Shown here piece by piece: positions 1 to 64,000 of a stretch of DNA of 64,000 bases; position 1 is the stretch's first letter, and every line of letters starts with the position of its first letter. The position numbers and the translations under genes are program-made. Source of the DNA: Coleofasciculus chthonoplastes F2-STO-03 (GTDB lineage: Bacteria > Cyanobacteriota > Cyanobacteriia > Cyanobacteriales > Coleofasciculaceae); NCBI GenBank assembly GCA_040222015.1, contig JAVJWO010000067.1:1-64000 (forward strand), read 5' to 3'. Below the pieces are notes generated by a model. The model did no database searches, was not told where the DNA came from, and saw nothing but the letters and a program-made list of their open reading frames with translations.

Positions 1-46
1 ATCTTTATCTAAAATAGGGCTTACAGATGGAGGGAGATGATACCTG

Positions 47-814
47 ATGACAACGGTGACAACTCAGCCTAAAATTACCTGGGAGAAGCTACCCGATGAT
101 TTTCCCTTACCTGATGATCCTGTGGATAATATTGATCAGCCGACATTAGCCGCCGCACTCAGCGATAGTTTAGAACAAACTGGGCGATTGCAAGAAACGA
201 TGCTCGTCGCCACGAATTACGGTGTCTGCGCCCGGTTAGATGGCAAGATGGTGGTAAAAGCTCCTGATTGGATGTATGTACCTCGGATTAATGTATCCCA
301 AGAGATTGTCCGCCGCAGTTATACGCCACACTTGCAAGGGGATATTCCAGGAATTGTGATTGAATTTCTCTCAGATACAGAAGGAAATGAATATTCGAGC
401 AAGCCGACATATCCTCCAGGGAAATGGTATTTTTATGAGCAAGTGTTGCGAGTTCCCCAATATGGAATTTTTGAACCTGAAGAAGGTGTGCTGGAAATGT
501 ATCAGCTCAATGATTCTGGACATTATGTCTTGCAGCCACCCCAGGAGGGGCGCTATTGGGTAGAAGCGCTGGGTTTATTTTTGGGTGTATGGGAAGGAAG
601 GAAGGGAAACCGTCAGGGATATTGGTTGCGGTGGTGGGATGAATCGGGGCAACTTTTACCCTGGGGAGTAGAATTAGTAGAGCAAGAACGACAACGGGCT
701 GAACAAGAACGACAGCGGGCTGAACAAGAACGACTTCGGGCTGAACAAGAACGACTTCGGGCTCAAGCCTTGATTGAACAGTTACGAGCGGCTGGAATTG
801 AGCCAGAGACTTAA
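47..814 (+). CDS. Uma2/DUF820 family PD-(D/E)XK endonuclease-like protein with C-terminal coiled-coil repeats
   Basis: LPDDPVDNIDQP start, APDWMYV and IVIEFLS motifs, WLRWWD, then (EQERQRA)n tail typical of cyanobacterial Uma2 proteins. Confidence 0.88.
   Translation: MTTVTTQPKITWEKLPDDFPLPDDPVDNIDQPTLAAALSDSLEQTGRLQETMLVATNYGVCARLDGKMVVKAPDWMYVPRINVSQEIVRRSYTPHLQGDIPGIVIEFLSDTEGNEYSSKPTYPPGKWYFYEQVLRVPQYGIFEPEEGVLEMYQLNDSGHYVLQPPQEGRYWVEALGLFLGVWEGRKGNRQGYWLRWWDESGQLLPWGVELVEQERQRAEQERQRAEQERLRAEQERLRAQALIEQLRAAGIEPET
680..763 (+). repeat. 4 x 21-bp coding tandem repeat (GAACAAGAACGACNNCGGGCT)
   Basis: Units start at 680, 701, 722 and 743; encode EQER(Q/L)RA. Confidence 0.9.
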
Positions 815-872
815 ATATTATATTAATAGTATGATTTCGACAAAATTATAGATATAGATGTAAAGAGGTTCT

Positions 873-1424
873 ATGGCGTCTCTAACAGCTCTGACACGCA
901 AAGACTTGGAAAAACTACAAGCCGAACATCCTGATTATTCCATGGAGTTAGTTGACGGTCAAATTGTAATTATGAGTCCATCCGGTTATGAATCAGATGA
1001 AGTTGCCGCAGAATTTACTGCTCAGTTACGCAATTGGGTTAAACCACGCAGATTAGGACGAGTAACCGGTTCTAGTGCAGGTTTTTACTTGCCGAGTGCT
1101 AATGTCAGAGCGCCTGATGTTTCTTTTGTTTTAGCCGAGCGCTTGCCCAAAAGTCCTCGTTCCTTTGCTGAACTAGCTCCCGATTTAATGGTTGAGGTGA
1201 AATCGCCAACGGATACACTCAAATCTCTGAGAGATAAGATTCAATTTTTCCTCACTCAAGGAACAAAAATAGGTATTTTGATGAATCCTCAACGACGTCG
1301 GGTTGAAATTTATCGCCCCGACTCGGAGGTAGAAATTTTAGGCGATAGTGATATTCTAACGATTCCTGATTTACTTCCGGGTTTTGAAGTAGCCATTGTT
1401 GATTTGTGGTCACCAGAATTTTAA
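873..1424 (+). CDS. Uma2/DUF820 family endonuclease-like protein
   Basis: ELVDGQI-MSP, RAPDVSFV, APDLMVEVKSP and LLPGF motifs. Confidence 0.9.
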   Translation: MASLTALTRKDLEKLQAEHPDYSMELVDGQIVIMSPSGYESDEVAAEFTAQLRNWVKPRRLGRVTGSSAGFYLPSANVRAPDVSFVLAERLPKSPRSFAELAPDLMVEVKSPTDTLKSLRDKIQFFLTQGTKIGILMNPQRRRVEIYRPDSEVEILGDSDILTIPDLLPGFEVAIVDLWSPEF

Positions 1425-1610
1425 CCTCTATCGTTTCCAGTTGTTGCCAACTTCTATCAAATTTACCTCTAATACCCAATCCGCTATTGAAACCCTCTTG
1501 ATCCCTTAGCTTCCTTTTGCCTTTTACATGAGAGCCTTTAAACGCTATAGAATAATCGGGTGGGTAATGCCCACCCTACTTGTCGGCTATTGGCATAAGT
1601 GCCAAAGGTT

Positions 1611-3830
1611 CTAATCTGGACCATCGGGATCAACGCCCAAGGAGGGTTCACCCTCAAAGGATGACTCAGGGTCAAAGAATGACTTAGTACTAGACTTAGA
1701 TAGTTGAGTTTCTAAGGATTCCACAGGCATTTGCGAAACTAATTCTGGCGTTTTGCCATTAGTGGCAGCATGGTGGATGCGAATATCTTGCTGGGGTATG
1801 ATTGAGATCCCTTCTTTGTCCAAGCGTTCCTGAACCGTGTAGAGTATCTCTTCATAAGCTGTCCAAAAGTCCTCAGTTTTCGTCCAAAAGTTAAACCCCA
1901 TAATCACATAATAGTCACTACCTTTATAAGGAAAAATGGACGGCGGTGGATTGTCTAGAGTCAAGGGGTGTGACTTTCCAATCTCCAACAAAATTTCCTT
2001 GACCCAGCGCAGGTTAGTGTCTAAGGCAATATTAAAACTCAATCCACCCTTACGAATATCCTGGGTGGTCAGGTTTTCAATGGTACTAGCCCAAACCGTG
2101 TTGTTGGGAACCGTATAAATTTGAGCGCCAAAGCCTTTAAGTCTTGTATTGGCAAGGGTGATTGAATCAACGTAACACCACAAATCACCGATTTTGACTT
2201 CATCGCCAACATCGAAGGGCTTGTACGCCATAATCATCAAGCCACTTGCCAAATTTCCTAGGTTACTTTGTAAGGCGAAGGCAAGTACGAAACTCACCCC
2301 CCCAAGCAGGGCTAAGATTGGACCGAGGCTGACTTCCAGCGCGGTTAGAGCGAGTAGGAAGGCAACGAGGATACCACCGCGCTTGATCACGATAACCACG
2401 AAGTTACGTAACAGTTGGGATACATTGCTTAATCGGGAAAGAGCTTGGTTAACAATAATACCAACAAGCTGAGACGCGATCGCGACGCCGATAAAAACAC
2501 CTAAAAACTTGCCCGTATTATTAACCCAGCGTAAGCCACCTTCTTCAGATGAGAACCAGTTGATCAGCCGCAGCCCTAAACCTTCGGTGTCGGTTATGTC
2601 AAGTTCAACACCACTAACGGCTTGAATATATTTACGGTAAAACTCAGGATCACCGCCTTTTTTCTCCAATTCGTCCAGGATAACGCTAAAGCGATCAATA
2701 ATTGCAGTTCGTTCCTCTTGAAGTTCGGTAACCGCAACCACCAGTTGGTTTTTCTCTTCCGACTCAGCTTCGGCATTCTCTTCGAGTTGTTCAGCTGCCT
2801 CTTCAAGCTGCTGTTGTTGTTCTTCGAGTTCCCCTTGGCTCTCCCCGACTTCCGGGGGTCCAGCGACTTTTTCCTCTCCGTCAGCGTCTACTTCCGTGTT
2901 TTCCAGAGTGGCTGTCAGTTCATCCAGATTTGTGGAGGATTGTTCATCAGGGACATCGGCTCCCTCAATGGCTTCCCTGGCTTGTTTCAGGGCTTCCCGG
3001 CTGGCTTCAAGTTCCTGAGTTGCTTCTTGATGTTCCGGTGAGTCAGGAATCGTACCCTCTTGGGCTTCTTTGGCATCCTCAACGTCTTTGATTGCGGCTT
3101 CTAGGGTATCAATTTTTTCCGTCGTGGCTTCATAGCTCAACGAGCCAGCAGTCATCTCCTCCCGTGCTTTCTTGGCATCCTCAACCGCTTGTTTTGCCGC
3201 CTCCAGTTCCCCTATTTCCTCGGCTTTTTCCAGGGCGCTGCTTGAGGTTTCGTCTTCTTCAATCTTCTGTTGCGTTTCGGCAGCTTCCTCGATGGCGGCT
3301 TGGGCTGCTTTCAGGTTTTCTTTGGCTTCTTCTACCTTTTTCGCCGCTTCTTCATATTCTGGGGAGCCAGGAGTGGCACCGACTTGATCTGCCTCCGCTT
3401 CGGCAAGGTTTTTCTTGGCTTCCTCTAAAGCATTTGCGCCTTCTTCCTGTTTGCCAATGGCTAAATTTTGCCGCTTGATGGCAATTTCAGCGGCGCTAAT
3501 TTCTTTGGCTTTTTCTTTGAGCAGCACCAGCCAAGCGGCTGCCTCAATTTCCAGTTCGGCTAAGGTAAGGGGTTGAACCAACAGTCTCAATTCCTCGACG
3601 GGAATGGTTGGATCTTCCGTCGTGGTTGCCGCTTGGGGATCTACCTCTTCGGGAACTTGAACTTGTTCAGTCGTCGTTTCTTCCGCTTCAGCGTCTTGGG
3701 CTCGCACCGGCGTCCACCACACGGCGACAGCACAGACAACTCCCGTCAGGACAATTGCACCCACTCGATAACGCCGTCTGGGCTGTTTATCCCTCAATGT
3801 TTTTCGTGTTTTTCGTTTTAATGCCAGCAT
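1611..3830 (-). CDS. MscS-family mechanosensitive channel with long acidic coiled-coil N-terminal domain
   Basis: TM helices then LAFALQSNLGNLASG-KPFDVGD and VPN motifs of MscS; signal-like segment ending VRA-Q; first ATG at 3830 (ORF track extends to 3851 on a non-ATG codon). Confidence 0.88.
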   Translation of the reverse strand: MLALKRKTRKTLRDKQPRRRYRVGAIVLTGVVCAVAVWWTPVRAQDAEAEETTTEQVQVPEEVDPQAATTTEDPTIPVEELRLLVQPLTLAELEIEAAAWLVLLKEKAKEISAAEIAIKRQNLAIGKQEEGANALEEAKKNLAEAEADQVGATPGSPEYEEAAKKVEEAKENLKAAQAAIEEAAETQQKIEEDETSSSALEKAEEIGELEAAKQAVEDAKKAREEMTAGSLSYEATTEKIDTLEAAIKDVEDAKEAQEGTIPDSPEHQEATQELEASREALKQAREAIEGADVPDEQSSTNLDELTATLENTEVDADGEEKVAGPPEVGESQGELEEQQQQLEEAAEQLEENAEAESEEKNQLVVAVTELQEERTAIIDRFSVILDELEKKGGDPEFYRKYIQAVSGVELDITDTEGLGLRLINWFSSEEGGLRWVNNTGKFLGVFIGVAIASQLVGIIVNQALSRLSNVSQLLRNFVVIVIKRGGILVAFLLALTALEVSLGPILALLGGVSFVLAFALQSNLGNLASGLMIMAYKPFDVGDEVKIGDLWCYVDSITLANTRLKGFGAQIYTVPNNTVWASTIENLTTQDIRKGGLSFNIALDTNLRWVKEILLEIGKSHPLTLDNPPPSIFPYKGSDYYVIMGFNFWTKTEDFWTAYEEILYTVQERLDKEGISIIPQQDIRIHHAATNGKTPELVSQMPVESLETQLSKSSTKSFFDPESSFEGEPSLGVDPDGPD

Positions 3831-4096
3831 TTTGTTAGTTAAAAAACGCAATTACAGCTACAACGGTGTAAAAGCTAAACTGATTAGACTTATATTGAGT
3901 AGAGAGTTAGGAGCGAGCAGTATAATTTAATCTTACTATTATATTATTACTGTTGACTCTTTGTCAAGACATCACGTTCCTCTGTTCTATCCAGCGCAAC
4001 TAACAATAGTATCGCTATGCAGCATTGTCGCCTTCTGCTCTTGGCGAGCCTTTTGCGTTATTGTACTAGCAGCTGTATTTCCTATACCACCAACTT

Positions 4097-4366
4097 ATGA
4101 CCACCACAAAAGAACAATTGCTCATCGCGATCGAATCTACTCCAGAACCCATTCTGGCGCAAATTCTTGATTATCTGGAATATCTCAAAACCAAACCGAC
4201 TCGCCCAACCGCTCGCTCTAGAACCGTTCCGATTCCGGATGGGGAACCCCTAAAGCGAGGTTCTCAAGCCAAAGACTTACTAAAATTTGCTGGAACTTGG
4301 CAGGGCGAAGACTTCCAGGAATGTCTTCAACTTGTCTACGATACTCGCTCCCCAGCCGAATTTTAA
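4097..4366 (+). CDS. Putative antitoxin (DUF2281-like) of a type II TA pair
   Basis: Small protein with PEPILAQILDYLEYLK and LLKFAGTWQGED; stop codon overlaps the ATG of a PIN gene (TAATG). Confidence 0.7.
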   Translation: MTTTKEQLLIAIESTPEPILAQILDYLEYLKTKPTRPTARSRTVPIPDGEPLKRGSQAKDLLKFAGTWQGEDFQECLQLVYDTRSPAEF

Positions 4367-4809
4367 TGTATTTGCTCGACACCAACCACTGTAGCCGTAT
4401 AATCTTCGGCGAACAGGCTCTTATTCAACAACTACAAGTTCAAAGCGATGTAGGTGTTGCCACCAGTACCATTGTCTGTGGGGAACTCTTTTACATGGCA
4501 GCTAAATCTGAGCAAACAGCAGCTAACCTCCAGCAAGTCAGAGCTTTTCTAGACATGATTGATTTGTATCCCATCAATCTGCCCATTGCGGAAATTTAAG
4601 GTTCGCTCAAATGGAAACTAATTAGGGTTTTTAGACCCAAAAATAAGACACAGCGACGAAATTTCAACCCACAAAGTCTTGGCTTTGGAGATAACGATAT
4701 TTGGATCGCAGCTACAGTAATTCACTACAACCTTACAGTTGTTTCTACCGACAATGATTTCCAACGCCTTCAACAGGTAGAACCTTTTGCCTTAGAATCT
4801 TGGGTTTGA
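4366..4809 (+). pseudogene. vapC: VapC/PIN-domain toxin interrupted by in-frame TAA at 4597-4599
   Basis: MYLLDTN start; reading through the stop in the same frame gives GSLK...GDNDIWIAAT...VVSTDNDFQR...LESWV*, the PIN C-terminus. Confidence 0.85.
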
Positions 4810-4856
4810 ATTATACTTTTCATCCGGAGCAATCAAATAATTCCCCCTGTTTGGCT

Positions 4857-6632
4857 CTATTGAGAATTCTGGAACCACTCTGTCACCCCATCCGCGATCG
4901 CACTCGCTAATCTCTGTTGTTGTTGCGGATTTATAATCCATTCAAATTCCTCTGGATTAATCATAAATCCTAGTTCTAATAACACCGATGGTGCAGTATG
5001 AGGGCGAGTCAGGGCTAGATTATGCCAAAACACCCCATAAGCTGGACGATTTAACTGATTCACCAGATAATTCTGCAAAAATACTGCCAAATTATGCGCT
5101 TGGGGATGATACCAAAACATCCCCACCCCTTTGGTATTTATTGCGTCACCTGCATCCGGGAGGGCGTTGTAATGAATTGAAAGTGCGATCGCGGGTTTAA
5201 TTTGGTTAATCATAGTCACGCGATCGCCCAACGACACCGCCAGATCCGTTTCCCGTGTCATATATACCGTTGCACCCTTTTTCTGAAGTTGTTCGCGCAG
5301 TAACTTCGACACAATTAAATTCACATCTTTTTCCGGATAACCTGTTGGTTCCCTCGCCCCTAATTCTGCCCCCCCATGTCCCGGATCAAGAAGAATTTTA
5401 ATTCCTTTTAAAGGTTGTAAAGCATTTTCAGGATTGAGTTCTACGTTTTGAGTGCGAACAGTTGGCGGATGACGTAAGGTAAGAATCAGATTGGTTTGGT
5501 CATATCTCAGGTCATACCCCCATTGTTGATCAGATTTCAAGTTAAATGTATAGTTGACCTGAGTTGGTGTAACTTGTTGCCAATCTAGGCGTTTAATCAG
5601 GGGGTCATCATCCAAGCGAATCACATCCGTTTGGGCGGTTGTATTATGCAGCGTTAAAGTAAACGTGCGATCGCCTTGCTGAACCGTCACAGGTACAGGT
5701 GTATTTAACGGAAACACCACTTCTGTCGCCCCAGGAATCTGACGGGCGCGGATACTGCGAATCACGGCGGTTGGCGGAACCGTATTCGGAACAATACGCA
5801 CTTCTTCGGCTTTAATCCACGCCCCATAATCTAAACGTACCCATTCACCTTCACGCCCTGTCACCGTCGCCCTGACGCCTTTGGGTAAGGGGGTAAGGCG
5901 AGAATAGGTGGTACTAGGTCCGGTTCGGGCTACACCTGCATCCACGATTACCTCAGCCACCTCTAATTCAACAGGGTTGAGAATGGAAATCTGTCCAGGT
6001 GCAGCTTGACTTATGGTTTTCCCATTCAAGGTTAATTGATAGTTTGGTTGTCCTAAATTTGCCGCAATTTCTGCGGTTGCACAGCCCTGATAATCACCCG
6101 TCGTCGATTGAACACCAGCCTGATTTTGGTCAATTAATCCGGCGGAATTGGGCGGTAACTGGATATCCTGGGATTGAGCCATTAACGGAATGGTTTGATT
6201 TGCCAGGTTCACTGTTACCGTAGCATTTGGCGGCGCGATCGCACGAAAACAGATTAGTTCTCCGGGTAATCGGGCAATATCCACGTTTGGGGTTAGGGAA
6301 TCCTTGGCAAAACTTAACCCAGTTGGCACGTTTGGAGTCGGATAAACGCGAGTTACATTGATTTGAATGGTCTGGTTTTGATAGCGTAGCGTAAAATTAT
6401 TTTTTCCCAATTCTAAGGGAAAACTTGGTGCAAAATGTCCAGCTAGACTGCGGGAAATAACTTGACCATTGACCCGCACATCTCCTGCGGGTGGTGCTGT
6501 ACCAATTAAGAAAATTTGTGCCGCCGTGGTTTGATGATTGTCAGACGGATAAGTAAGGAAAAGAGGGTGTTCCGCCCAAGCTGGAGATGCAATAACTGAT
6601 GCTAATACAGCTAATCCTAGGATAGTTTTCAT
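4857..6632 (-). CDS. N-acetylmuramoyl-L-alanine amidase (Amidase_3) with signal peptide
   Basis: LDPGHGG, EKDVNL, SIHYNA and LLELGFM Zn-amidase motifs; N-terminal signal peptide (PAWA). Confidence 0.92.
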   Translation of the reverse strand: MKTILGLAVLASVIASPAWAEHPLFLTYPSDNHQTTAAQIFLIGTAPPAGDVRVNGQVISRSLAGHFAPSFPLELGKNNFTLRYQNQTIQINVTRVYPTPNVPTGLSFAKDSLTPNVDIARLPGELICFRAIAPPNATVTVNLANQTIPLMAQSQDIQLPPNSAGLIDQNQAGVQSTTGDYQGCATAEIAANLGQPNYQLTLNGKTISQAAPGQISILNPVELEVAEVIVDAGVARTGPSTTYSRLTPLPKGVRATVTGREGEWVRLDYGAWIKAEEVRIVPNTVPPTAVIRSIRARQIPGATEVVFPLNTPVPVTVQQGDRTFTLTLHNTTAQTDVIRLDDDPLIKRLDWQQVTPTQVNYTFNLKSDQQWGYDLRYDQTNLILTLRHPPTVRTQNVELNPENALQPLKGIKILLDPGHGGAELGAREPTGYPEKDVNLIVSKLLREQLQKKGATVYMTRETDLAVSLGDRVTMINQIKPAIALSIHYNALPDAGDAINTKGVGMFWYHPQAHNLAVFLQNYLVNQLNRPAYGVFWHNLALTRPHTAPSVLLELGFMINPEEFEWIINPQQQQRLASAIADGVTEWFQNSQ

Positions 6633-6741
6633 TTGTCATTTGTCATTCGTCATTCGTCATTTAGACAGGGAGGGTTTAGTGACATTAGGGTGGGCAAAAA
6701 ACGATAGTAGTGAAACCCGCCCCTACACCCTGCCTACTTTT

Positions 6742-7287
6742 TCAATCGGATAAAAGATGAGTGGGTAATCCATCAATGCTTTGGATATTTTTCGCCTGCC
6801 AATATTCATAAATGCCCTGTTCTCCCTTTTTCTCTGACCATTCAACCAGAGTTTCTCGTTCACCTTGAAATTCATATAGGGGAACACCATAGCCACAAGA
6901 GGTTTGCACGGATTCAATATCTAGAACAATAATTTGCCGTTGTCCTGGCAGCGAATTAAAGTGGGTATAAAAGGTGTCCCATTCTGGAGCAACGGGGCGA
7001 ATTACCCGCCCTTGACCGTAAAGGCGTAAAATTAGAGGTTTATCGGTAAAACTGCAAAACATGATCGTTAGTCTACCATCGTCCTGCAAATGAGCCGCCG
7101 TTTCATTGCCACTACCTGTTAAATCCAGGTAAGCGACGGTTTTCGGATCAAGACAGCGCAACGTGTCCATCCCTTTGGGAGATAGATTAATCCGCCCCTG
7201 TCGAGGTGCTGTCGCGGTAAAAAAAATCTGTTGTTCTTTGATAAAGTTTTGTAAATTTGGGGGGAGTTCTGAATAAAATTTTGCCAT
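6742..7287 (-). CDS. Pyridoxamine 5'-phosphate oxidase family (FMN-binding) protein
   Basis: FFTATAP, NLSPKG, YLDLTGSGNETAAH and QTSCGYGVP motifs. Confidence 0.85.
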   Translation of the reverse strand: MAKFYSELPPNLQNFIKEQQIFFTATAPRQGRINLSPKGMDTLRCLDPKTVAYLDLTGSGNETAAHLQDDGRLTIMFCSFTDKPLILRLYGQGRVIRPVAPEWDTFYTHFNSLPGQRQIIVLDIESVQTSCGYGVPLYEFQGERETLVEWSEKKGEQGIYEYWQAKNIQSIDGLPTHLLSD

Positions 7288-7398
7288 TGTCCTCTTAATC
7301 TTCGTAATATTTATCCATGCTGCTATGAATAAATTCTACGGGAACAAGCGTACCATGGCGTTTAACCTGAATGGGTTTAACCAGTCTATTATTGATTA

Positions 7399-9078
7399 TC
7401 AAGGACGACTTTTGCGCTTACATCTTAGACCCAATGCGAACACGATCGCACCTGTCAATAGAGAAAACGAGGGTTCTGGAACAGTAGCTGTGCGAGTCAC
7501 ATAAATTCCTGCCCAAGAATCTTCTTCCGCATCCCCTACCATACTAGCCGTCAGTGCCAACCAGCCGTCGCGATAGCCGTCACGCTCAATGCCAACCGAA
7601 GAAATAGTTAGACCCGTCGCTTCCGGATCTAACACCTCACCGAGCATAGAGGTATCCACTACAGTTAACAGCTCTGAATCTAGCCCCAACAGAGCATAAA
7701 TCCCTTCAATTCCGGAATCTTTGCTGCCTTTAAAAGTAATTTGCGAACCATCAACCGCAACAAAAGCTGTGGAACGCCAGCGTGCCAGTTCCAAGTCACC
7801 CTCCTCATCTTCACCCTCACCAACCCCAGGTGGACGACCGGAGAAGTTCCAGAATAGAAAGTCAGAGAAACCTTCCTCACCCGTTTGGGCAATAAGCTGA
7901 GTCTCTAGCGTTTCGGTATTCGTGAGGAAAATACCTTGGTTAGCAGCGACTTCAGTGGTAAAGCCATTGGGATACAAGCTTTGGCAATAATCAACCCGCG
8001 CTTGATTGCCCTCTTCCGGACAAAATAGGGTAATCGGTTTCGTCTCGCTACCCAATGCTCCCCAAAATGCCAGATAATTTCCATCGAAGGACAATGCCTC
8101 ACCCAATCGAGTGAAGGGCAAACTGCTACCTGGTGCAGTTTCACCAAGAGACACTAATGGATTAAGGGTTCTCGGCTCAAGCAACGATACTTGATAGATA
8201 CCGCCCAAAGTTGGCGATTCCTCATTATCAACGCCGAGAAATACAGCATTTCCCCTCGCGGCACTCGGCGGTGCTGTTGAACCAAAGAGAATGCCCGTAG
8301 GATTGTTACCAGGGATAACGGTATTGCTATCGGCAATCAACTCAACTGAATTCGTGCCACCATTCGCCAAGACATCCCGAAAATAAACCCCCGTCTTCCC
8401 TTCTCCTGTTGCCTGATCCGTCCAATTTCCCTTAAAGACGATGGTGCTGCCATCGGTGGGTGCAGGTGCGCCAGGAAACTGGTCAAATCGCGTAGTGGGG
8501 CTACTGCTTGGAACGCTGAAGTAGTCAAATCCACTCACTTCACCAAGCTGGCTAGCTCCCGTGATCAGCTCTCCCATGGGATTGGTGTAAATTCCGGAAG
8601 TCCCCAACTGAGTCACTGTTTCCCCCGTGACCGGATCGATAACCTGCCATACTGGGTTAGATTGTCCACGGGTCGCTGTCATGCTAGAATCGATATCGAT
8701 TCGCGGGAAAGACGGAAACTCCGTAAACTCGGCGCTGGTGTTGTTCGGCTCAGGTACAAGAGAACCCCGTGTTGCGATCGCTTCGATCGAACCAAGATTG
8801 AGCAGATCACGGCTAAAGATGCCAGTACTCGGTTGCCCACCTTGTCCACCTCGACTGCGAGCACGAAAGACAACAAGACCACTGCTATTGACTGAGGGTT
8901 GATTATAGCTGTTAAATAACCGATTAGTGCCAGGAATGTTATCACCGTTGTTGACGACTGTGGTGAAATGAAACGGTGAAGTGTCTGAAAAGGTAGCTGC
9001 CTGTAGGGGCGATTCATAGACTAGAAAACAAGTGGTTCCTAGAAGTGCAGCTTTGAAGAATAAAGTAGCTTTTTTCAT
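7399..9078 (-). CDS. PEP-CTERM surface protein (probable beta-propeller repeats)
   Basis: Signal peptide ending LQA-A; C-terminal VPEPS + hydrophobic helix + KRKSR; likely ATG at 9078. Confidence 0.85.
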   Translation of the reverse strand: MKKATLFFKAALLGTTCFLVYESPLQAATFSDTSPFHFTTVVNNGDNIPGTNRLFNSYNQPSVNSSGLVVFRARSRGGQGGQPSTGIFSRDLLNLGSIEAIATRGSLVPEPNNTSAEFTEFPSFPRIDIDSSMTATRGQSNPVWQVIDPVTGETVTQLGTSGIYTNPMGELITGASQLGEVSGFDYFSVPSSSPTTRFDQFPGAPAPTDGSTIVFKGNWTDQATGEGKTGVYFRDVLANGGTNSVELIADSNTVIPGNNPTGILFGSTAPPSAARGNAVFLGVDNEESPTLGGIYQVSLLEPRTLNPLVSLGETAPGSSLPFTRLGEALSFDGNYLAFWGALGSETKPITLFCPEEGNQARVDYCQSLYPNGFTTEVAANQGIFLTNTETLETQLIAQTGEEGFSDFLFWNFSGRPPGVGEGEDEEGDLELARWRSTAFVAVDGSQITFKGSKDSGIEGIYALLGLDSELLTVVDTSMLGEVLDPEATGLTISSVGIERDGYRDGWLALTASMVGDAEEDSWAGIYVTRTATVPEPSFSLLTGAIVFALGLRCKRKSRP

Positions 9079-9700
9079 AAACAACCTAAACAACACCCTA
9101 TATTTAGGTTTAGTATACGGAAAATCGCCCTATTTTTGGTAAAGAAGCTGTAAAATTTGAGAGCTGATTTATGAAGTAGAGATGAAGAGGCTCTCCTTGT
9201 GCAGTGAGTTTAGGGCTATGTTGAGTACAGTGACTATATATATATTAGATAACGAAACATCAACTTTTGTAAAGGTATGCGGATAATTTGTTACCTTGCC
9301 AGTCGGAAGCGATCGCAAGTCGTCTAGCTTGGGAAGAGGGATGAGCGTTGAGTGGGAGAGGGGCTAGGGGCATTATCAGGTATAGTTCATCGGGCTTGGG
9401 GAGAAAAGCAGGACGAAAAAAGCGTCAGGCTTTCGGGGTGGACATTCCAGACGAGAGCGGATGTTCAACGTAAAGGATAAAAGAATCCCAAAAACTAATC
9501 GGGCAGAGCGTAGACGAGTTGTGCATAGAAAATGGAGAAAGGATGTTCTCAGCGTGACTTGTGGCGTCTGAAATTAGGAGAAGCGAGTTTCATTGGTTTG
9601 GGTGTACAGGGTGATGGCAATTTCAATAACCGGTCAGGGGAAGATTACTCTTATCAGTGATTGAGGGCGTCACACTCCAGCCCGACTCCCAACAATCTGA

Positions 9701-11425
<1,725 letters not shown>

Positions 11426-11440
11426 CGTAGAGATTTGAAT

Positions 11441-11486
11441 TTTGAGTTATGAGTTTACCCAAATTATCCACAACTCATAACTCAAA
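11441..11486. terminator. Inverted-repeat hairpin downstream of pyrG
   Basis: TTTGAGTTATGAGTT (11441-11455) pairs with AACTCATAACTCAAA (11472-11486). Confidence 0.45.
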
Positions 11487-11511
11487 GCTCGCAATGGCTT
11501 GAGGAGGTTTT

Positions 11512-11931
11512 GTGGCGTACTGGATACAAATTGATTATGAACGCAGTGATTATGTGATTGACTTAGATCGCATCAGTGCGTTTGCCTGCGCTCCCAACAG
11601 CAAAATTATCTTCTGGTTGCCGAATAGTGCCCACCAGATTATTATTAATCAGCAAGGTGATCCAGAGGGGTATCATCAAGTTTTGGAGTATATTAAACAA
11701 GTCTGTGCTCATTCCCTAGCTGGATCTTGGATTCAAGTTAGATATGAGCGTAGTGACTATGTAATCGATCTCAACCGCATCAGTAGCTTTTCTCACGCGG
11801 CGAGTGGCAAGTTAACCTTTTGGTTACCGGATAGTTCAATTCCGATTATTATTAATGAGCAAACTGATCCAGAGAGTTATCAGAAGATTCTAGATTATAT
11901 TAAACGTAAAACAGGTTATGTCATTTCTTAG
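11512..11931 (+). CDS. Hypothetical protein made of two tandem ~68-aa domains
   Basis: GAGGAGG RBS before GTG; two copies of WIQ-YERSDYVIDL-RIS-F...FWLP-S...IIIN-Q-DPE-Y. Confidence 0.8.
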   Translation: MAYWIQIDYERSDYVIDLDRISAFACAPNSKIIFWLPNSAHQIIINQQGDPEGYHQVLEYIKQVCAHSLAGSWIQVRYERSDYVIDLNRISSFSHAASGKLTFWLPDSSIPIIINEQTDPESYQKILDYIKRKTGYVIS

Positions 11932-12113
11932 AAAGTTAAATCGGGGTGGGGTTAGAGAGCAGGGGGAGCAATGTAGAGACGTGCCATGGCGCGTCTGGGA
12001 GCAGGGGGAGGGCTACCAGCCTAAAACTTAATGAGCCTGCTGTTTTCTTTTGTTCAACTACTTAGAATATTAATTAGAGGTAGATAAAAATACTGATATT
12101 GGGGGTGGGTGCA

Positions 12114-15100
12114 ATGGGAGAAATACCTCAAACCAAGTCGGGTAGGGAATGGCAGAGTCTAGGGCGTTGGCGTGCGATCGCGTCTTGTTCTCTGGTGGGG
12201 GCAATCTTTGGCACTGGGGTTATTTTATCCCCAGCATCCCTGAATGCACAACCGATTACTCCTGCGGCTGATGAGACGGGAACGGTGGTGACACCGAATG
12301 GGACTCAATTGGATATTACGGGGGGTCGTTTGTCAAGGGATGACGCGAATTTATTTCATAGTTTCGAGGACTTTGGATTAGATGCGGGTCAAATTGCTAA
12401 CTTTTTATCCAATCCTGAGATTAGGAATATTTTCGGGCGAGTGGTTGGCGGTGATGCTTCAATTATTAACGGGTTGATTCAGGTAAGCGGGGGCAATTCT
12501 AATTTATTTCTCATGAATCCGGCGGGGATTGTGTTTGGGAAAAATGCGTGGTTGAATGTCCCAGCAGATTTTACAGCGACGACAGCCACAGGGATTGGTT
12601 TTGGTGAGGGGAATTGGTTTAATGCGTTTGGCGGGAATGAGTATCAGGATTTAGTCGGAAATCCCAGTGGTTTTGCCTTTGATTTAGCGCAACCAGGAAG
12701 CGTGATTAATGCGGGGGATTTGGTGGTAACTGAGGGGCATAATTTAACCTTACTGGGAGGTACTGTTATCAGCACTGGGGAATTAGCTGCACCGGGAGGA
12801 AATATTACAGTTGCGGCGGTTCCGGGGGAAAGTTTGGTCAGGATTAGTCAACCGGGACAATTATTGAGTTTGGAAATAGCACCGCCACGGGATAATGAGG
12901 GGATGTTGCTTCCAGTTGCGCCATTGGATTTGGCGACATTGTTGACAGGAAGTGGTGAAACAGGGGAGACAGGGTTAACAGTTTCAGAGGAAACGGTACA
13001 GGTAACCGATACAGAATTCAGCGTCGGAAATGGAGACGCGATCGCAAACAGTATAACAGCCCAAACCGCAACATTATCGGCGTCTAACAATTTAATGTTA
13101 GTTCCCGTAGGGGCGCACCGACGTGCGCCCTCTTTGGTAACAACAGGAGATTTAAATCTTTTAGCTGGGAGTACGGTTATTGCGCGGGATAATCTGGCGC
13201 ATCCGTTTATCGCCCAAGCTGGCGGGAATTTGTATATTCAGGGGAATCAAGGGATTGACATTTGGGCGCTGAATCATCAAGAAACGCCGTTTGTCAGTGG
13301 CGGTAATCTCAGTTTAGTTAGTAATGGGATTATTTCCGGGGATGCTCACTTTGCCAGTGGTGGAAGTCTGGCGATGCTAAATTTATCGGGGGAACCGGGT
13401 AATTTTATCAGTTTGAATGACCCGATTATTAGTGTTAATGGGGATGTTGTGTTTGGTGATTATAGGGGAGCAGCCCTCAAGGTTGAAGCCACAGGCAGCA
13501 TCACAGTTAATGGGGATATATCCATTGACTTTCCGGATAATTCTCCATCTCTTCCTGATGGGCAACCAGGCTCAGATTTAGACATTCTCAAAAATCAAAG
13601 GGCATTGATCCTACGGGCAGGTTTACCCTCTTTGGAGAATCCAGAAAATGTACCTCAATTTAATGTACCAACATCGGGAACGGATTTTACATCTCCTGGC
13701 AGTTCTTCTCCGCTGGGAAATATCACTATTACAGGAACAATTAATACTAGCAGTCAAGGCATTGACGCTGGTCCCATAATATTATTTGCTTCCGGTGACA
13801 TTTCAGCAGGACAGATTAATGCAACATTCTTCACCCTAGAATCCAGACCAGGCAATGGAGGTAATATTGACATTACAGCAGGTGGAGATATCACGATTGA
13901 TAACGGATTTGAAACTTTTTCAGCTTCTGAAAACGCTGGTAGCCTCACTTTTGAATCCAGAACAGGTGACATCAGAATTAATTGCCTTTCGGGTGCAGCA
14001 AATTGTATAGAGGTTCCAGCTTACGGGAATGGAGGTAATATCGATTTCAACAGTCCACAGGGAATGATTGAAATTAAGGGTCAAGTCGATGCTTCAAGCG
14101 GGGCGAGGAATAGTGGTAATATTACTCTTACTGCGAAGAATGATATTATAACTGGTGAGCTGACAACTAGAATAGGGGGTGGTAATGGTGATGCGGGCAA
14201 TATTACTATTGATAGTGCAGAAGGCTCAATTAATATTGATAATATTGTGGCAAGTTCCCTAAACGGTAATGGTAGTACAGTGAAACTTACCGCTCCAGGC
14301 GACATATTCACAGCTGCAATTACATCCAGTTCTGAATCAGGTACGGGAGGTACAATTATCCTTAACAGCGATGGAATAATTGACACTACAGCAGGTGACT
14401 TAGACTCCAGCACAAATAACGGCAACGGAGGCACGATAATACTTGATGCTCCCGGCGATATTAAAACGGCTGGTATTGATACGTCTGGTAGTGCCGATGG
14501 GGGCGATATCATACTTACCAGCGGTGGTGCTATTGATACCGCAGCAGGTATTTTAAATGCGGCGGGTGGTGAAAATGGCGGTAATATAACTCTTTTTGCA
14601 CCCCGCGATATTTCCACAGGTGAAATCACCTCATTCTTGAGTGGTTTTAGTGGCAATAGTGGCAACATCAGTATTACTAGCGAAAATGGCAATATCGATA
14701 CCAGCCAAGGCGCACTCATTACCTCCTCTGGTTTGGGAACAGGTGGTAATATTACCCTTAACGCCGCAGATAGCATTACCTCTGCTAAAATTGACGCGAT
14801 TTCTCAAACAAACCAAGGCGGAGAAATCCAACTTACCGCACCAAACACGATTACTCTCAGTGGCGATATCACCACCAATCAAAATAGCCTAATCTTCAAC
14901 GGTTCAGTTATCCTCGCTGACGATATTTCTATCACCCTATCGGGTACTGGTGATATTACCTTCCACGACACTATTGATGGAACTCAAAACCTCAACCTAC
15001 AAACCGAAAACGGAACCATTCAATTTAACGATATCGTCGGCGACTCCACTCCCCTAAATAGTTTAACCATCCTCAGCGATACCATCAATACTCCTACATC

Positions 15101-17108
15101 TCTTAACGTTACCGCCATCAATAATATCATTACCAATACCCTCACCTCACAGGACAGTATTTCTTTTACCAGCACCCGTGGACAAATCAAAACCGGAGAT
15201 TTAACCTCACCCGCAGGTATTTCTCTTACCAGCAATAGCGGGCAAATTGAAACAGATATTCTTGATTCCTCTAACCTTAATGATGGCGGTGATATTACTC
15301 TCAACGCCCGTGGTAATATTCAAGTCAGCCAGATTAACGCCCAAAGTCTGGGTGATGGCAATGGCGGAGATGTCGATATTACCACTCCCAGTTATTTCCA
15401 AGCCACTGACTCCTTCATCGACCAAAATAACATCAACGCCAGTATTTCTGTCGCTGGGGGTGACAACGGTGGAACCATTATTATTCGCCACGGCGGAGAC
15501 GGTGAGATTCCCTTTATTGTCGGTAATCCTGATATCAATGGCACAGCAGCCGCGATTACTAGAGGCGATGACGCGGGGATACAGACAATTGAACCCACTA
15601 GAGACTATTTCTTTACCCACAAACGGGATAGAGACCGCATTCAAATTATATCGATTCTGGGCGCTGTACCTCTACCGCCAACGCCCATTCCTGTGCCAGA
15701 ACCAACACCCAAGCTAAACTTAGATCAAAATCCCATCGAGTCGTTAGCCTTTCGAGTTGGGGATACGTTAGACGCCGATACTACGATTAACCAAGACCCA
15801 GAAACCGGAAACTATAATATTAGCTGGAGATTTCCTGGCGAACAACCTATCAACCTCAACGTTAACAACCCCCCAACTCCACTTGAAGTCACCCCCCAAG
15901 ATGATATCATTGCTGAAATCGACCAACTCTTTGAAGATGAATTTGAAGACTACTTTGGCGAAAACTTAACCAATGCCAACGTCACCGCCGAAAGCTTACG
16001 GGAAACACTGAAAACCATCGAACAGCAAACCGGAAAACGTGCGGTTGTTATCTATGCCCGTCATCTGGAGGAAGGATTGGAACTGGTATTAGTTTTACCG
16101 GAAGACAATTATATCCGTAAACTGGTTCCCGCCGCTAATATTACCACCCTGAAAAATACTGTCAGCGAATTTCAGGAGATGGTTACGGATATTACCGAAT
16201 CCCGTGGCTACCTCCCCGCCGCCCAACAGCTTTATCAATGGTTAATTGCCCCCCTAGAATCCGACTTAGACGCCTTAGATATTGATACGCTTATCTTCTG
16301 TATGGATGCCGGATTACGTCAACTTCCTATGGCGGCGTTACACGATGGCAAGCAGTTTCTGATTGAAAACTATAGCATTGGTTCCATTCCCAGTGTTAGC
16401 CTCACCAACACCCGTTATCAACCCGTTAAAAATGCCCAAATTCTCGCCATGGGCGCGACTGAATTTTCGGATTTAGGGGAATTACCCACAGTAGACACCG
16501 AATTAAAGATTATCACTCAAACCTTGTGGACAGGGGAATCCTTCCTCAACGAAGAATTTACCCTCAGCAATCTGAAAACCGAGAGTCGCCGCCAACCTTT
16601 TGAGATTATCCATCTCGCCACCCATGCTGAATTTAATGACGGTAATCCGAGTAACTCCTATATTCAACTGTGGGATACGAAACTGAGACTCAATCAAGTG
16701 CGCCAACTGGAATGGTATTTACCCCCGCCTATCGAATTATTAGTCCTCTCAGCCTGTCAAACCGCCCTGGGAAATATTGAGGCTGAATTAGGATTTGCCG
16801 GGTTAGCGGTACAAACTGGCGTCAAGTCGGCGGTAGCTAGTCTGTGGTATGTAGGCGATGAAGCGACGCTGAGTTTAATGAGTGGATTCTATGCCCAATT
16901 ACGCCTACCGGATATCACGATTAAAGCCGAAGCTTTGCGTCAAGCGCAACTGGCGATGTTACGGGAACAGGTGTATTTTGAAGGAGGGAAATTAACCGGA
17001 ATTGAAGGGTTAGATGTTACACTTCCTGGATTGGGAAGTCGGGCAAATCAACGATTATCCCATCCTTATTATTGGGCAGGATTTACGATTATTGGTAGTC
17101 CGTGGTAG
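12114..17108 (+). CDS. TpsA/filamentous haemagglutinin-like exoprotein fused to C-terminal CHAT protease domain
   Basis: Signal peptide, TPS motifs NLFHSF and NPAGIVFG, G/N/T-rich beta-helix, CHAT HLATHAEF and LVLSACQTA, HPYYWAGF-IGSPW end; start 12099-12114 uncertain. Confidence 0.92.
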   Translation: MGEIPQTKSGREWQSLGRWRAIASCSLVGAIFGTGVILSPASLNAQPITPAADETGTVVTPNGTQLDITGGRLSRDDANLFHSFEDFGLDAGQIANFLSNPEIRNIFGRVVGGDASIINGLIQVSGGNSNLFLMNPAGIVFGKNAWLNVPADFTATTATGIGFGEGNWFNAFGGNEYQDLVGNPSGFAFDLAQPGSVINAGDLVVTEGHNLTLLGGTVISTGELAAPGGNITVAAVPGESLVRISQPGQLLSLEIAPPRDNEGMLLPVAPLDLATLLTGSGETGETGLTVSEETVQVTDTEFSVGNGDAIANSITAQTATLSASNNLMLVPVGAHRRAPSLVTTGDLNLLAGSTVIARDNLAHPFIAQAGGNLYIQGNQGIDIWALNHQETPFVSGGNLSLVSNGIISGDAHFASGGSLAMLNLSGEPGNFISLNDPIISVNGDVVFGDYRGAALKVEATGSITVNGDISIDFPDNSPSLPDGQPGSDLDILKNQRALILRAGLPSLENPENVPQFNVPTSGTDFTSPGSSSPLGNITITGTINTSSQGIDAGPIILFASGDISAGQINATFFTLESRPGNGGNIDITAGGDITIDNGFETFSASENAGSLTFESRTGDIRINCLSGAANCIEVPAYGNGGNIDFNSPQGMIEIKGQVDASSGARNSGNITLTAKNDIITGELTTRIGGGNGDAGNITIDSAEGSINIDNIVASSLNGNGSTVKLTAPGDIFTAAITSSSESGTGGTIILNSDGIIDTTAGDLDSSTNNGNGGTIILDAPGDIKTAGIDTSGSADGGDIILTSGGAIDTAAGILNAAGGENGGNITLFAPRDISTGEITSFLSGFSGNSGNISITSENGNIDTSQGALITSSGLGTGGNITLNAADSITSAKIDAISQTNQGGEIQLTAPNTITLSGDITTNQNSLIFNGSVILADDISITLSGTGDITFHDTIDGTQNLNLQTENGTIQFNDIVGDSTPLNSLTILSDTINTPTSLNVTAINNIITNTLTSQDSISFTSTRGQIKTGDLTSPAGISLTSNSGQIETDILDSSNLNDGGDITLNARGNIQVSQINAQSLGDGNGGDVDITTPSYFQATDSFIDQNNINASISVAGGDNGGTIIIRHGGDGEIPFIVGNPDINGTAAAITRGDDAGIQTIEPTRDYFFTHKRDRDRIQIISILGAVPLPPTPIPVPEPTPKLNLDQNPIESLAFRVGDTLDADTTINQDPETGNYNISWRFPGEQPINLNVNNPPTPLEVTPQDDIIAEIDQLFEDEFEDYFGENLTNANVTAESLRETLKTIEQQTGKRAVVIYARHLEEGLELVLVLPEDNYIRKLVPAANITTLKNTVSEFQEMVTDITESRGYLPAAQQLYQWLIAPLESDLDALDIDTLIFCMDAGLRQLPMAALHDGKQFLIENYSIGSIPSVSLTNTRYQPVKNAQILAMGATEFSDLGELPTVDTELKIITQTLWTGESFLNEEFTLSNLKTESRRQPFEIIHLATHAEFNDGNPSNSYIQLWDTKLRLNQVRQLEWYLPPPIELLVLSACQTALGNIEAELGFAGLAVQTGVKSAVASLWYVGDEATLSLMSGFYAQLRLPDITIKAEALRQAQLAMLREQVYFEGGKLTGIEGLDVTLPGLGSRANQRLSHPYYWAGFTIIGSPW

Positions 17109-17131
17109 ATGGATGATCAGATAATATCTAA

Positions 17132-17720
17132 CTGTAGGGGCGGGTTTAGGGAATCACCCTCATACCCTAACCCCATCTCCCATCAAGGGAGAAGGGGAAC
17201 AATTTCATAATTATTCAACCGGGTTAACAAACAGATAAACAATTAAATAATATCAAACCGTAGGGGTGGGTTTAGTCACAATTGTAGGGGCGGGTTTAGG
17301 GAATCAATTCAGATATCTACCACTAACGGAACAACAAAACCCGCCCTCCCCCAACCCTGGGAATCGATTCACCCTCATCCCCTAACCCCTTCTCTCATCA
17401 AGGGAGAAGGGGAACAATTTTATAGACAATTGCGTAATTATTCAGCCTTGTTAACAAACAGATAAACAATTAAATAATATCAAACCGTAGGGGCGGGTTG
17501 AGGAACAATTGTAGGGGCGGGTTTAGGGAATCAATGCAGCTAGTCACCACTAACAGAACAACAAAACCCGCCCTCCCCCAACCCTTCATCACGAATAGTA
17601 TCCAAAGGATTGGTGGGTTACGGCGGATAGAGGATTGAATGGTTAATGGCAGAATTTAGTACCGCCAAACCCACCCTACAATTAAACAACTGACAAATGA
17701 CAAATGACAAATGACAAATG
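17132..17720. repeat. Composite repeat cluster: two ~205-217-bp direct repeats built from GTAGGGGCGGGTTT...AAACCCGCCC palindromes, plus a TGACAAA heptamer tract
   Basis: Copies at about 17154-17358 and 17369-17585; heptamers at about 17691-17720. Confidence 0.85.
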
Positions 17721-17725
17721 ATCAA

Positions 17726-18433
17726 TTAATCATCTATCGCTTCAACTTCACCCGCGATCGCACTTTGTGGTAAATCCGCTAAACCCATTGATTTTAATAG
17801 GGTTTCCCAGGTTGAAGGGAGGGTACGAAGCTGGGAGATATCCTGGGGCAGATCATACCAAATATTATGTTCAATTAATAGGTCAATCTGTTGGGATAAA
17901 GGCGCTTGCTGTATCTGCGTCTCTAAGTCTTGATTATCCAACCGTTTTACCCATCCCTGATGCCAAACGCGATCGCGCATGGATGATCCGGAGGATGTAC
18001 AATATAGCATGAGTTTCCAAGTGTAGCGTTGATTTGGGGCTAAGGGGGGCGCGGTTTTGGGTAAACTAATCTGAATTAAACCGGGGGTTTGGGGTAGAGA
18101 AAATTCCTGTCGGTAGATGGTATTTTGTTGTTCGTCTTCTATGGTAAATTTGCCGGAATGGAGGCTACTTGTTTGATAGGGAATGTAGAACCAAAGGGTA
18201 GGATATCCGTTGAGAGTGTAGCCGGAAAATTCGCTATTAGTCAGGGGTAATAAGGGGGTAAAGGGTTGATCTGTTTTCTCGCAGGAACCCCGAGTTCCAC
18301 CGGGATTTCGTTCTTCTGCGGGTTCACTGTCTGGGGGTTTGGGTGGATTATTGGTAGTCGGTGGGGTTTGATTGGTTGGGGTGGAGGTGATGAGAATTAA
18401 GGAAAGAATGAGTGGAAGGTTTGGGAAAGTCAT
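17726..18433 (-). CDS. DUF928 domain protein (exported)
   Basis: Hydrophobic N-terminus, PGGTRGSC, YPTLWFYIPY, YTWKL-LYC, GWVKR and IWYD motifs. Confidence 0.88.
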   Translation of the reverse strand: MTFPNLPLILSLILITSTPTNQTPPTTNNPPKPPDSEPAEERNPGGTRGSCEKTDQPFTPLLPLTNSEFSGYTLNGYPTLWFYIPYQTSSLHSGKFTIEDEQQNTIYRQEFSLPQTPGLIQISLPKTAPPLAPNQRYTWKLMLYCTSSGSSMRDRVWHQGWVKRLDNQDLETQIQQAPLSQQIDLLIEHNIWYDLPQDISQLRTLPSTWETLLKSMGLADLPQSAIAGEVEAIDD

Positions 18434-18539
18434 TGTTTTTTCTCCGGGTTTGGGGTTGGGTGGTTGGGTGTTTTTTTTAACGCAGAGGGGCGCAGAGGTT
18501 AACGCAGAGGGGCGCAGAGGGGTAGGCGTAATTGATGTT

Positions 18540-20879
18540 CTATCGATTTGGGTTGGGGTTGGGTTGATGTTTATGGGTTTGGTGTTTAACTGTGCATAGG
18601 TTGGTGATTAGATGGGCAAAAATAGAGGGAGTTAGGGGAAGGTAAAGATGAAGGGTGATAAAAATAATAAAGCTAACTCCTCCAATGCTAATTAGGATGA
18701 TTCCACTGGCGATTCCTCGATAGATTAAGCCGGAAATCCGCCAGTTAATTAGTCCGGCTGATAACGCCCATGTTCCAATCCAAAGACTCTCTATCCACCA
18801 GGGGGGAAATTGAAGTAGGGAACGTTTGTCTGTAACAGCGCTAATCAGTTGACTGATTTTATGGGCGTGAAGGTGTAAGCCGCGAATCTCTTGATTGTCT
18901 GGTGTTTTAAAGTAATCTTTGACGCTGGGATCGGTAACGCCAATTAATATGATTTTGTTTTGAATTAAGGCGGGATTCACTTGATGATTGAGTACCTGAG
19001 TTAGGGTGACAGTTGGGGCAATTTCCTCAGTGCGGCGATAGTTAAGCATGATTTGGTGTGATTTGACTTGGGAGGGGGTATAAAATCCAGGGTGACTATT
19101 CAGAATGTTGAAGCGAATTCCGCCAATTTGCCATTGTTTGGCGGTGGGAAAGTCAACAGAAAAGCCCTGATTCTGTAAATAACGTAGGGCGATTTGGGAA
19201 CTAAAAGCATAGTAGGCGGAACAGTTGGAAGGTTGAGGCGGATTCATGGCTAAAAGATGACGGCGAACAATGCTATCGGAATCGGTAATTACATCACTAA
19301 AGCCTAGACGCTTGTCGGGAATTTGCGGTGGTGGTGAGATACCTTCGGGATCATTCTGATTGGGATGGGTACAAATCGGAATCACGCGATCGCGCGTTTT
19401 GAGATACTCAATTAATTCCCCTTGACCTTTGCCTTCAGGTCGGTCACGATAGATATCTAAACCGATAAGTTGGGGCTGATATTGGTCTAAGGCTTGTAAT
19501 AATTGCCGCATTGTGCGATCATGCAGTGGATATTCGTTGCCTAAGTTGGCGATATCCTGCCGAGTAATCTGTACCAGCAACAACCGTTGATCCGGTTCCT
19601 CCGGCTGACGCGATCGCCCAAACCAATCAAACGTCTGAAATTCCCAAGATTGCCATACACCCAGCGATCGCATTCCCATCACCAATACCGTTACCCCCAC
19701 TGTCGCGGCGATTACCCGCCACCGAGGAAGGGATGACGAGGGAGAGGGAATCGGTTGAAGCTGTTGATTCACCCAATGGCGATCAAAAACAGAGGCATAA
19801 ATCCGATTCGCCACCTGCAACTGTCCCCCCCGCTTCACCACTAACCCCGATAACCGTAATTGCTGCTGCAAATGATTCTGATCAGCCGGAACTTTTTTCC
19901 CTTTTAGTATCCGGTGATACAGCATTAATAACGGTTGACTATCTTGATGCCCAGACAAGACGCGATCGCGAATCGTCCGCAGATGTTCAGGATTATCCTG
20001 AGACAGCCAATTATCGAGAATGTGCGATCGTACCACCTGATCCACAAAACCAGTAGGTAGGGTGTGGGGTGTAGGGTGTGGGGTGTAGGGAAGCATTTGT
20101 TCCCTTTGTTCTCCTACCGCCTGACACACCAACCGACATACTTTTTGCGTCAGAAACGGTTGTCCCCCTGTCCAATTTAATATAGCTTGAAGTACCGCAT
20201 CAGGATGACGAACCTTTCCCTGTAATCCCCTAACTAAAGGTTTCGCTTCCTCCGGCGTAAACCCCTTTAACTCAATCGCCAAACTATCAAAATTAAACGG
20301 CGTGCGTTGATTATCCGCAATCAAATCCGATGGCGTCGCCACTCCCAACAACGCAAAGGTTAAACGCTGGTATTTCGGCTGAGATGCCCGTTTATTATAA
20401 CAAGTGCGGATAAAGCCAAACAGATCATCTTTAAAGTCTAAATTCAGAATACTATCGATTTCATCAATAAAAATAGCAATCTTACCCGCAACCCTTCCCA
20501 AAACCTCCTCATCCACGAACTTACTGAACCGATCAAAGGGAGATAAATACTCATACCGATACCACCACTCCGCCTCATCCAGATCCAACGCAAACCCACT
20601 CACCAAATGACTCACCATTGTGCCATAAAACTCCTCCTGATTAATTTGAAAACTACAGATATCCCGCATTTCCATTTCCACACAAGCGAACCCCTGATCT
20701 TGCAAGCGTTTCATCGTCCGCACCAACAAACTCGACTTACCCATCTGACGAGAATTCAGCACATAACAAAACCGCATCCCCCTCAATCCCAGATAAAGTT
20801 CTTGATCCGCCGCCCGAACCACATAATTCGTCGCCTCCAGGGGTAAAGCGCCACCTACTTGATAGTCGTCATTTGTCAT
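18540..20879 (-). CDS. AAA-like (AAA_35-type) ATPase - TM - CHASE2 - 3TM membrane sensor
   Basis: YQVGGAL, YVVRAAD, LNSRQMGKSS (P-loop), IFIDEID, WTGGQPFLTQK; CHASE2 motifs IGLDIYRD and D-DSIVRR; three C-terminal TM helices. Confidence 0.9.
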   Translation of the reverse strand: MTNDDYQVGGALPLEATNYVVRAADQELYLGLRGMRFCYVLNSRQMGKSSLLVRTMKRLQDQGFACVEMEMRDICSFQINQEEFYGTMVSHLVSGFALDLDEAEWWYRYEYLSPFDRFSKFVDEEVLGRVAGKIAIFIDEIDSILNLDFKDDLFGFIRTCYNKRASQPKYQRLTFALLGVATPSDLIADNQRTPFNFDSLAIELKGFTPEEAKPLVRGLQGKVRHPDAVLQAILNWTGGQPFLTQKVCRLVCQAVGEQREQMLPYTPHPTPHTLPTGFVDQVVRSHILDNWLSQDNPEHLRTIRDRVLSGHQDSQPLLMLYHRILKGKKVPADQNHLQQQLRLSGLVVKRGGQLQVANRIYASVFDRHWVNQQLQPIPSPSSSLPRWRVIAATVGVTVLVMGMRSLGVWQSWEFQTFDWFGRSRQPEEPDQRLLLVQITRQDIANLGNEYPLHDRTMRQLLQALDQYQPQLIGLDIYRDRPEGKGQGELIEYLKTRDRVIPICTHPNQNDPEGISPPPQIPDKRLGFSDVITDSDSIVRRHLLAMNPPQPSNCSAYYAFSSQIALRYLQNQGFSVDFPTAKQWQIGGIRFNILNSHPGFYTPSQVKSHQIMLNYRRTEEIAPTVTLTQVLNHQVNPALIQNKIILIGVTDPSVKDYFKTPDNQEIRGLHLHAHKISQLISAVTDKRSLLQFPPWWIESLWIGTWALSAGLINWRISGLIYRGIASGIILISIGGVSFIIFITLHLYLPLTPSIFAHLITNLCTVKHQTHKHQPNPNPNR

Positions 20880-20950
20880 TTGTCATTTGTCATTTGTCAT
20901 TTGTCATTCGTCATTCGTCATTTGTCATTTGTCATTTGTCATTCGTCATC
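20868..20950. repeat. STRR-type heptamer tract, about 12 x GTCATT(T/C)
   Basis: Read directly; similar tracts at about 6628-6661, 17691-17720, 38286-38310 and 43506-43536. Confidence 0.9.
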
Positions 20951-21104
20951 TAATCCTAACTATCGAACCCAAGCCCATCTCCACCCCCCTAAAACTTGGC
21001 AACCCATCCACTCAACCCCTCTGCGTTCCTCTGCGTAAACCTCTGCGTTCCTCTGCGTTAAAAAACCACAACCTATCTCCCCACAGAATCCAATCAAACA
21101 ATCC

Positions 21105-22439
21105 CTAACCCCCCGATTCAATCCGACTCTCAAAATACTGACGAAATAACTCATAACGAGGACTAACGCCATCCCCTTCCCACCGTACCAACCCCAAATT
21201 CTCCAAAACATCCGCCACCTCTGGATTCAATCTTACCGGATGATTAACACCAACAACCTGATTAAACACCGCCACTAACTCCGGCAATTGATGTAACTTT
21301 TGTTCATACATCAGCAAATAATCCCGATAAAGTCCCCTAGGAGTCGCCGCCATTACCAACACCTCCTCCAATGTGACCAACTTTTGTCCAATTTGCTTAA
21401 TCGCCTCTTGCACTAAATAAGGCTGTCCCCCCACCATCGCCATTAACCGATTCACCTGATCTCCTTGCCAATCTAATCCATAATGTTGCGCCAACTCTTG
21501 CACCTGTTCCCGACTCAATTCCGGTAACGCGATCGGAAGTCCCGTATTAAATGGCGACTGATTAATATCAAGTTCGCGATAATCTTCCGTATACACTAAA
21601 ACCTGACGCAACTTGCCCCAAATTGGGCGCGTTTTCGCATCCTCATGTCGCGTTCGCAGCATCCCTAAAAACTCGCCAGCAACCTCTGGATACGGAAAAA
21701 TTCGATCCACTTCATCTAACCCCAAAACCAGACAACTGTCTCCGGGTAACAGATGCTTTTCAAAATACGTCTTACACTTATTCTTACTATTGCCAATACT
21801 CTTCTGCCAATGTTCAGCAACTGGATTATCTGACAATGATTCTTGGTTCAGACTCAGCGTCACACTGGTACAGAACCATTGCAGAAATCGATTCAAATCT
21901 TGAAAATCCGTCGCCGTTGCATCCCGCAGATTCAAACTCACTGCGCGATAACCCTGATCCGCCGCATAATTCAACACCCGTGACATCAACTCGGTTTTCC
22001 CCATCTTCCACGGCGCTTTAATCCGCAGCAAACATCCCGGCTTCAGGATTTCCCGGTAACAGGTAGGCAGAATCCCCGGTTCACTATAAATATCTTGGCA
22101 AAGAGGAGACGCGATCGCACGGGAATCTGTCTCTGGATTCCTCAGTTGTTCTCCATACTGTTGATATCGCACATACTCCCGCTTTAACCAGTCTCGCAAG
22201 CGCTTAAATTTCCCCTTTTTCTCCGTATTCAGCGCCGGACAAGAATGGGCAAATGTCGCATAAATTCGTCCCATTCGTCGTTGCAGCGTCGCCTCACTGA
22301 TATGTAAATTGTCAGCAATTTTGGCATCAAGTTCAGCCAAATTGCGTTCCGCAAAGCGGAGACAGAACACCCGTCTCTCATCGGCATCAAATATACCCTG
22401 ATAATCTGCAATTTGTTGTAAAAATGTATCCCACGACAT
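21105..22439 (-). CDS. N-terminal HTH + AAA-like (AAA_35-type) ATPase
   Basis: IADNLHISEATLQRRM helix-turn-helix-like segment; KAPWKMGKT, LGLDEVD, NQSPFN and MVGGQPYL motifs. Confidence 0.85.
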   Translation of the reverse strand: MSWDTFLQQIADYQGIFDADERRVFCLRFAERNLAELDAKIADNLHISEATLQRRMGRIYATFAHSCPALNTEKKGKFKRLRDWLKREYVRYQQYGEQLRNPETDSRAIASPLCQDIYSEPGILPTCYREILKPGCLLRIKAPWKMGKTELMSRVLNYAADQGYRAVSLNLRDATATDFQDLNRFLQWFCTSVTLSLNQESLSDNPVAEHWQKSIGNSKNKCKTYFEKHLLPGDSCLVLGLDEVDRIFPYPEVAGEFLGMLRTRHEDAKTRPIWGKLRQVLVYTEDYRELDINQSPFNTGLPIALPELSREQVQELAQHYGLDWQGDQVNRLMAMVGGQPYLVQEAIKQIGQKLVTLEEVLVMAATPRGLYRDYLLMYEQKLHQLPELVAVFNQVVGVNHPVRLNPEVADVLENLGLVRWEGDGVSPRYELFRQYFESRIESGG

Positions 22440-22650
22440 AAACAGTTAGAGGTATTCAATAGTCAGCAAAATTGTCGGATGTGTTAGCATTCGCGCAGCA
22501 TTCTCGAAAGGTAGCGTAACGCACCCTGACTCTATTCCACTAGGATATCACTTATAATCCAACGATTAAAATAAATTGGACTTGAGTCAACAATGCAAAC
22601 GTTTATAGCGAAGACAGCGCAACGATTAACAAAGAATTCATCACTAATAT

Positions 22651-22690
22651 TGATACCTTCTGATAGCTTGTGATACCTTTTGATAGGTTT
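22651..22690 (+). promoter_or_regulatory. Candidate operator: four 10-bp-period direct repeats TGATA(C/G)(C/G)TTN
   Basis: TGATACCTTC TGATAGCTTG TGATACCTTT TGATAGGTTT in the divergent intergenic region; extra TGATAG at 22715. Confidence 0.6.
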
Positions 22691-22845
22691 AAAACAAACC
22701 CTCACAATTCTATCTGATAGCTAGCTGTGGGTTCAAATTCAAAATAAACCGATTTAATAGACTTATAAGCAAAATACATACATCTGATCGATCAGACCTA
22801 TTTTCCAGTTATCTCAACTCTCTCAGAATTTTCAGGAGTACGATT

Positions 22846-24555
22846 ATGCTGAAATTCAAACCCATTCTTTCTCTTACCGTAGTCGGACTATCTCTCAGCC
22901 TACTCAGTAGTGGTAAAGCCTCAGCCTTTAGCTTCAACTTTAGCCCAATAGTAGAAACTAGCGATTCATTCAGTTCCTTTACCAGCCTCGGATCAGGACT
23001 CGGTACTGCAGGCGGAAATAGCGGCTATAAGTTGTCCAATGACTCCAACTATCAAAACGGAAAAGGACTGGCAATTAACAATAATGGTCAAGTCGTCTTT
23101 TTTGCCGAACTCAAGTCAGGAGACCAAGGAATCTATGTTGGTACGGGTGTCAGCGCCCCAGAAATCATTGTTGACAACAAATCTTACTCTATATTTAGCA
23201 GTTTTGGTCAGGGACTATCCCTTAATAATGATGGCACAGTCGCTTTTTTTGCCGATGTCGATTCTGGAGAACAAGGCATCTTTACCAGCAGTGGTGTCAG
23301 TAACACTCAACAAATTGCCCATACAAACGGAACCTATAGTAGCTTTGCTCCTGGATTATCTCTCAACGATAATGGCACGGTTGCCTTTCTTGCCAATCTC
23401 GATAGTGGAGCGCAAGAAATATTTACCAGTGATGGTAATAAAACGATCCAAATTACCAACTGTATAGGTGCTGGCTCATCCGAGCAACAATGTCCTCTCT
23501 CCAGTGGAAATCTTGATCCTCTTGCACCTGACATTAATAATCAGGGAATGGTTAGCTTTGTGAGTCACTACGGTGTCTTTACAGGGGATGAGAATGGCAA
23601 CTATTTGATTGTTTCCGATCCCACTAACTTTTGGAATGGTTCATATCGGGAAGCCAACATAAATGACCAAGGAGAAGTCTCAGCCTTTGCTCATAATAAT
23701 GGTGCAGGTCAAGTCATTTTTAAGACGAATGGCATTAATGGTGAATTGATTGCTGGGAACAATTATGACGAGTCAGGAACACCCGATACATTCTATAACC
23801 TTGGCACCAGTTCTATCAATAATAAAGGACTCGTCGCTTTTATGGCAAATCAGGTCGTTGAAGGGTCTAGCGCCTTTAGCAACCAGGATAAAGGTATCTT
23901 TGTGGGCAGTAATGCAGTCGAGGATAAAGTTATTGGCATTGGCGATACCTTATTCGGTTCCACTGTAGTTGATTTAGCCATGGATCGGCAAAGCCTGAGT
24001 GATGATAATGAGATTGTCTTCTGGGCAAAAATGGAAGATGGGACAGAAGGAATTTACCGCGCTAATAACATCGCTGACTCCCAATTTAATCCTTTGCTTC
24101 CTGATAGTACCTTGGATGGAGTGTTCCGATTTATTGACGTGATTGGCGGAAAATGGTATGACCCACCTTCCGCCTATGGCTTCCGCTACGAAATGACCGG
24201 GGATTCTTTATTTACCTCAATTTTAAACTTCCCGGTTGGCTTTGAAAATCCCTTCACCGTATCTGTAGGAGATACAAATCTGGGTGAATTTCTACCTGGA
24301 GACAGTATCGATTTTGTCTCGCTTTTGGGTGATGGTGTTTCTGAATTTACGATTACTGGACTTGATGTTGATCCAACTAATCCCACAGCGTTCCCAATTA
24401 AACTTGACTTTGATACGGATACCGCGAGTTTCGATATGCACGCACTCATAGAGGAAGACAGTCAGAACGTGCCTGAACCCGTTTCTGTCGTCAGTTTGTT
24501 GACCTTTGGTTCAGGTGTTGTACTGTTGCGTAGACGGAAAGCACAGCAGGTGTAG
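22846..24555 (+). CDS. PEP-CTERM surface protein with NxxGxVAF tandem repeats
   Basis: AGGAG RBS, signal peptide (ASA-F), repeated (L/I)NNxGxVAF, C-terminal VPEPVS-TM-RRRK. Confidence 0.9.
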   Translation: MLKFKPILSLTVVGLSLSLLSSGKASAFSFNFSPIVETSDSFSSFTSLGSGLGTAGGNSGYKLSNDSNYQNGKGLAINNNGQVVFFAELKSGDQGIYVGTGVSAPEIIVDNKSYSIFSSFGQGLSLNNDGTVAFFADVDSGEQGIFTSSGVSNTQQIAHTNGTYSSFAPGLSLNDNGTVAFLANLDSGAQEIFTSDGNKTIQITNCIGAGSSEQQCPLSSGNLDPLAPDINNQGMVSFVSHYGVFTGDENGNYLIVSDPTNFWNGSYREANINDQGEVSAFAHNNGAGQVIFKTNGINGELIAGNNYDESGTPDTFYNLGTSSINNKGLVAFMANQVVEGSSAFSNQDKGIFVGSNAVEDKVIGIGDTLFGSTVVDLAMDRQSLSDDNEIVFWAKMEDGTEGIYRANNIADSQFNPLLPDSTLDGVFRFIDVIGGKWYDPPSAYGFRYEMTGDSLFTSILNFPVGFENPFTVSVGDTNLGEFLPGDSIDFVSLLGDGVSEFTITGLDVDPTNPTAFPIKLDFDTDTASFDMHALIEEDSQNVPEPVSVVSLLTFGSGVVLLRRRKAQQV

Positions 24556-24642
24556 GGGCGGGTTTTACAACTATCTTATCGGTTGCACCCAGATGTAACT
24601 AAACCCGCCCCTGCCAAGGTTTTTTTGACAGATATACCGTAG

Positions 24643-24706
24643 GGTGGGTTGAGCGAAGCCGGTGGGTTGAGCGAAGCCGGTGGGTTGAGCGAAGCCGAAA
24701 CCCACC
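24643..24706. repeat. 3 x 18-bp tandem GGTGGGTTGAGCGAAGCC inside a GTAG palindromic repeat
   Basis: Units at 24643, 24661 and 24679, closed by GAAACCCACC. Confidence 0.85.
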
Positions 24707-24819
24707 AGCATACCCGTCAGTAACATTGATCTATACCTATTGAATCTTGGCTAGAGTTCTTTATGGGTAAAGGCACAAACAAATAACCAACAAAGTCTGA
24801 AAAGTTGAAGGAGAAAAAA

Positions 24820-25740
24820 ATGTTGAACTATACCGCAAAACTTTCTATTTCTGCTAAATTCATCCCTATCGCCACCGTATGTGGTTTGCTATTTGCCACA
24901 GGCGAATCCGCTCAAGCTGCTACGTTTGCTCTCAATGAAGATACTACTGTTGATACATTTACCGAATGTGTCAACGATGGTATTGCCCTCAAAGTTGGCA
25001 AAAATCCCGTTGATGAATCAGGATGGCAATATGCGATTGATTCATTTAATGATGGCGTGGATGGATTGCAAGTTGGTGGGGATGGTAATCCCTATGAAAT
25101 TTACAGTTTAGCTCTCAAGGAAACCAAAGATAGCCTTTTTGTGGCGATTAATGGCAATATGTCGTTAACAGGTGTTGATGGAACCAGTGCTGAGGATGGC
25201 AATATTGGGTGGGGTGATTTGTTCTTCAATTTTACCGATCAAGATTTCACCACGGCAAATAATCAAGGAGATTTATTCGGAGTCCGTTTTGCCGGAACCA
25301 ATGATTCCTTAGTCCCTAATCTTGGTCTTTATGGCAATGTCACCGCGATTAGTACCACAGATATTAATAGTGGATTTGAGAGTTTGGCAGAATACAACCA
25401 ACGAGTGAATGATTTTTGTCAAGGTGCTGGTTGTGGTCCGAGTCTGGGGGATTTACCTGCTGATACCTCCTATTTTGACCAATCTCAAAGTTTAAATACG
25501 ATTAGTTCCGGTGAATTTCTCACCAGTCTTATGTATCTGTCTGAGTCGGAATTACTCGCTGCTGGCTATGACTTGAATCGCTTTGATGGTGAACATACCA
25601 TCGCCTTCAAGTTCGATAAATCGGGGATTTGCGATCGCGGTTACTGTACGTCAGTCCCTGAACCCTCTGCTGGCTTGGGTTTAGCCGCCCTCGGCTTAAT
25701 GGTTGGCGTTAGTCAACTGCGTAAGCGTTACTCAGCTTGA
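24820..25740 (+). CDS. PEP-CTERM surface protein (GW-YAIDSFNDG type, possibly XDD3 family)
   Basis: AAGGAG RBS, signal peptide (AQA-A), C-terminal VPEPS-TM-RKR. Confidence 0.88.
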   Translation: MLNYTAKLSISAKFIPIATVCGLLFATGESAQAATFALNEDTTVDTFTECVNDGIALKVGKNPVDESGWQYAIDSFNDGVDGLQVGGDGNPYEIYSLALKETKDSLFVAINGNMSLTGVDGTSAEDGNIGWGDLFFNFTDQDFTTANNQGDLFGVRFAGTNDSLVPNLGLYGNVTAISTTDINSGFESLAEYNQRVNDFCQGAGCGPSLGDLPADTSYFDQSQSLNTISSGEFLTSLMYLSESELLAAGYDLNRFDGEHTIAFKFDKSGICDRGYCTSVPEPSAGLGLAALGLMVGVSQLRKRYSA

Positions 25741-26101
25741 AAATCAGGCGTCGTAAAGGTTAAAGCTATTGGCAGATGACTGTCCGCCGGACGTATCGCG
25801 ACTTCACCCCTGTCTTAAAGTCACAACATTTTACCTCTGTCAATAGCTACAGTTGGGAGCAATTTTTAGGAACGGTGAAGGACAAACTATTACAGAATGA
25901 AACCAAATTTTCTGTATTTTTTACTACATTTTTGCCTGAATTTTATCCGGGTTGCCCAAGCTGGCGATCCACTGAATACAGAGTTGGCGATTAACTTTGT
26001 AAAGGTTTGTTACAAAATCCTGACTATGTGCGTAAATGGGAGGAATGAACCCAGAGTAATAGTTAGAAAGTCAATTCACTGTCAACCAATCCAGGAAACT
26101 T

Positions 26102-26326
26102 ATGTGGAACATCATTTTCATCGGATTAATCCTCTTTTACCTAGTCATGCTACCGCTTTTCTTCACACGATGGCTAGGCTTTTTACAACGTGAGGAAAAC
26201 CTCTCTCCCAAAGCCCAATTTCACTCGCTCATGTTTTTACTTCTTGCCGCTATCCTGTGGCCCCTAGTCGTTCCCATCTCTTACCTAGAACTATTAGAAC
26301 GCCAAGAACAGCTTCAGAATTTTTGA
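26102..26326 (+). CDS. Small two-TM membrane protein
   Basis: AGGA RBS; two hydrophobic helices; LWPLVVPISYLELL motif. Confidence 0.65.
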   Translation: MWNIIFIGLILFYLVMLPLFFTRWLGFLQREENLSPKAQFHSLMFLLLAAILWPLVVPISYLELLERQEQLQNF

Positions 26327-26409
26327 CCAACCGGAGTATCACCTTTATTTCTGACACCGCATCAATCACTATTACCTCTCAAGTCACCTGAACTGAAGGA
26401 ACAAGTCCA

Positions 26410-27108
26410 ATGACTGCATTTACCCTTAACCAAAACCGTTGCGATGAAGACTATATCCATCAGCCATCACTCTTCAATAATCAGACATTAATTTTCTCGC
26501 TTCATCCTTCCACCTATTCCACGACTAAACGCGGCATCGATATTATTGGTTCTTTAGTCGGACTCCTGATTCTAGGGGTTCTTTTCCTCCCCATCGCCAT
26601 TGCCATTAAACTCGATAGTCGCGGTGATATTTTCTATTGTCAAACCCGCCACGGACTTTATGGAAAACCCTTCAAAATCTGGAAGTTCCGCTCAATGATT
26701 CCCCAAGCGGATGCCCTAAAATCCCAAATTCCTAATCAAGTCCAAGGACACCTGTTTAAGAATGACAATGACCCCCGCATCACCCCTGTGGGGCGTTTTC
26801 TGCGCGGCACTAGCTTAGACGAATTCCCGCAATTTTGGAACGTTTTAATCGGAGAAATGAGTTTAGTTGGCACTCGTCCGCCTACCCACGATGAAGTGAT
26901 CCATTATAATCCCCACCATTTGCAGCGATTAAACGTCAAACCGGGGATCACAGGCGAATGGCAAGTCAAGGGGCGATCGCAGATACAGGATTTTGATGCG
27001 GTGGTTGCTCTTGATTTAAACTATCAGAAACAATGGCATCCTGGGTATGATTTAATCATTATTTGGAAAACAATTTCCGTTGTTTTTACCCGACTCGGTG
27101 CTTGCTAA
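26410..27108 (+). CDS. Bacterial sugar transferase (polyprenyl-phosphate glycosylphosphotransferase, WcaJ-like C-terminal domain)
   Basis: [55 protein letters not shown]. Confidence 0.93.
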
Positions 27109-27235
27109 GTAGGTGGACACAATTAACGTGAACGGTGAAAAACTCGCTTTCATCGAGAAGCAAGCTACGTTTATGTAAGGGTTTGAGGCTTATTTACAAA
27201 ACTTAGTATGGTGCTGTTTTCTTTATCAGCCATTC

Positions 27236-27475
27236 CTAAGAAACAACAGGCAAACCCGCTAACGCCATAGCAATTTCCTGTTCACTATACTCGCTATCCT
27301 GCAATCGTCCTGCGTGATAATCGATATACGATTGCATATCAAAATGACCATGACCACATAAATTAAATAAAATTGTGCGGCTAATCCCTTCTTCCTTACA
27401 TGTATCGCCAAAATCATAGGCGTATTTTCCTTTCGTTAATGTTGGACAAGCGGTAGGTTCTACGGCGACAAATCG
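27236..27475 (-). pseudogene. Remnant of TrpB2-like PLP enzyme (C-terminal pieces only)
   Basis: VAVEPTACPTLTKGKYAYDFGDT joined directly to CKEEG-SRTILFNLCGHGHFDM; N-terminal PLP-lysine region absent. Confidence 0.8.
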
Positions 27476-27559
27476 AGTTGTATAACTGGGGAAAGAGAGT
27501 AATGAGAGTGTCTCGGCTTCCCCCGATCCTAGACGTGTTATGGCACGTCTCACTATGAA

Positions 27560-29242
27560 TTATTCGCCCCCAAATTGTTGGCGCAATTCGGCTATTTCTG
27601 TATCCTCTAACTTGCGAAATAGAGGAGGCGGAACCTCAAAAAAACGACCGGCTTTCAAGGCATTAAAATCCACCGCCTGAGTTAACGTTTGCGTTCTTTC
27701 TGTTTCCGATAACTGCAACGCATCAAAGAGTTTCTCCGCTGTAAAGGGAATAAACGGATTCGACGCGATCGCATAAAGCCGAATCAGATTAATACAGGTG
27801 CGAATTACCAACGCAGCCTCTTCCTTGTCTTGCTTAAACAGCGCCCAGGGTGCGCGTTCGTCAATATATTGATTCCCCACTGTCCACAGCGCACATAAGG
27901 TTTCAGCCGCTTTGCGAAACTCCAGATTTTGCAAACAGCCACTCAGTTTTGCGGTCAAACTTTCGCAACTTTCCTGCAACCGTTGTTCCGCCTCTCCCGG
28001 CGTTCCCCCTTCCGGAATTACTCCTTTAAACCGACTATTGGCAAATTTGAGTATCCGGTTGACAAAATTACCCAGATTATCTGCCAAATCCTTGTTTATC
28101 TTAATTTGAAATAACTCCCAGGTAAAAGCCGAATCAGCCGATTCTGGAGACATAGCAATTAACGCATAGCGCCAGTAATCAGCGGGTACAATTTCTAAGG
28201 CTTGGTCAGAAAAGATGCCACGTTTGGAACTGGTGGAGAATTTACCGCCATAATAGGTTAACCAATTAAAGCCCTTAATATTATCCGCCATTGTCCAAGA
28301 TTCCCGCGTTCCCAGAATCATCGCGGGCCACATAATTGTATGGAAGGGCAAATTATCTTTTGCCATAAATTGCAGATGGCGAATATCCTGGGCATCATAC
28401 CACCACGGTTTCCAATCATCCGCTTCAGCGTGTTGACTTGCCCATCCTTTGGTAGCAGAAATATAGCCAATGGGAGCATCAAACCAGACATAAAATACTT
28501 TACCCTCAAATCCCGGACGGGGTACAGGCACACCCCAACTCAAATCGCGGGTAATGCAACGGTCTTGTAATCCTTCATTTAACCATTTCAGGGCAATGGA
28601 TCTAGTCAGAGTCGTCCACTCTTGCTGTTTATCCACCCAGGAACGCACTTCATCACTCAGGGTAGTCAGCTTTAAGAATAAATGTTTAGTGGTGCGAACT
28701 TCTAGATTTGTACTGCCTGATACAGCAGAACGGGGTTCAATTAGATCCGTGGGATCTAGCACTGAGGTACAATTCTCACACTGATCCCCTCTGGCGCGAT
28801 CGTATCCGCAATAGGGACAAGTTCCAATAATATATCGGTCGGGTAAGAAACGATTATCTTCATGGGAGTAAACCTGACGAATTTCCCGTTCTTCCATGAA
28901 GCCATTTTCATCGAGGCGTTGATAAAAATGCTGGGTTAACTCATGGTGATCGGGCGAAGAGGTGCGACCAAAATAATCGAAAGAAAGTCCAAACCCGCGA
29001 TAGATTTCGGCTTGCCGTTCGTGTTGTTTTTGACAGTAGGTGGCGACATCTAATCCGGCTTCCAATGCGGCTAATTCCGCTGGTGTACCATGTTCATCTG
29101 TGGCACATATAAATAGAACCGATTCGCCTTCCTGTCGCAGGAAACGGCTATAGACATCAGCCGGAAGCATAGAACCGACTAAATTTCCCAGGTGTTTAAT
29201 CCCATTGATATAGGGCAACGCACTTGTAATCAGATACCGCAT
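27560..29242 (-). CDS. metG: Methionyl-tRNA synthetase
   Basis: ITSALPYING-HLGN, ATDEHG, CPYC/CENC zinc knuckle, YVWFDA, KFSTS (KMSKS equivalent). Confidence 0.96.
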   Translation of the reverse strand: MRYLITSALPYINGIKHLGNLVGSMLPADVYSRFLRQEGESVLFICATDEHGTPAELAALEAGLDVATYCQKQHERQAEIYRGFGLSFDYFGRTSSPDHHELTQHFYQRLDENGFMEEREIRQVYSHEDNRFLPDRYIIGTCPYCGYDRARGDQCENCTSVLDPTDLIEPRSAVSGSTNLEVRTTKHLFLKLTTLSDEVRSWVDKQQEWTTLTRSIALKWLNEGLQDRCITRDLSWGVPVPRPGFEGKVFYVWFDAPIGYISATKGWASQHAEADDWKPWWYDAQDIRHLQFMAKDNLPFHTIMWPAMILGTRESWTMADNIKGFNWLTYYGGKFSTSSKRGIFSDQALEIVPADYWRYALIAMSPESADSAFTWELFQIKINKDLADNLGNFVNRILKFANSRFKGVIPEGGTPGEAEQRLQESCESLTAKLSGCLQNLEFRKAAETLCALWTVGNQYIDERAPWALFKQDKEEAALVIRTCINLIRLYAIASNPFIPFTAEKLFDALQLSETERTQTLTQAVDFNALKAGRFFEVPPPLFRKLEDTEIAELRQQFGGE

Positions 29243-29279
29243 AAATTTTACGTAGGGTGTGTTAAATAGTACAGCGTTT

Positions 29280-29305
29280 GTAGTAAGCGCTTAAGCGCTT
29301 ACTAC
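29280..29305. repeat. Perfect 26-bp palindrome GTAGTAAGCGCTTAAGCGCTTACTAC (GTAG-type repeat)
   Basis: Read directly. Confidence 0.85.
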
Positions 29306-29350
29306 GAACCCAGCTTAAGTCAGTAATATTTACCTTAAGACTATTGTGCG

Positions 29351-30100
29351 TCAAGTTATGCCAGATGTCTTCACAATCCCATCTTCAAGATAAGTTACTC
29401 GGTCAGCGACATCCAGGATGCGGGGATCATGGGTGACCATCAGTACTGTACACCCTTCCTCCTTTGCCAACCGCCGCAATAGTTCAATTACTCGATGTCC
29501 ACTGGTTGAATCCAGGGCTGCCGTGGGTTCATCTGCCATGATAATCTGAGGATGACCGGCTAAGGAACGTGCGATCGCGACTCGTTGCTTCTGTCCCCCC
29601 GACAAGTTAGCAGGGCGTTGATTGGCGTGCATCTCTAATCCAACGTGTTCTAGTAACTCCTGTGCCTGATGTCGCGCTTTAGTCCCCCGAATCCCTTTAA
29701 TATTCAGCACCACTTCTATATTCTCCGCTGCCGTTAGCGCCGGAAACAGGTTAAAATGCTGGAAAATGAAGCCAATATTGTTTCGCCGAAAGCGAGCTAG
29801 CTTGGCGCTGGACATTTTGGTGATCTCTTCTCCGAGTAGGTATACCTTGCCCAATGAAGGCGTCAGTAGTCCCGCCAGAATAGAGAGGAACGTCGTTTTC
29901 CCCGAACCCGATGGTCCCATCAGGATTTGAATATTGCCGCGCTGAATTTGCAAGTCAATCCCTTTCAACACTTGATAGCGCTGATTGCCGGATTTATATT
30001 CCATCGTTACGCTTTCAGCAATGATAGTATCCCATTGCTTCGGTTTGCGATCGCTTGAGCGCCGATCAAGCTGGTTTCGGCTTTTTATAGACACAACCAC
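29351..30100 (-). CDS. ABC transporter ATP-binding protein (LolD/DevA-like)
   Basis: GPSGSGKT, LSGGQKQRVAIAR, ADEPTAALD and VTHD motifs. Confidence 0.93.
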   Translation of the reverse strand: MVVSIKSRNQLDRRSSDRKPKQWDTIIAESVTMEYKSGNQRYQVLKGIDLQIQRGNIQILMGPSGSGKTTFLSILAGLLTPSLGKVYLLGEEITKMSSAKLARFRRNNIGFIFQHFNLFPALTAAENIEVVLNIKGIRGTKARHQAQELLEHVGLEMHANQRPANLSGGQKQRVAIARSLAGHPQIIMADEPTAALDSTSGHRVIELLRRLAKEEGCTVLMVTHDPRILDVADRVTYLEDGIVKTSGIT

Positions 30101-30790
30101 ATTGATATAAGCGACAATCAGGGTCTATCTGTAAAGAAATATAACATAAATAGCCCAAGTTAAACTCTCTTCAGATAAAGAGCCATGATCTGGATGATAA
30201 CGAATTCTGACCATTCAAATCCGTGGCTACGTGATACTTGTGAGACTGTCAGGGAGGGGGTTGAAACGAGAGAAGTGACATCCTCCCACACCAAATCAAA
30301 GATTATGGTGATGTGCCTCTGTGGTCAACCGAGGCAACGTAAACGCCGCGTTGGTTGCCCACATAAAAAAGAATATCCCTAAACTGACCAAAACCTGCAT
30401 CAATTGTATGTTTGCCTAAAAACCCTTTCGCCATAGTTCGGAAATCAATTCACGACTCAATATAAAGTTACATCACCGCTTAATTACATTTTAGAATTGT
30501 TAATCTTTTTCGATTAAGCTTGACGAGTCGGTTGAATCTGATTAAAGTCGGTTATCATGCTATCAAGAGTATTTTAAGTTAGATTGCCTAGCCCAGTGAA
30601 TTGCCCTATACCAAACTCTTGTGGATGGTGTGACCGCTGAAGTTAAAGGTGAGATGGTTAGCCCAAAAAGAGTTAGTGCGATCGCACCTTGGCAAATGTG
30701 TTAGATCCTATATATATAGACCTGGCAACGAAGCCAGCATTATTAAACGTCCCTTTGAAACCCAACCTCTGCTGGGTTAACGAATCAGCC

Positions 30791-33700
30791 ATGAACAGAG
30801 TACATCTTTTAACCGCCGCTGTTACCGGATTTTGGCTTTGGGTTTTCAGCCTTGGCACCTCCTCTGAAGTCCTAGTTCTGGCGCAGCCGATTATCCCAGC
30901 AGCCGATGGTACAGGGACAATTATCACACCGGATGGGAACCGCATCGATATTTCCGGTGGGAGTCTTTCTGGGAATGGCAAAAACCTCTTCCACAGTTTC
31001 CAGGAGTTTGGCTTAGACGCTGATCAAATCGCCAACTTTATGGCTAATCCTAATTTAAATCATATTCTCGGTCGTGTGATTGGGGGTGATGCGTCTCTAA
31101 TTAATGGGTTAATTCAAATAACTGGCGGGAATCCTCATCTATATATAATGAATCCAGCCGGAATTATTTTTGGTGCGAATGCTCAATTAAACGTCCCGGC
31201 TGATTTTATCGCTACCACCGCCACTGGGATTGGTTTTGGCGATAACCAGTGGTTTAATGCGGTGGGTGTGAATGCCTATCAGGATTTAATCGGTAAGCCG
31301 AATCAGTTAGCCTTTGATTTAGCGGCAGCGGGAAGTATTTTTAATGCTGGCAATTTAGCCGTATCAGAGGGGCAAAACTTAACCCTACTGGCGGGAAATG
31401 TAATTAATACGGGAACCATTACCGCACCCGGAGGAACGATTACTGTGGCGGCGGTTCCCGGTTCTAATTTGGTCAAACTTTCGCAACCGGGACATTTACT
31501 CTCTCTGGAAATTGCCGCACCCAGGACTCCCTCCGGAAGCCTGTTACCTGTCACGCCTCTTTCTTTAGCGGAATTATTAACGGGTGCAGGGGAGACGGTT
31601 GAGGTTAATCAATCGGGAACCGTGCAACTCACCGATCGCAATGTGACATTTCCCCAAGATACAGGAATGGTGCTGGTTTTTGGTGGGATTAATGTGGTGA
31701 ATGTTGACACACCAAGCGGTACAGGGGGTGAGATTAATCTGATTGGCAATCATGTCGGTCTATTTTCCGCCCATCTGGATGCGTCTGGAATCAAGGGTGG
31801 GGGTAGAGTGCGAGTTGGTGGTGGGTATCAGGGACAAGATATCTTACCCAATGCCATTGAAACAACAGTGAGTCCAGATTCCACGATTCACGCCGATGCT
31901 TTAACTGAAGGGAATGGCGGTCAACTTGTGATTTGGTCAGATCAAACCGCCCAGATTCATGGTCAATTAACTGCACGCGGCGGCACTTTTGGCGGAAATG
32001 GGGGATTGATTGAAACCTCTGGTAAACAGGCGCTTCATTTAACCAGTATCCCCGATGCATCTGCACCCCAAGGGATAGGAGGAACCTGGTTAATTGACCC
32101 CACCGATATCACGATTGTGGAGCAGGGTGGCGGTGAAATTGGCACGAACCAGGTAAATGTAGGTCATATTAACACAGCCCTGAATAATGGCAATACTGTG
32201 ATCATTACCACCAGTATTTCAGGGGATACGGGTTTAGGCACGATTACCCTAGACAGTGGTGCAGCGATTCATAAAACGGCTGGGGGAGAGGCGACGCTGA
32301 CGCTTCAGGCAGACGATACAATTACTCTGAATGAGCAAATTAGTGCCAATAGTGGTGAGTTAAATCTGAATCTATTTGCCGATACCGATAACAACGGCGA
32401 GGGACAAATCCGCATCAATCAGCCTATTTTAACCAATGGCGGTGCGATCGCGGCGACGGGGGCTAGTCCCAATTCCCCCAGTATCATAATTAATGCAGAG
32501 ATTAACGCCGCAGGTGGAGATATCACCCTAACCGGATCAAGTCTTAATCCCAGCCAAGGTGGAATTCAGGCGGACGTAATTCGCAGCGATGGCACAACTC
32601 AGGGTGAACAAGCGGGTGCGATTCATCTGACTGCGTCTGGGGATATTACCGCCACCGAAATTTCCGCGATTTCTGAAAGTTCGATGTTAATTGGTCATGG
32701 GGGTGATATTACCATCAATTCCGGTGGGAATATTGCCATTGCCGATGATATTCTCACCCATGCTGATCAGGGAAATGGTGGGATGATTAACCTCGAGGCG
32801 GCGGGAATGATCGAGATTCATGATATTGTCTCGGCAACCAATATGGGGAATGGGGGTGATATTACACTCAAAGCGGGTGGTTATTTGTCTATTCCGGGAA
32901 ATATCCTCACCTATACCGGAAGTGGTACGGGTAAAGGCGGCGATGTGACGATAGAAGCGGCGACGATGGGGATTAATTCTATCTATGCTACCGGGGGAAC
33001 GTTAGGAAGTGGAACCATTACGATTACTAGCGATGAAATTGATATTGGTGCAGCCTTCAGTAGCCAGGGGGGAAGGCTTTGGCTGAAGCCTTTGACACCG
33101 AGTCAAGGGATTGTGATTGGTGCGTCAAGGAACGACACGTCGGCGTTGGATTTGACGGCAACTGAATTAGGAAAACTCTGGGATGGCTTTAACTCAATTA
33201 CCATCGGTCAACTAGAAAGTCAGGGGACGATAACATTGGCAAACCCCATTCAATTTAATGATCCGGTGCATCTGGCGGGGGGTTCAGAATTAATTGGACC
33301 GAATGTGGATACGAAGTTCACGATTACGGGTACAGATGCTGGTACGGTTAGTGGATTTAACTCCCCGTTAACTTTTTCCTCCATAGAAACAATTCGCGGC
33401 GGAAGCGCGGATGATACGGTTCAATTTAATCCGAGTCAAGCGGGGATTAGCGGTACGATTGATGGCGGGGCGGGGAATCTAATTCTAATTGGCGATGAGT
33501 TAGATTTTACTGGGAGGATATCGGGAACGGGGAATGTAACCCTGCAACCCCTAACCCCAAGTCAAGGGATACAACTGGGAGGAACCGATAATCAAAATCC
33601 CAATGTTTTAGAGTTAACGACACCCGAGTTGAATGTACTGCAAAATCGTTTTAACTCCATGACAATTGGTGGGAGCAATAGCGGTGGTGTAATTACGTTA

Positions 33701-36073
33701 GCGGGGGATATCACGTTCAAAACCCCGGTTACGTTGCAAGTTCCTCAGGGTCATGGTTCTATAAATACCACCGGGGGAACGATTCGGGGTGAGGAGAATG
33801 GGGCGATTACCCTGGAAGCGAATCAGGATATTATTACAGGTGATATTATTAATCGCGATCGCGCCTTAAGTCTGGAGAGTCACCAGGGGACAATTACCAC
33901 CGGAAACCTGCAAGCGGGTGCGATCGCGCTAACCACAAATGGCGGTACGATTAGCATCACCAGTACTGATGGGATTAGGTTTTCCGGTTCAGGTTTAATT
34001 CAAACCCATGGCGGAAACATTATTCTCAGAGGAAGAGAGATTAAGGGGGGTGGGATTACCCTGAATAGTGGTAATCCCATGGGTGATGGGGGAGATATTT
34101 ATCTTAACGCGAATTCGGGTGACTTGGCAATGGGTAATCTGAATAGTCAGGGATTGAGGGGAGGTGACATTCAAATTCAAGCCGCCGCCAACATCAGCGC
34201 AGGTGCGATCAATAGTCGAGGGAGTTCCGGGGATGGCGGAGATGTCACCCTGAGTGGGATGGGAGATATTCAGGTGAATGCGATTAATACTCAAGGGGGG
34301 AATCAGGGGAGGGGGGGTGATGTGGATATCAGCGCCAGCCAATATGTCCGGGTGAGGGATACCTTTACCGATGAAAATGGCACAGACGCCAGTATTTCCA
34401 CGGTTGGCGGTAACGCTGGGGGAGAGATTATCCTTCGCCACGGCGGGAATGAACTTACCCCCTTTTCCGTCAAAGAGGCACAAATTAATGGTACAGCCGG
34501 GGTTATCACCACGGGAGAAACGCAAATTATCCCAGTGCGATCGTTCTCTCGGAGTTACCGAGAGGGAAAGATACAAATTCTGCGCCAGGATCTCCCCATT
34601 CCTACGATTAAACATTCACCGATCAATCCTATAGATATCCTGCCACCGCATCCAGTCAGCGAACCCCTTAACCTAGAGATTGACAGGTTGGTACGAGAAG
34701 CATTTCCAGAATCCACCCCCTCTGTCTCCTCAACACCCCCCACCGCCACCACTGAAGTGATTCACCAAGAAAGCCAATTCACGAATGCTTATACCCGTTA
34801 TCTGGGGATTAAGACGCCTCGTACCGTTACCCCCCAAGAAACTCAAACCAAGTTGAGTGAAATTGAACAACTGACTGGGAGTAAACCTGCCATCATTTAC
34901 GCCTTTTTTACCCCCCAATTCTCAACCTCAGAACCAACCCACCCCAACGATCAAACCACTGAATCAACCAACAGTCTCTGGCGATTCAACCCTTCCATTC
35001 CTCAACACCAAAAACCTGCCATCCTCACCAATCCTCAACCCAGCGATCAATTAGAACTGGTGTTAGTCACGGCGTCTGGCGATATTATTAAACGTTCTGT
35101 ACCCGGTGCAACCCGAGAGACAGTGCTACAACAAGCGCTAGAATTTCGTCGTGCGGTGACGAATTTCCTCTTTCCCTCTCCTTATAAACCGTCAGCACAA
35201 CAGCTTTATCAGTGGTTAGTCGCCCCCCTAGAAGCGGAATTAGCAGCCCAACAGATTACAAGTCTTAGCTTTATCATGGATAGCGGGTTGCGTTCCTTAC
35301 CGATTGCTGCCTTGCATGATGGCACAGGATTTATTATTGAAAAGTACAGTGTGGCTTTAATGCCCAGTTTTAGCCTCACAAATACTGATTATCAGACTAT
35401 TAAAGATACTCCTGTTTTAGCGATGGGGGCGTCTGAATTCCAGGAACAAGACCCGTTACCGATGGTTCCCCAAGAGTTATTTTTAATTACTCATCAATTA
35501 GGGTTGGGTGAGTCTTTTTTGAACCAAGGATTTACTCTAGAGAATCTCCAACAAGCCCGCATTGCCCAACCATTTGGTATCTTACATTTAGCCACCCATG
35601 GTGAATTTAAACCGGGTCAAGTTAGGAATTCCTACATCCAGTTTTGGCATAACCGATTAACCTTGGATAAACTGCGGCAGTTACATTTAGATAATCCCCC
35701 GGTAGAATTGTTGGTGTTAAGTACTTGTAGTTCAGCATTAGGGGACAAACAAGCCGAGTTAGGATTTACTGGATTAGCACTACAAGCAGGGGTAAAATCG
35801 GCGCTAGGTAGTCTTTGGTCAGTCAGCGATACGGCAACCTTAGGACTGATGACGACATTTTATCAAAAATTAAACCAAGCACCCACCAAAGCCGAAGCCC
35901 TGCGTCAAACCCAACTCGCGATGATCCGGGGTGAAGTCCAATTCGATGGGGATGAATTAGTCACGCCATCGCGTCGAATTCCCTTACCTGATCGATTTCT
36001 GAATCCAGGAAATGTTAGTCTGAATCATCCTTATTATTGGAGTGCTTTTACGCTGGTGGGGAATCCTTGGTAA
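30791..36073 (+). CDS. TpsA/FHA-like exoprotein fused to C-terminal CHAT domain
   Basis: Signal peptide from ATG 30791, NLFHSF and NPAGIIFG TPS motifs, IETSG and GTWLIDP, CHAT HLATHGEF and LVLSTCSSA, HPYYWSAF-VGNPW. Confidence 0.92.
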   Translation: MNRVHLLTAAVTGFWLWVFSLGTSSEVLVLAQPIIPAADGTGTIITPDGNRIDISGGSLSGNGKNLFHSFQEFGLDADQIANFMANPNLNHILGRVIGGDASLINGLIQITGGNPHLYIMNPAGIIFGANAQLNVPADFIATTATGIGFGDNQWFNAVGVNAYQDLIGKPNQLAFDLAAAGSIFNAGNLAVSEGQNLTLLAGNVINTGTITAPGGTITVAAVPGSNLVKLSQPGHLLSLEIAAPRTPSGSLLPVTPLSLAELLTGAGETVEVNQSGTVQLTDRNVTFPQDTGMVLVFGGINVVNVDTPSGTGGEINLIGNHVGLFSAHLDASGIKGGGRVRVGGGYQGQDILPNAIETTVSPDSTIHADALTEGNGGQLVIWSDQTAQIHGQLTARGGTFGGNGGLIETSGKQALHLTSIPDASAPQGIGGTWLIDPTDITIVEQGGGEIGTNQVNVGHINTALNNGNTVIITTSISGDTGLGTITLDSGAAIHKTAGGEATLTLQADDTITLNEQISANSGELNLNLFADTDNNGEGQIRINQPILTNGGAIAATGASPNSPSIIINAEINAAGGDITLTGSSLNPSQGGIQADVIRSDGTTQGEQAGAIHLTASGDITATEISAISESSMLIGHGGDITINSGGNIAIADDILTHADQGNGGMINLEAAGMIEIHDIVSATNMGNGGDITLKAGGYLSIPGNILTYTGSGTGKGGDVTIEAATMGINSIYATGGTLGSGTITITSDEIDIGAAFSSQGGRLWLKPLTPSQGIVIGASRNDTSALDLTATELGKLWDGFNSITIGQLESQGTITLANPIQFNDPVHLAGGSELIGPNVDTKFTITGTDAGTVSGFNSPLTFSSIETIRGGSADDTVQFNPSQAGISGTIDGGAGNLILIGDELDFTGRISGTGNVTLQPLTPSQGIQLGGTDNQNPNVLELTTPELNVLQNRFNSMTIGGSNSGGVITLAGDITFKTPVTLQVPQGHGSINTTGGTIRGEENGAITLEANQDIITGDIINRDRALSLESHQGTITTGNLQAGAIALTTNGGTISITSTDGIRFSGSGLIQTHGGNIILRGREIKGGGITLNSGNPMGDGGDIYLNANSGDLAMGNLNSQGLRGGDIQIQAAANISAGAINSRGSSGDGGDVTLSGMGDIQVNAINTQGGNQGRGGDVDISASQYVRVRDTFTDENGTDASISTVGGNAGGEIILRHGGNELTPFSVKEAQINGTAGVITTGETQIIPVRSFSRSYREGKIQILRQDLPIPTIKHSPINPIDILPPHPVSEPLNLEIDRLVREAFPESTPSVSSTPPTATTEVIHQESQFTNAYTRYLGIKTPRTVTPQETQTKLSEIEQLTGSKPAIIYAFFTPQFSTSEPTHPNDQTTESTNSLWRFNPSIPQHQKPAILTNPQPSDQLELVLVTASGDIIKRSVPGATRETVLQQALEFRRAVTNFLFPSPYKPSAQQLYQWLVAPLEAELAAQQITSLSFIMDSGLRSLPIAALHDGTGFIIEKYSVALMPSFSLTNTDYQTIKDTPVLAMGASEFQEQDPLPMVPQELFLITHQLGLGESFLNQGFTLENLQQARIAQPFGILHLATHGEFKPGQVRNSYIQFWHNRLTLDKLRQLHLDNPPVELLVLSTCSSALGDKQAELGFTGLALQAGVKSALGSLWSVSDTATLGLMTTFYQKLNQAPTKAEALRQTQLAMIRGEVQFDGDELVTPSRRIPLPDRFLNPGNVSLNHPYYWSAFTLVGNPW

Positions 36074-36100
36074 AAGGGTAAAAGCTGAAGGCTTCTTTAT

Positions 36101-36703
36101 TCAAGGGGATGCTTCTGGAGCCACAGATTCAATCACATCGACTTCACCTACCCGATTGAGGGGCCAAAAGCGGACGATCGCTCGTCCAATAATCTTGTCA
36201 CGCGGGACAAAACCCCAATAGTGAGAATCGTAGCTATTATTGCGATTATCTCCCAACACCAAATAATTGTCCTCAGGTACAGTCACCGGTCCGTAGCTGT
36301 ATTCGGGTTCCTCTTCGATATATTGTTCCCGCAAGGCTTGATCATTGACATAGACTCGTCCTCCCTTCACCTCCACGGTTTCGCCAGGAAGACCAATCAC
36401 TCGCTTGATAAAGGCGTCTTTGAAATTTTGCTGCTTGAGCGCATCTGTGGGAGAAAAGACGACAATATCTCCGCGCTGGGGTTGACGGAAGTTATAGCTG
36501 ATCTTATCAATAATCAAGCGATCGTTAATCTGAAGGGTGGGTTCCATAGAACCCGAAGGGATATACCGCGCTTCTGCCACGAAGCTGCGAATCCCGATCG
36601 CGAGAAAAACACTCAAGCCAATGGTCTTGAATCCCTCTACCCAGGGATTTTCTTGCTTTTGTACCGATTGTTTTTCAGGGTCTCGATTTTGGGCACGAGT
36701 CAT
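36101..36703 (-). CDS. lepB: Signal peptidase I
   Basis: [20 protein letters not shown] and [11 protein letters not shown] motifs. Confidence 0.95.
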
Positions 36704-36742
36704 AGCCGTTGAATCACCTTAAGCAATCACGAGTTGGACGAC

Positions 36743-36783
36743 GGAGAAAAATCAGGGGAGAAAAATCAGGGGAGAAAAATCAG
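36743..36783. repeat. 3 x 14-bp tandem GGAGAAAAATCAGG
   Basis: Units at 36743, 36757 and 36771 between divergent lepB and pyrC. Confidence 0.8.
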
Positions 36784-36911
36784 CCGATTAGTAGGCTCAT
36801 CTCTTCCAATTTAACCGAAGCGGTTGTAACCGATGGGGTTCCTCTAGTAACTGGACAAAATTCGCTTTAAAGTAGGAATACTGAAGCTATTGGGAATTTT
36901 AGCATTTTCTT

Positions 36912-38231
36912 ATGTCCTCTGACTCAAGCTTACTCATCCGCCATGCTCGTATTCTCATGCCCACAGGGGACATTTTGCTGGGAGATGTCCTCACTCGTGG
37001 TCGAGAAATTGTCCAGATTGCCCCAGACATCTCAGCTTCGGCAGATAGGGAAATCGACGCGACAGGGTTAACAGTGTTGCCGGGAGTCATCGATCCACAA
37101 GTTCATTTTCGCGAACCGGGCTTAGAACATAAGGAAGACTTATTTACCGCCAGTTGTGCTTGTGCCAAGGGAGGCGTTACCTCATTTCTGGAAATGCCCA
37201 ACACTCGCCCCCTAACCACGACTCAAGCCGCACTAGACGATAAGCTGAAACGGGCATCTGAGAAGTGCTTAGTTAACTACGGCTTTTTTATTGGCGCCAC
37301 GCCAGCAAATTTGCCTGATCTGCGTGAAGCACAGCCGACCTGTGGGATTAAGATATTTATGGGTTCAATGCGTGGGGACTTATTGGTGGATAGCGAGGAA
37401 GTCCTCGACCCAATTTTTGCCCAAGGCACCCGGCTGATTGCTGTTCATGCTGAAGATCAAGCCCGAATCCGGGAACGGCGGGAAAAGTTTGCCGGAATTA
37501 ATGATCCGGCAATTCACTCCCAGATTCAGGATAATCAAGCCGCCCTGAATGCGACTCAACTGGCGCTGAAACTCTCGAAAAAGTATCAGCGACGGCTGCA
37601 TATTCTGCATCTGTCTACCGGGGAGGAAGCCGAGTTACTGCGTCGGGATAAACCCAGTTGGGTAACGGCTGAAGTCACACCCCAACACCTGCTACTCAAT
37701 ACCAGCGCCTACGAGAAAATCGGCACATTGGCGCAAATGAATCCCCCCTTGCGATCGCCCCAGGATAATGCCACCCTTTGGCAAGCCCTATTAGATGGCG
37801 TCATTGACTTTATTGCCACGGATCACGCCCCTCATACCCTAGAGGAAAAAGCCCAAACCTATCCCAATAGTCCATCAGGAATGCCGGGAGTAGAGACATC
37901 CTTAGCCTTAATACTCACCCAAGCCATACAAGGACGCTGTACCCTTGCCCAAGTCTCCAACTGGATGTCTACGGCTGTGGCTAAAGCCTATCGCATTCCC
38001 AACAAAGGCGCGATCGCTCCCGGTTATGATGCCGATTTGGTCTTAGTAGACTTGGAAAATTACCGTCCGGTGAAGCGAGAGGAACTCTTAACCAAATGTG
38101 GCTGGAGTCCCTTTGAAGGCTGGAATTTGACGGGATGGTCAGTGATGACTATTGTTGGGGGTCAAGTGGCTTATGAACGGGGAAAACTGCACACAGAGGT
38201 ACGCGGTCAAGCCTTGAGGTTTGATGGGTAA
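36912..38231 (+). CDS. pyrC: Dihydroorotase (multifunctional-complex type)
   Basis: IDPQVHFREPG, EMPNT, HAED, MNPPLR and ATDHAPH motifs. Confidence 0.9.
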   Translation: MSSDSSLLIRHARILMPTGDILLGDVLTRGREIVQIAPDISASADREIDATGLTVLPGVIDPQVHFREPGLEHKEDLFTASCACAKGGVTSFLEMPNTRPLTTTQAALDDKLKRASEKCLVNYGFFIGATPANLPDLREAQPTCGIKIFMGSMRGDLLVDSEEVLDPIFAQGTRLIAVHAEDQARIRERREKFAGINDPAIHSQIQDNQAALNATQLALKLSKKYQRRLHILHLSTGEEAELLRRDKPSWVTAEVTPQHLLLNTSAYEKIGTLAQMNPPLRSPQDNATLWQALLDGVIDFIATDHAPHTLEEKAQTYPNSPSGMPGVETSLALILTQAIQGRCTLAQVSNWMSTAVAKAYRIPNKGAIAPGYDADLVLVDLENYRPVKREELLTKCGWSPFEGWNLTGWSVMTIVGGQVAYERGKLHTEVRGQALRFDG

Positions 38232-38320
38232 AGTAACCCTTCCCTCTGCCTTTTGCAATACCTTAACCTTACCCTATTCCCTAACAAATGACAAATGACG
38301 AATGACAAAGGACAAACACT

Positions 38321-38836
38321 ATGACATTAGAAGCGCAAAAGCGATCACCACTTAAAGCTATTTTGATCGTCTTGATTGCTTTAATTTTCATTGTTGCCTG
38401 TTCTATAGGCGTAACCTTAACTGTTTCAGGAGGAGAGATGTTTGCTGGAAAACGACCCACGAATCTTGGCATTGAGTCAGGGAAATTAACTGCCTGTCCC
38501 GAAAGCCCAAACTGTGTCAATAGTCAAGCTCAAGATGCCCAACATAAAATTGATCCGTTAACCTATAAATCAGCACCAGCTAAGGCAATAGCTGACCTGA
38601 AAACCGTGATTGAGAACATGGAAAGAACCAAAATTATCACGGAATCAGAGAATTATCTCTACGCCGAATTCGCGACTAAGCTGATGGGGTTCGTCGATGA
38701 CGTAGAATTTTTCCTAGATGAAGGAGCGAATGTTATCCATGTTCGTTCAGCATCGCGTTTAGGACAATCCGATTTAGGCGTAAACCGCAAACGGGTGGAA
38801 ACCATTCGCGCCCAATTCAACGAACTGCAAACCTAA
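38321..38836 (+). CDS. DUF1499 domain protein
   Basis: CPESPNCVNSQ, GFVDDVEF, RSASRLGQSDLGVNRKR. Confidence 0.9.
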   Translation: MTLEAQKRSPLKAILIVLIALIFIVACSIGVTLTVSGGEMFAGKRPTNLGIESGKLTACPESPNCVNSQAQDAQHKIDPLTYKSAPAKAIADLKTVIENMERTKIITESENYLYAEFATKLMGFVDDVEFFLDEGANVIHVRSASRLGQSDLGVNRKRVETIRAQFNELQT

Positions 38837-38860
38837 CAGGAATTACGCACAAACGCCATT

Positions 38861-38966
38861 TATAGCAACCGCCATGGCTGTTAGGACACATCATTTATGT
38901 AGAGACGCGCCATGGCGCGTCTCTACAATGGTGCCGAACGTCCTAATCGATGTGTCTATTGCTATA
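38861..38966. mobile_element. 106-bp MITE-like element with TATAGCAA/TTGCTATA termini and internal palindrome
   Basis: Terminal inverted repeats; internal GTAGAGACGCGCCATGGCGCGTCTCTAC; inverted partial copy at 56123-56195. Confidence 0.7.
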
Positions 38967-39008
38967 TTTATGGTAGGGGCACGGCACAGAAGAGCCCCTA
39001 CAGGTAGC

Positions 39009-39425
39009 TCACGACTTTTTCATGTCACGAGCCATTTTGCGGAACATATCCATGCTAGAATCGCTAGAATTAGCACGGCGGCGCTCAAAACTGTTTGGCT
39101 GTGGCTCACTCACTGGCTGGTTTTGAGGAGTTGGTAGCGGTTCAGGAGTAGCACTAATTTGCTTATTGGAACGGATGACTTGCCCAAAAGCAGAGGTTTC
39201 TACCTCCTGCTCTAAACCCTCCCCTAGGTTATCTTTCTTTTTTGCAAACCGCTTCTTTACAGATGTGGGCGATCGCATATAGTTAATATCACCAAACGTC
39301 TTGGCGTCATCCGGCTCCAAGAAGTAGGCTCGCCGCTTTTGGGCTTCTGCTGCTTGTTCGGCTTCGTCTGTCTCCTCATCGACGTACTTGCTCTTTAACC
39401 CAAATAAATTACTCAGAAATCCCAT
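39009..39425 (-). CDS. Conserved-looking cyanobacterial hypothetical protein
   Basis: AYFLEPDDAKTFGDINYMR and SMDMFRKMARDMKK segments; clean ORF. Confidence 0.7.
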   Translation of the reverse strand: MGFLSNLFGLKSKYVDEETDEAEQAAEAQKRRAYFLEPDDAKTFGDINYMRSPTSVKKRFAKKKDNLGEGLEQEVETSAFGQVIRSNKQISATPEPLPTPQNQPVSEPQPNSFERRRANSSDSSMDMFRKMARDMKKS

Positions 39426-39636
39426 AGCGAACTAATCCTGCCCTTAATTGATTGCCTTTGTTACTTTATGTTAACAATAATTAATAATTATGTAAATGTT
39501 GTTCTAAAACTAGCTGAGTGAGGTAATAAACTGTGTAGTTCTTCTGCACTACATTGGTCAGGGATAGCCTGTAAACCTGTAGAGACGTTGCAGGCAACGT
39601 CTCTACAGGATCTATGTAGTTCAAGCCGCAGAAAAT

Positions 39637-40164
39637 TTAACTGGATGGCACTAGCCGCTTGCGGAGGGATTCGGCTCTCCGCTTCGCTGTATCATTCTTC
39701 GGTTCATGCTTGAGCGCTGCTTCATACGCCTCTAACGCTTGAGCGGTGAGCTGCTTGCGCTCGTAAACGTGACCCAAGTTATTGAGAGCCGTCACATAAT
39801 CTGGCTCTCGTTTTAAGGCTTCCTTATACTGGCGAATGGCAATATCGTATTGATCTTGGGCAAAGTAAGCAAAACCGAGAGCATTATGAACCGGAGCTAG
39901 ATTGGTTTCTGAAGCATCCGGAGCTTTAAGTCCCTTTTGGAATAGAATAACGGCTTGAGCAAAGAGTTTCTTGTCCAGATAGATGCTACCCAACTCGTAG
40001 TAGTCTTGGACTGATCCTCGCTCTTTTTGCAGCTTTTGCTCCAGCTTGGAGAGGGTGCTTTCGATTTTACGGGTTTTGAACACTTGGCGGATTACTGCCA
40101 AAGCTGCAACGCCAAGCAGAACTAACAATATGATTAGATAAGTTTGTGGCAGGGTTTCATCCAT
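39637..40164 (-). CDS. ycf37: Ycf37-like TPR membrane protein (photosystem I assembly)
   Basis: N-terminal TM helix then about 3 TPRs (YYELGSIY, HNALGFAY, LNNLGHVY); near rplT-rpmI; likely ATG at 40164. Confidence 0.8.
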   Translation of the reverse strand: MDETLPQTYLIILLVLLGVAALAVIRQVFKTRKIESTLSKLEQKLQKERGSVQDYYELGSIYLDKKLFAQAVILFQKGLKAPDASETNLAPVHNALGFAYFAQDQYDIAIRQYKEALKREPDYVTALNNLGHVYERKQLTAQALEAYEAALKHEPKNDTAKRRAESLRKRLVPSS

Positions 40165-40266
40165 AATCGTGTGCAACTTATACGGGACGGGTTTCAACGT
40201 GTTGGAATCTGATTCTTCCAAGCTGCCGCTTCAACTCTCTGCTATGGGCAGTCATTGACTCTTTTA

Positions 40267-41058
40267 TCATGGTAAACCCCAAGCGGCAGCACGTTCAGCT
40301 AACCAACCTTCGGCGTGCCAACGTTCGATCGCCTGATTGACTTGTTGTCGCAGTTCGGTATATTGCAATCCTTTAGGCATCACTATCGCCAAAGCTTCAC
40401 CAGATAAGCGATAGGGGAGCAATCGATACGCTGGGTATTGCTGCACCCATCCTGTCAGAACACTCTGATCAGCGGCAAAGGCATTAGCGTCTCCCGCCTC
40501 AATAAGCGATCGCGCTTCTTGGTAGGAGTCAACGCCGACTAATTGGGCATTGGGTAAAGCATACTTGATCACTGGGATTGTACTCGATCCCTTGAGAACT
40601 GCAATAGTTTGGTTGTCTAAATCGCTCAACAGATTAATTGAAGCATCTTTGGTGATCATCCCTGCACCATCTAAATAGTAAGGGATACTGAAATCGACCA
40701 AGCGAGCGCGAGACTCCGTTACCGTTACTCTAGCGATCGCAATATCAACCCGATCCTCAACTACCACACTCAAGCGATCGCGATTCGTCACTGGCTGCAA
40801 AACCACAGCCTCTGGACTCCCTAGCAATTCTTTAGCCAGTCGTCGGGCGATATCAATTTCGAGTCCTTGTAGCCTTCCCGTCGCATCACGAAAGCCCAAA
40901 GGACGCAAATTATCTTTTACCGCAACAATTAATTGACCCCGTTGCTCAATTTCTGCCAATTCAGCCGGATAAGCGGATGGAGGTTGTACGAGAGTCATTC
41001 CCATCAATCCAAGTGCTACACCGACGTTAACAAACCTTTGGGCGATCATCGGTTTCAT
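40267..41058 (-). CDS. Extracellular solute-binding protein family 3
   Basis: Signal peptide, VAVKDNLRPLGF, GLEIDIAR, R-RLVDFS-PYY. Confidence 0.9.
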   Translation of the reverse strand: MKPMIAQRFVNVGVALGLMGMTLVQPPSAYPAELAEIEQRGQLIVAVKDNLRPLGFRDATGRLQGLEIDIARRLAKELLGSPEAVVLQPVTNRDRLSVVVEDRVDIAIARVTVTESRARLVDFSIPYYLDGAGMITKDASINLLSDLDNQTIAVLKGSSTIPVIKYALPNAQLVGVDSYQEARSLIEAGDANAFAADQSVLTGWVQQYPAYRLLPYRLSGEALAIVMPKGLQYTELRQQVNQAIERWHAEGWLAERAAAWGLP

Positions 41059-41288
41059 TTGAGATTAGTGATTGAGCAGCAGGGATTGGAGAAGTGTTGA
41101 GTGTGTAGGGGCGGGTTTAGGGAATGAAAGCGCAAGCTATTGATGATAACCTTGGTTCAAAACCCGCCCTCATCTCCCCCTGCTCCCAGACGTGCCATGG
41201 CACGTCTCTACATTGCTTCCCCTGCTCCCCCTGCTCCCCCTACTCCCCCTGCTCCCCCTGCGATCTCAACCGACACACTCTAACGAAC

Positions 41289-41645
41289 TTACTTCGCGCC
41301 TTGGCTAGCAAGTTCTACAACCTTTTGAAAGCTGGCGGGATCTAATACAGCTAATTGTGCCAACATCTTGCGATTGATTTGAATATTCGCCTTTTTCATC
41401 TGACCCATAAGCTGACTGTAGCTTATGCCATGCTGACGAGCCGCCGCATTGATACGAGTAATCCAGAGGCGGCGAAAATCCCGCTTGCGCTTACGGCGAT
41501 CGCGATAAGCGTTCCGCAGTGCTTTCATCACCTGTTGATTGGCTGTACGGAAGAGTTTGGAGTGAGAACCCCGATATCCTTTCGCCAGCTTGAGAACTTT
41601 CTTGCGTCGTTTACGGGCGACGTTACCGCGTTTTACTCTTGTCAT
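41289..41645 (-). CDS. rplT: 50S ribosomal protein L20
   Basis: [38 protein letters not shown]. Confidence 0.98.
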
Positions 41646-41700
41646 TGACTCTTCCTAATTGATACGAGTACGAGCTAGATGGTTATTCGTCTAAAGCAGT

Positions 41701-41898
41701 CTAAAAATAGGGAAGCATCAGGCGCACATTATCGGCATCCCGTTCATTGACCAAGTTCAATTTTGACAGACGCCGCTTCCGTCCTGAGTTTTTGCGCTCC
41801 AGCAAGTGACTCTTAAACGCCTTGCGTCGTCTAATTTTACCGTTTCCGGTGGGTCGAAAACGTTTCGCGGCTGCTCTACGGCTTTTTAGTTTCGGCAT
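41701..41898 (-). CDS. rpmI: 50S ribosomal protein L35
   Basis: [14 protein letters not shown]...HLL; ATG at 41898. Confidence 0.97.
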
Positions 41899-42024
41899 AA
41901 ACAATTTGAAATAAGGACACAATCTATAATTGTACTACTGTTTCGGTCTGTATCGTAAAGATTTAATCTACACCGGGCTATGTCAGGGTGAGAGGCAATA
42001 CGGTTGGGTTAAGGGAAGCAAGGG

Positions 42025-42340
42025 CTGTAGGGGCGACCCGCCGTACTCAATTGGCATCACCCAACCCTTAATTTTATCGGGTCGCCCTGGACAAAAATCG
42101 CGAGATTTTAATCATAAATGGCAACAATCTCAACAATTCCAGGTCAACATTGCCCAGTATTTTTAATTATCGGATAAGACTGTAGGGGCGACCCGCCGTA
42201 CTCAATTGGCATCACTGAACCCTTAATTTTATCGGGTCGCCCTGGACAAAAACCGCGAGATTTTAATCATAAATGGCAACAATCTCGACAATTCCAGGTC
42301 AACACCGCCCAGTATTTTTAATTCTCGGATAAGACCGTAG
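42025..42340. repeat. Two tandem 155-bp near-identical repeats containing GTAGGGGCGACCCG...CGGGTCGCCCT palindromes
   Basis: Units start at 42025 and 42180; third partial start at 42335. Confidence 0.92.
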
Positions 42341-42493
42341 GGTATCAATAATTATCTGACACCGCATACATTAGATGAGGGCGAGTCGAGATATTTTAAT
42401 TCTCACGCCGCCTACGATATGCAGCGACTCGCCCCTACAACCATTGATTATAGTTTCTATCCAAAATCATAAAAACTTTTAAAAGGCTCACAC

Positions 42494-43161
42494 TTAGTTT
42501 GGCGAGGGAGTCACTCTAGACAGTTGAGACTGCGCTGCTTCATCACAATCCAGTTTACCTAGATCACGGCAAAGTTGAGCCGCCTGCTGTAAATCGTTGA
42601 TCGCGGCTAATCGATTTCCCAGTTGGGCTTGGGTTAACCCTCGTTCGTAGTAAGCTAAAGCATAATCAGGATTTCGTTCAATCGCTTGGGTGTAATCCGC
42701 GATCGCACCTAGAGTATCTTCTATTTCCTGACGGGCTAATCCTCGGTTATAGTAAGCTTCTGCCGCCTCTGGATTCAATTGAATCGCTACTGTATAATCC
42801 GTTATCGCCCCGCGACTATCTCCTCGGCGCTGACGGGCTAAACCACGGTTTTGATAAGCTAGGGCATTATTGGGTCGTAAATTAATCGCGGTGGTACAGT
42901 CGTCAATCGCACCTTTTTGATTACCGAGGTTAGAACGAGAACGACAGCGTTTCAGGTAAGCCGTGACCAGATTGGGTTTAAGTTGAATAGCTTGGGTATA
43001 ATCCTCAATGGCAGCTTGTTCATTTCCTAACTCGGCTTGGATTTGACCACGCATTTAGGATGCTGGGGAGAGTGAATATCTACCACTAAATAAGTGCGAC
43101 CCAATTCATCGGTATCCAGGACTTTAATAAATTGGTAACGTCTTGCTAAGAGTTTGCCCAT
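42494..43161 (-). pseudogene. Ser/Thr kinase-like N-terminus joined out of frame to TPR C-terminus (internal deletion)
   Basis: 43161-43027 encodes MGKLLARRYQFIKVL...TYLVVDIHSPQHPKCVVK; TPR ORF 43054-42494 begins mid-repeat. Confidence 0.75.
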
Positions 43162-43250
43162 ATTGATGCACGCTGACGCTCTGTGCAAAAATTATGACAC
43201 GAAAGGCAAAATCCCCATTTTTGAAAAAAATCTGTTATGATAGCACGACA

Positions 43251-43284
43251 GAAAAAGCTCCAGAGGATCTCTGGAGCTGTTTTG
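43251..43284. terminator. Intrinsic terminator-like hairpin
   Basis: AGCTCCAGAG-GAT-CTCTGGAGCT with A-tract on the left and T-tract on the right. Confidence 0.7.
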
Positions 43285-43624
43285 AACCCGTGAATGTAGA
43301 TGAACCCGTGAATTAAGATTCAGTCGAAAGAGAAATTGTAATACATGTTGGACAAGATTGGCTACACCCATAGAGCCAATCTTTTACTTTTTGAGAAGCA
43401 TTTTGGGCGAGGGCGGATGGGGAAGCAATGTAGAGACGTGCCATGGCACGTCTGGAAGCGGAGGAAGATGGGGGAGATGGGGAATGGATTTCCTAATCAA
43501 CAAAGGACGAATGACGAATGACAAATGACAAATGACGAACATTTCTGTTAATTTTTCGTAACGTATTAGTGATCCCAAATATTTTATAAAGCTACACTTA
43601 AATTATACGGTTAAGAAAAAAGTT

Positions 43625-46060
43625 ATGCTGACCTCAACCCCTCAGACATCTACCCCAGTCCCTAAAGATAAATCATTGATCCTCTGGTTTGATCAAATCC
43701 GATTGAATGATCTACCCTTGGTTGGCGGCAAAAATTCCTCTCTGGGTGAAATGATTGGACAACTCACTCCCCAGGGAATCAATGTTCCTACTGGGTTTGC
43801 GATTACGGCGTATGCGTATCGTTACTTGATCGAAAGTGCCGATTTAGAAGTCAAACTGCGCCACCTATTTGCAGATTTGAATGTGGATGATGTGAGTAAT
43901 CTGCAACAGCATGGCAAAAAAGCGCGACAGTTAATCCTCAGCATGGAGTTTCCCCTAGAACTGACCCAAGCAATTCGGACAGCATATCATGAATTGTGCG
44001 ATCGCTATGGGGAGGGAACGGATGTAGCTGTTCGTTCCTCTGCGACGGCGGAAGACTTGCCAGATGCAAGTTTTGCAGGTCAACAGGAAACCTATTTAAA
44101 TGTAAATAGTTTCAAAGGCGTGCTGGAATTTACCCATAAATGCTTCGCCTCCCTGTTTACCAACCGCGCCATTGCTTATCGGGAACATAACGGATTTGAC
44201 CACTTTGATGTGGCACTTTCGGTGGGAATTCAGAAAATGGTGCGGTCTGATTTAGCCTGTTCAGGGGTGATGTTTTCCATTGACCCCGAAACTGGATTCA
44301 AAAATACCGCATTAATTACCGCCGCTTATGGCTTGGGCGAAACGGTGGTTCAAGGTGCGGTTAATCCCGATGAATACGTAGTCTTTAAACCCACCTTAAA
44401 ACAAGGAAGTCGCCCGATTCTGGAGAAACGCCTGGGAACCAAAGAAATTGAAATGATATACGACGAAGGGGGTTCCAGACTAACACGCAACGTGCGAGTC
44501 GCCCCCTGTGACCAAAAGAAATTCTGCCTTAAAGATGAAGAAGTCTTACAATTAGCACGTTGGGCGGTACAAATTGAAGACCATTATTCCCAACTTCGGG
44601 GACTCTATACTCCCATGGATATTGAATGGGCAAAAGATGGGATAACCGGGGAGTTATTTATTGTCCAGGCGCGTCCGGAAACCGTACAATCTCAGAAATC
44701 AGCACAAGTTCTCAAAACCTATCAGTTGAATGAACGCAGCGAAGTATTAGTTACAGGGCGTAGTGTAGGCGCAGCAATTGGTCAAGGAACTGCCCATATT
44801 ATTATGGATGCGTCTCACATTCATCTGTTTGAGCCGGGAGAAGTATTAGTTACCAACCGCACTGATCCCGACTGGGAACCGATTATGAAAAAAGCCAGCG
44901 CCATTGTCACCAACCAAGGGGGACGGACGTGCCATGCAGCAATTATTGCACGAGAAATGGGAATTCCAGCAATTGTTGGCTGTGGAAATGCAACGGAGGT
45001 ATTAACCACGGGTCAAGCGGTGACAATTTCCTGTGCGGAAGGGGATGAAGGACGAGTTTATGATGGATTATTGCCTTTTGAAGTGCAAGAAACTCCCCTG
45101 GATAATTTACCCCGCACCCGAACCCAAATTTTAATGAATGTAGGTAATCCAGATCAGGCTTTTGGTTTAGCCGCAATTCCCTGTGATGGTGTGGGTTTAG
45201 CACGGTTGGAGTTTATTATTGCCAATCATATTGAAGTTCATCCTCTGGCGTTGATTCATTATCATGAATTGCGGGATGAATCGGTGAAAGCAAAAATCAC
45301 TCAAAAGACCAATAGTTATGCTGATAAACCTCAGTTCTTTGTCGATAAATTGGCGCGGGGAGTGGGGATGATTGCGGCGGCGTTTTATCCTAAGCCTGTG
45401 ATTGTGCGGATGTCGGATTTTAAGAGTAATGAATACGCGAACCTTTTAGGGGGTCAAGAGTTTGAACCCAAGGAAGATAATCCCATGCTGGGATGGCGAG
45501 GGGCGTCGCGGTATTGTGATCCGAAGTATCGGGAAGCCTTCGCTTTGGAATGTCAGGCGATACAGCGGGTAAGGGATGAGATGGGGTTAACTAATATCAT
45601 TCCGATGATTCCCTTCTGTCGCACTCCTGATGAAGGGCGTCAGGTGGTAGCGGAGATGGCGAAAAATGGTTTACCGCGTGGGGTGAATGGGTTGCAGGTG
45701 TATGTAATGTGTGAGTTACCCAGTAATGTGATGGAGGCGGATGAGTTTGCTGAAGTGTTTGATGGGTTTTCCATTGGGTCAAATGATTTGACGCAATTGA
45801 CGTTAGGATTAGACCGAGATTCGGCGTTAGTGGCGCATATTTTTGACGAACGCAATCGCGGTGTAAAACGGATGGTGAAGTTGGCGATACAAACAGCGAA
45901 AGAGTGTGGGCGTAAGATTGGTATTTGCGGTCAAGCGCCTAGCGATTATCCGGAGTTTGCCAAGTTTTTGGTGGAGGAAGGGATTGATTCAATGAGTTTG
46001 AATCCCGATTCAGTGTTAAAAACGCTGTTGATGGTGGCTGAGGTAGAAAGTCATTTGTAG
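43625..46060 (+). CDS. ppsA: Phosphoenolpyruvate synthase
   Basis: VGGKN, AVRSSATAEDLPDASFAGQQET, GGRTCHAAI, GSNDLTQ and ICGQAPSD motifs. Confidence 0.97.
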   Translation: MLTSTPQTSTPVPKDKSLILWFDQIRLNDLPLVGGKNSSLGEMIGQLTPQGINVPTGFAITAYAYRYLIESADLEVKLRHLFADLNVDDVSNLQQHGKKARQLILSMEFPLELTQAIRTAYHELCDRYGEGTDVAVRSSATAEDLPDASFAGQQETYLNVNSFKGVLEFTHKCFASLFTNRAIAYREHNGFDHFDVALSVGIQKMVRSDLACSGVMFSIDPETGFKNTALITAAYGLGETVVQGAVNPDEYVVFKPTLKQGSRPILEKRLGTKEIEMIYDEGGSRLTRNVRVAPCDQKKFCLKDEEVLQLARWAVQIEDHYSQLRGLYTPMDIEWAKDGITGELFIVQARPETVQSQKSAQVLKTYQLNERSEVLVTGRSVGAAIGQGTAHIIMDASHIHLFEPGEVLVTNRTDPDWEPIMKKASAIVTNQGGRTCHAAIIAREMGIPAIVGCGNATEVLTTGQAVTISCAEGDEGRVYDGLLPFEVQETPLDNLPRTRTQILMNVGNPDQAFGLAAIPCDGVGLARLEFIIANHIEVHPLALIHYHELRDESVKAKITQKTNSYADKPQFFVDKLARGVGMIAAAFYPKPVIVRMSDFKSNEYANLLGGQEFEPKEDNPMLGWRGASRYCDPKYREAFALECQAIQRVRDEMGLTNIIPMIPFCRTPDEGRQVVAEMAKNGLPRGVNGLQVYVMCELPSNVMEADEFAEVFDGFSIGSNDLTQLTLGLDRDSALVAHIFDERNRGVKRMVKLAIQTAKECGRKIGICGQAPSDYPEFAKFLVEEGIDSMSLNPDSVLKTLLMVAEVESHL

Positions 46061-46108
46061 GGTGAATTTGTAGGGTGCGTTAGCGCAGCGTAACGCACCG
46101 CACCGACT

Positions 46109-46297
46109 GTGGGGGAATCAACGGAGGTGCAACAATCTAACCGGAATAGTCGCCAAGAAGTTACAGGGAATAAGCCAAATAAATTTGTTGAAGCTCAATG
46201 TTGGTATAAAGATGCCAATGGTACGATTATTCTTACCGCAGAACCAACGGTTGTGACACCCCACGAAACGGGTTCGCCATCGTTCACCTGTCAATAG
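46109..46297 (+). pseudogene. Orphan C-terminal tail of a TpsA/FHA-like gene
   Basis: VEAQCWYKDANGTIILTAEPTVVTPH matches IEAQGWYRDAKGTVILTAEPTRVTPH at the end of the 55927-51524 protein. Confidence 0.8.
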
Positions 46298-46556
46298 TTA
46301 AATGGTTCGTGAAACCTTACCGAAATTGAATGTGGTTGACTTAAGTGAGGTTCGTAGTTGCGATGCGAGCGTTATAAATGGTGCGTTACGCTCCGCTAAC
46401 GCACCCTACAATTGTCTGAGGTGTTTGTAGTAAGGGCTTTAGCACTTGTGATCAACATAAATCTCAAAGGTTTAATGAGATGAAACGCCTAGTATCCTTA
46501 TGTGTAAATAAAATATCAAAGGGCTGTGTTCCTCAGAAGTTTAATGGGTTAGCTAA

Positions 46557-49289
46557 ATGAGAAATTTATGCCTTTCTCGAATCGTGCGATCGCTCAGGCT
46601 TGTAGTCAGCGCTTCAGCGCTTATGGCACTAAAGTGCCTACTACGAACGGCGCGATCGCTCCTCTTGGCTCTGTTAGGATTAAGCTTAAGTCTGGGTATC
46701 CATACAATACCTCTAGTAAGGGCAGAACTCCCTACCACCACCGAGACTCCCGCCTTAGTCCAAGTCGGCAAAAATTACTATGATACAGGAAAATTTACTA
46801 AAGCTGTACAAATTTTACAACAAGCAGCACAGGGGTATGCTGAGACGGGGAATACCCTCCAGCAAGCTCAAGTATTAAGCCTGTTGTCATTAACGTATCA
46901 GAAACTGGGACAGTGGCAGGCGGCTGAACAAGCAATTCAAATCAGTTTGTCTTTACTCGACACTGTACCTCAAGCTAACCCAAGGGTTCGCGCTCAAGTA
47001 TTCAATGCTCAAGGGCGTCTCCAATTAGCCACAGGCAACGCTGAAGCGGCTTTAGCTACCTGGGAACAGGCAGAAACTCTCTATCAGCAAGCGGGTGATC
47101 TGATAGGAGCAATTGGCAGTCAAATTAATCAAACTGAGGCAATGCAATCACTGGGATTATATCGACGAACTAAGCAACTTTATCAACGGCTAGAACAAGC
47201 TATTTTTAAATTAAATGATTCACCCGTTAAGGTAACTGGGTTACAAAATTTCGGGGCGATTTTGCGACAAGGGGGAAATTTAGCAAAATCTCAAGACATT
47301 CTCAGTCAAGGTTTAGCTTTAACTCAAGCCTTAGGCTTACCGCAACAGGAAAGTAAAATATTGCTAAGTTTAGGGAATACAGAGCAAACCTTAGCCCAAC
47401 GCGCTAAAGTGTTTGAGAATTCCTCAGGCGAAGACTATATCCAAGCTGCCCTGACTCATTATCAACAGGCGGCAAGGAAAGCCACGCTTCCGTTAACCCG
47501 AATTCAAGCTAAACTGAATCAATTGAATTTATTGATTGAGACTGATTCTCTATTACCGGAGCAAGAATTATTATCCTCAATCTCAACCGGATTATCCACT
47601 TTACCCACAAGTAGGGCTTCTGTCTATGCTCATGTTAACTTCGCTGAAAGTTTGCTCAAGATGTCAGAAATAATGGCACATAAGCAAGGCATTAATGATA
47701 GTGTGGCAATCTTAAATACAGCGATTCAACAAGCTGAAAAGTTAGAAGATAAACGGGCGACATCGTATAGTTTGGGTACTTTAGGTAAGCTCTATGAAAA
47801 AAATCAAGATTGGACAAATGCCAAAACTGTGACCGAAAATGCACTCCTAATTGCTCAACAGATGAACGCGGCAGATATTGCCTATCAATGGCAATGGCAA
47901 ATGGGGCGATTACTGCAAGCCCAAATCCAAGAGAGTTCTCAAAATCTGCCTGTTAATCCAGACGCGATCGCATACTATAATGAAGCGGTTAAGACACTCA
48001 ACAGTTTACGTGGTGATTTAGTCGCCCTCAATCCTGAAATACAGTTTTCCTTCCGAGAAACTGTCGAACCCGTTTATCGGCAATTCGTGGATTTACTCCT
48101 GCGTTCTCCCACTCCCAGCAAAAAACATCTGATCCAAGCCCGTAATATCATGGAAGCCTTGCAACTGGCTGAATTGGATAACTTCTTTCGGGATGCTTGT
48201 GCCACACCAGCAGCCGTGAATATTGATAACGTCGATCCTCAATCCGCGATCGTTTATCCGATTATATTACCTAATCGCTTGGACATCATTCTTAAATTAC
48301 CTGGACAAGATAACCTGCGCCACTATGCTCATCAAGGTATCTCAGAAAATCAAGTTGATCAAGCCGTGGAAAAATTGCGCCAAGATTTAACTAAACGCAG
48401 TACAAGTATCAGTGAAATTAAACAGGATGCAGCCCAACTTTATGATTGGTTAATTCGCCCCTTTGAAGCTGATTTAGATGCAGCCAACTCAGATAACCCC
48501 GCCGTTAAAACCTTAGTCTTTGTCCTCGATGGTTCCTTACGCAATATTCCCCCTTCTACTCTCTATGACGGAGAAAATTATTTAATTGAGCGGTATGCAG
48601 TGGCGTTAACACCCGGTTTACAACTCCTAGAACCCAAACCCCTGAAACGCGAGAATTTCCGGGGGCTGATTGCGGGAACACCCAATGCACCAAGCTTTGA
48701 AGCAGAAGGATTTTCTCCCTTAGATAATGTTGCTGATGAGTTAGCCGGAATCCAAGAACAAATCAACCTGAATCAACTTTTAGAAAATCATGAATTTGAA
48801 CAAGAAAATATCCGCAATCAGATTAATCAGGAACCCTTTAATCTAGTACATATTGCCACCCACGGCAAATTTAGTTCCAATCCCCAAAAAACCTTTATTT
48901 TAGACTGGAGTGGGCGAATTAATGTTCAGGATTTAGATGATTTATTACGCGCCAATGAACCCAATCGTACCACTGCGATTGAATTACTGGTTTTGAGTGC
49001 TTGCGAGACAGCTACTGGGGATAAGCGTGCGGCATTGGGATTAGCTGGAATTGCGGTGCGAGCGGGCGCCCGCAGTACAGTGGCGACATTATGGCAAGTA
49101 AACGACGCATCCACCGCCGAATTTATGCAACGGTTTTACGAACAGTTAAAAGAGCCTCAACTCAGTAAAGCTGAAGCGCTGCGGCAAACTCAAATTGCTT
49201 TCTTAAGGGAGTACCCAGATGATCCAGATAAAGATTACCTACGCCCTTATCACTGGGCGCCTTTTATTCTGATTGGGAATTGGTTATAG
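46557..49289 (+). CDS. Exported TPR-CHAT (caspase-like) protease
   Basis: Signal-like N-terminus, TPR repeats, AYQWQWQMGR, LQLAELDNFF, HIATHGKF, LVLSACETA, HWAPFILIGNWL. Confidence 0.92.
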   Translation: MRNLCLSRIVRSLRLVVSASALMALKCLLRTARSLLLALLGLSLSLGIHTIPLVRAELPTTTETPALVQVGKNYYDTGKFTKAVQILQQAAQGYAETGNTLQQAQVLSLLSLTYQKLGQWQAAEQAIQISLSLLDTVPQANPRVRAQVFNAQGRLQLATGNAEAALATWEQAETLYQQAGDLIGAIGSQINQTEAMQSLGLYRRTKQLYQRLEQAIFKLNDSPVKVTGLQNFGAILRQGGNLAKSQDILSQGLALTQALGLPQQESKILLSLGNTEQTLAQRAKVFENSSGEDYIQAALTHYQQAARKATLPLTRIQAKLNQLNLLIETDSLLPEQELLSSISTGLSTLPTSRASVYAHVNFAESLLKMSEIMAHKQGINDSVAILNTAIQQAEKLEDKRATSYSLGTLGKLYEKNQDWTNAKTVTENALLIAQQMNAADIAYQWQWQMGRLLQAQIQESSQNLPVNPDAIAYYNEAVKTLNSLRGDLVALNPEIQFSFRETVEPVYRQFVDLLLRSPTPSKKHLIQARNIMEALQLAELDNFFRDACATPAAVNIDNVDPQSAIVYPIILPNRLDIILKLPGQDNLRHYAHQGISENQVDQAVEKLRQDLTKRSTSISEIKQDAAQLYDWLIRPFEADLDAANSDNPAVKTLVFVLDGSLRNIPPSTLYDGENYLIERYAVALTPGLQLLEPKPLKRENFRGLIAGTPNAPSFEAEGFSPLDNVADELAGIQEQINLNQLLENHEFEQENIRNQINQEPFNLVHIATHGKFSSNPQKTFILDWSGRINVQDLDDLLRANEPNRTTAIELLVLSACETATGDKRAALGLAGIAVRAGARSTVATLWQVNDASTAEFMQRFYEQLKEPQLSKAEALRQTQIAFLREYPDDPDKDYLRPYHWAPFILIGNWL

Positions 49290-50106
49290 CCTCATCCACT
49301 ATAACACTGCCAATAATGGGTTCTTGCTTAATTTCTGTTAACCCAATTCGTTTATCCCCTAAAAGTTCCAGCCAGATACTTTCTAATGTGGCATCTTCAG
49401 GGTATTTCAAACGTAATTGAGCCAATTGTGTAAGCATATCGTACCACATATCATGACGGGCATAAGCGGCGACTCGTTCTAGGGAATTTTTTGCCTGATT
49501 TAATGCCGCCTCAAGTTCAGGAGGGTGGGAAACTCGTCGCACAAATCCTGTTAGTGATGCTGGCGTCAGTCGAGGTGTTGATTCCTGAGATTGTCTTGCA
49601 CGAGGACAACTTATTTCAAAATACCAGCGATAGGTTTTATCTATTTCTAACGGCGTTTCTGTTTTGGGAATAGTGACACTAACAATTCCGGGTGTGGCTG
49701 GCAGTTTAAAGGTGGTGCGATAAATATCATTTTCCCCCTGTTGGATAGAAAATTCTCCAGAGGATACTTTGTCTGAACTGTAGGGAACATAAATCCAAAA
49801 GGTGGGATGTTCACTCACGGTTAATTGAAAGTTTTTGCCACCTGCCATGCGCGTCAGCAGCCGATCTCCTTCCTGGTATTCACAGTCACCACGAGTACCT
49901 GTTCCATTGTCGGTTTGAGGAGTACCACCACCAGTATCATCAGGTAAATTAGGCAGGAGAGAGGGAATCGAGATTCGCTCAAAAATCGTATTCGAGGGTT
50001 GAACCTGTGCCGTCACTGGGGCAATAGTAGTCATTAAACTAATAATAATGCCAAGGGCTAGTACGGGTTGACGACGAGGGAGAAACATCACGTTTAAAAT
50101 GTTCAT
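49264..50106 (-). CDS. DUF928 domain protein (exported)
   Basis: Signal peptide (VTA-Q), GTGTRGDC, HPTFWIYVPY, YRWYFEISC and MWYD; overlaps the CHAT gene 3' end by 26 bp. Confidence 0.9.
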   Translation of the reverse strand: MNILNVMFLPRRQPVLALGIIISLMTTIAPVTAQVQPSNTIFERISIPSLLPNLPDDTGGGTPQTDNGTGTRGDCEYQEGDRLLTRMAGGKNFQLTVSEHPTFWIYVPYSSDKVSSGEFSIQQGENDIYRTTFKLPATPGIVSVTIPKTETPLEIDKTYRWYFEISCPRARQSQESTPRLTPASLTGFVRRVSHPPELEAALNQAKNSLERVAAYARHDMWYDMLTQLAQLRLKYPEDATLESIWLELLGDKRIGLTEIKQEPIIGSVIVDEAITNSQSE

Positions 50107-50183
50107 ATCTCACTTCATAAAAATACTATAGAATAAGTAGGTGGACACAATTAAAGTTAACGGTTGAGATTAGGGTAAGACTC

Positions 50184-51326
50184 TCATCGCTCAATCGCAT
50201 GTTGCACCATGGCTTTGTTGACTGGTGCGGATAGAGTTTGAAGGGTGTCAGGGTTGGTTGCCAAAAGTTTCTCTACTGTCGCGCTCAACAACCGGGAGCA
50301 AATTTGACGCCAAGCCTCAAGTTGTGCTGTATGTGCTTCCTGCTGGCACCAGTGTGCGATCGCAGATGACAAGTCTTCTAGTTGATCGGGTAAGGGTTGA
50401 ATGAACTCAGCTAAGTCAGCTAAGTCTTGTGGGGAGAAAAGCTGGCGTTTCTCATTTAACAGTTCAACAAAAGCGATAACATTTTGCTGCTCAAATAACT
50501 CAACAGCCTCTTGGACAAATTCCAGGGGCAAATCTAAACCTTCAGCAATCATCTCCACACTCAAACCCAACTTGATCAGGCGTAGTATAGCGGTTAACTT
50601 GGCTTTAAGTTCGCCTCGTTGTTCACCTCGTTGTTCACCTCGCTGTTCACCTCGTTGTTCACCTTCAGAAAACCCTTCTTGCTTGGCTTCCTGATACACT
50701 TTGGTTTGTTTGAGTTCACTTAATCCTAACATGGCTTCTATCTCCTTGCGGCTTTTTTGCGGTAATTTATAAACGATGATTGTTTCGATTAAGTCAATTA
50801 AGTCTCTTTTTGTGCTTGGATCAGCGATCTGGACTTGGGCTTGGTTGATTAACTGCCTTGCCACTGTCGGTGCTGTCTGTTGATTCTCGATCACTAGCTT
50901 AACAATGTTTACCCCCACCGAACCCGATGCGTCTGTTTCTAACTCGTCCAAGTAAATCCGTTGCACTCGACTGAAGAGTTCCCTAAATTGTAACGGTTGT
51001 TCTCGTTCAATTCGGCGACTGGGGTAAATAACTACAACCCGCCAGGGATGAGGGGGTTTGTATTGATTTAGAAAGATAAACAGTTCTGTAAATAAACGAT
51101 AGTATAAATTCTCATCGGGTTGGAACTGAACTTCGACGACGTAGAAGGGTTGGTTTGAGGTTTGGTTCTTGGGTAAAAATAAACCATCGAGTCGAAATGA
51201 GAGTTGTTTGATTTCACGGGAGGTGAATTCATACGTCGCCGCTTGTGCTGTGGATTGGTTAATCAGTTCAAAGAAGATACTGGGAAACTCTTTAAACAGG
51301 CTATAGAAGATGGTGTCAGTTTTCAC
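50184..51326 (-). CDS. Rpn family recombination-promoting nuclease/putative transposase (DUF2887-like) with C-terminal extension
   Basis: MKTDTIFYSLF, FRLDGLF, VEVQFQPD, LKQTKVYQEA, (GEQR)4; AGGAG RBS before GTG. Confidence 0.88.
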   Translation of the reverse strand: MKTDTIFYSLFKEFPSIFFELINQSTAQAATYEFTSREIKQLSFRLDGLFLPKNQTSNQPFYVVEVQFQPDENLYYRLFTELFIFLNQYKPPHPWRVVVIYPSRRIEREQPLQFRELFSRVQRIYLDELETDASGSVGVNIVKLVIENQQTAPTVARQLINQAQVQIADPSTKRDLIDLIETIIVYKLPQKSRKEIEAMLGLSELKQTKVYQEAKQEGFSEGEQRGEQRGEQRGEQRGELKAKLTAILRLIKLGLSVEMIAEGLDLPLEFVQEAVELFEQQNVIAFVELLNEKRQLFSPQDLADLAEFIQPLPDQLEDLSSAIAHWCQQEAHTAQLEAWRQICSRLLSATVEKLLATNPDTLQTLSAPVNKAMVQHAIER

Positions 51327-51523
51327 ATTCTCCTGGGGTAAACGTCACAGAGTTGACAAGGGGTAGTATGGCAACCTCTGTGACTCAAAATTTCTATAGC
51401 GGCGATATTGACAAAATCAACAAGATATGAATAGAGACAATGAGAGGGAGAGTAGGTCAGAGGTGTTCGTGTAGGGTGTGTTAGCGAAGCGTAACGCACC
51501 TTTCCCACTGCGTAAGTCCTGTC

Positions 51524-54500
51524 TTATTCAGAGCAGTTTATTGAACTCAACCAATTTCCATGTGGCGTTACCCTTGTTGGTTCAGCGGTGAGAATTACAG
51601 TACCCTTGGCATCTCGATACCAACCTTGAGCCTCGATAATTCGCTTGGGTTGGTTGTCTGGGGTTTGTTGATGGACTTTCCCTTCCCCAGACGCGCCATG
51701 GCGCGTCTCTACATCCTGGGTAGGATTAGCAGTGGATTCACTCTCAGACTCAATCCGCCAATCTTCCCAAGTCGCCTCAGGGTTGAGGGGTTCATGGGGG
51801 GGTGTGGGTAAGCCGCCGCGCCCAGTGACAATAAAGCTGCTCCCTTGAGCCGCTTGACAAAGATTCTGTTCGACTAATCGGGTGACATCCACCAACTCCC
51901 CTGGTAATTCTACCAACCCTCTGGCGGGGTCAAGGGGTACATTTAGTTGTATTTCACCGGGAGCGCCACCAAACTGGGAACTGGCGTCAATGTCGTTGGT
52001 GCGATTTCCGGGAATGGCTCGACGTTCTTCAATGCCAAAGATACCTTCACCGTTGATAATAATCCGTCCCCCGTCGCCTCGTTCGGCATTGGCAATAATA
52101 TCACTACCGTTGACACCTTCTGGAGGCAGGGCAATCAGGAAGATACTGTTAATATTAATATTACCGCCATTAGCATCCTCGAAAGCTGTGGCAGAAATCA
52201 GGCTTTCATCGGTCATCAGCAGGGTGTTGAGGTTTTGCAGACGGATATTGGCACCGCCTTCAATCCCACTGGTACCGGTTTCTGCGGTGACTTGACCTTG
52301 GTTTAACTCTAGGGAATTTGCCCCGATAGTCAGGTTCCCGGCTTGTCCAGAGGGACTACTAACGGTGATTTGCGCCCCATCTTCTACCGATAGTCTCTGG
52401 GTGATGATATCTAAGTTTCCCGCTGGACCCCCTGTTGTTGCACTGGCGCGGATACCACTATCCCCGCTCAGTTGGATAAAGTCTTTGGCATCAATGCTTA
52501 CATCTCCCGCCCTGGTATCACTGCGGGTTTCGGCAGAAATTAGAGCGTCGTTGGTTACGGTTAAAGAGCCACTTAAAATTTCCACGCCCCGAGAATTCCC
52601 CTTAGCTTCCGGTTGCACTGTACTAAAAACACCACTGGGGAATCCTTGACTATCTTCCCCATCCAATAAGATGCTATCGGTTGCCCGAATTACTATCTTA
52701 CCGGCATTTCCTTCTCCCAATGTAGTGGCATCAATTCGAGCGCCATTGGTTAAGGCTAAAGAGCCACTTTCAATGTCCACGCCCCTAGAATTTCCCTTGG
52801 CTTCCGGTTGCACTGTACTAAAAACACCACTGATGTTTCCTTGACTATCTTCCCCATTCAATAAGATGCTATCGGTTGCCAAAATCACTATCTTACCTGC
52901 ATCTCCTTCTCCCAATGTAGTGGCAGAAATTCTAGCACCATTGGTTACACTTAAAGAGGCACTCTCAATGTTCACACCCCCAGAATTACCCTTGGCTCCC
53001 GGTGTCACTCCACTAAAAACACCACTGGGGAATCCTTGACTATCTTCTCCATCCAATAAGATGCTATCGGTTACCCGAATCACTACCTTACCTGCATCTC
53101 CTTCTCCCAATGTAGTGGCATCAATTACAGCGCCATTGGTTACACTTAAAAAGCTACTAAAAATTTCCACGCCCTCAGAATTACCCTTAGCTTCTTGCTC
53201 CACTTGACTTGTAACACCACTGGGGAATCCTTGACTATCTTCTCCATCCAAGAAGATGCTATCGGTTGCCCGAATTACTACCTTACCGGCATCTCCTTCT
53301 CCTCCAGTAGAGGCAGAAATTAGAGCGCCATTGGTTGTGCTTAAAGAGCCACTCTCAATGTTCACACCCCCAGAATTCCCCTTGGCTCCTAGTTGCACTG
53401 TACTAAAAACACCACTGGGTAATCCTTGACTATTTTTCCCGTCCAATAAAATGCTATCGGTTGCCAAAATCACTATCTTACCGGCATCTCCTTCTCCAAA
53501 TGTAGTGGCAGAAATTAGAGCGCCATTGGTTACACTTAAAGAGGCACTAAAAATTTCCACGCCATCAGAATTCCCCTCGGCTCCCGGTATCACTTGACTC
53601 GTAACACCACCAGCTAATCCTTGACTATCTTCTCCATCCAAGAAGATGCTATCGGTTGCCCGAATTACTACCTTACCTGCATCTCCTTCTCCTCCAGTAT
53701 TGGCAGAAATTAGAGCGCCGTTGGTTACACTTAAAGAGCCACTATAAATTTCCACGCCCTCAGAATTTCCTTTGGCTCCCGGTTGCACTGTACTAAAAAC
53801 ACCACCAGCTAATCCTTGACTATCTTCTCCATCTAAGAATATGCTATCGGTTGCCAAAATTACTATCTTACCGGCATCTCCTTCTGCAAATGTAGTGGCA
53901 TCAATTTGAGCGCCATTGGTTGCGCTTAAAGAGCCACTAAAAATTTCCACGCCCTCAGAATTCCCCTTAGCTTCCTGCTCCACTTGACTAAAAACACCAC
54001 TGGGGAATCCTTGACTATCTTCTCCATCCAATAAGATGCTATCGGTTGCCAAAATCACTATCTTACCGGCATCTCCTTCTCCAAAGCTAGTGGCATTAAT
54101 TTGAGCGCCATTGGTTACAGTTAAAGAGCCACTCTCAATGTTCACACCCCCAGAATTCCCCTTGGCTCCCGATGCCACTGTACTAAAAACACCACTGGGG
54201 AATCCTTGACTATCTTTCCCATCCAATAAAATGCTATCGGTAGCCCGAATTACTATCTTACCTGCATCTCCTTCTGCAAATGTAGTGGCATCAATTACAG
54301 CGCCGTTGATTGCACTTAAAGAGCCACTATCAATTTCCACGCCCCCAGAATTTCCGTTGGCTCCCGATGCCACGGCGCTAAAAACACCACTGGGGAATCC
54401 TTGACTATCTTTCCCATCCAATAAAATGCTATCGGTTGCCAAAATCACTATCTTACCTGCATCTCCTTCTTCAAAGGTAGTGGCATCAATTACAGCGCCG

Positions 54501-55927
54501 TTGATTGCACTTAAAGAGCCACTATCAATTTCCACTCCTCCAGAATTTCCCTTGGCTCCTAGTTGCACTGTACTAAAAACACCACTGGGGAATCCTTGAC
54601 TATCTTCTCCATTCAATAAAATGCTATCGGTAGCCCGAATTACTATCTTACCTGCATCTCCTTCTCCAAAGGTAGTGGCATCAATTCGAGCGCCATTGGT
54701 TACAGTTAAAGAGCCACTAAAAATTTCCACGCCCCCAGAATTCCCCTTGGCTCCCGGTGCCACTTGACTAAAAACACCACTAGAGAATCCTTGACTATCT
54801 TCTCCATCCAATAAGACGCTATCGGTTGCCCGAATTACTATCTTACCTGCATCTCCTTCTCCTAAAGTAGTTGCATCAATTTGAGCGCCATTCGTTACAG
54901 AAAGTGAGGAAGCTGTAATCCTGACATCTCCTCCTCTTCCTGTGGCTCCAGCTTCAACATTATTACTAATTACCCCTTCGGCTACAACCACGGTTCCAGT
55001 CGCATCAATAGTGATATCTCCAGCTTGAGCATCGACTGCACCCAAACCTGAAAATATTCCCGCCAAGAGTTGACTATTGCTAATAAACAAATCTCTAGGA
55101 TAAATAACAATATCACCTCCACCCGTCGCTGTTACATTAATAATGCTATCAAAAATTGCGATATCGGTTCGCGCCAAATCCGCTGGAAAATCCAACCCTA
55201 AACTCCCCTTATCAACCACTAATCCCAACTCTCCCGGTGCGCCGACTCCTGCTAATTCCACTCTGCCACCGAAGGCTTCTAAAGTACCACCATCAATTAA
55301 TAGTTCCCCCGTTGAAGTCGCATCTGGTGCTATATTTCCCCCCACAAGTAACAAGCTTTCTCCCGACGGGACAGATAGAGAACCTCTCACCTCAATTGAA
55401 CTCACTCCTTGAGCCGCCAATTGATTAAAGAAAAGCGCATCTGGGTTAACTGTGAGTAAAGGCGGAGCCTCGGGTTCAGTTGCACTAAAAACGCCTTGAT
55501 TGCCAAACCCAATGGCATTAGCTGTAGAGGCGACAAAGGAACCGCCAATATTTAACTGGGCATTCTCGCCAAAAATAATCCCATTGGGATTAATTAAAAA
55601 CAGATTTACCGTGCCATTTGCCCGAATTAAGCCATCAATATTCGAGAGAGTCGAACCCGTTACCCGACCCAAAATATTCTCAATACTCGAAGCATTATCA
55701 AAGAATGCGACTCCTCCTGTCGGCACAGAAAACTCTTCAAAACTGTGGAACAGATTTCCTCCTCGCACCGTTCCCTCTTTTATCAGGCAACTTGGACACC
55801 CGGTTACCTGAGAATTGACTGGAAGTGTATTATCCGCCTCAATTTGGCTTTTAGCTGGACTGATTGCTGCCAGAACGCTAAGGGCGATACTGCTGACACG
55901 GCAAAGGTAACGGATGATTGGTTTCAT
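51524..55927 (-). CDS. TpsA/filamentous haemagglutinin-like exoprotein without CHAT domain
   Basis: Signal peptide (AKS-Q), NLFHSF and NPNGIIFG, SDIIANA, TGRGGLP, EAQGW C-terminus; ATG at 55927 after AGGAG. Confidence 0.92.
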   Translation of the reverse strand: MKPIIRYLCRVSSIALSVLAAISPAKSQIEADNTLPVNSQVTGCPSCLIKEGTVRGGNLFHSFEEFSVPTGGVAFFDNASSIENILGRVTGSTLSNIDGLIRANGTVNLFLINPNGIIFGENAQLNIGGSFVASTANAIGFGNQGVFSATEPEAPPLLTVNPDALFFNQLAAQGVSSIEVRGSLSVPSGESLLLVGGNIAPDATSTGELLIDGGTLEAFGGRVELAGVGAPGELGLVVDKGSLGLDFPADLARTDIAIFDSIINVTATGGGDIVIYPRDLFISNSQLLAGIFSGLGAVDAQAGDITIDATGTVVVAEGVISNNVEAGATGRGGDVRITASSLSVTNGAQIDATTLGEGDAGKIVIRATDSVLLDGEDSQGFSSGVFSQVAPGAKGNSGGVEIFSGSLTVTNGARIDATTFGEGDAGKIVIRATDSILLNGEDSQGFPSGVFSTVQLGAKGNSGGVEIDSGSLSAINGAVIDATTFEEGDAGKIVILATDSILLDGKDSQGFPSGVFSAVASGANGNSGGVEIDSGSLSAINGAVIDATTFAEGDAGKIVIRATDSILLDGKDSQGFPSGVFSTVASGAKGNSGGVNIESGSLTVTNGAQINATSFGEGDAGKIVILATDSILLDGEDSQGFPSGVFSQVEQEAKGNSEGVEIFSGSLSATNGAQIDATTFAEGDAGKIVILATDSIFLDGEDSQGLAGGVFSTVQPGAKGNSEGVEIYSGSLSVTNGALISANTGGEGDAGKVVIRATDSIFLDGEDSQGLAGGVTSQVIPGAEGNSDGVEIFSASLSVTNGALISATTFGEGDAGKIVILATDSILLDGKNSQGLPSGVFSTVQLGAKGNSGGVNIESGSLSTTNGALISASTGGEGDAGKVVIRATDSIFLDGEDSQGFPSGVTSQVEQEAKGNSEGVEIFSSFLSVTNGAVIDATTLGEGDAGKVVIRVTDSILLDGEDSQGFPSGVFSGVTPGAKGNSGGVNIESASLSVTNGARISATTLGEGDAGKIVILATDSILLNGEDSQGNISGVFSTVQPEAKGNSRGVDIESGSLALTNGARIDATTLGEGNAGKIVIRATDSILLDGEDSQGFPSGVFSTVQPEAKGNSRGVEILSGSLTVTNDALISAETRSDTRAGDVSIDAKDFIQLSGDSGIRASATTGGPAGNLDIITQRLSVEDGAQITVSSPSGQAGNLTIGANSLELNQGQVTAETGTSGIEGGANIRLQNLNTLLMTDESLISATAFEDANGGNININSIFLIALPPEGVNGSDIIANAERGDGGRIIINGEGIFGIEERRAIPGNRTNDIDASSQFGGAPGEIQLNVPLDPARGLVELPGELVDVTRLVEQNLCQAAQGSSFIVTGRGGLPTPPHEPLNPEATWEDWRIESESESTANPTQDVETRHGASGEGKVHQQTPDNQPKRIIEAQGWYRDAKGTVILTAEPTRVTPHGNWLSSINCSE
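52535..54900 (-). repeat. 12 x 195-bp (65-aa) coding tandem repeats
   Basis: Anchor CCTTGACTAT recurs at exact 195-bp spacing from about 52641 to 54786. Confidence 0.93.
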
Positions 55928-56122
55928 TTTTCTCCTATCCTTTGAGTGGGAAGACTGGTTAATTAATATAGCAGTATAGTGTTTACACTTGAGATGTAAA
56001 ATCGAGGTCGAGCGTAAAAGGGAACAGGGAACAGGGAACAGGGAACAGTAGCAAGGCACTTCTAGCATTTTTCTCTCCCTTAAAAAGCTAGCATTGAGTT
56101 TTAACATTCATTTGAAAACGCT

Positions 56123-56195
56123 ATAGACACATCGATTAGGACTTGCGGCACCATTGTTCCAGACGCGCCATGGCGCGTCTCTACATAAATGATGT
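56123..56195 (-). mobile_element. Partial inverted copy of the 38861-38966 MITE-like element
   Basis: ATAGACACATCGATTAGGAC...CGGCACCATTGT...GACGCGCCATGGCGCGTCTCTACATAAATGATGT matches its reverse complement. Confidence 0.7.
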
Positions 56196-56470
56196 ATGGC
56201 GTTTCTCATAGAACGAGGTGCTTAGGTGTGGGCGCAAGAATGATGCCCATACAGATATTTTGGTGTACATCACGTCCTGATAAACGGCTATCTACTTGAA
56301 TAGAATATACAGTTAATATGTGGTTTACTCAAAATTTTATTCAGTCAGCTTTAGCTGACTTGAGCGTTTAGCCTTGGGTTTAAACCCAAGGCTGGTTAAT
56401 GGGACAGGTACAAGATCTGAGTTGAACGTGACTTAATCGGTGTTCTCCTTAACTCAGAGACTTGACGAAC

Positions 56471-59182
56471 TTAGACAGTGATAAAGTCAGCTGATGTCAA
56501 TAAACCACTAGAATCCACATAAGCAATGATTTCAGATCCTAAACCAATTCGTGTTCCATTATTCATGGAAATACCACTGACTGTACCTGTGTATGAACTC
56601 AAACTGTAACTTGACAGTGAGCCATGAATCTGAAGCTTGTCGAACTCAGTTTCACCGGAGAAACTATATCGGTCGAAATTGTCAATGACAGCGTAATCGA
56701 GTCCAGCACCGTTGTAATAGATTGAGCTACTGGTGCCGAGAATAATCCGATCGCTAGCATCATAGTAACCTGGGTTGATGATATCGATTTCACCCGCACC
56801 GTCTAAGATACTGTTGGTTCCGCTCAATGTATCGGAACCGCTGCCCCCAACGAGGGTATCGTTACCCCCTGCACCAGTGAGCGTATCGTTTCCAGTACCA
56901 CCATCAAGACTATCGTTACCAAAATTGCTAGAGGAATCATCACCTGTCAGGCGATCATTTCCACTACCACCGAGTAGAATATCGTTACCCGCTTCTCCTT
57001 GGAGGGTATCATTACCTGAACCGCCATCCAAGCGATCGCCAATCGTATCAACAGCACCCAGAGTATCGGAGTCAAGGTAATCATTGCCGCTACCGCCAAT
57101 TAGAGTATCCGCACCCCCTTGACCCAATAATCGGTCATTACCTGTACTACCATCTAAGGAATCGCTCCCAGCACCGCCATCGAGGGTGTCATTCCCCGCA
57201 TAGCCATAGAGCGTATCGTTTCCAGTACCCCCAGAAAGACTATCGTTGCCAAAATTGATTGAGGAATCATCTCCTGTCAGGCGATCATTTCCACTACCAC
57301 CGAGTAAAGTATCGTTACCAGCTTCTCCTCGGAGGGTATCATTACCATCACCGCCATCCAAGCGATCGCCAATCGTATCAACAGCACCCAGAGTATCGGA
57401 GTCAAGGTAATCATTGCCGCTACCACCAATTAAGGTATCCGCACCCCCTTGACCATAAAGATAATTGTTAGAACTATTACCACTGATACTGTTGTTGAGG
57501 CTGTTGCCTCGTCCGGAAGAAGCCGTGCCAGTCAGTGTCAGATTTTCCAGGTTATTTCCCAGGGTGTAACTGATCGAGGAATAGACGCGATCGCTGCCTT
57601 GGTTGGCGTATTCGACGACTACATCACCTGTAGAATCAACCACGAAGCGGTCATTACCCGTACCGCCATACATGCGATCGCTTCCTGTACCACCCGATAG
57701 GTAGTCGTTGCCTGAGCTACCCGATAGGTAATCATTGCCAGCATAGCCGTAGAGGTAATTGTTAGAACTATTACCACTGATACTGTTGTTTAGGCTGTTG
57801 CCTCGTCCGGAGGAAGCCGTGCCAGTCAGTGTCAGATTTTCCAGGTTATTTCCCAGGGTGTAACTGATCGAGGAATAGACGCGATCGCTGCCTTGGTTGG
57901 CGTATTCTGTAACTGTATCACCTGTAGAATCAACTACGAAACTGTCATTACCCGTACCGCCATACATGCGATCGCTGCCTGTGCCACCATTGAGGTAATC
58001 ATTTCCGGAACTGCCACTGAGGGTGTCGTTGCCTGTGCCGCCATACATGCGATCGCTACCTGTGCCACCATTGAGGTAGTCGTTACCTGAGCTACCCGAT
58101 AGGTAATCATTGCCAGCATAGCCGTAGAGGTAATCATTACCGCCATTGCCGTTCAGGACGTTCCTAGCGCTGTTACCCTTGATCGTGTCGTTCCCTGAAC
58201 CGCCGTTGGCGTTTTCGATTAAGGAACGGGCATCGTCTTTATACTGAAGTGCATTAAACACATGACCACGGGCATCTTTGCCGCTGCCAAGACGGGCACG
58301 TTGGGAGTTCCCGCCAACATCAAGGTCAGACCAACCCCCTGGCGCCAGGTTGATTGATAGATTAGTGGTGTAGTTGGAGAAGTTGTAAGTATCAATCCCG
58401 TTACCATCCCAGATTGTGCGGAAGATACGGTTAGCACCTGGTGTACCTTGCCCAACACCATTAACAGACATCTCCCCAGTGTCTTTATCAAAGGTGTAAG
58501 TCGTGTTGCCGGAATTGTAGCCAAACGATGCACCATACATCTGCTGAATTGCGGCGATGTCGTACATCATCAGCGACTGGGCATACCCCCATGTCTCATT
58601 TGTATATCCGCCAGAGCCTGGATGCCCTACATAAGATTTGTAGGTCATAATCGAGAACTCCATTGAGTCGCGATTGGAATTCATAGAGACATTGCGAACA
58701 CCGCCAGTCTCGTGCCCATGTTTCAAGCCCAGTGCATGACCAAGCTCATGTCCAAAGGTGTGATAAGACCAGTTACCGATTTTCGGGCTGGTTGTTTTGG
58801 TTCTGTTAAACCAGGCGTCCCCGGCTTGGACAGTGTTTCTAGGGTAATAAGCGTATGCGGTATTAGGGTCGTTTGACATTGCCATGCGGATGGTTGCATC
58901 GCGATCGCTAGTACCCGTCCGTTCAGAGAAAGTAAGATTGGAAATATTGGCAAATGCCCCTAGCCATTCTCGCGCCACAGCTCGTTGAGTTGCATTTAAC
59001 GATTGGAAGCTATCAGCATGATCCGCACGGTCGGGATAACCAGACTCATAGTCATTGATGCTGTTAGTGAAGCTAAAGCTCACTGAGTTAGATTTCCACT
59101 TAGATCCACCTAGTAAGCCATCAATGTTATTGTCGTCGGTTGCTGTTACAGTTGTTGATGGTGTGGGAACTCCAAAGCTCAT
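56471..59182 (-). CDS. Serralysin-like (M10B) zinc metalloprotease with RTX Ca-binding repeats
   Basis: HELGHALGLKH, SIMTY Met-turn, DIAAIQQMYG, IENA-GGSGND, many GGxGxD nonapeptides; AAGGAG RBS; no signal peptide. Confidence 0.93.
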   Translation of the reverse strand: MSFGVPTPSTTVTATDDNNIDGLLGGSKWKSNSVSFSFTNSINDYESGYPDRADHADSFQSLNATQRAVAREWLGAFANISNLTFSERTGTSDRDATIRMAMSNDPNTAYAYYPRNTVQAGDAWFNRTKTTSPKIGNWSYHTFGHELGHALGLKHGHETGGVRNVSMNSNRDSMEFSIMTYKSYVGHPGSGGYTNETWGYAQSLMMYDIAAIQQMYGASFGYNSGNTTYTFDKDTGEMSVNGVGQGTPGANRIFRTIWDGNGIDTYNFSNYTTNLSINLAPGGWSDLDVGGNSQRARLGSGKDARGHVFNALQYKDDARSLIENANGGSGNDTIKGNSARNVLNGNGGNDYLYGYAGNDYLSGSSGNDYLNGGTGSDRMYGGTGNDTLSGSSGNDYLNGGTGSDRMYGGTGNDSFVVDSTGDTVTEYANQGSDRVYSSISYTLGNNLENLTLTGTASSGRGNSLNNSISGNSSNNYLYGYAGNDYLSGSSGNDYLSGGTGSDRMYGGTGNDRFVVDSTGDVVVEYANQGSDRVYSSISYTLGNNLENLTLTGTASSGRGNSLNNSISGNSSNNYLYGQGGADTLIGGSGNDYLDSDTLGAVDTIGDRLDGGDGNDTLRGEAGNDTLLGGSGNDRLTGDDSSINFGNDSLSGGTGNDTLYGYAGNDTLDGGAGSDSLDGSTGNDRLLGQGGADTLIGGSGNDYLDSDTLGAVDTIGDRLDGGSGNDTLQGEAGNDILLGGSGNDRLTGDDSSSNFGNDSLDGGTGNDTLTGAGGNDTLVGGSGSDTLSGTNSILDGAGEIDIINPGYYDASDRIILGTSSSIYYNGAGLDYAVIDNFDRYSFSGETEFDKLQIHGSLSSYSLSSYTGTVSGISMNNGTRIGLGSEIIAYVDSSGLLTSADFITV

Positions 59183-59367
59183 AGTTGTTTCTCCTTATAA
59201 CATTAAAGTTCATGGATTGCTGTGTCTGTTGTAAAAATTGAATATTTCCTAGCTATTGTGATGGAGGTTTCAGGTTTTCTTCCTCCTCCACTTCACTTAC
59301 AATTGCCATTGTGCTGGTAAAATCAACGGCAGAGTTGAGGAAAAATAGGTAGTATGAAAATTAAGTG

Positions 59368-59407
59368 AATTCAGGATAATTCAGGATAATTCAGGATAAT
59401 TCAGGTT
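59368..59407. promoter_or_regulatory. Candidate operator: 10-bp-period array AATTCAGGAT x3 + AATTCAGGTT
   Basis: Read directly; about 185 bp upstream of the protease start. Confidence 0.55.
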
Positions 59408-59532
59408 TCAGTCATATATATAGGGTTTACCGGTGTGGTGAGGTACATGATCAGGGCTGGGGATGAGGGCGCAATGATGGTGTCCCTACAGGGTGTACCT
59501 CACGCAATTGAGAACTGCGATAAACCTCCCAC

Positions 59533-59572
59533 GGCTAGGTTGTGATAGCTTTTGATATCTTCTGATAGTAAT
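59533..59572 (+). promoter_or_regulatory. Candidate operator: 10-bp-period TGATA-type array
   Basis: GGCTAGGTTG TGATAGCTTT TGATATCTTC TGATAGTAAT; extra TGATACCT at 59587; same motif as 22651-22690. Confidence 0.55.
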
Positions 59573-59722
59573 AACCCGACTAAAGTTGATACCTAACGGG
59601 GGGTTCTGCACCAAGAATTCCCTTTTTAATAGACATAGATGAGACACGAAAAGGTAGGGGCACCATCCTTGCGCCCCCACAGCAGAAACCCTATAACCCC
59701 TAACCGTTAAGGATGCTCGACC

Positions 59723-61117
59723 ATGAAATTTAACCGAGAACAGGCAGTACAAATAGCCAAGCAAGTTGTATCCGATCAAACCCACCGCAGCTTAACCGAT
59801 GTTGAAGTAATCGTTCTCAAAGGATCTTGGGATAGACAAGAGTACGATCAAATTGCGGCACAAAATCAATATTCGACCAGTTATATCAGTCAAGATGTCG
59901 CCCCAAAACTGTGGAAAACCTTAACGGATGCCTTGGGTGAGAGAGTCAAAAAAAGTAACTTAAAACAAGTTTTAGAGGCATATTGGCAACAGAAAATGGC
60001 GGCTACTGACTCAACCAATCCCCTCAGCCAAAATCATAATTATCCTTTGCCTTCAGCCTCCCCAAAACAGCAAAGTACAGAGTTATGCAAAACCACTCCC
60101 GAAGCACCAGCCGCCTTGACACCCGATCGCTATGTGGAGCGCTCTCCCCTAGAAACCATCTGCGCGAAAACCCTATCCCAACCGGGGGCGCTAATACGGA
60201 TTAAAGCACCTAGCCTCATGGGTAAAACCTTTCTCGTGACTCGAGTATTGGCTCAACTCGCCACTCAAGGCTACCGCATCGCCAGTGTAAGCTTGAAGCT
60301 GGCAGATAGCAGCAAACATTTCACCAATTTGGATAAATTCTTACGCTGGTTGTGTATTAATTTGACTCACGAACTCCATTTACCCAATGAGTTAGACGAG
60401 TATTGGGATGAAGACTATATGGGGTCAAAAGTGAGCTGCACCACCTACTTTGAAGACTATCTCTTAGCCCAAGCCAATACCCCCTTAGTTCTCTGTTTCG
60501 ATGATGTGGATTTGCTCTTCCCCCATCCCGAAGTTTATGAAGACTTTTTTGGACTCCTGCGTTCCTGGTATGAAAAAACCAGGAGTCGCCAGCGCTGGAA
60601 AAAATTACGATTAATTATTGTCCATTCAACGGATGTGTATATCCGGTTAAATATTAATCAATCTCCCTTTAATGTCGGCTTACCCATAGAACTATCCGAT
60701 TTTACCCCAGAACAGGTACAAACCTTTGCCCAGTATCATGAATTAGAACCAAATATGAGTCTAATCCAACCCCTAATGCAGATGGTGGGGGGACATCCCT
60801 ATCTCTTGGAGCAAGCCTTTGCTCACCTGAAAAATCATCCAGAAATTACCCTAGAGCAGCTCCTAGCAGAAGCCCCCACGGAATCCGGAATCTACAAGAG
60901 CCATTTGCGGGAAAACTGGTTACATCTGCGATCGCATCCTGAACTCGCTACAGCATTTAAACAGGTGGTAACCGCAACCATCCCGATCCAACTGGAACCT
61001 ATATCAGCCTATCAACTCCAAAGCCTGGGATTGATCAAACTATCGGGGAATCAAATAGAGCCGCATTGTAACTTATATCGTTTGTATTTTCGTCAGTATT
61101 TAGGAGACATTGAATGA
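59723..61117 (+). CDS. N-terminal HTH-like domain + AAA-like (AAA_35-type) ATPase
   Basis: LTDVEVIVLKGSW-YDQIA-Y-SYI-LWK-L-ALGERVKK N-terminal domain; YVER, KAPSLMGKT, CFDDVD, NQSPFNVG and MVGGHPYL. Confidence 0.88.
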   Translation: MKFNREQAVQIAKQVVSDQTHRSLTDVEVIVLKGSWDRQEYDQIAAQNQYSTSYISQDVAPKLWKTLTDALGERVKKSNLKQVLEAYWQQKMAATDSTNPLSQNHNYPLPSASPKQQSTELCKTTPEAPAALTPDRYVERSPLETICAKTLSQPGALIRIKAPSLMGKTFLVTRVLAQLATQGYRIASVSLKLADSSKHFTNLDKFLRWLCINLTHELHLPNELDEYWDEDYMGSKVSCTTYFEDYLLAQANTPLVLCFDDVDLLFPHPEVYEDFFGLLRSWYEKTRSRQRWKKLRLIIVHSTDVYIRLNINQSPFNVGLPIELSDFTPEQVQTFAQYHELEPNMSLIQPLMQMVGGHPYLLEQAFAHLKNHPEITLEQLLAEAPTESGIYKSHLRENWLHLRSHPELATAFKQVVTATIPIQLEPISAYQLQSLGLIKLSGNQIEPHCNLYRLYFRQYLGDIE

Positions 61118-63603
61118 ATACTGAACTTCAGCCAACGTACAGGTATCAAATTGGTGGCAGTTTACCCCCAGATTCTTCAACCTACGTGGTGCGACAGGCA
61201 GATTCAGACTTATTTAACGCCTTATTAGCAGGGGAATATTGCTATGTTCTCAATTCCCGACAAATGGGTAAATCCTCCCTGCGAATTCGTACCATGGACA
61301 AACTACAAGCCCAAGGAATTGTCTGTGCCGAGATTGAACTCACTGGAATTGGGAGCCAACAGATTACGGCACAACAATGGTATGGTGGAATTATTCAAGA
61401 ACTGATCAGTGGTTTTGACTTGCCGATCAATCGACGCCATTGGTTACGCGATCGCGAGGATCTTTCCCCAGTACAACGGTTGAGTGAATTTATCGAAACT
61501 CTGTTGCAGCAAATCCCCAAAAACATCGTCATTTTTATCGATGAAATTGATAGTATTCTCAGCTTAAACTTCCTCACCGATGAATTTTTTGCCCTAATCC
61601 GCAACTGCTATAATCAGCGAGCCTCTAAACCTGACTATAAACGCCTCACTTTTGCTCTATTAGGCGTCGCCACGCCATCGGATTTAATCCAAGATAAAAA
61701 TGCTACTCCTTTTAACATTGGTCGCGCCATCGAACTCAGAGGCTTCCAATTCCATGAAAGTGGAGCTTTAGTCGCCGGATTGGTTGGTCGAGCTAATCAT
61801 CCTCAAGCCCTGTTAAAAGAAATATTATATTGGACAGGAGGACAACCATTTCTGACCCAGAAACTCTGTTGGCTTATCGCTCAGTCTGGTTTCGTTCAAA
61901 GTCAGGAAGTTGACACTATTCCCCCTGGTGAAGAATCCAAATGGGTAAAACAGTTTGTACAAAAGCAGATTGTCGAACATTGGGAAGCCCATGATGATCC
62001 AGAGCATCTAAAAACTATTCGCGATCGGATTTTGCGGAATGCTCGTAACAGTGAAAAATTGCTATTATTATGCCAACAAATTCTCCAACATGGAAAAATT
62101 GCCGCCATAAATTCTGATGAACAGATGGAATTACGGCTATCGGGAATAGTCACCAAACAAGAGAGTTATTTACGAATTTATAATCCTATCTACGAATCTG
62201 TCTTTAATTTAAAGTGGGTGAGTGCTAAACTAATCGCATTGAACTCATCCCCAATCCGAGTAGACAAGGCAACCGACAAAAAGGCAAAAATTCCCGAAGA
62301 TATCAAGGAGATTGAGCCGGAATCATGGAACAATCCTCCAGAAGCGATTCCAATTTCCCCAATTCCTGCATCGGAGAGCCAAGTATTACCTGTAGACTCG
62401 CGGCAAGAACCGTGGTGGTGGGTTGGGTTAAGGGTACTAATCGCCAGTGCGATCGCAACAGGTTTGGTTTTAGGAGTGCGATCGCGCGGTGGGTTGGAGT
62501 CTTGGGAACTTCAAGTCTTTGATCACCTGATGCGGTTACAACCCCAGGAAGAACCCGATGAACGACTTTTAATTGTGGAGATTACCGAAAAAGACGTTCA
62601 GGCTCAACCCGCAACCGAACGAGTGGGTGCGTCTCTATCGGATCGCGCCTTTGCTCAACTCCTGGCTAAATTAGAGTCGTATCAACCCCAAACCATTGGC
62701 TTAGACATTTATCGCGATCGCCCTGTAGAGGACAACTATCCAGAGTTAGCCCAAGCCATGGAAACGAGCGATCGCTTGTTTACCATTTGCCATTACGGTA
62801 ATCCTGGGGTGATACCGCCACCGGAAGTGTTAGGCGAACGACAAGGTTTTAATAATGTAATCCTGGATGCTGATGATATTCTGCGTCGTCATCTTCTCGC
62901 GGTTTCTGACGCCTCACCCTGTCAAAATCAATACGCTTTTAGTACACAGGTTGCTAGTCATTACCTAGCTACCCAAGGAATTGAGCCGCACCTGAATTCC
63001 GACGGGTATCTTCAGCTTGGCTCAACCGTATTTAAAACCTTAGATACAAACCCTGGCGGCTATTCGACGATCAAGTCCAGTGGTCACCAAATTTTACTCA
63101 ATTACCGCGCCACGAATCAGATTGCTGAGAAAATTACGCTTACAGACGTTCTCAATGGTCAACTCAATCCTGAACAGGTAAAAAATCGTATTGTTCTAAT
63201 TGGTACCACGGCTCCCAGTTTTAACGATCATCGTTGGTTCACTCCCTACAGTAAAGGAAAAGGAACCGTTCGAACCATGACGGGGATTGAAATTCAAGCC
63301 CAGATGGTCAGTCAAATTCTCAGTGCTGTTTTAGATCAGCGATCGCTAATCTGGTGGTGGTCAGAACCCATTGAGATCCTCTGGATTTGCGGCTGGTCTT
63401 TAATTGGTGGACTACTTGCCCAAAATTCTCGTTCACTGCAAGGTTTTCTGGTTCAAGGCGGAGTCGCGATCGCTATTTTATATGGAAGCGGCTGGGTGCT
63501 TTTCCTGCAAGGGGGTTGGATACCCCTAGTTCCCGCCGCTTTAGCCTTGGTTATGACTGGAGGTATGCTGATTGTTTTATCTCGATTTAAGATTAATCCG
63601 TAG
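61114..63603 (+). CDS. AAA-like (AAA_35-type) ATPase - TM - CHASE2 - 3TM membrane sensor
   Basis: YQIGGSL, LNSRQMGKSS, IFIDEID, WTGGQPFLTQK; CHASE2 IGLDIYRD and DADDILRR; three C-terminal TMs; ATGA overlap with upstream gene. Confidence 0.9.
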   Translation: MNTELQPTYRYQIGGSLPPDSSTYVVRQADSDLFNALLAGEYCYVLNSRQMGKSSLRIRTMDKLQAQGIVCAEIELTGIGSQQITAQQWYGGIIQELISGFDLPINRRHWLRDREDLSPVQRLSEFIETLLQQIPKNIVIFIDEIDSILSLNFLTDEFFALIRNCYNQRASKPDYKRLTFALLGVATPSDLIQDKNATPFNIGRAIELRGFQFHESGALVAGLVGRANHPQALLKEILYWTGGQPFLTQKLCWLIAQSGFVQSQEVDTIPPGEESKWVKQFVQKQIVEHWEAHDDPEHLKTIRDRILRNARNSEKLLLLCQQILQHGKIAAINSDEQMELRLSGIVTKQESYLRIYNPIYESVFNLKWVSAKLIALNSSPIRVDKATDKKAKIPEDIKEIEPESWNNPPEAIPISPIPASESQVLPVDSRQEPWWWVGLRVLIASAIATGLVLGVRSRGGLESWELQVFDHLMRLQPQEEPDERLLIVEITEKDVQAQPATERVGASLSDRAFAQLLAKLESYQPQTIGLDIYRDRPVEDNYPELAQAMETSDRLFTICHYGNPGVIPPPEVLGERQGFNNVILDADDILRRHLLAVSDASPCQNQYAFSTQVASHYLATQGIEPHLNSDGYLQLGSTVFKTLDTNPGGYSTIKSSGHQILLNYRATNQIAEKITLTDVLNGQLNPEQVKNRIVLIGTTAPSFNDHRWFTPYSKGKGTVRTMTGIEIQAQMVSQILSAVLDQRSLIWWWSEPIEILWICGWSLIGGLLAQNSRSLQGFLVQGGVAIAILYGSGWVLFLQGGWIPLVPAALALVMTGGMLIVLSRFKINP

Positions 63604-63697
63604 TGTGAGCATCTTGCTCACGTACACTGCAAGAACGTTGATTTAGTAACCCCAGTTAGCAGTCAAAATAATCCAAAATTCTGCCTAATCCTCCATT

Positions 63698-64000
63698 TTA
63701 TGACTGATTACTTTTTTGGGATGGAGGGGAAGAACCCCCTGGACATTGAATAGTATTCTCCACCACTTCCGGTTGACTGGGAGGCGTTTGTGACGGTTGA
63801 TTCGTTTGACAAATTTGATCACTCGTTGAGTCTCCAGTGACAAACACTGCTCCGGTATAACTCCTTAAATCCGGTTTTTTGGCTTGCGCCGTAACCAGCG
63901 CCTCCTGTTGATTCGCGGAGACTATCTGATACTGGTAAGATTCAGGTTGTGATTGGAAGGGAATTGCCAACTCCTCGAAGCTAGAGGCAAATTTTTCATG
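63698..64000 (-). CDS. Type IV pilin-like G/H family protein, C-terminal part (runs off window)
   Basis: KFASSFEELAI...YQYQI...TAQAKKPDLRSYTGAVF...ICQTNQPS...CP-GS. Confidence 0.75.
   Translation of the reverse strand, partial: HEKFASSFEELAIPFQSQPESYQYQIVSANQQEALVTAQAKKPDLRSYTGAVFVTGDSTSDQICQTNQPSQTPPSQPEVVENTIQCPGGSSPPSQKSNQS

Follow-up and report, generated by a model that had tools for sequence, protein, structure and literature searches.

The window analysed here, a stretch of 64,000 nt from the genome of the mat-forming cyanobacterium Coleofasciculus chthonoplastes F2-STO-03, raises the question of how CHASE2 receptors whose genes end right after a transmembrane (TM) region might control other genes. 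An initial annotation had described the same two-gene unit as occurring twice in this DNA, and both pairs were confirmed by gene calls and by matches to AAA_35 and CHASE2. At locus 1, A1 (22439-21105, minus strand; 444 aa) is composed of a probable HTH head (residues ~1-95, recognition helix SEATLQRR) and a STAND-type ATPase (AAA_35, 355 bits); it is followed, after a gap of 225 nt, by B1 (20879-18540, minus strand; 779 aa), in which a catalytic-type ATPase (AAA_35, 86 bits) precedes a TM helix, CHASE2 (209 bits) and a C-terminal TM region. At locus 2, A2 (59723-61117, plus strand; 464 aa) again joins a probable HTH, with helix STSYISQDVAPKLW, to a STAND-type ATPase (AAA_35, 462 bits; Walker B DD, Arg280), and B2 (61114-63603, plus strand; 829 aa; AAA_35 90 bits, CHASE2 237 bits) has the same arrangement as B1. 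The reported ATGA overlap is present at the A2/B2 junction.

Domains and neighbours of the two pairs

Hydropathy places TM helices before and after CHASE2 in both B1 and B2. The architecture previously suggested, ATPase-TM-CHASE2-3TM, holds for the single TM helix ahead of CHASE2 in both proteins; the '3TM' end is only partly evident, because the hydropathy threshold gives one helix after CHASE2 in B1 and two in B2. A Pfam domain search found no kinase, cyclase or phosphatase domain after the last helix of B1 or B2, in keeping with the description of B as ending right after the TM region, and A1, B1, A2 and B2 all lacked histidine kinase, receiver and phosphotransfer domains.

As had also been noticed, each pair is divergent from a secreted-protein gene. 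The predicted target of A1 is a PEP-CTERM surface protein with NxxGxxAF repeats and a VPEP tail (22846-24555, plus strand), and that of A2 is an M10 serralysin-like metalloprotease with RTX repeats (56471-59182, minus strand). DUF928, CHAT and TpsA are present at both loci. At locus 1 the DUF928 gene lies directly 3' of B1 (18433-17726, minus strand), convergent with a single gene encoding a TpsA (TPS domain)-CHAT fusion (12099-17108, plus strand). At locus 2 the CHAT and TpsA genes are separate and 3.6-13 kb away from A2: a TPR-CHAT protease with an N-terminal hydrophobic segment and His/Cys motifs (46557-49289, plus strand) and a TpsA-like exoprotein downstream of the RTX protease (51524-56107, minus strand), with the DUF928 gene at 50106-49264 (minus strand).

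A recent duplication of the two loci is ruled out by their divergence, A1 and A2 being 35% and B1 and B2 45% identical; on sequence comparison, the two pairs are distant paralogues of a common cyanobacterial two-ATPase module. A-type genes number about 16 in this genome, of which roughly 11 have no adjacent B, and B-type genes about 12. Contig C46 bears a further complete HTH-A/B-CHASE2/DUF928 locus, the third.

Pairing and domain variety across cyanobacteria

The gene-neighbourhood survey proposed for this module found the pairing to be conserved: of 104 B-type genes, 59 have an A-type gene immediately upstream, and in a sample of loci chosen by CHASE2 alone A adjoins B in 10 of 12, with A within about 8 kb in the other two. 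Natural single-chain B+A fusions occur in seven loci of this survey, which, rather than the list of B2 homologues, is their source; two B2 homologues considered as A+B fusions (P0099 and P0109) are both B+B-CHASE2. A whole-protein search of 301 genomes of the phylum, in which three candidates were scored per genome, also returned mostly B+A fusions. The identity matrices of A and B correlate across 59 pairs (Spearman 0.59); this was set aside as evidence of co-evolution because shared ancestry suffices to explain it.

Three generalisations drawn from the window had to be narrowed. The module is not specific to CHASE2, since B C-termini also include WD40, GAF and other domains, and A heads include TIR, kinase, trypsin-like and others. 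A divergent secreted gene is not a general rule either, being confirmed by family in only four of 15 adjacent CHASE2 pairs. Nor are DUF928, CHAT and TpsA tied to the ATPase pair, as they accompany CHASE2 receptors whatever their cytoplasmic domain: elsewhere this CHASE2/DUF928 module is coupled to CHAT and DUF1822 (presumably PatU3), in sister loci with the gene order DUF1822 - CHAT-CHASE2 - DUF928. The DUF928 protein of locus 1 is likely to be a periplasmic partner of CHASE2. The suggestion of a phosphorylation-free relay fits the four window proteins, with their lack of kinase and receiver domains, but not every relative, 14 of the 120 best B2 homologues having a cyclase domain. Two homologue searches found 7308 and 6029 relatives among 8000 candidates each.

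The head and ATPase domains

The reading of the A N-terminus as an HTH was examined by structure and by profile. The A1 head resembles NarL, GerE, DegU and Spo0A over 63-95 residues (rmsd 2.1-3.9 A), with Z scores of 6.5-7.8, all in the range below 8 that the tool calls common. Precomputed annotation places PF26355 (HTH_VMAP-M9) on 119 of 120 A2 homologues, and an Atlas score of 0.89 to PF26355 clusters provides a lead only. Profile searches of the heads against PDB sequences gave no significant HTH, the local Pfam copy gave no HTH match in A1 or A2, Foldseek gave no match with E <0.001, and hhalign gave no alignment between A1-type and A2-type heads.

The STAND assignment rests on a P-loop with Walker A and an acidic Walker B, and on a GxP helical domain followed by a winged helix, after which A ends; the C-terminal end of the A2 model consists of helices and a beta-hairpin. 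Fold matches to A2 include NRC4, CED-4, Apaf-1, MalT and archaeal ATPases (E about 1e-8 to 1e-6). The catalytic site of B is invariant (GKS 100%, Walker B DE 99/100%; n=126), and A retains GK in 98%, the first Walker B acid (D) in 96% and Arg280 in 98% of sequences, with a variable second acid (E50/D22/N16%; n=128). The GxP motif is kept in both, at 99% in A (G357-x-P359) and 98-99% in B (G243-Q-P245).

It had been proposed that the two ATPase domains form a hetero-oligomer, and binding is indeed predicted for A2 and B2, the one complex modelled. The heterodimer is head-to-tail with an ipSAE of 0.74, against 0.00 for the best of three controls, these being unrelated proteins and not A-A, B-B or non-cognate pairs; at this ipSAE mark, 116 of 157 solved complexes pass, as do 2 of 215 mismatches. 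Docking runs share at least 84% of contacts, with partner pLDDT of at least 83. Residues 270-289 of A, including Arg280, are placed against the Walker A/B face of B, and A is predicted to supply this conserved arginine to the nucleotide site of B. A structure predictor may, however, score head-to-tail AAA+ packing well because it has learned that arrangement.

Repeat arrays follow the recognition helix

Operators, which had previously only been postulated, now have candidates: 10-bp phased direct repeats that reach the -35 region of what appears to be a weak promoter, the sequence of which follows the HTH recognition helix. With motifs defined after inspection of the sequences, a TATCA tandem is found at all 12 genes with an A1-type helix (background 0.44%) and an ATTCAG tandem at 10 of 21 first-in-operon genes with an A2-type helix (background 0.16%); neither occurs at any of 83 with another or no HTH. 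More distant heads accompany yet other arrays. In one genome (G133) the array stays with B and an RTX gene, although A is 8 kb away.

The distance from the start of the proximal site to a -10-like box is 25 bp in each of the 10 training sites and in the later ones. A promoter matrix matched at 10 of 14 held-out A2-type loci, near-duplicates included and kin not independent, as against 2 of 103 loci without an A2-type head. The strict A2-type pattern, CCTGAATTTAAC-TCAACTAT-N17-CATACT, is present in 14 of 21 genomes with an A2-type head (about 10 of these 14 having been inspected before the count) and absent from the other seven; it is found in 3 of 280 genomes without the head, and the control pattern in 3 of 301. 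All 24 strict sites in head-bearing genomes are intergenic with a co-oriented gene downstream, whereas all three in genomes without the head are inside coding sequence. The A1-type array is phyletically weaker, the head being found in three of five matching genomes and two genomes with the head missing the strict pattern. In metagenomes, it lies near these ATPases in only three of at least 124 stretches listed; the flanks of 80 loci indicated that the other stretches are tandem repeats in unrelated DNA.

Predicted promoters and target genes

Within the window, four 10-bp phased repeats, TGATA(C/G)(C/G)TT-N, form an array typical of A1-type heads (22651-22690, plus strand), followed by a predicted promoter for the PEP-CTERM gene (22715-22745, plus strand) with a proximal TGATA, TGGGTT and a -10-like CAAAAT 25 bp from the start of the site. 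At locus 2 the minus strand has the kind of array that goes with A2-type heads, CCTGAATTAT, with four repeats in 10-bp phase (59361-59405), ahead of the predicted RTX protease promoter (59308-59350, minus strand), in which the proximal site TCAACTCT and a -10-like CACAAT are 17 bp apart; it falls outside the strict pattern, scoring 24.3 bits with a matrix trained on other genomes. Both promoters are predicted to be activator-dependent. A complete A1-type cassette, comprising three TGATA repeats, a proximal TGATA, GGGGTT and CAAGAA, faces A2-B2 (59543-59617, plus strand) and possibly links locus 1 to locus 2. Across this genome, four of five GATA-N6 triple arrays are at the three CHASE2-pair loci.

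Four metatranscriptomes were rejected as RNA evidence: their even intergenic depth and contigs of >50 kb are DNA-like, and hence they are uninformative about expression and start sites. The uncovered M10 domain in the same coverage is a hole without evidential weight.

Predicted targets are marked by the promoter motif and not by adjacency. In congeners the cargo is exchanged and the promoter kept, the RTX protease gene being replaced by other cargo. Targets lean towards RTX, surface and peptide-export genes, with cytoplasmic enzymes included; among 22 target genes scanned, five are of cytoplasmic type and six have no family.

A proposed mechanism and its alternatives

Starting from the observed gene order, domains, conserved motifs, repeats and covariation of the repeats with the HTH helix, we consider it reasonably probable that each locus encodes a kinase-free pair, in which the receptor B binds A head-to-tail and switches it on as an activator. 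Such a pair would likely let a signal from outside the cell activate genes with no kinase involved. A periplasmic cue, probably together with DUF928 and the CHAT/TpsA product, would change the nucleotide state of B, which would then nucleate an A-containing oligomer; A2 and B2 are predicted to dock with the arginine of A at the nucleotide site of B. Several A heads would fill sites one helical turn apart, overlapping the -35 region of target promoters, and the last, starting 25 bp before the weak -10 box, would recruit RNA polymerase. A1 would drive the PEP-CTERM gene and possibly also the A2-B2 operon, and A2 the RTX protease gene. A point against this explanation is that B is membrane-bound and the oligomer must still reach DNA.

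That same tethering is compatible with the opposite sign, in which B sequesters or inactivates A at the membrane until a signal frees it to oligomerise alone, like MalT. B looks catalytic and A keeps GKT with a variable Walker B, many A genes stand alone, and A1-type heads on other NTPase types (L119, L120) keep the same arrays; however, the B+A fusions are more easily reconciled with a shared oligomer than with a reversible trap, and the predicted interface is the productive head-to-tail one, leaving this version unlikely. We think it more improbable still that the genes form a paired NLR-like defence or cell-death system with a merely autoregulatory HTH and repeats. Other members do have TIR, kinase, trypsin-like, caspase-like and CHAT-like heads and WD40 sensors, arrays are found near the start of A itself as well, and the Npun2340/2341 family is listed among the NTPases of counter-invader systems (Kaur 2021, PMC8195603). 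Nevertheless, A1, B1, A2 and B2 matched no PADLOC family, the two pairs have no toxic effector domain, and the -10 geometry faces away from A and recurs at unlinked genes.

There is similarly little probability that some other factor, for instance an alternative sigma, reads the promoter motif and that the ATPase genes are co-inherited passengers. The geometry is sigma-like (site, 17 bp, CAYAMT), and loci with other A heads also have a few matches beside them (L110 and, in this genome, C130), but each of the two motifs tracks its own recognition helix, further arrays go with more distant heads, and the pattern is nearly absent from the 280 genomes without the head.

Relationship to known systems

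The activating pair likely works like MalT of Escherichia coli or AfsR of Streptomyces split into a membrane sensor and an activator. These proteins likewise combine a STAND-type ATPase with a DNA-binding domain and use phased direct repeats reaching the -35 of a weak promoter, and MalT (8bob) is among the fold matches of A2. They differ in having sensor, ATPase and HTH in one soluble chain; in the pairs studied here the HTH belongs to one ATPase (A) and the sensor, a transmembrane CHASE2 domain, to the other (B). AfsR is stimulated by ATP binding and recognises direct repeats that overlap a poor -35 beside a suboptimal -10 (PMC10936776).

Two-component systems with CHASE2 sensors also set a membrane sensor beside a cognate DNA-binding partner, but use histidine kinase, receiver and phosphotransfer domains, of which the two pairs have none. 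Paired sensor/helper NLRs, in plants and in NAIP-NLRC4, are two related STAND proteins working as a pair. Like bacterial Avs, such pairs resemble the present one in having a sensor that varies at the C-terminus of one STAND protein and an effector that varies at the N-terminus of the other, and NRC4, CED-4 and Avs3/4 are among the A2 fold matches; here, HTH and promoter sites replace cell death, the sensor is periplasmic and PADLOC gives no match. In the HetF-PatU3-HetZ pathway, a membrane protein with a cytoplasmic output controls a regulator (PMC9457339); HetF and CHAT-CHASE2 receptors share this plan, with a caspase-like protease as output where the present system has an ATPase pair.

An MNS-clade Npun2340/Npun2341 STAND family was reportedly described by Leipe et al. 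in 2004, and we take it to be AAA_35. This cyanobacterial family, whose name appears in PMC8195603, is called after two neighbouring locus tags. Among full-domain fold matches, the archaeal ATPases SSO1545 and PAB2304 rank best. The literature searched, to which subscription journals were external, contained no account of this pair with CHASE2, of its operators or of its targets, though the supplements of the Kaur papers may list these architectures.

More tentatively, filamentous cyanobacteria may possess a general kinase-free language, in which B sensors (CHASE2, WD40, GAF) and A outputs are swappable and a code from HTH helix to repeat addresses RTX, surface, lanthipeptide and cyanobactin-like regulons; the window would then hold a cascade from sensor 1 to sensor 2 to a secreted protease. 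The defined promoter motif makes the claim testable by one gel shift and one reporter. If the proposed mechanism holds, it would provide an orthogonal sensor-activator-promoter set for cyanobacteria and point to a possible activator of several gene clusters for peptide natural products and export. Thousands of cyanobacterial proteins whose only annotation is 'AAA-like' or 'CHASE2 domain-containing' would thereby gain a function, and NLR-like ATPase pairs would be seen to be employed in transmembrane gene control rather than immunity.

Paired ATPase genes in the window and genome

The four ATPase genes of the window form two pairs, in each of which a soluble HTH protein with an AAA_35 ATPase domain (A) is followed by an ATPase joined through a transmembrane segment to a CHASE2 receptor (B). 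A1 (22439-21105) and B1 (20879-18540) lie on the minus strand; A2 and B2 (59723-63603) lie on the plus strand. These genes, the ATGA overlap of the second pair, the divergent PEP-CTERM (22846) and RTX protease (59182) genes and the DUF928, CHAT and TpsA neighbours were all found where the initial annotation had placed them, and among named homologues the closest come from Coleofasciculus. AAA_35 matches in this genome fall into two families, A with a full match (around 16 genes) and B with a partial one (around 12). The two adjoin one another twice in the window and also on contigs C46, where CHASE2 on B, DUF928 and a divergent PEP-CTERM gene recur, C64 and, with WD40 on B, C7. The genome's fourth B-CHASE2 gene lies on C142 without an A beside it. 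A1/B1 and A2/B2 are old paralogues.

Stand-alone HTH-A genes on C96, C49 and C159 adjoin PEP-CTERM genes with no neighbouring B, and two A-type genes (C27:33920-34915 and C12:2855-3841) contain an in-frame TAG, being either pseudogenes or assembly errors. In the window, the PEP-CTERM gene is followed by a second (24805-25740) of the XDD3 family, as is the cargo of the C46 pair. Tandem 7 bp GACAAAT-type repeats (around 20870-20950) fill part of the A1-B1 gap, with the B1 start inside the run. A DUF2887 gene (50184-51326) separates DUF928 from TpsA at the second locus, and another precedes a CHASE2 gene at L209. The first locus lies between two TpsA-CHAT fusion genes that have His/Cys motifs (12099-17108 and 30689-36073); no TpsB transporter gene was seen within the window.

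Conservation of the pair

The pairing proved to be general: of 104 distinct B genes for which enough upstream sequence was available, 59 directly follow an A gene, in a sample comprising the best 80 of 614 loci by B-CHASE2 alignment, a ranking that may favour A-containing loci, together with loci from genome handles. The C-termini of B are WD40, CHASE2, GAF or others, and the N-termini of A are HTH, TIR, kinase, trypsin-like, caspase-like or CHAT-like, several being assigned by eye. At 20 surveyed B-CHASE2 loci, A adjoins in 15; in three an A2-type gene is found 8-10 kb upstream, beyond lanthipeptide synthetase or C39 exporter genes, and of the other two, one has no A in view and one is incomplete. 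Sampling by CHASE2 similarity alone (the best 40 of more than 200 matches, beyond the window's own) gave 12 B-CHASE2 loci from six genera, with A adjacent in 10 and nearby in two.

Predicted contact between the ATPase domains

In the model of A2 (pLDDT 88), a disordered linker follows the HTH and leads to a P-loop domain, a helical domain and a winged helix; the fold resembles those of STAND proteins, of archaeal ATPases and of ORC/Cdc6. The Walker motifs of B are invariant across 126 sequences. Across 128 sequences of A, the catalytic acid is variable and Arg280 is kept in 98%; B has a conserved arginine of its own, Arg163. The proposed hetero-oligomer of the two ATPase domains gains support from complex prediction, which docked B2 to A2 with a score of 0.74 (best control 0.00), although resemblance to solved AAA+ rings may add to this. 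The docking mark was attained by 116 of 157 solved pairs and 2 of 215 mismatched ones, counts that are only rough for the alignments used here. Contact agreement between runs was at least 84% and partner pLDDT at least 83, and the predicted interface sets the arginine-bearing face of A against the nucleotide face of B. Single-chain B+A fusions of 720-760 aa are found in seven loci (L029:9193-11448, L030-L032, L034, L057 and L058), one confirmed by Pfam. The L029 fusion adjoins a YcaO/ThiF gene, and several others are near A2-type genes.

The CHASE2 side

DUF928, CHAT and TpsA are present at both loci, as originally reported, but their association is with CHASE2 receptors rather than with the ATPase pair, which is one among at least two cytoplasmic outputs. 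This assignment follows from the other 28 of the best 40 CHASE2 loci, whose N-termini are not the B ATPase and 24 of which have DUF928 in the stretch, and from this genome's 22 CHASE2 genes, within 5 kb of which lie DUF928 (11/22), TPS (5/22) and CHAT (8/22). The non-ATPase N-terminus was CHAT in all five of the 28 tested, and a DUF1822 gene precedes the receptor in seven of eight tested. Many receptors at L184-L214 combine a cytoplasmic CHAT domain with CHASE2; before them lies a DUF1822 gene, often together with a gene of 210-480 aa that matches no Pfam family, and DUF928 comes after. By analogy with HetF-PatU3-HetZ (PMC9457339), CHAT-CHASE2 receptors downstream of DUF1822 may be the same receptor module fitted with a HetF/PatU3/HetZ-like output. 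The CHASE2-DUF928 neighbourhood has been recorded once before, in Nostoc (PMC5587647).

A receptor lacking enzymatic output, as first proposed, is the common form and not the sole one, because 14 of the 120 best B2 homologues (P0006-P0018 and P0120) carry a cyclase domain besides ATPase and CHASE2. In one examined in full, the cyclase lies between ATPase and transmembrane segment, where B2 of the window has only a low-complexity linker.

Candidate operators

Both A-cargo intergenic regions of the window contain 10 bp phased repeats, candidates for the operators that had been postulated. GATA-N6 triple arrays number five in the genome, four of them at the three CHASE2-pair loci, and an unbiased period-10 scan picked out 19 intergenic arrays, these four included. 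The repeat sequence follows the HTH recognition helix. With motifs picked post hoc, and genes with under 300 nt upstream and duplicate N-termini dropped, a TATCA tandem precedes 12 of 12 genes with an A1-type head (five genera, eight genes from one), two of these heads being on a different NTPase type; an ATTCAG tandem precedes 10 of 21 first-in-operon A2-type genes versus none of four operon-internal ones; and neither precedes any of 83 A genes with other heads. Phased arrays of yet other kinds, identified by eye, accompany HTH heads that are more distant (AAGTAGAA-like, GTATAT-like, AAGTCT-like and GTAAG-like; L125-L139, L039, L086, L104 and L112), suggesting a wider helix-to-repeat code.

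A2-type sites, oriented to the divergent gene, read CCTGAATTTAAC-TCAACTAT-N17-CATACT; in two loci a -10-like box was present at the predicted offset, fixed before inspection. Among held-out loci, a matrix from 10 training sites found matches of at least 22 bits in 10 of the 14 that carry the head and in 2 of the 103 that lack it. The strict pattern occurs in 14 of 21 genomes with an A2 head (best match at E 1e-31 or better) versus 3 of 280 others, a reversed-pattern control giving 3 of 301; all 24 strict sites in A2-head genomes are intergenic, and the three elsewhere are all in coding sequence. Since several A2-type sites are remote from every ATPase gene, the set would amount to a regulon. 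Among the 22 genes scanned downstream of such sites, 10 are of surface, export or peptide-maturation type (RTX 2, CARDB 3, FG-GAP, META, C39 exporter, PatG-type protease and peptidoglycan-binding), five are cytoplasmic-type (caspase-like 2, amidohydrolase, aminotransferase and DnaJ-TPR), one is DUF6851 and six have no family. The predicted RTX promoter of the window (24.3 bits) is the genome's second-best intergenic A2-type site; the best (32.9 bits) is in a broken A/B locus at C130:116300-119833, intact between the fragments and facing a short remnant ORF. Congeners retain the array, while the place of the cargo gene is taken by one for an S8-RTX protease or for an unrelated protein. In G333, which is not among the genomes listed as carrying an A2-type head at the E 1e-20 cut-off, two Nif11-like peptide precursors (L347 and L358; family by eye) have A2-type arrays 100-220 bp upstream.

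In A1-type promoters the array is joined by a proximal TGATA and GGGTT, and the -10 is less regular; cross-genome support is thinner than for the A2-type, and the array by itself is unspecific in metagenomes. At C15:1097 and the congener locus L394, it precedes a 77-100 aa gene with no ATPase gene near, a candidate target in trans. A complete A1-type cassette at 59543-59617 of the window (21.2 bits, fourth in the genome) points at A2, and looks like a working promoter because cassettes almost identical to it stand before three other genes in congeners. A cascade may run from the first locus to A2-B2; as the cassette is present in G439 and absent from G387, it may be a remnant or a rewiring at the level of strains.

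Mechanism and relation to known systems

We consider it reasonably probable that B senses and A activates, the two communicating through a shared ATPase interface. That B instead sequesters A until a signal releases it seems improbable, and we give still less credence to a role for the pair in defence or, to the same slight degree, to a foreign factor owning the promoter motif. The CHASE2-coupled pair would work in the manner of MalT or AfsR (PMC10936776), but it falls outside that group in being split over two proteins and membrane-sensed. The pair probably belongs to Leipe's Npun2340/2341 family, whose name appears in PMC8195603; no mention was found in the passages covered of PMC7159879. 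In PMC11119718, AAA_35 figures among the accessory domains of sigma-like proteins.

No account of a CHASE2-coupled ATPase pair or its operators was found in the literature searched. The pair is real and widespread, a variant of STAND signalling that appears not to have been described so far, and the operator evidence, at the level of sequence, opens it to direct test.
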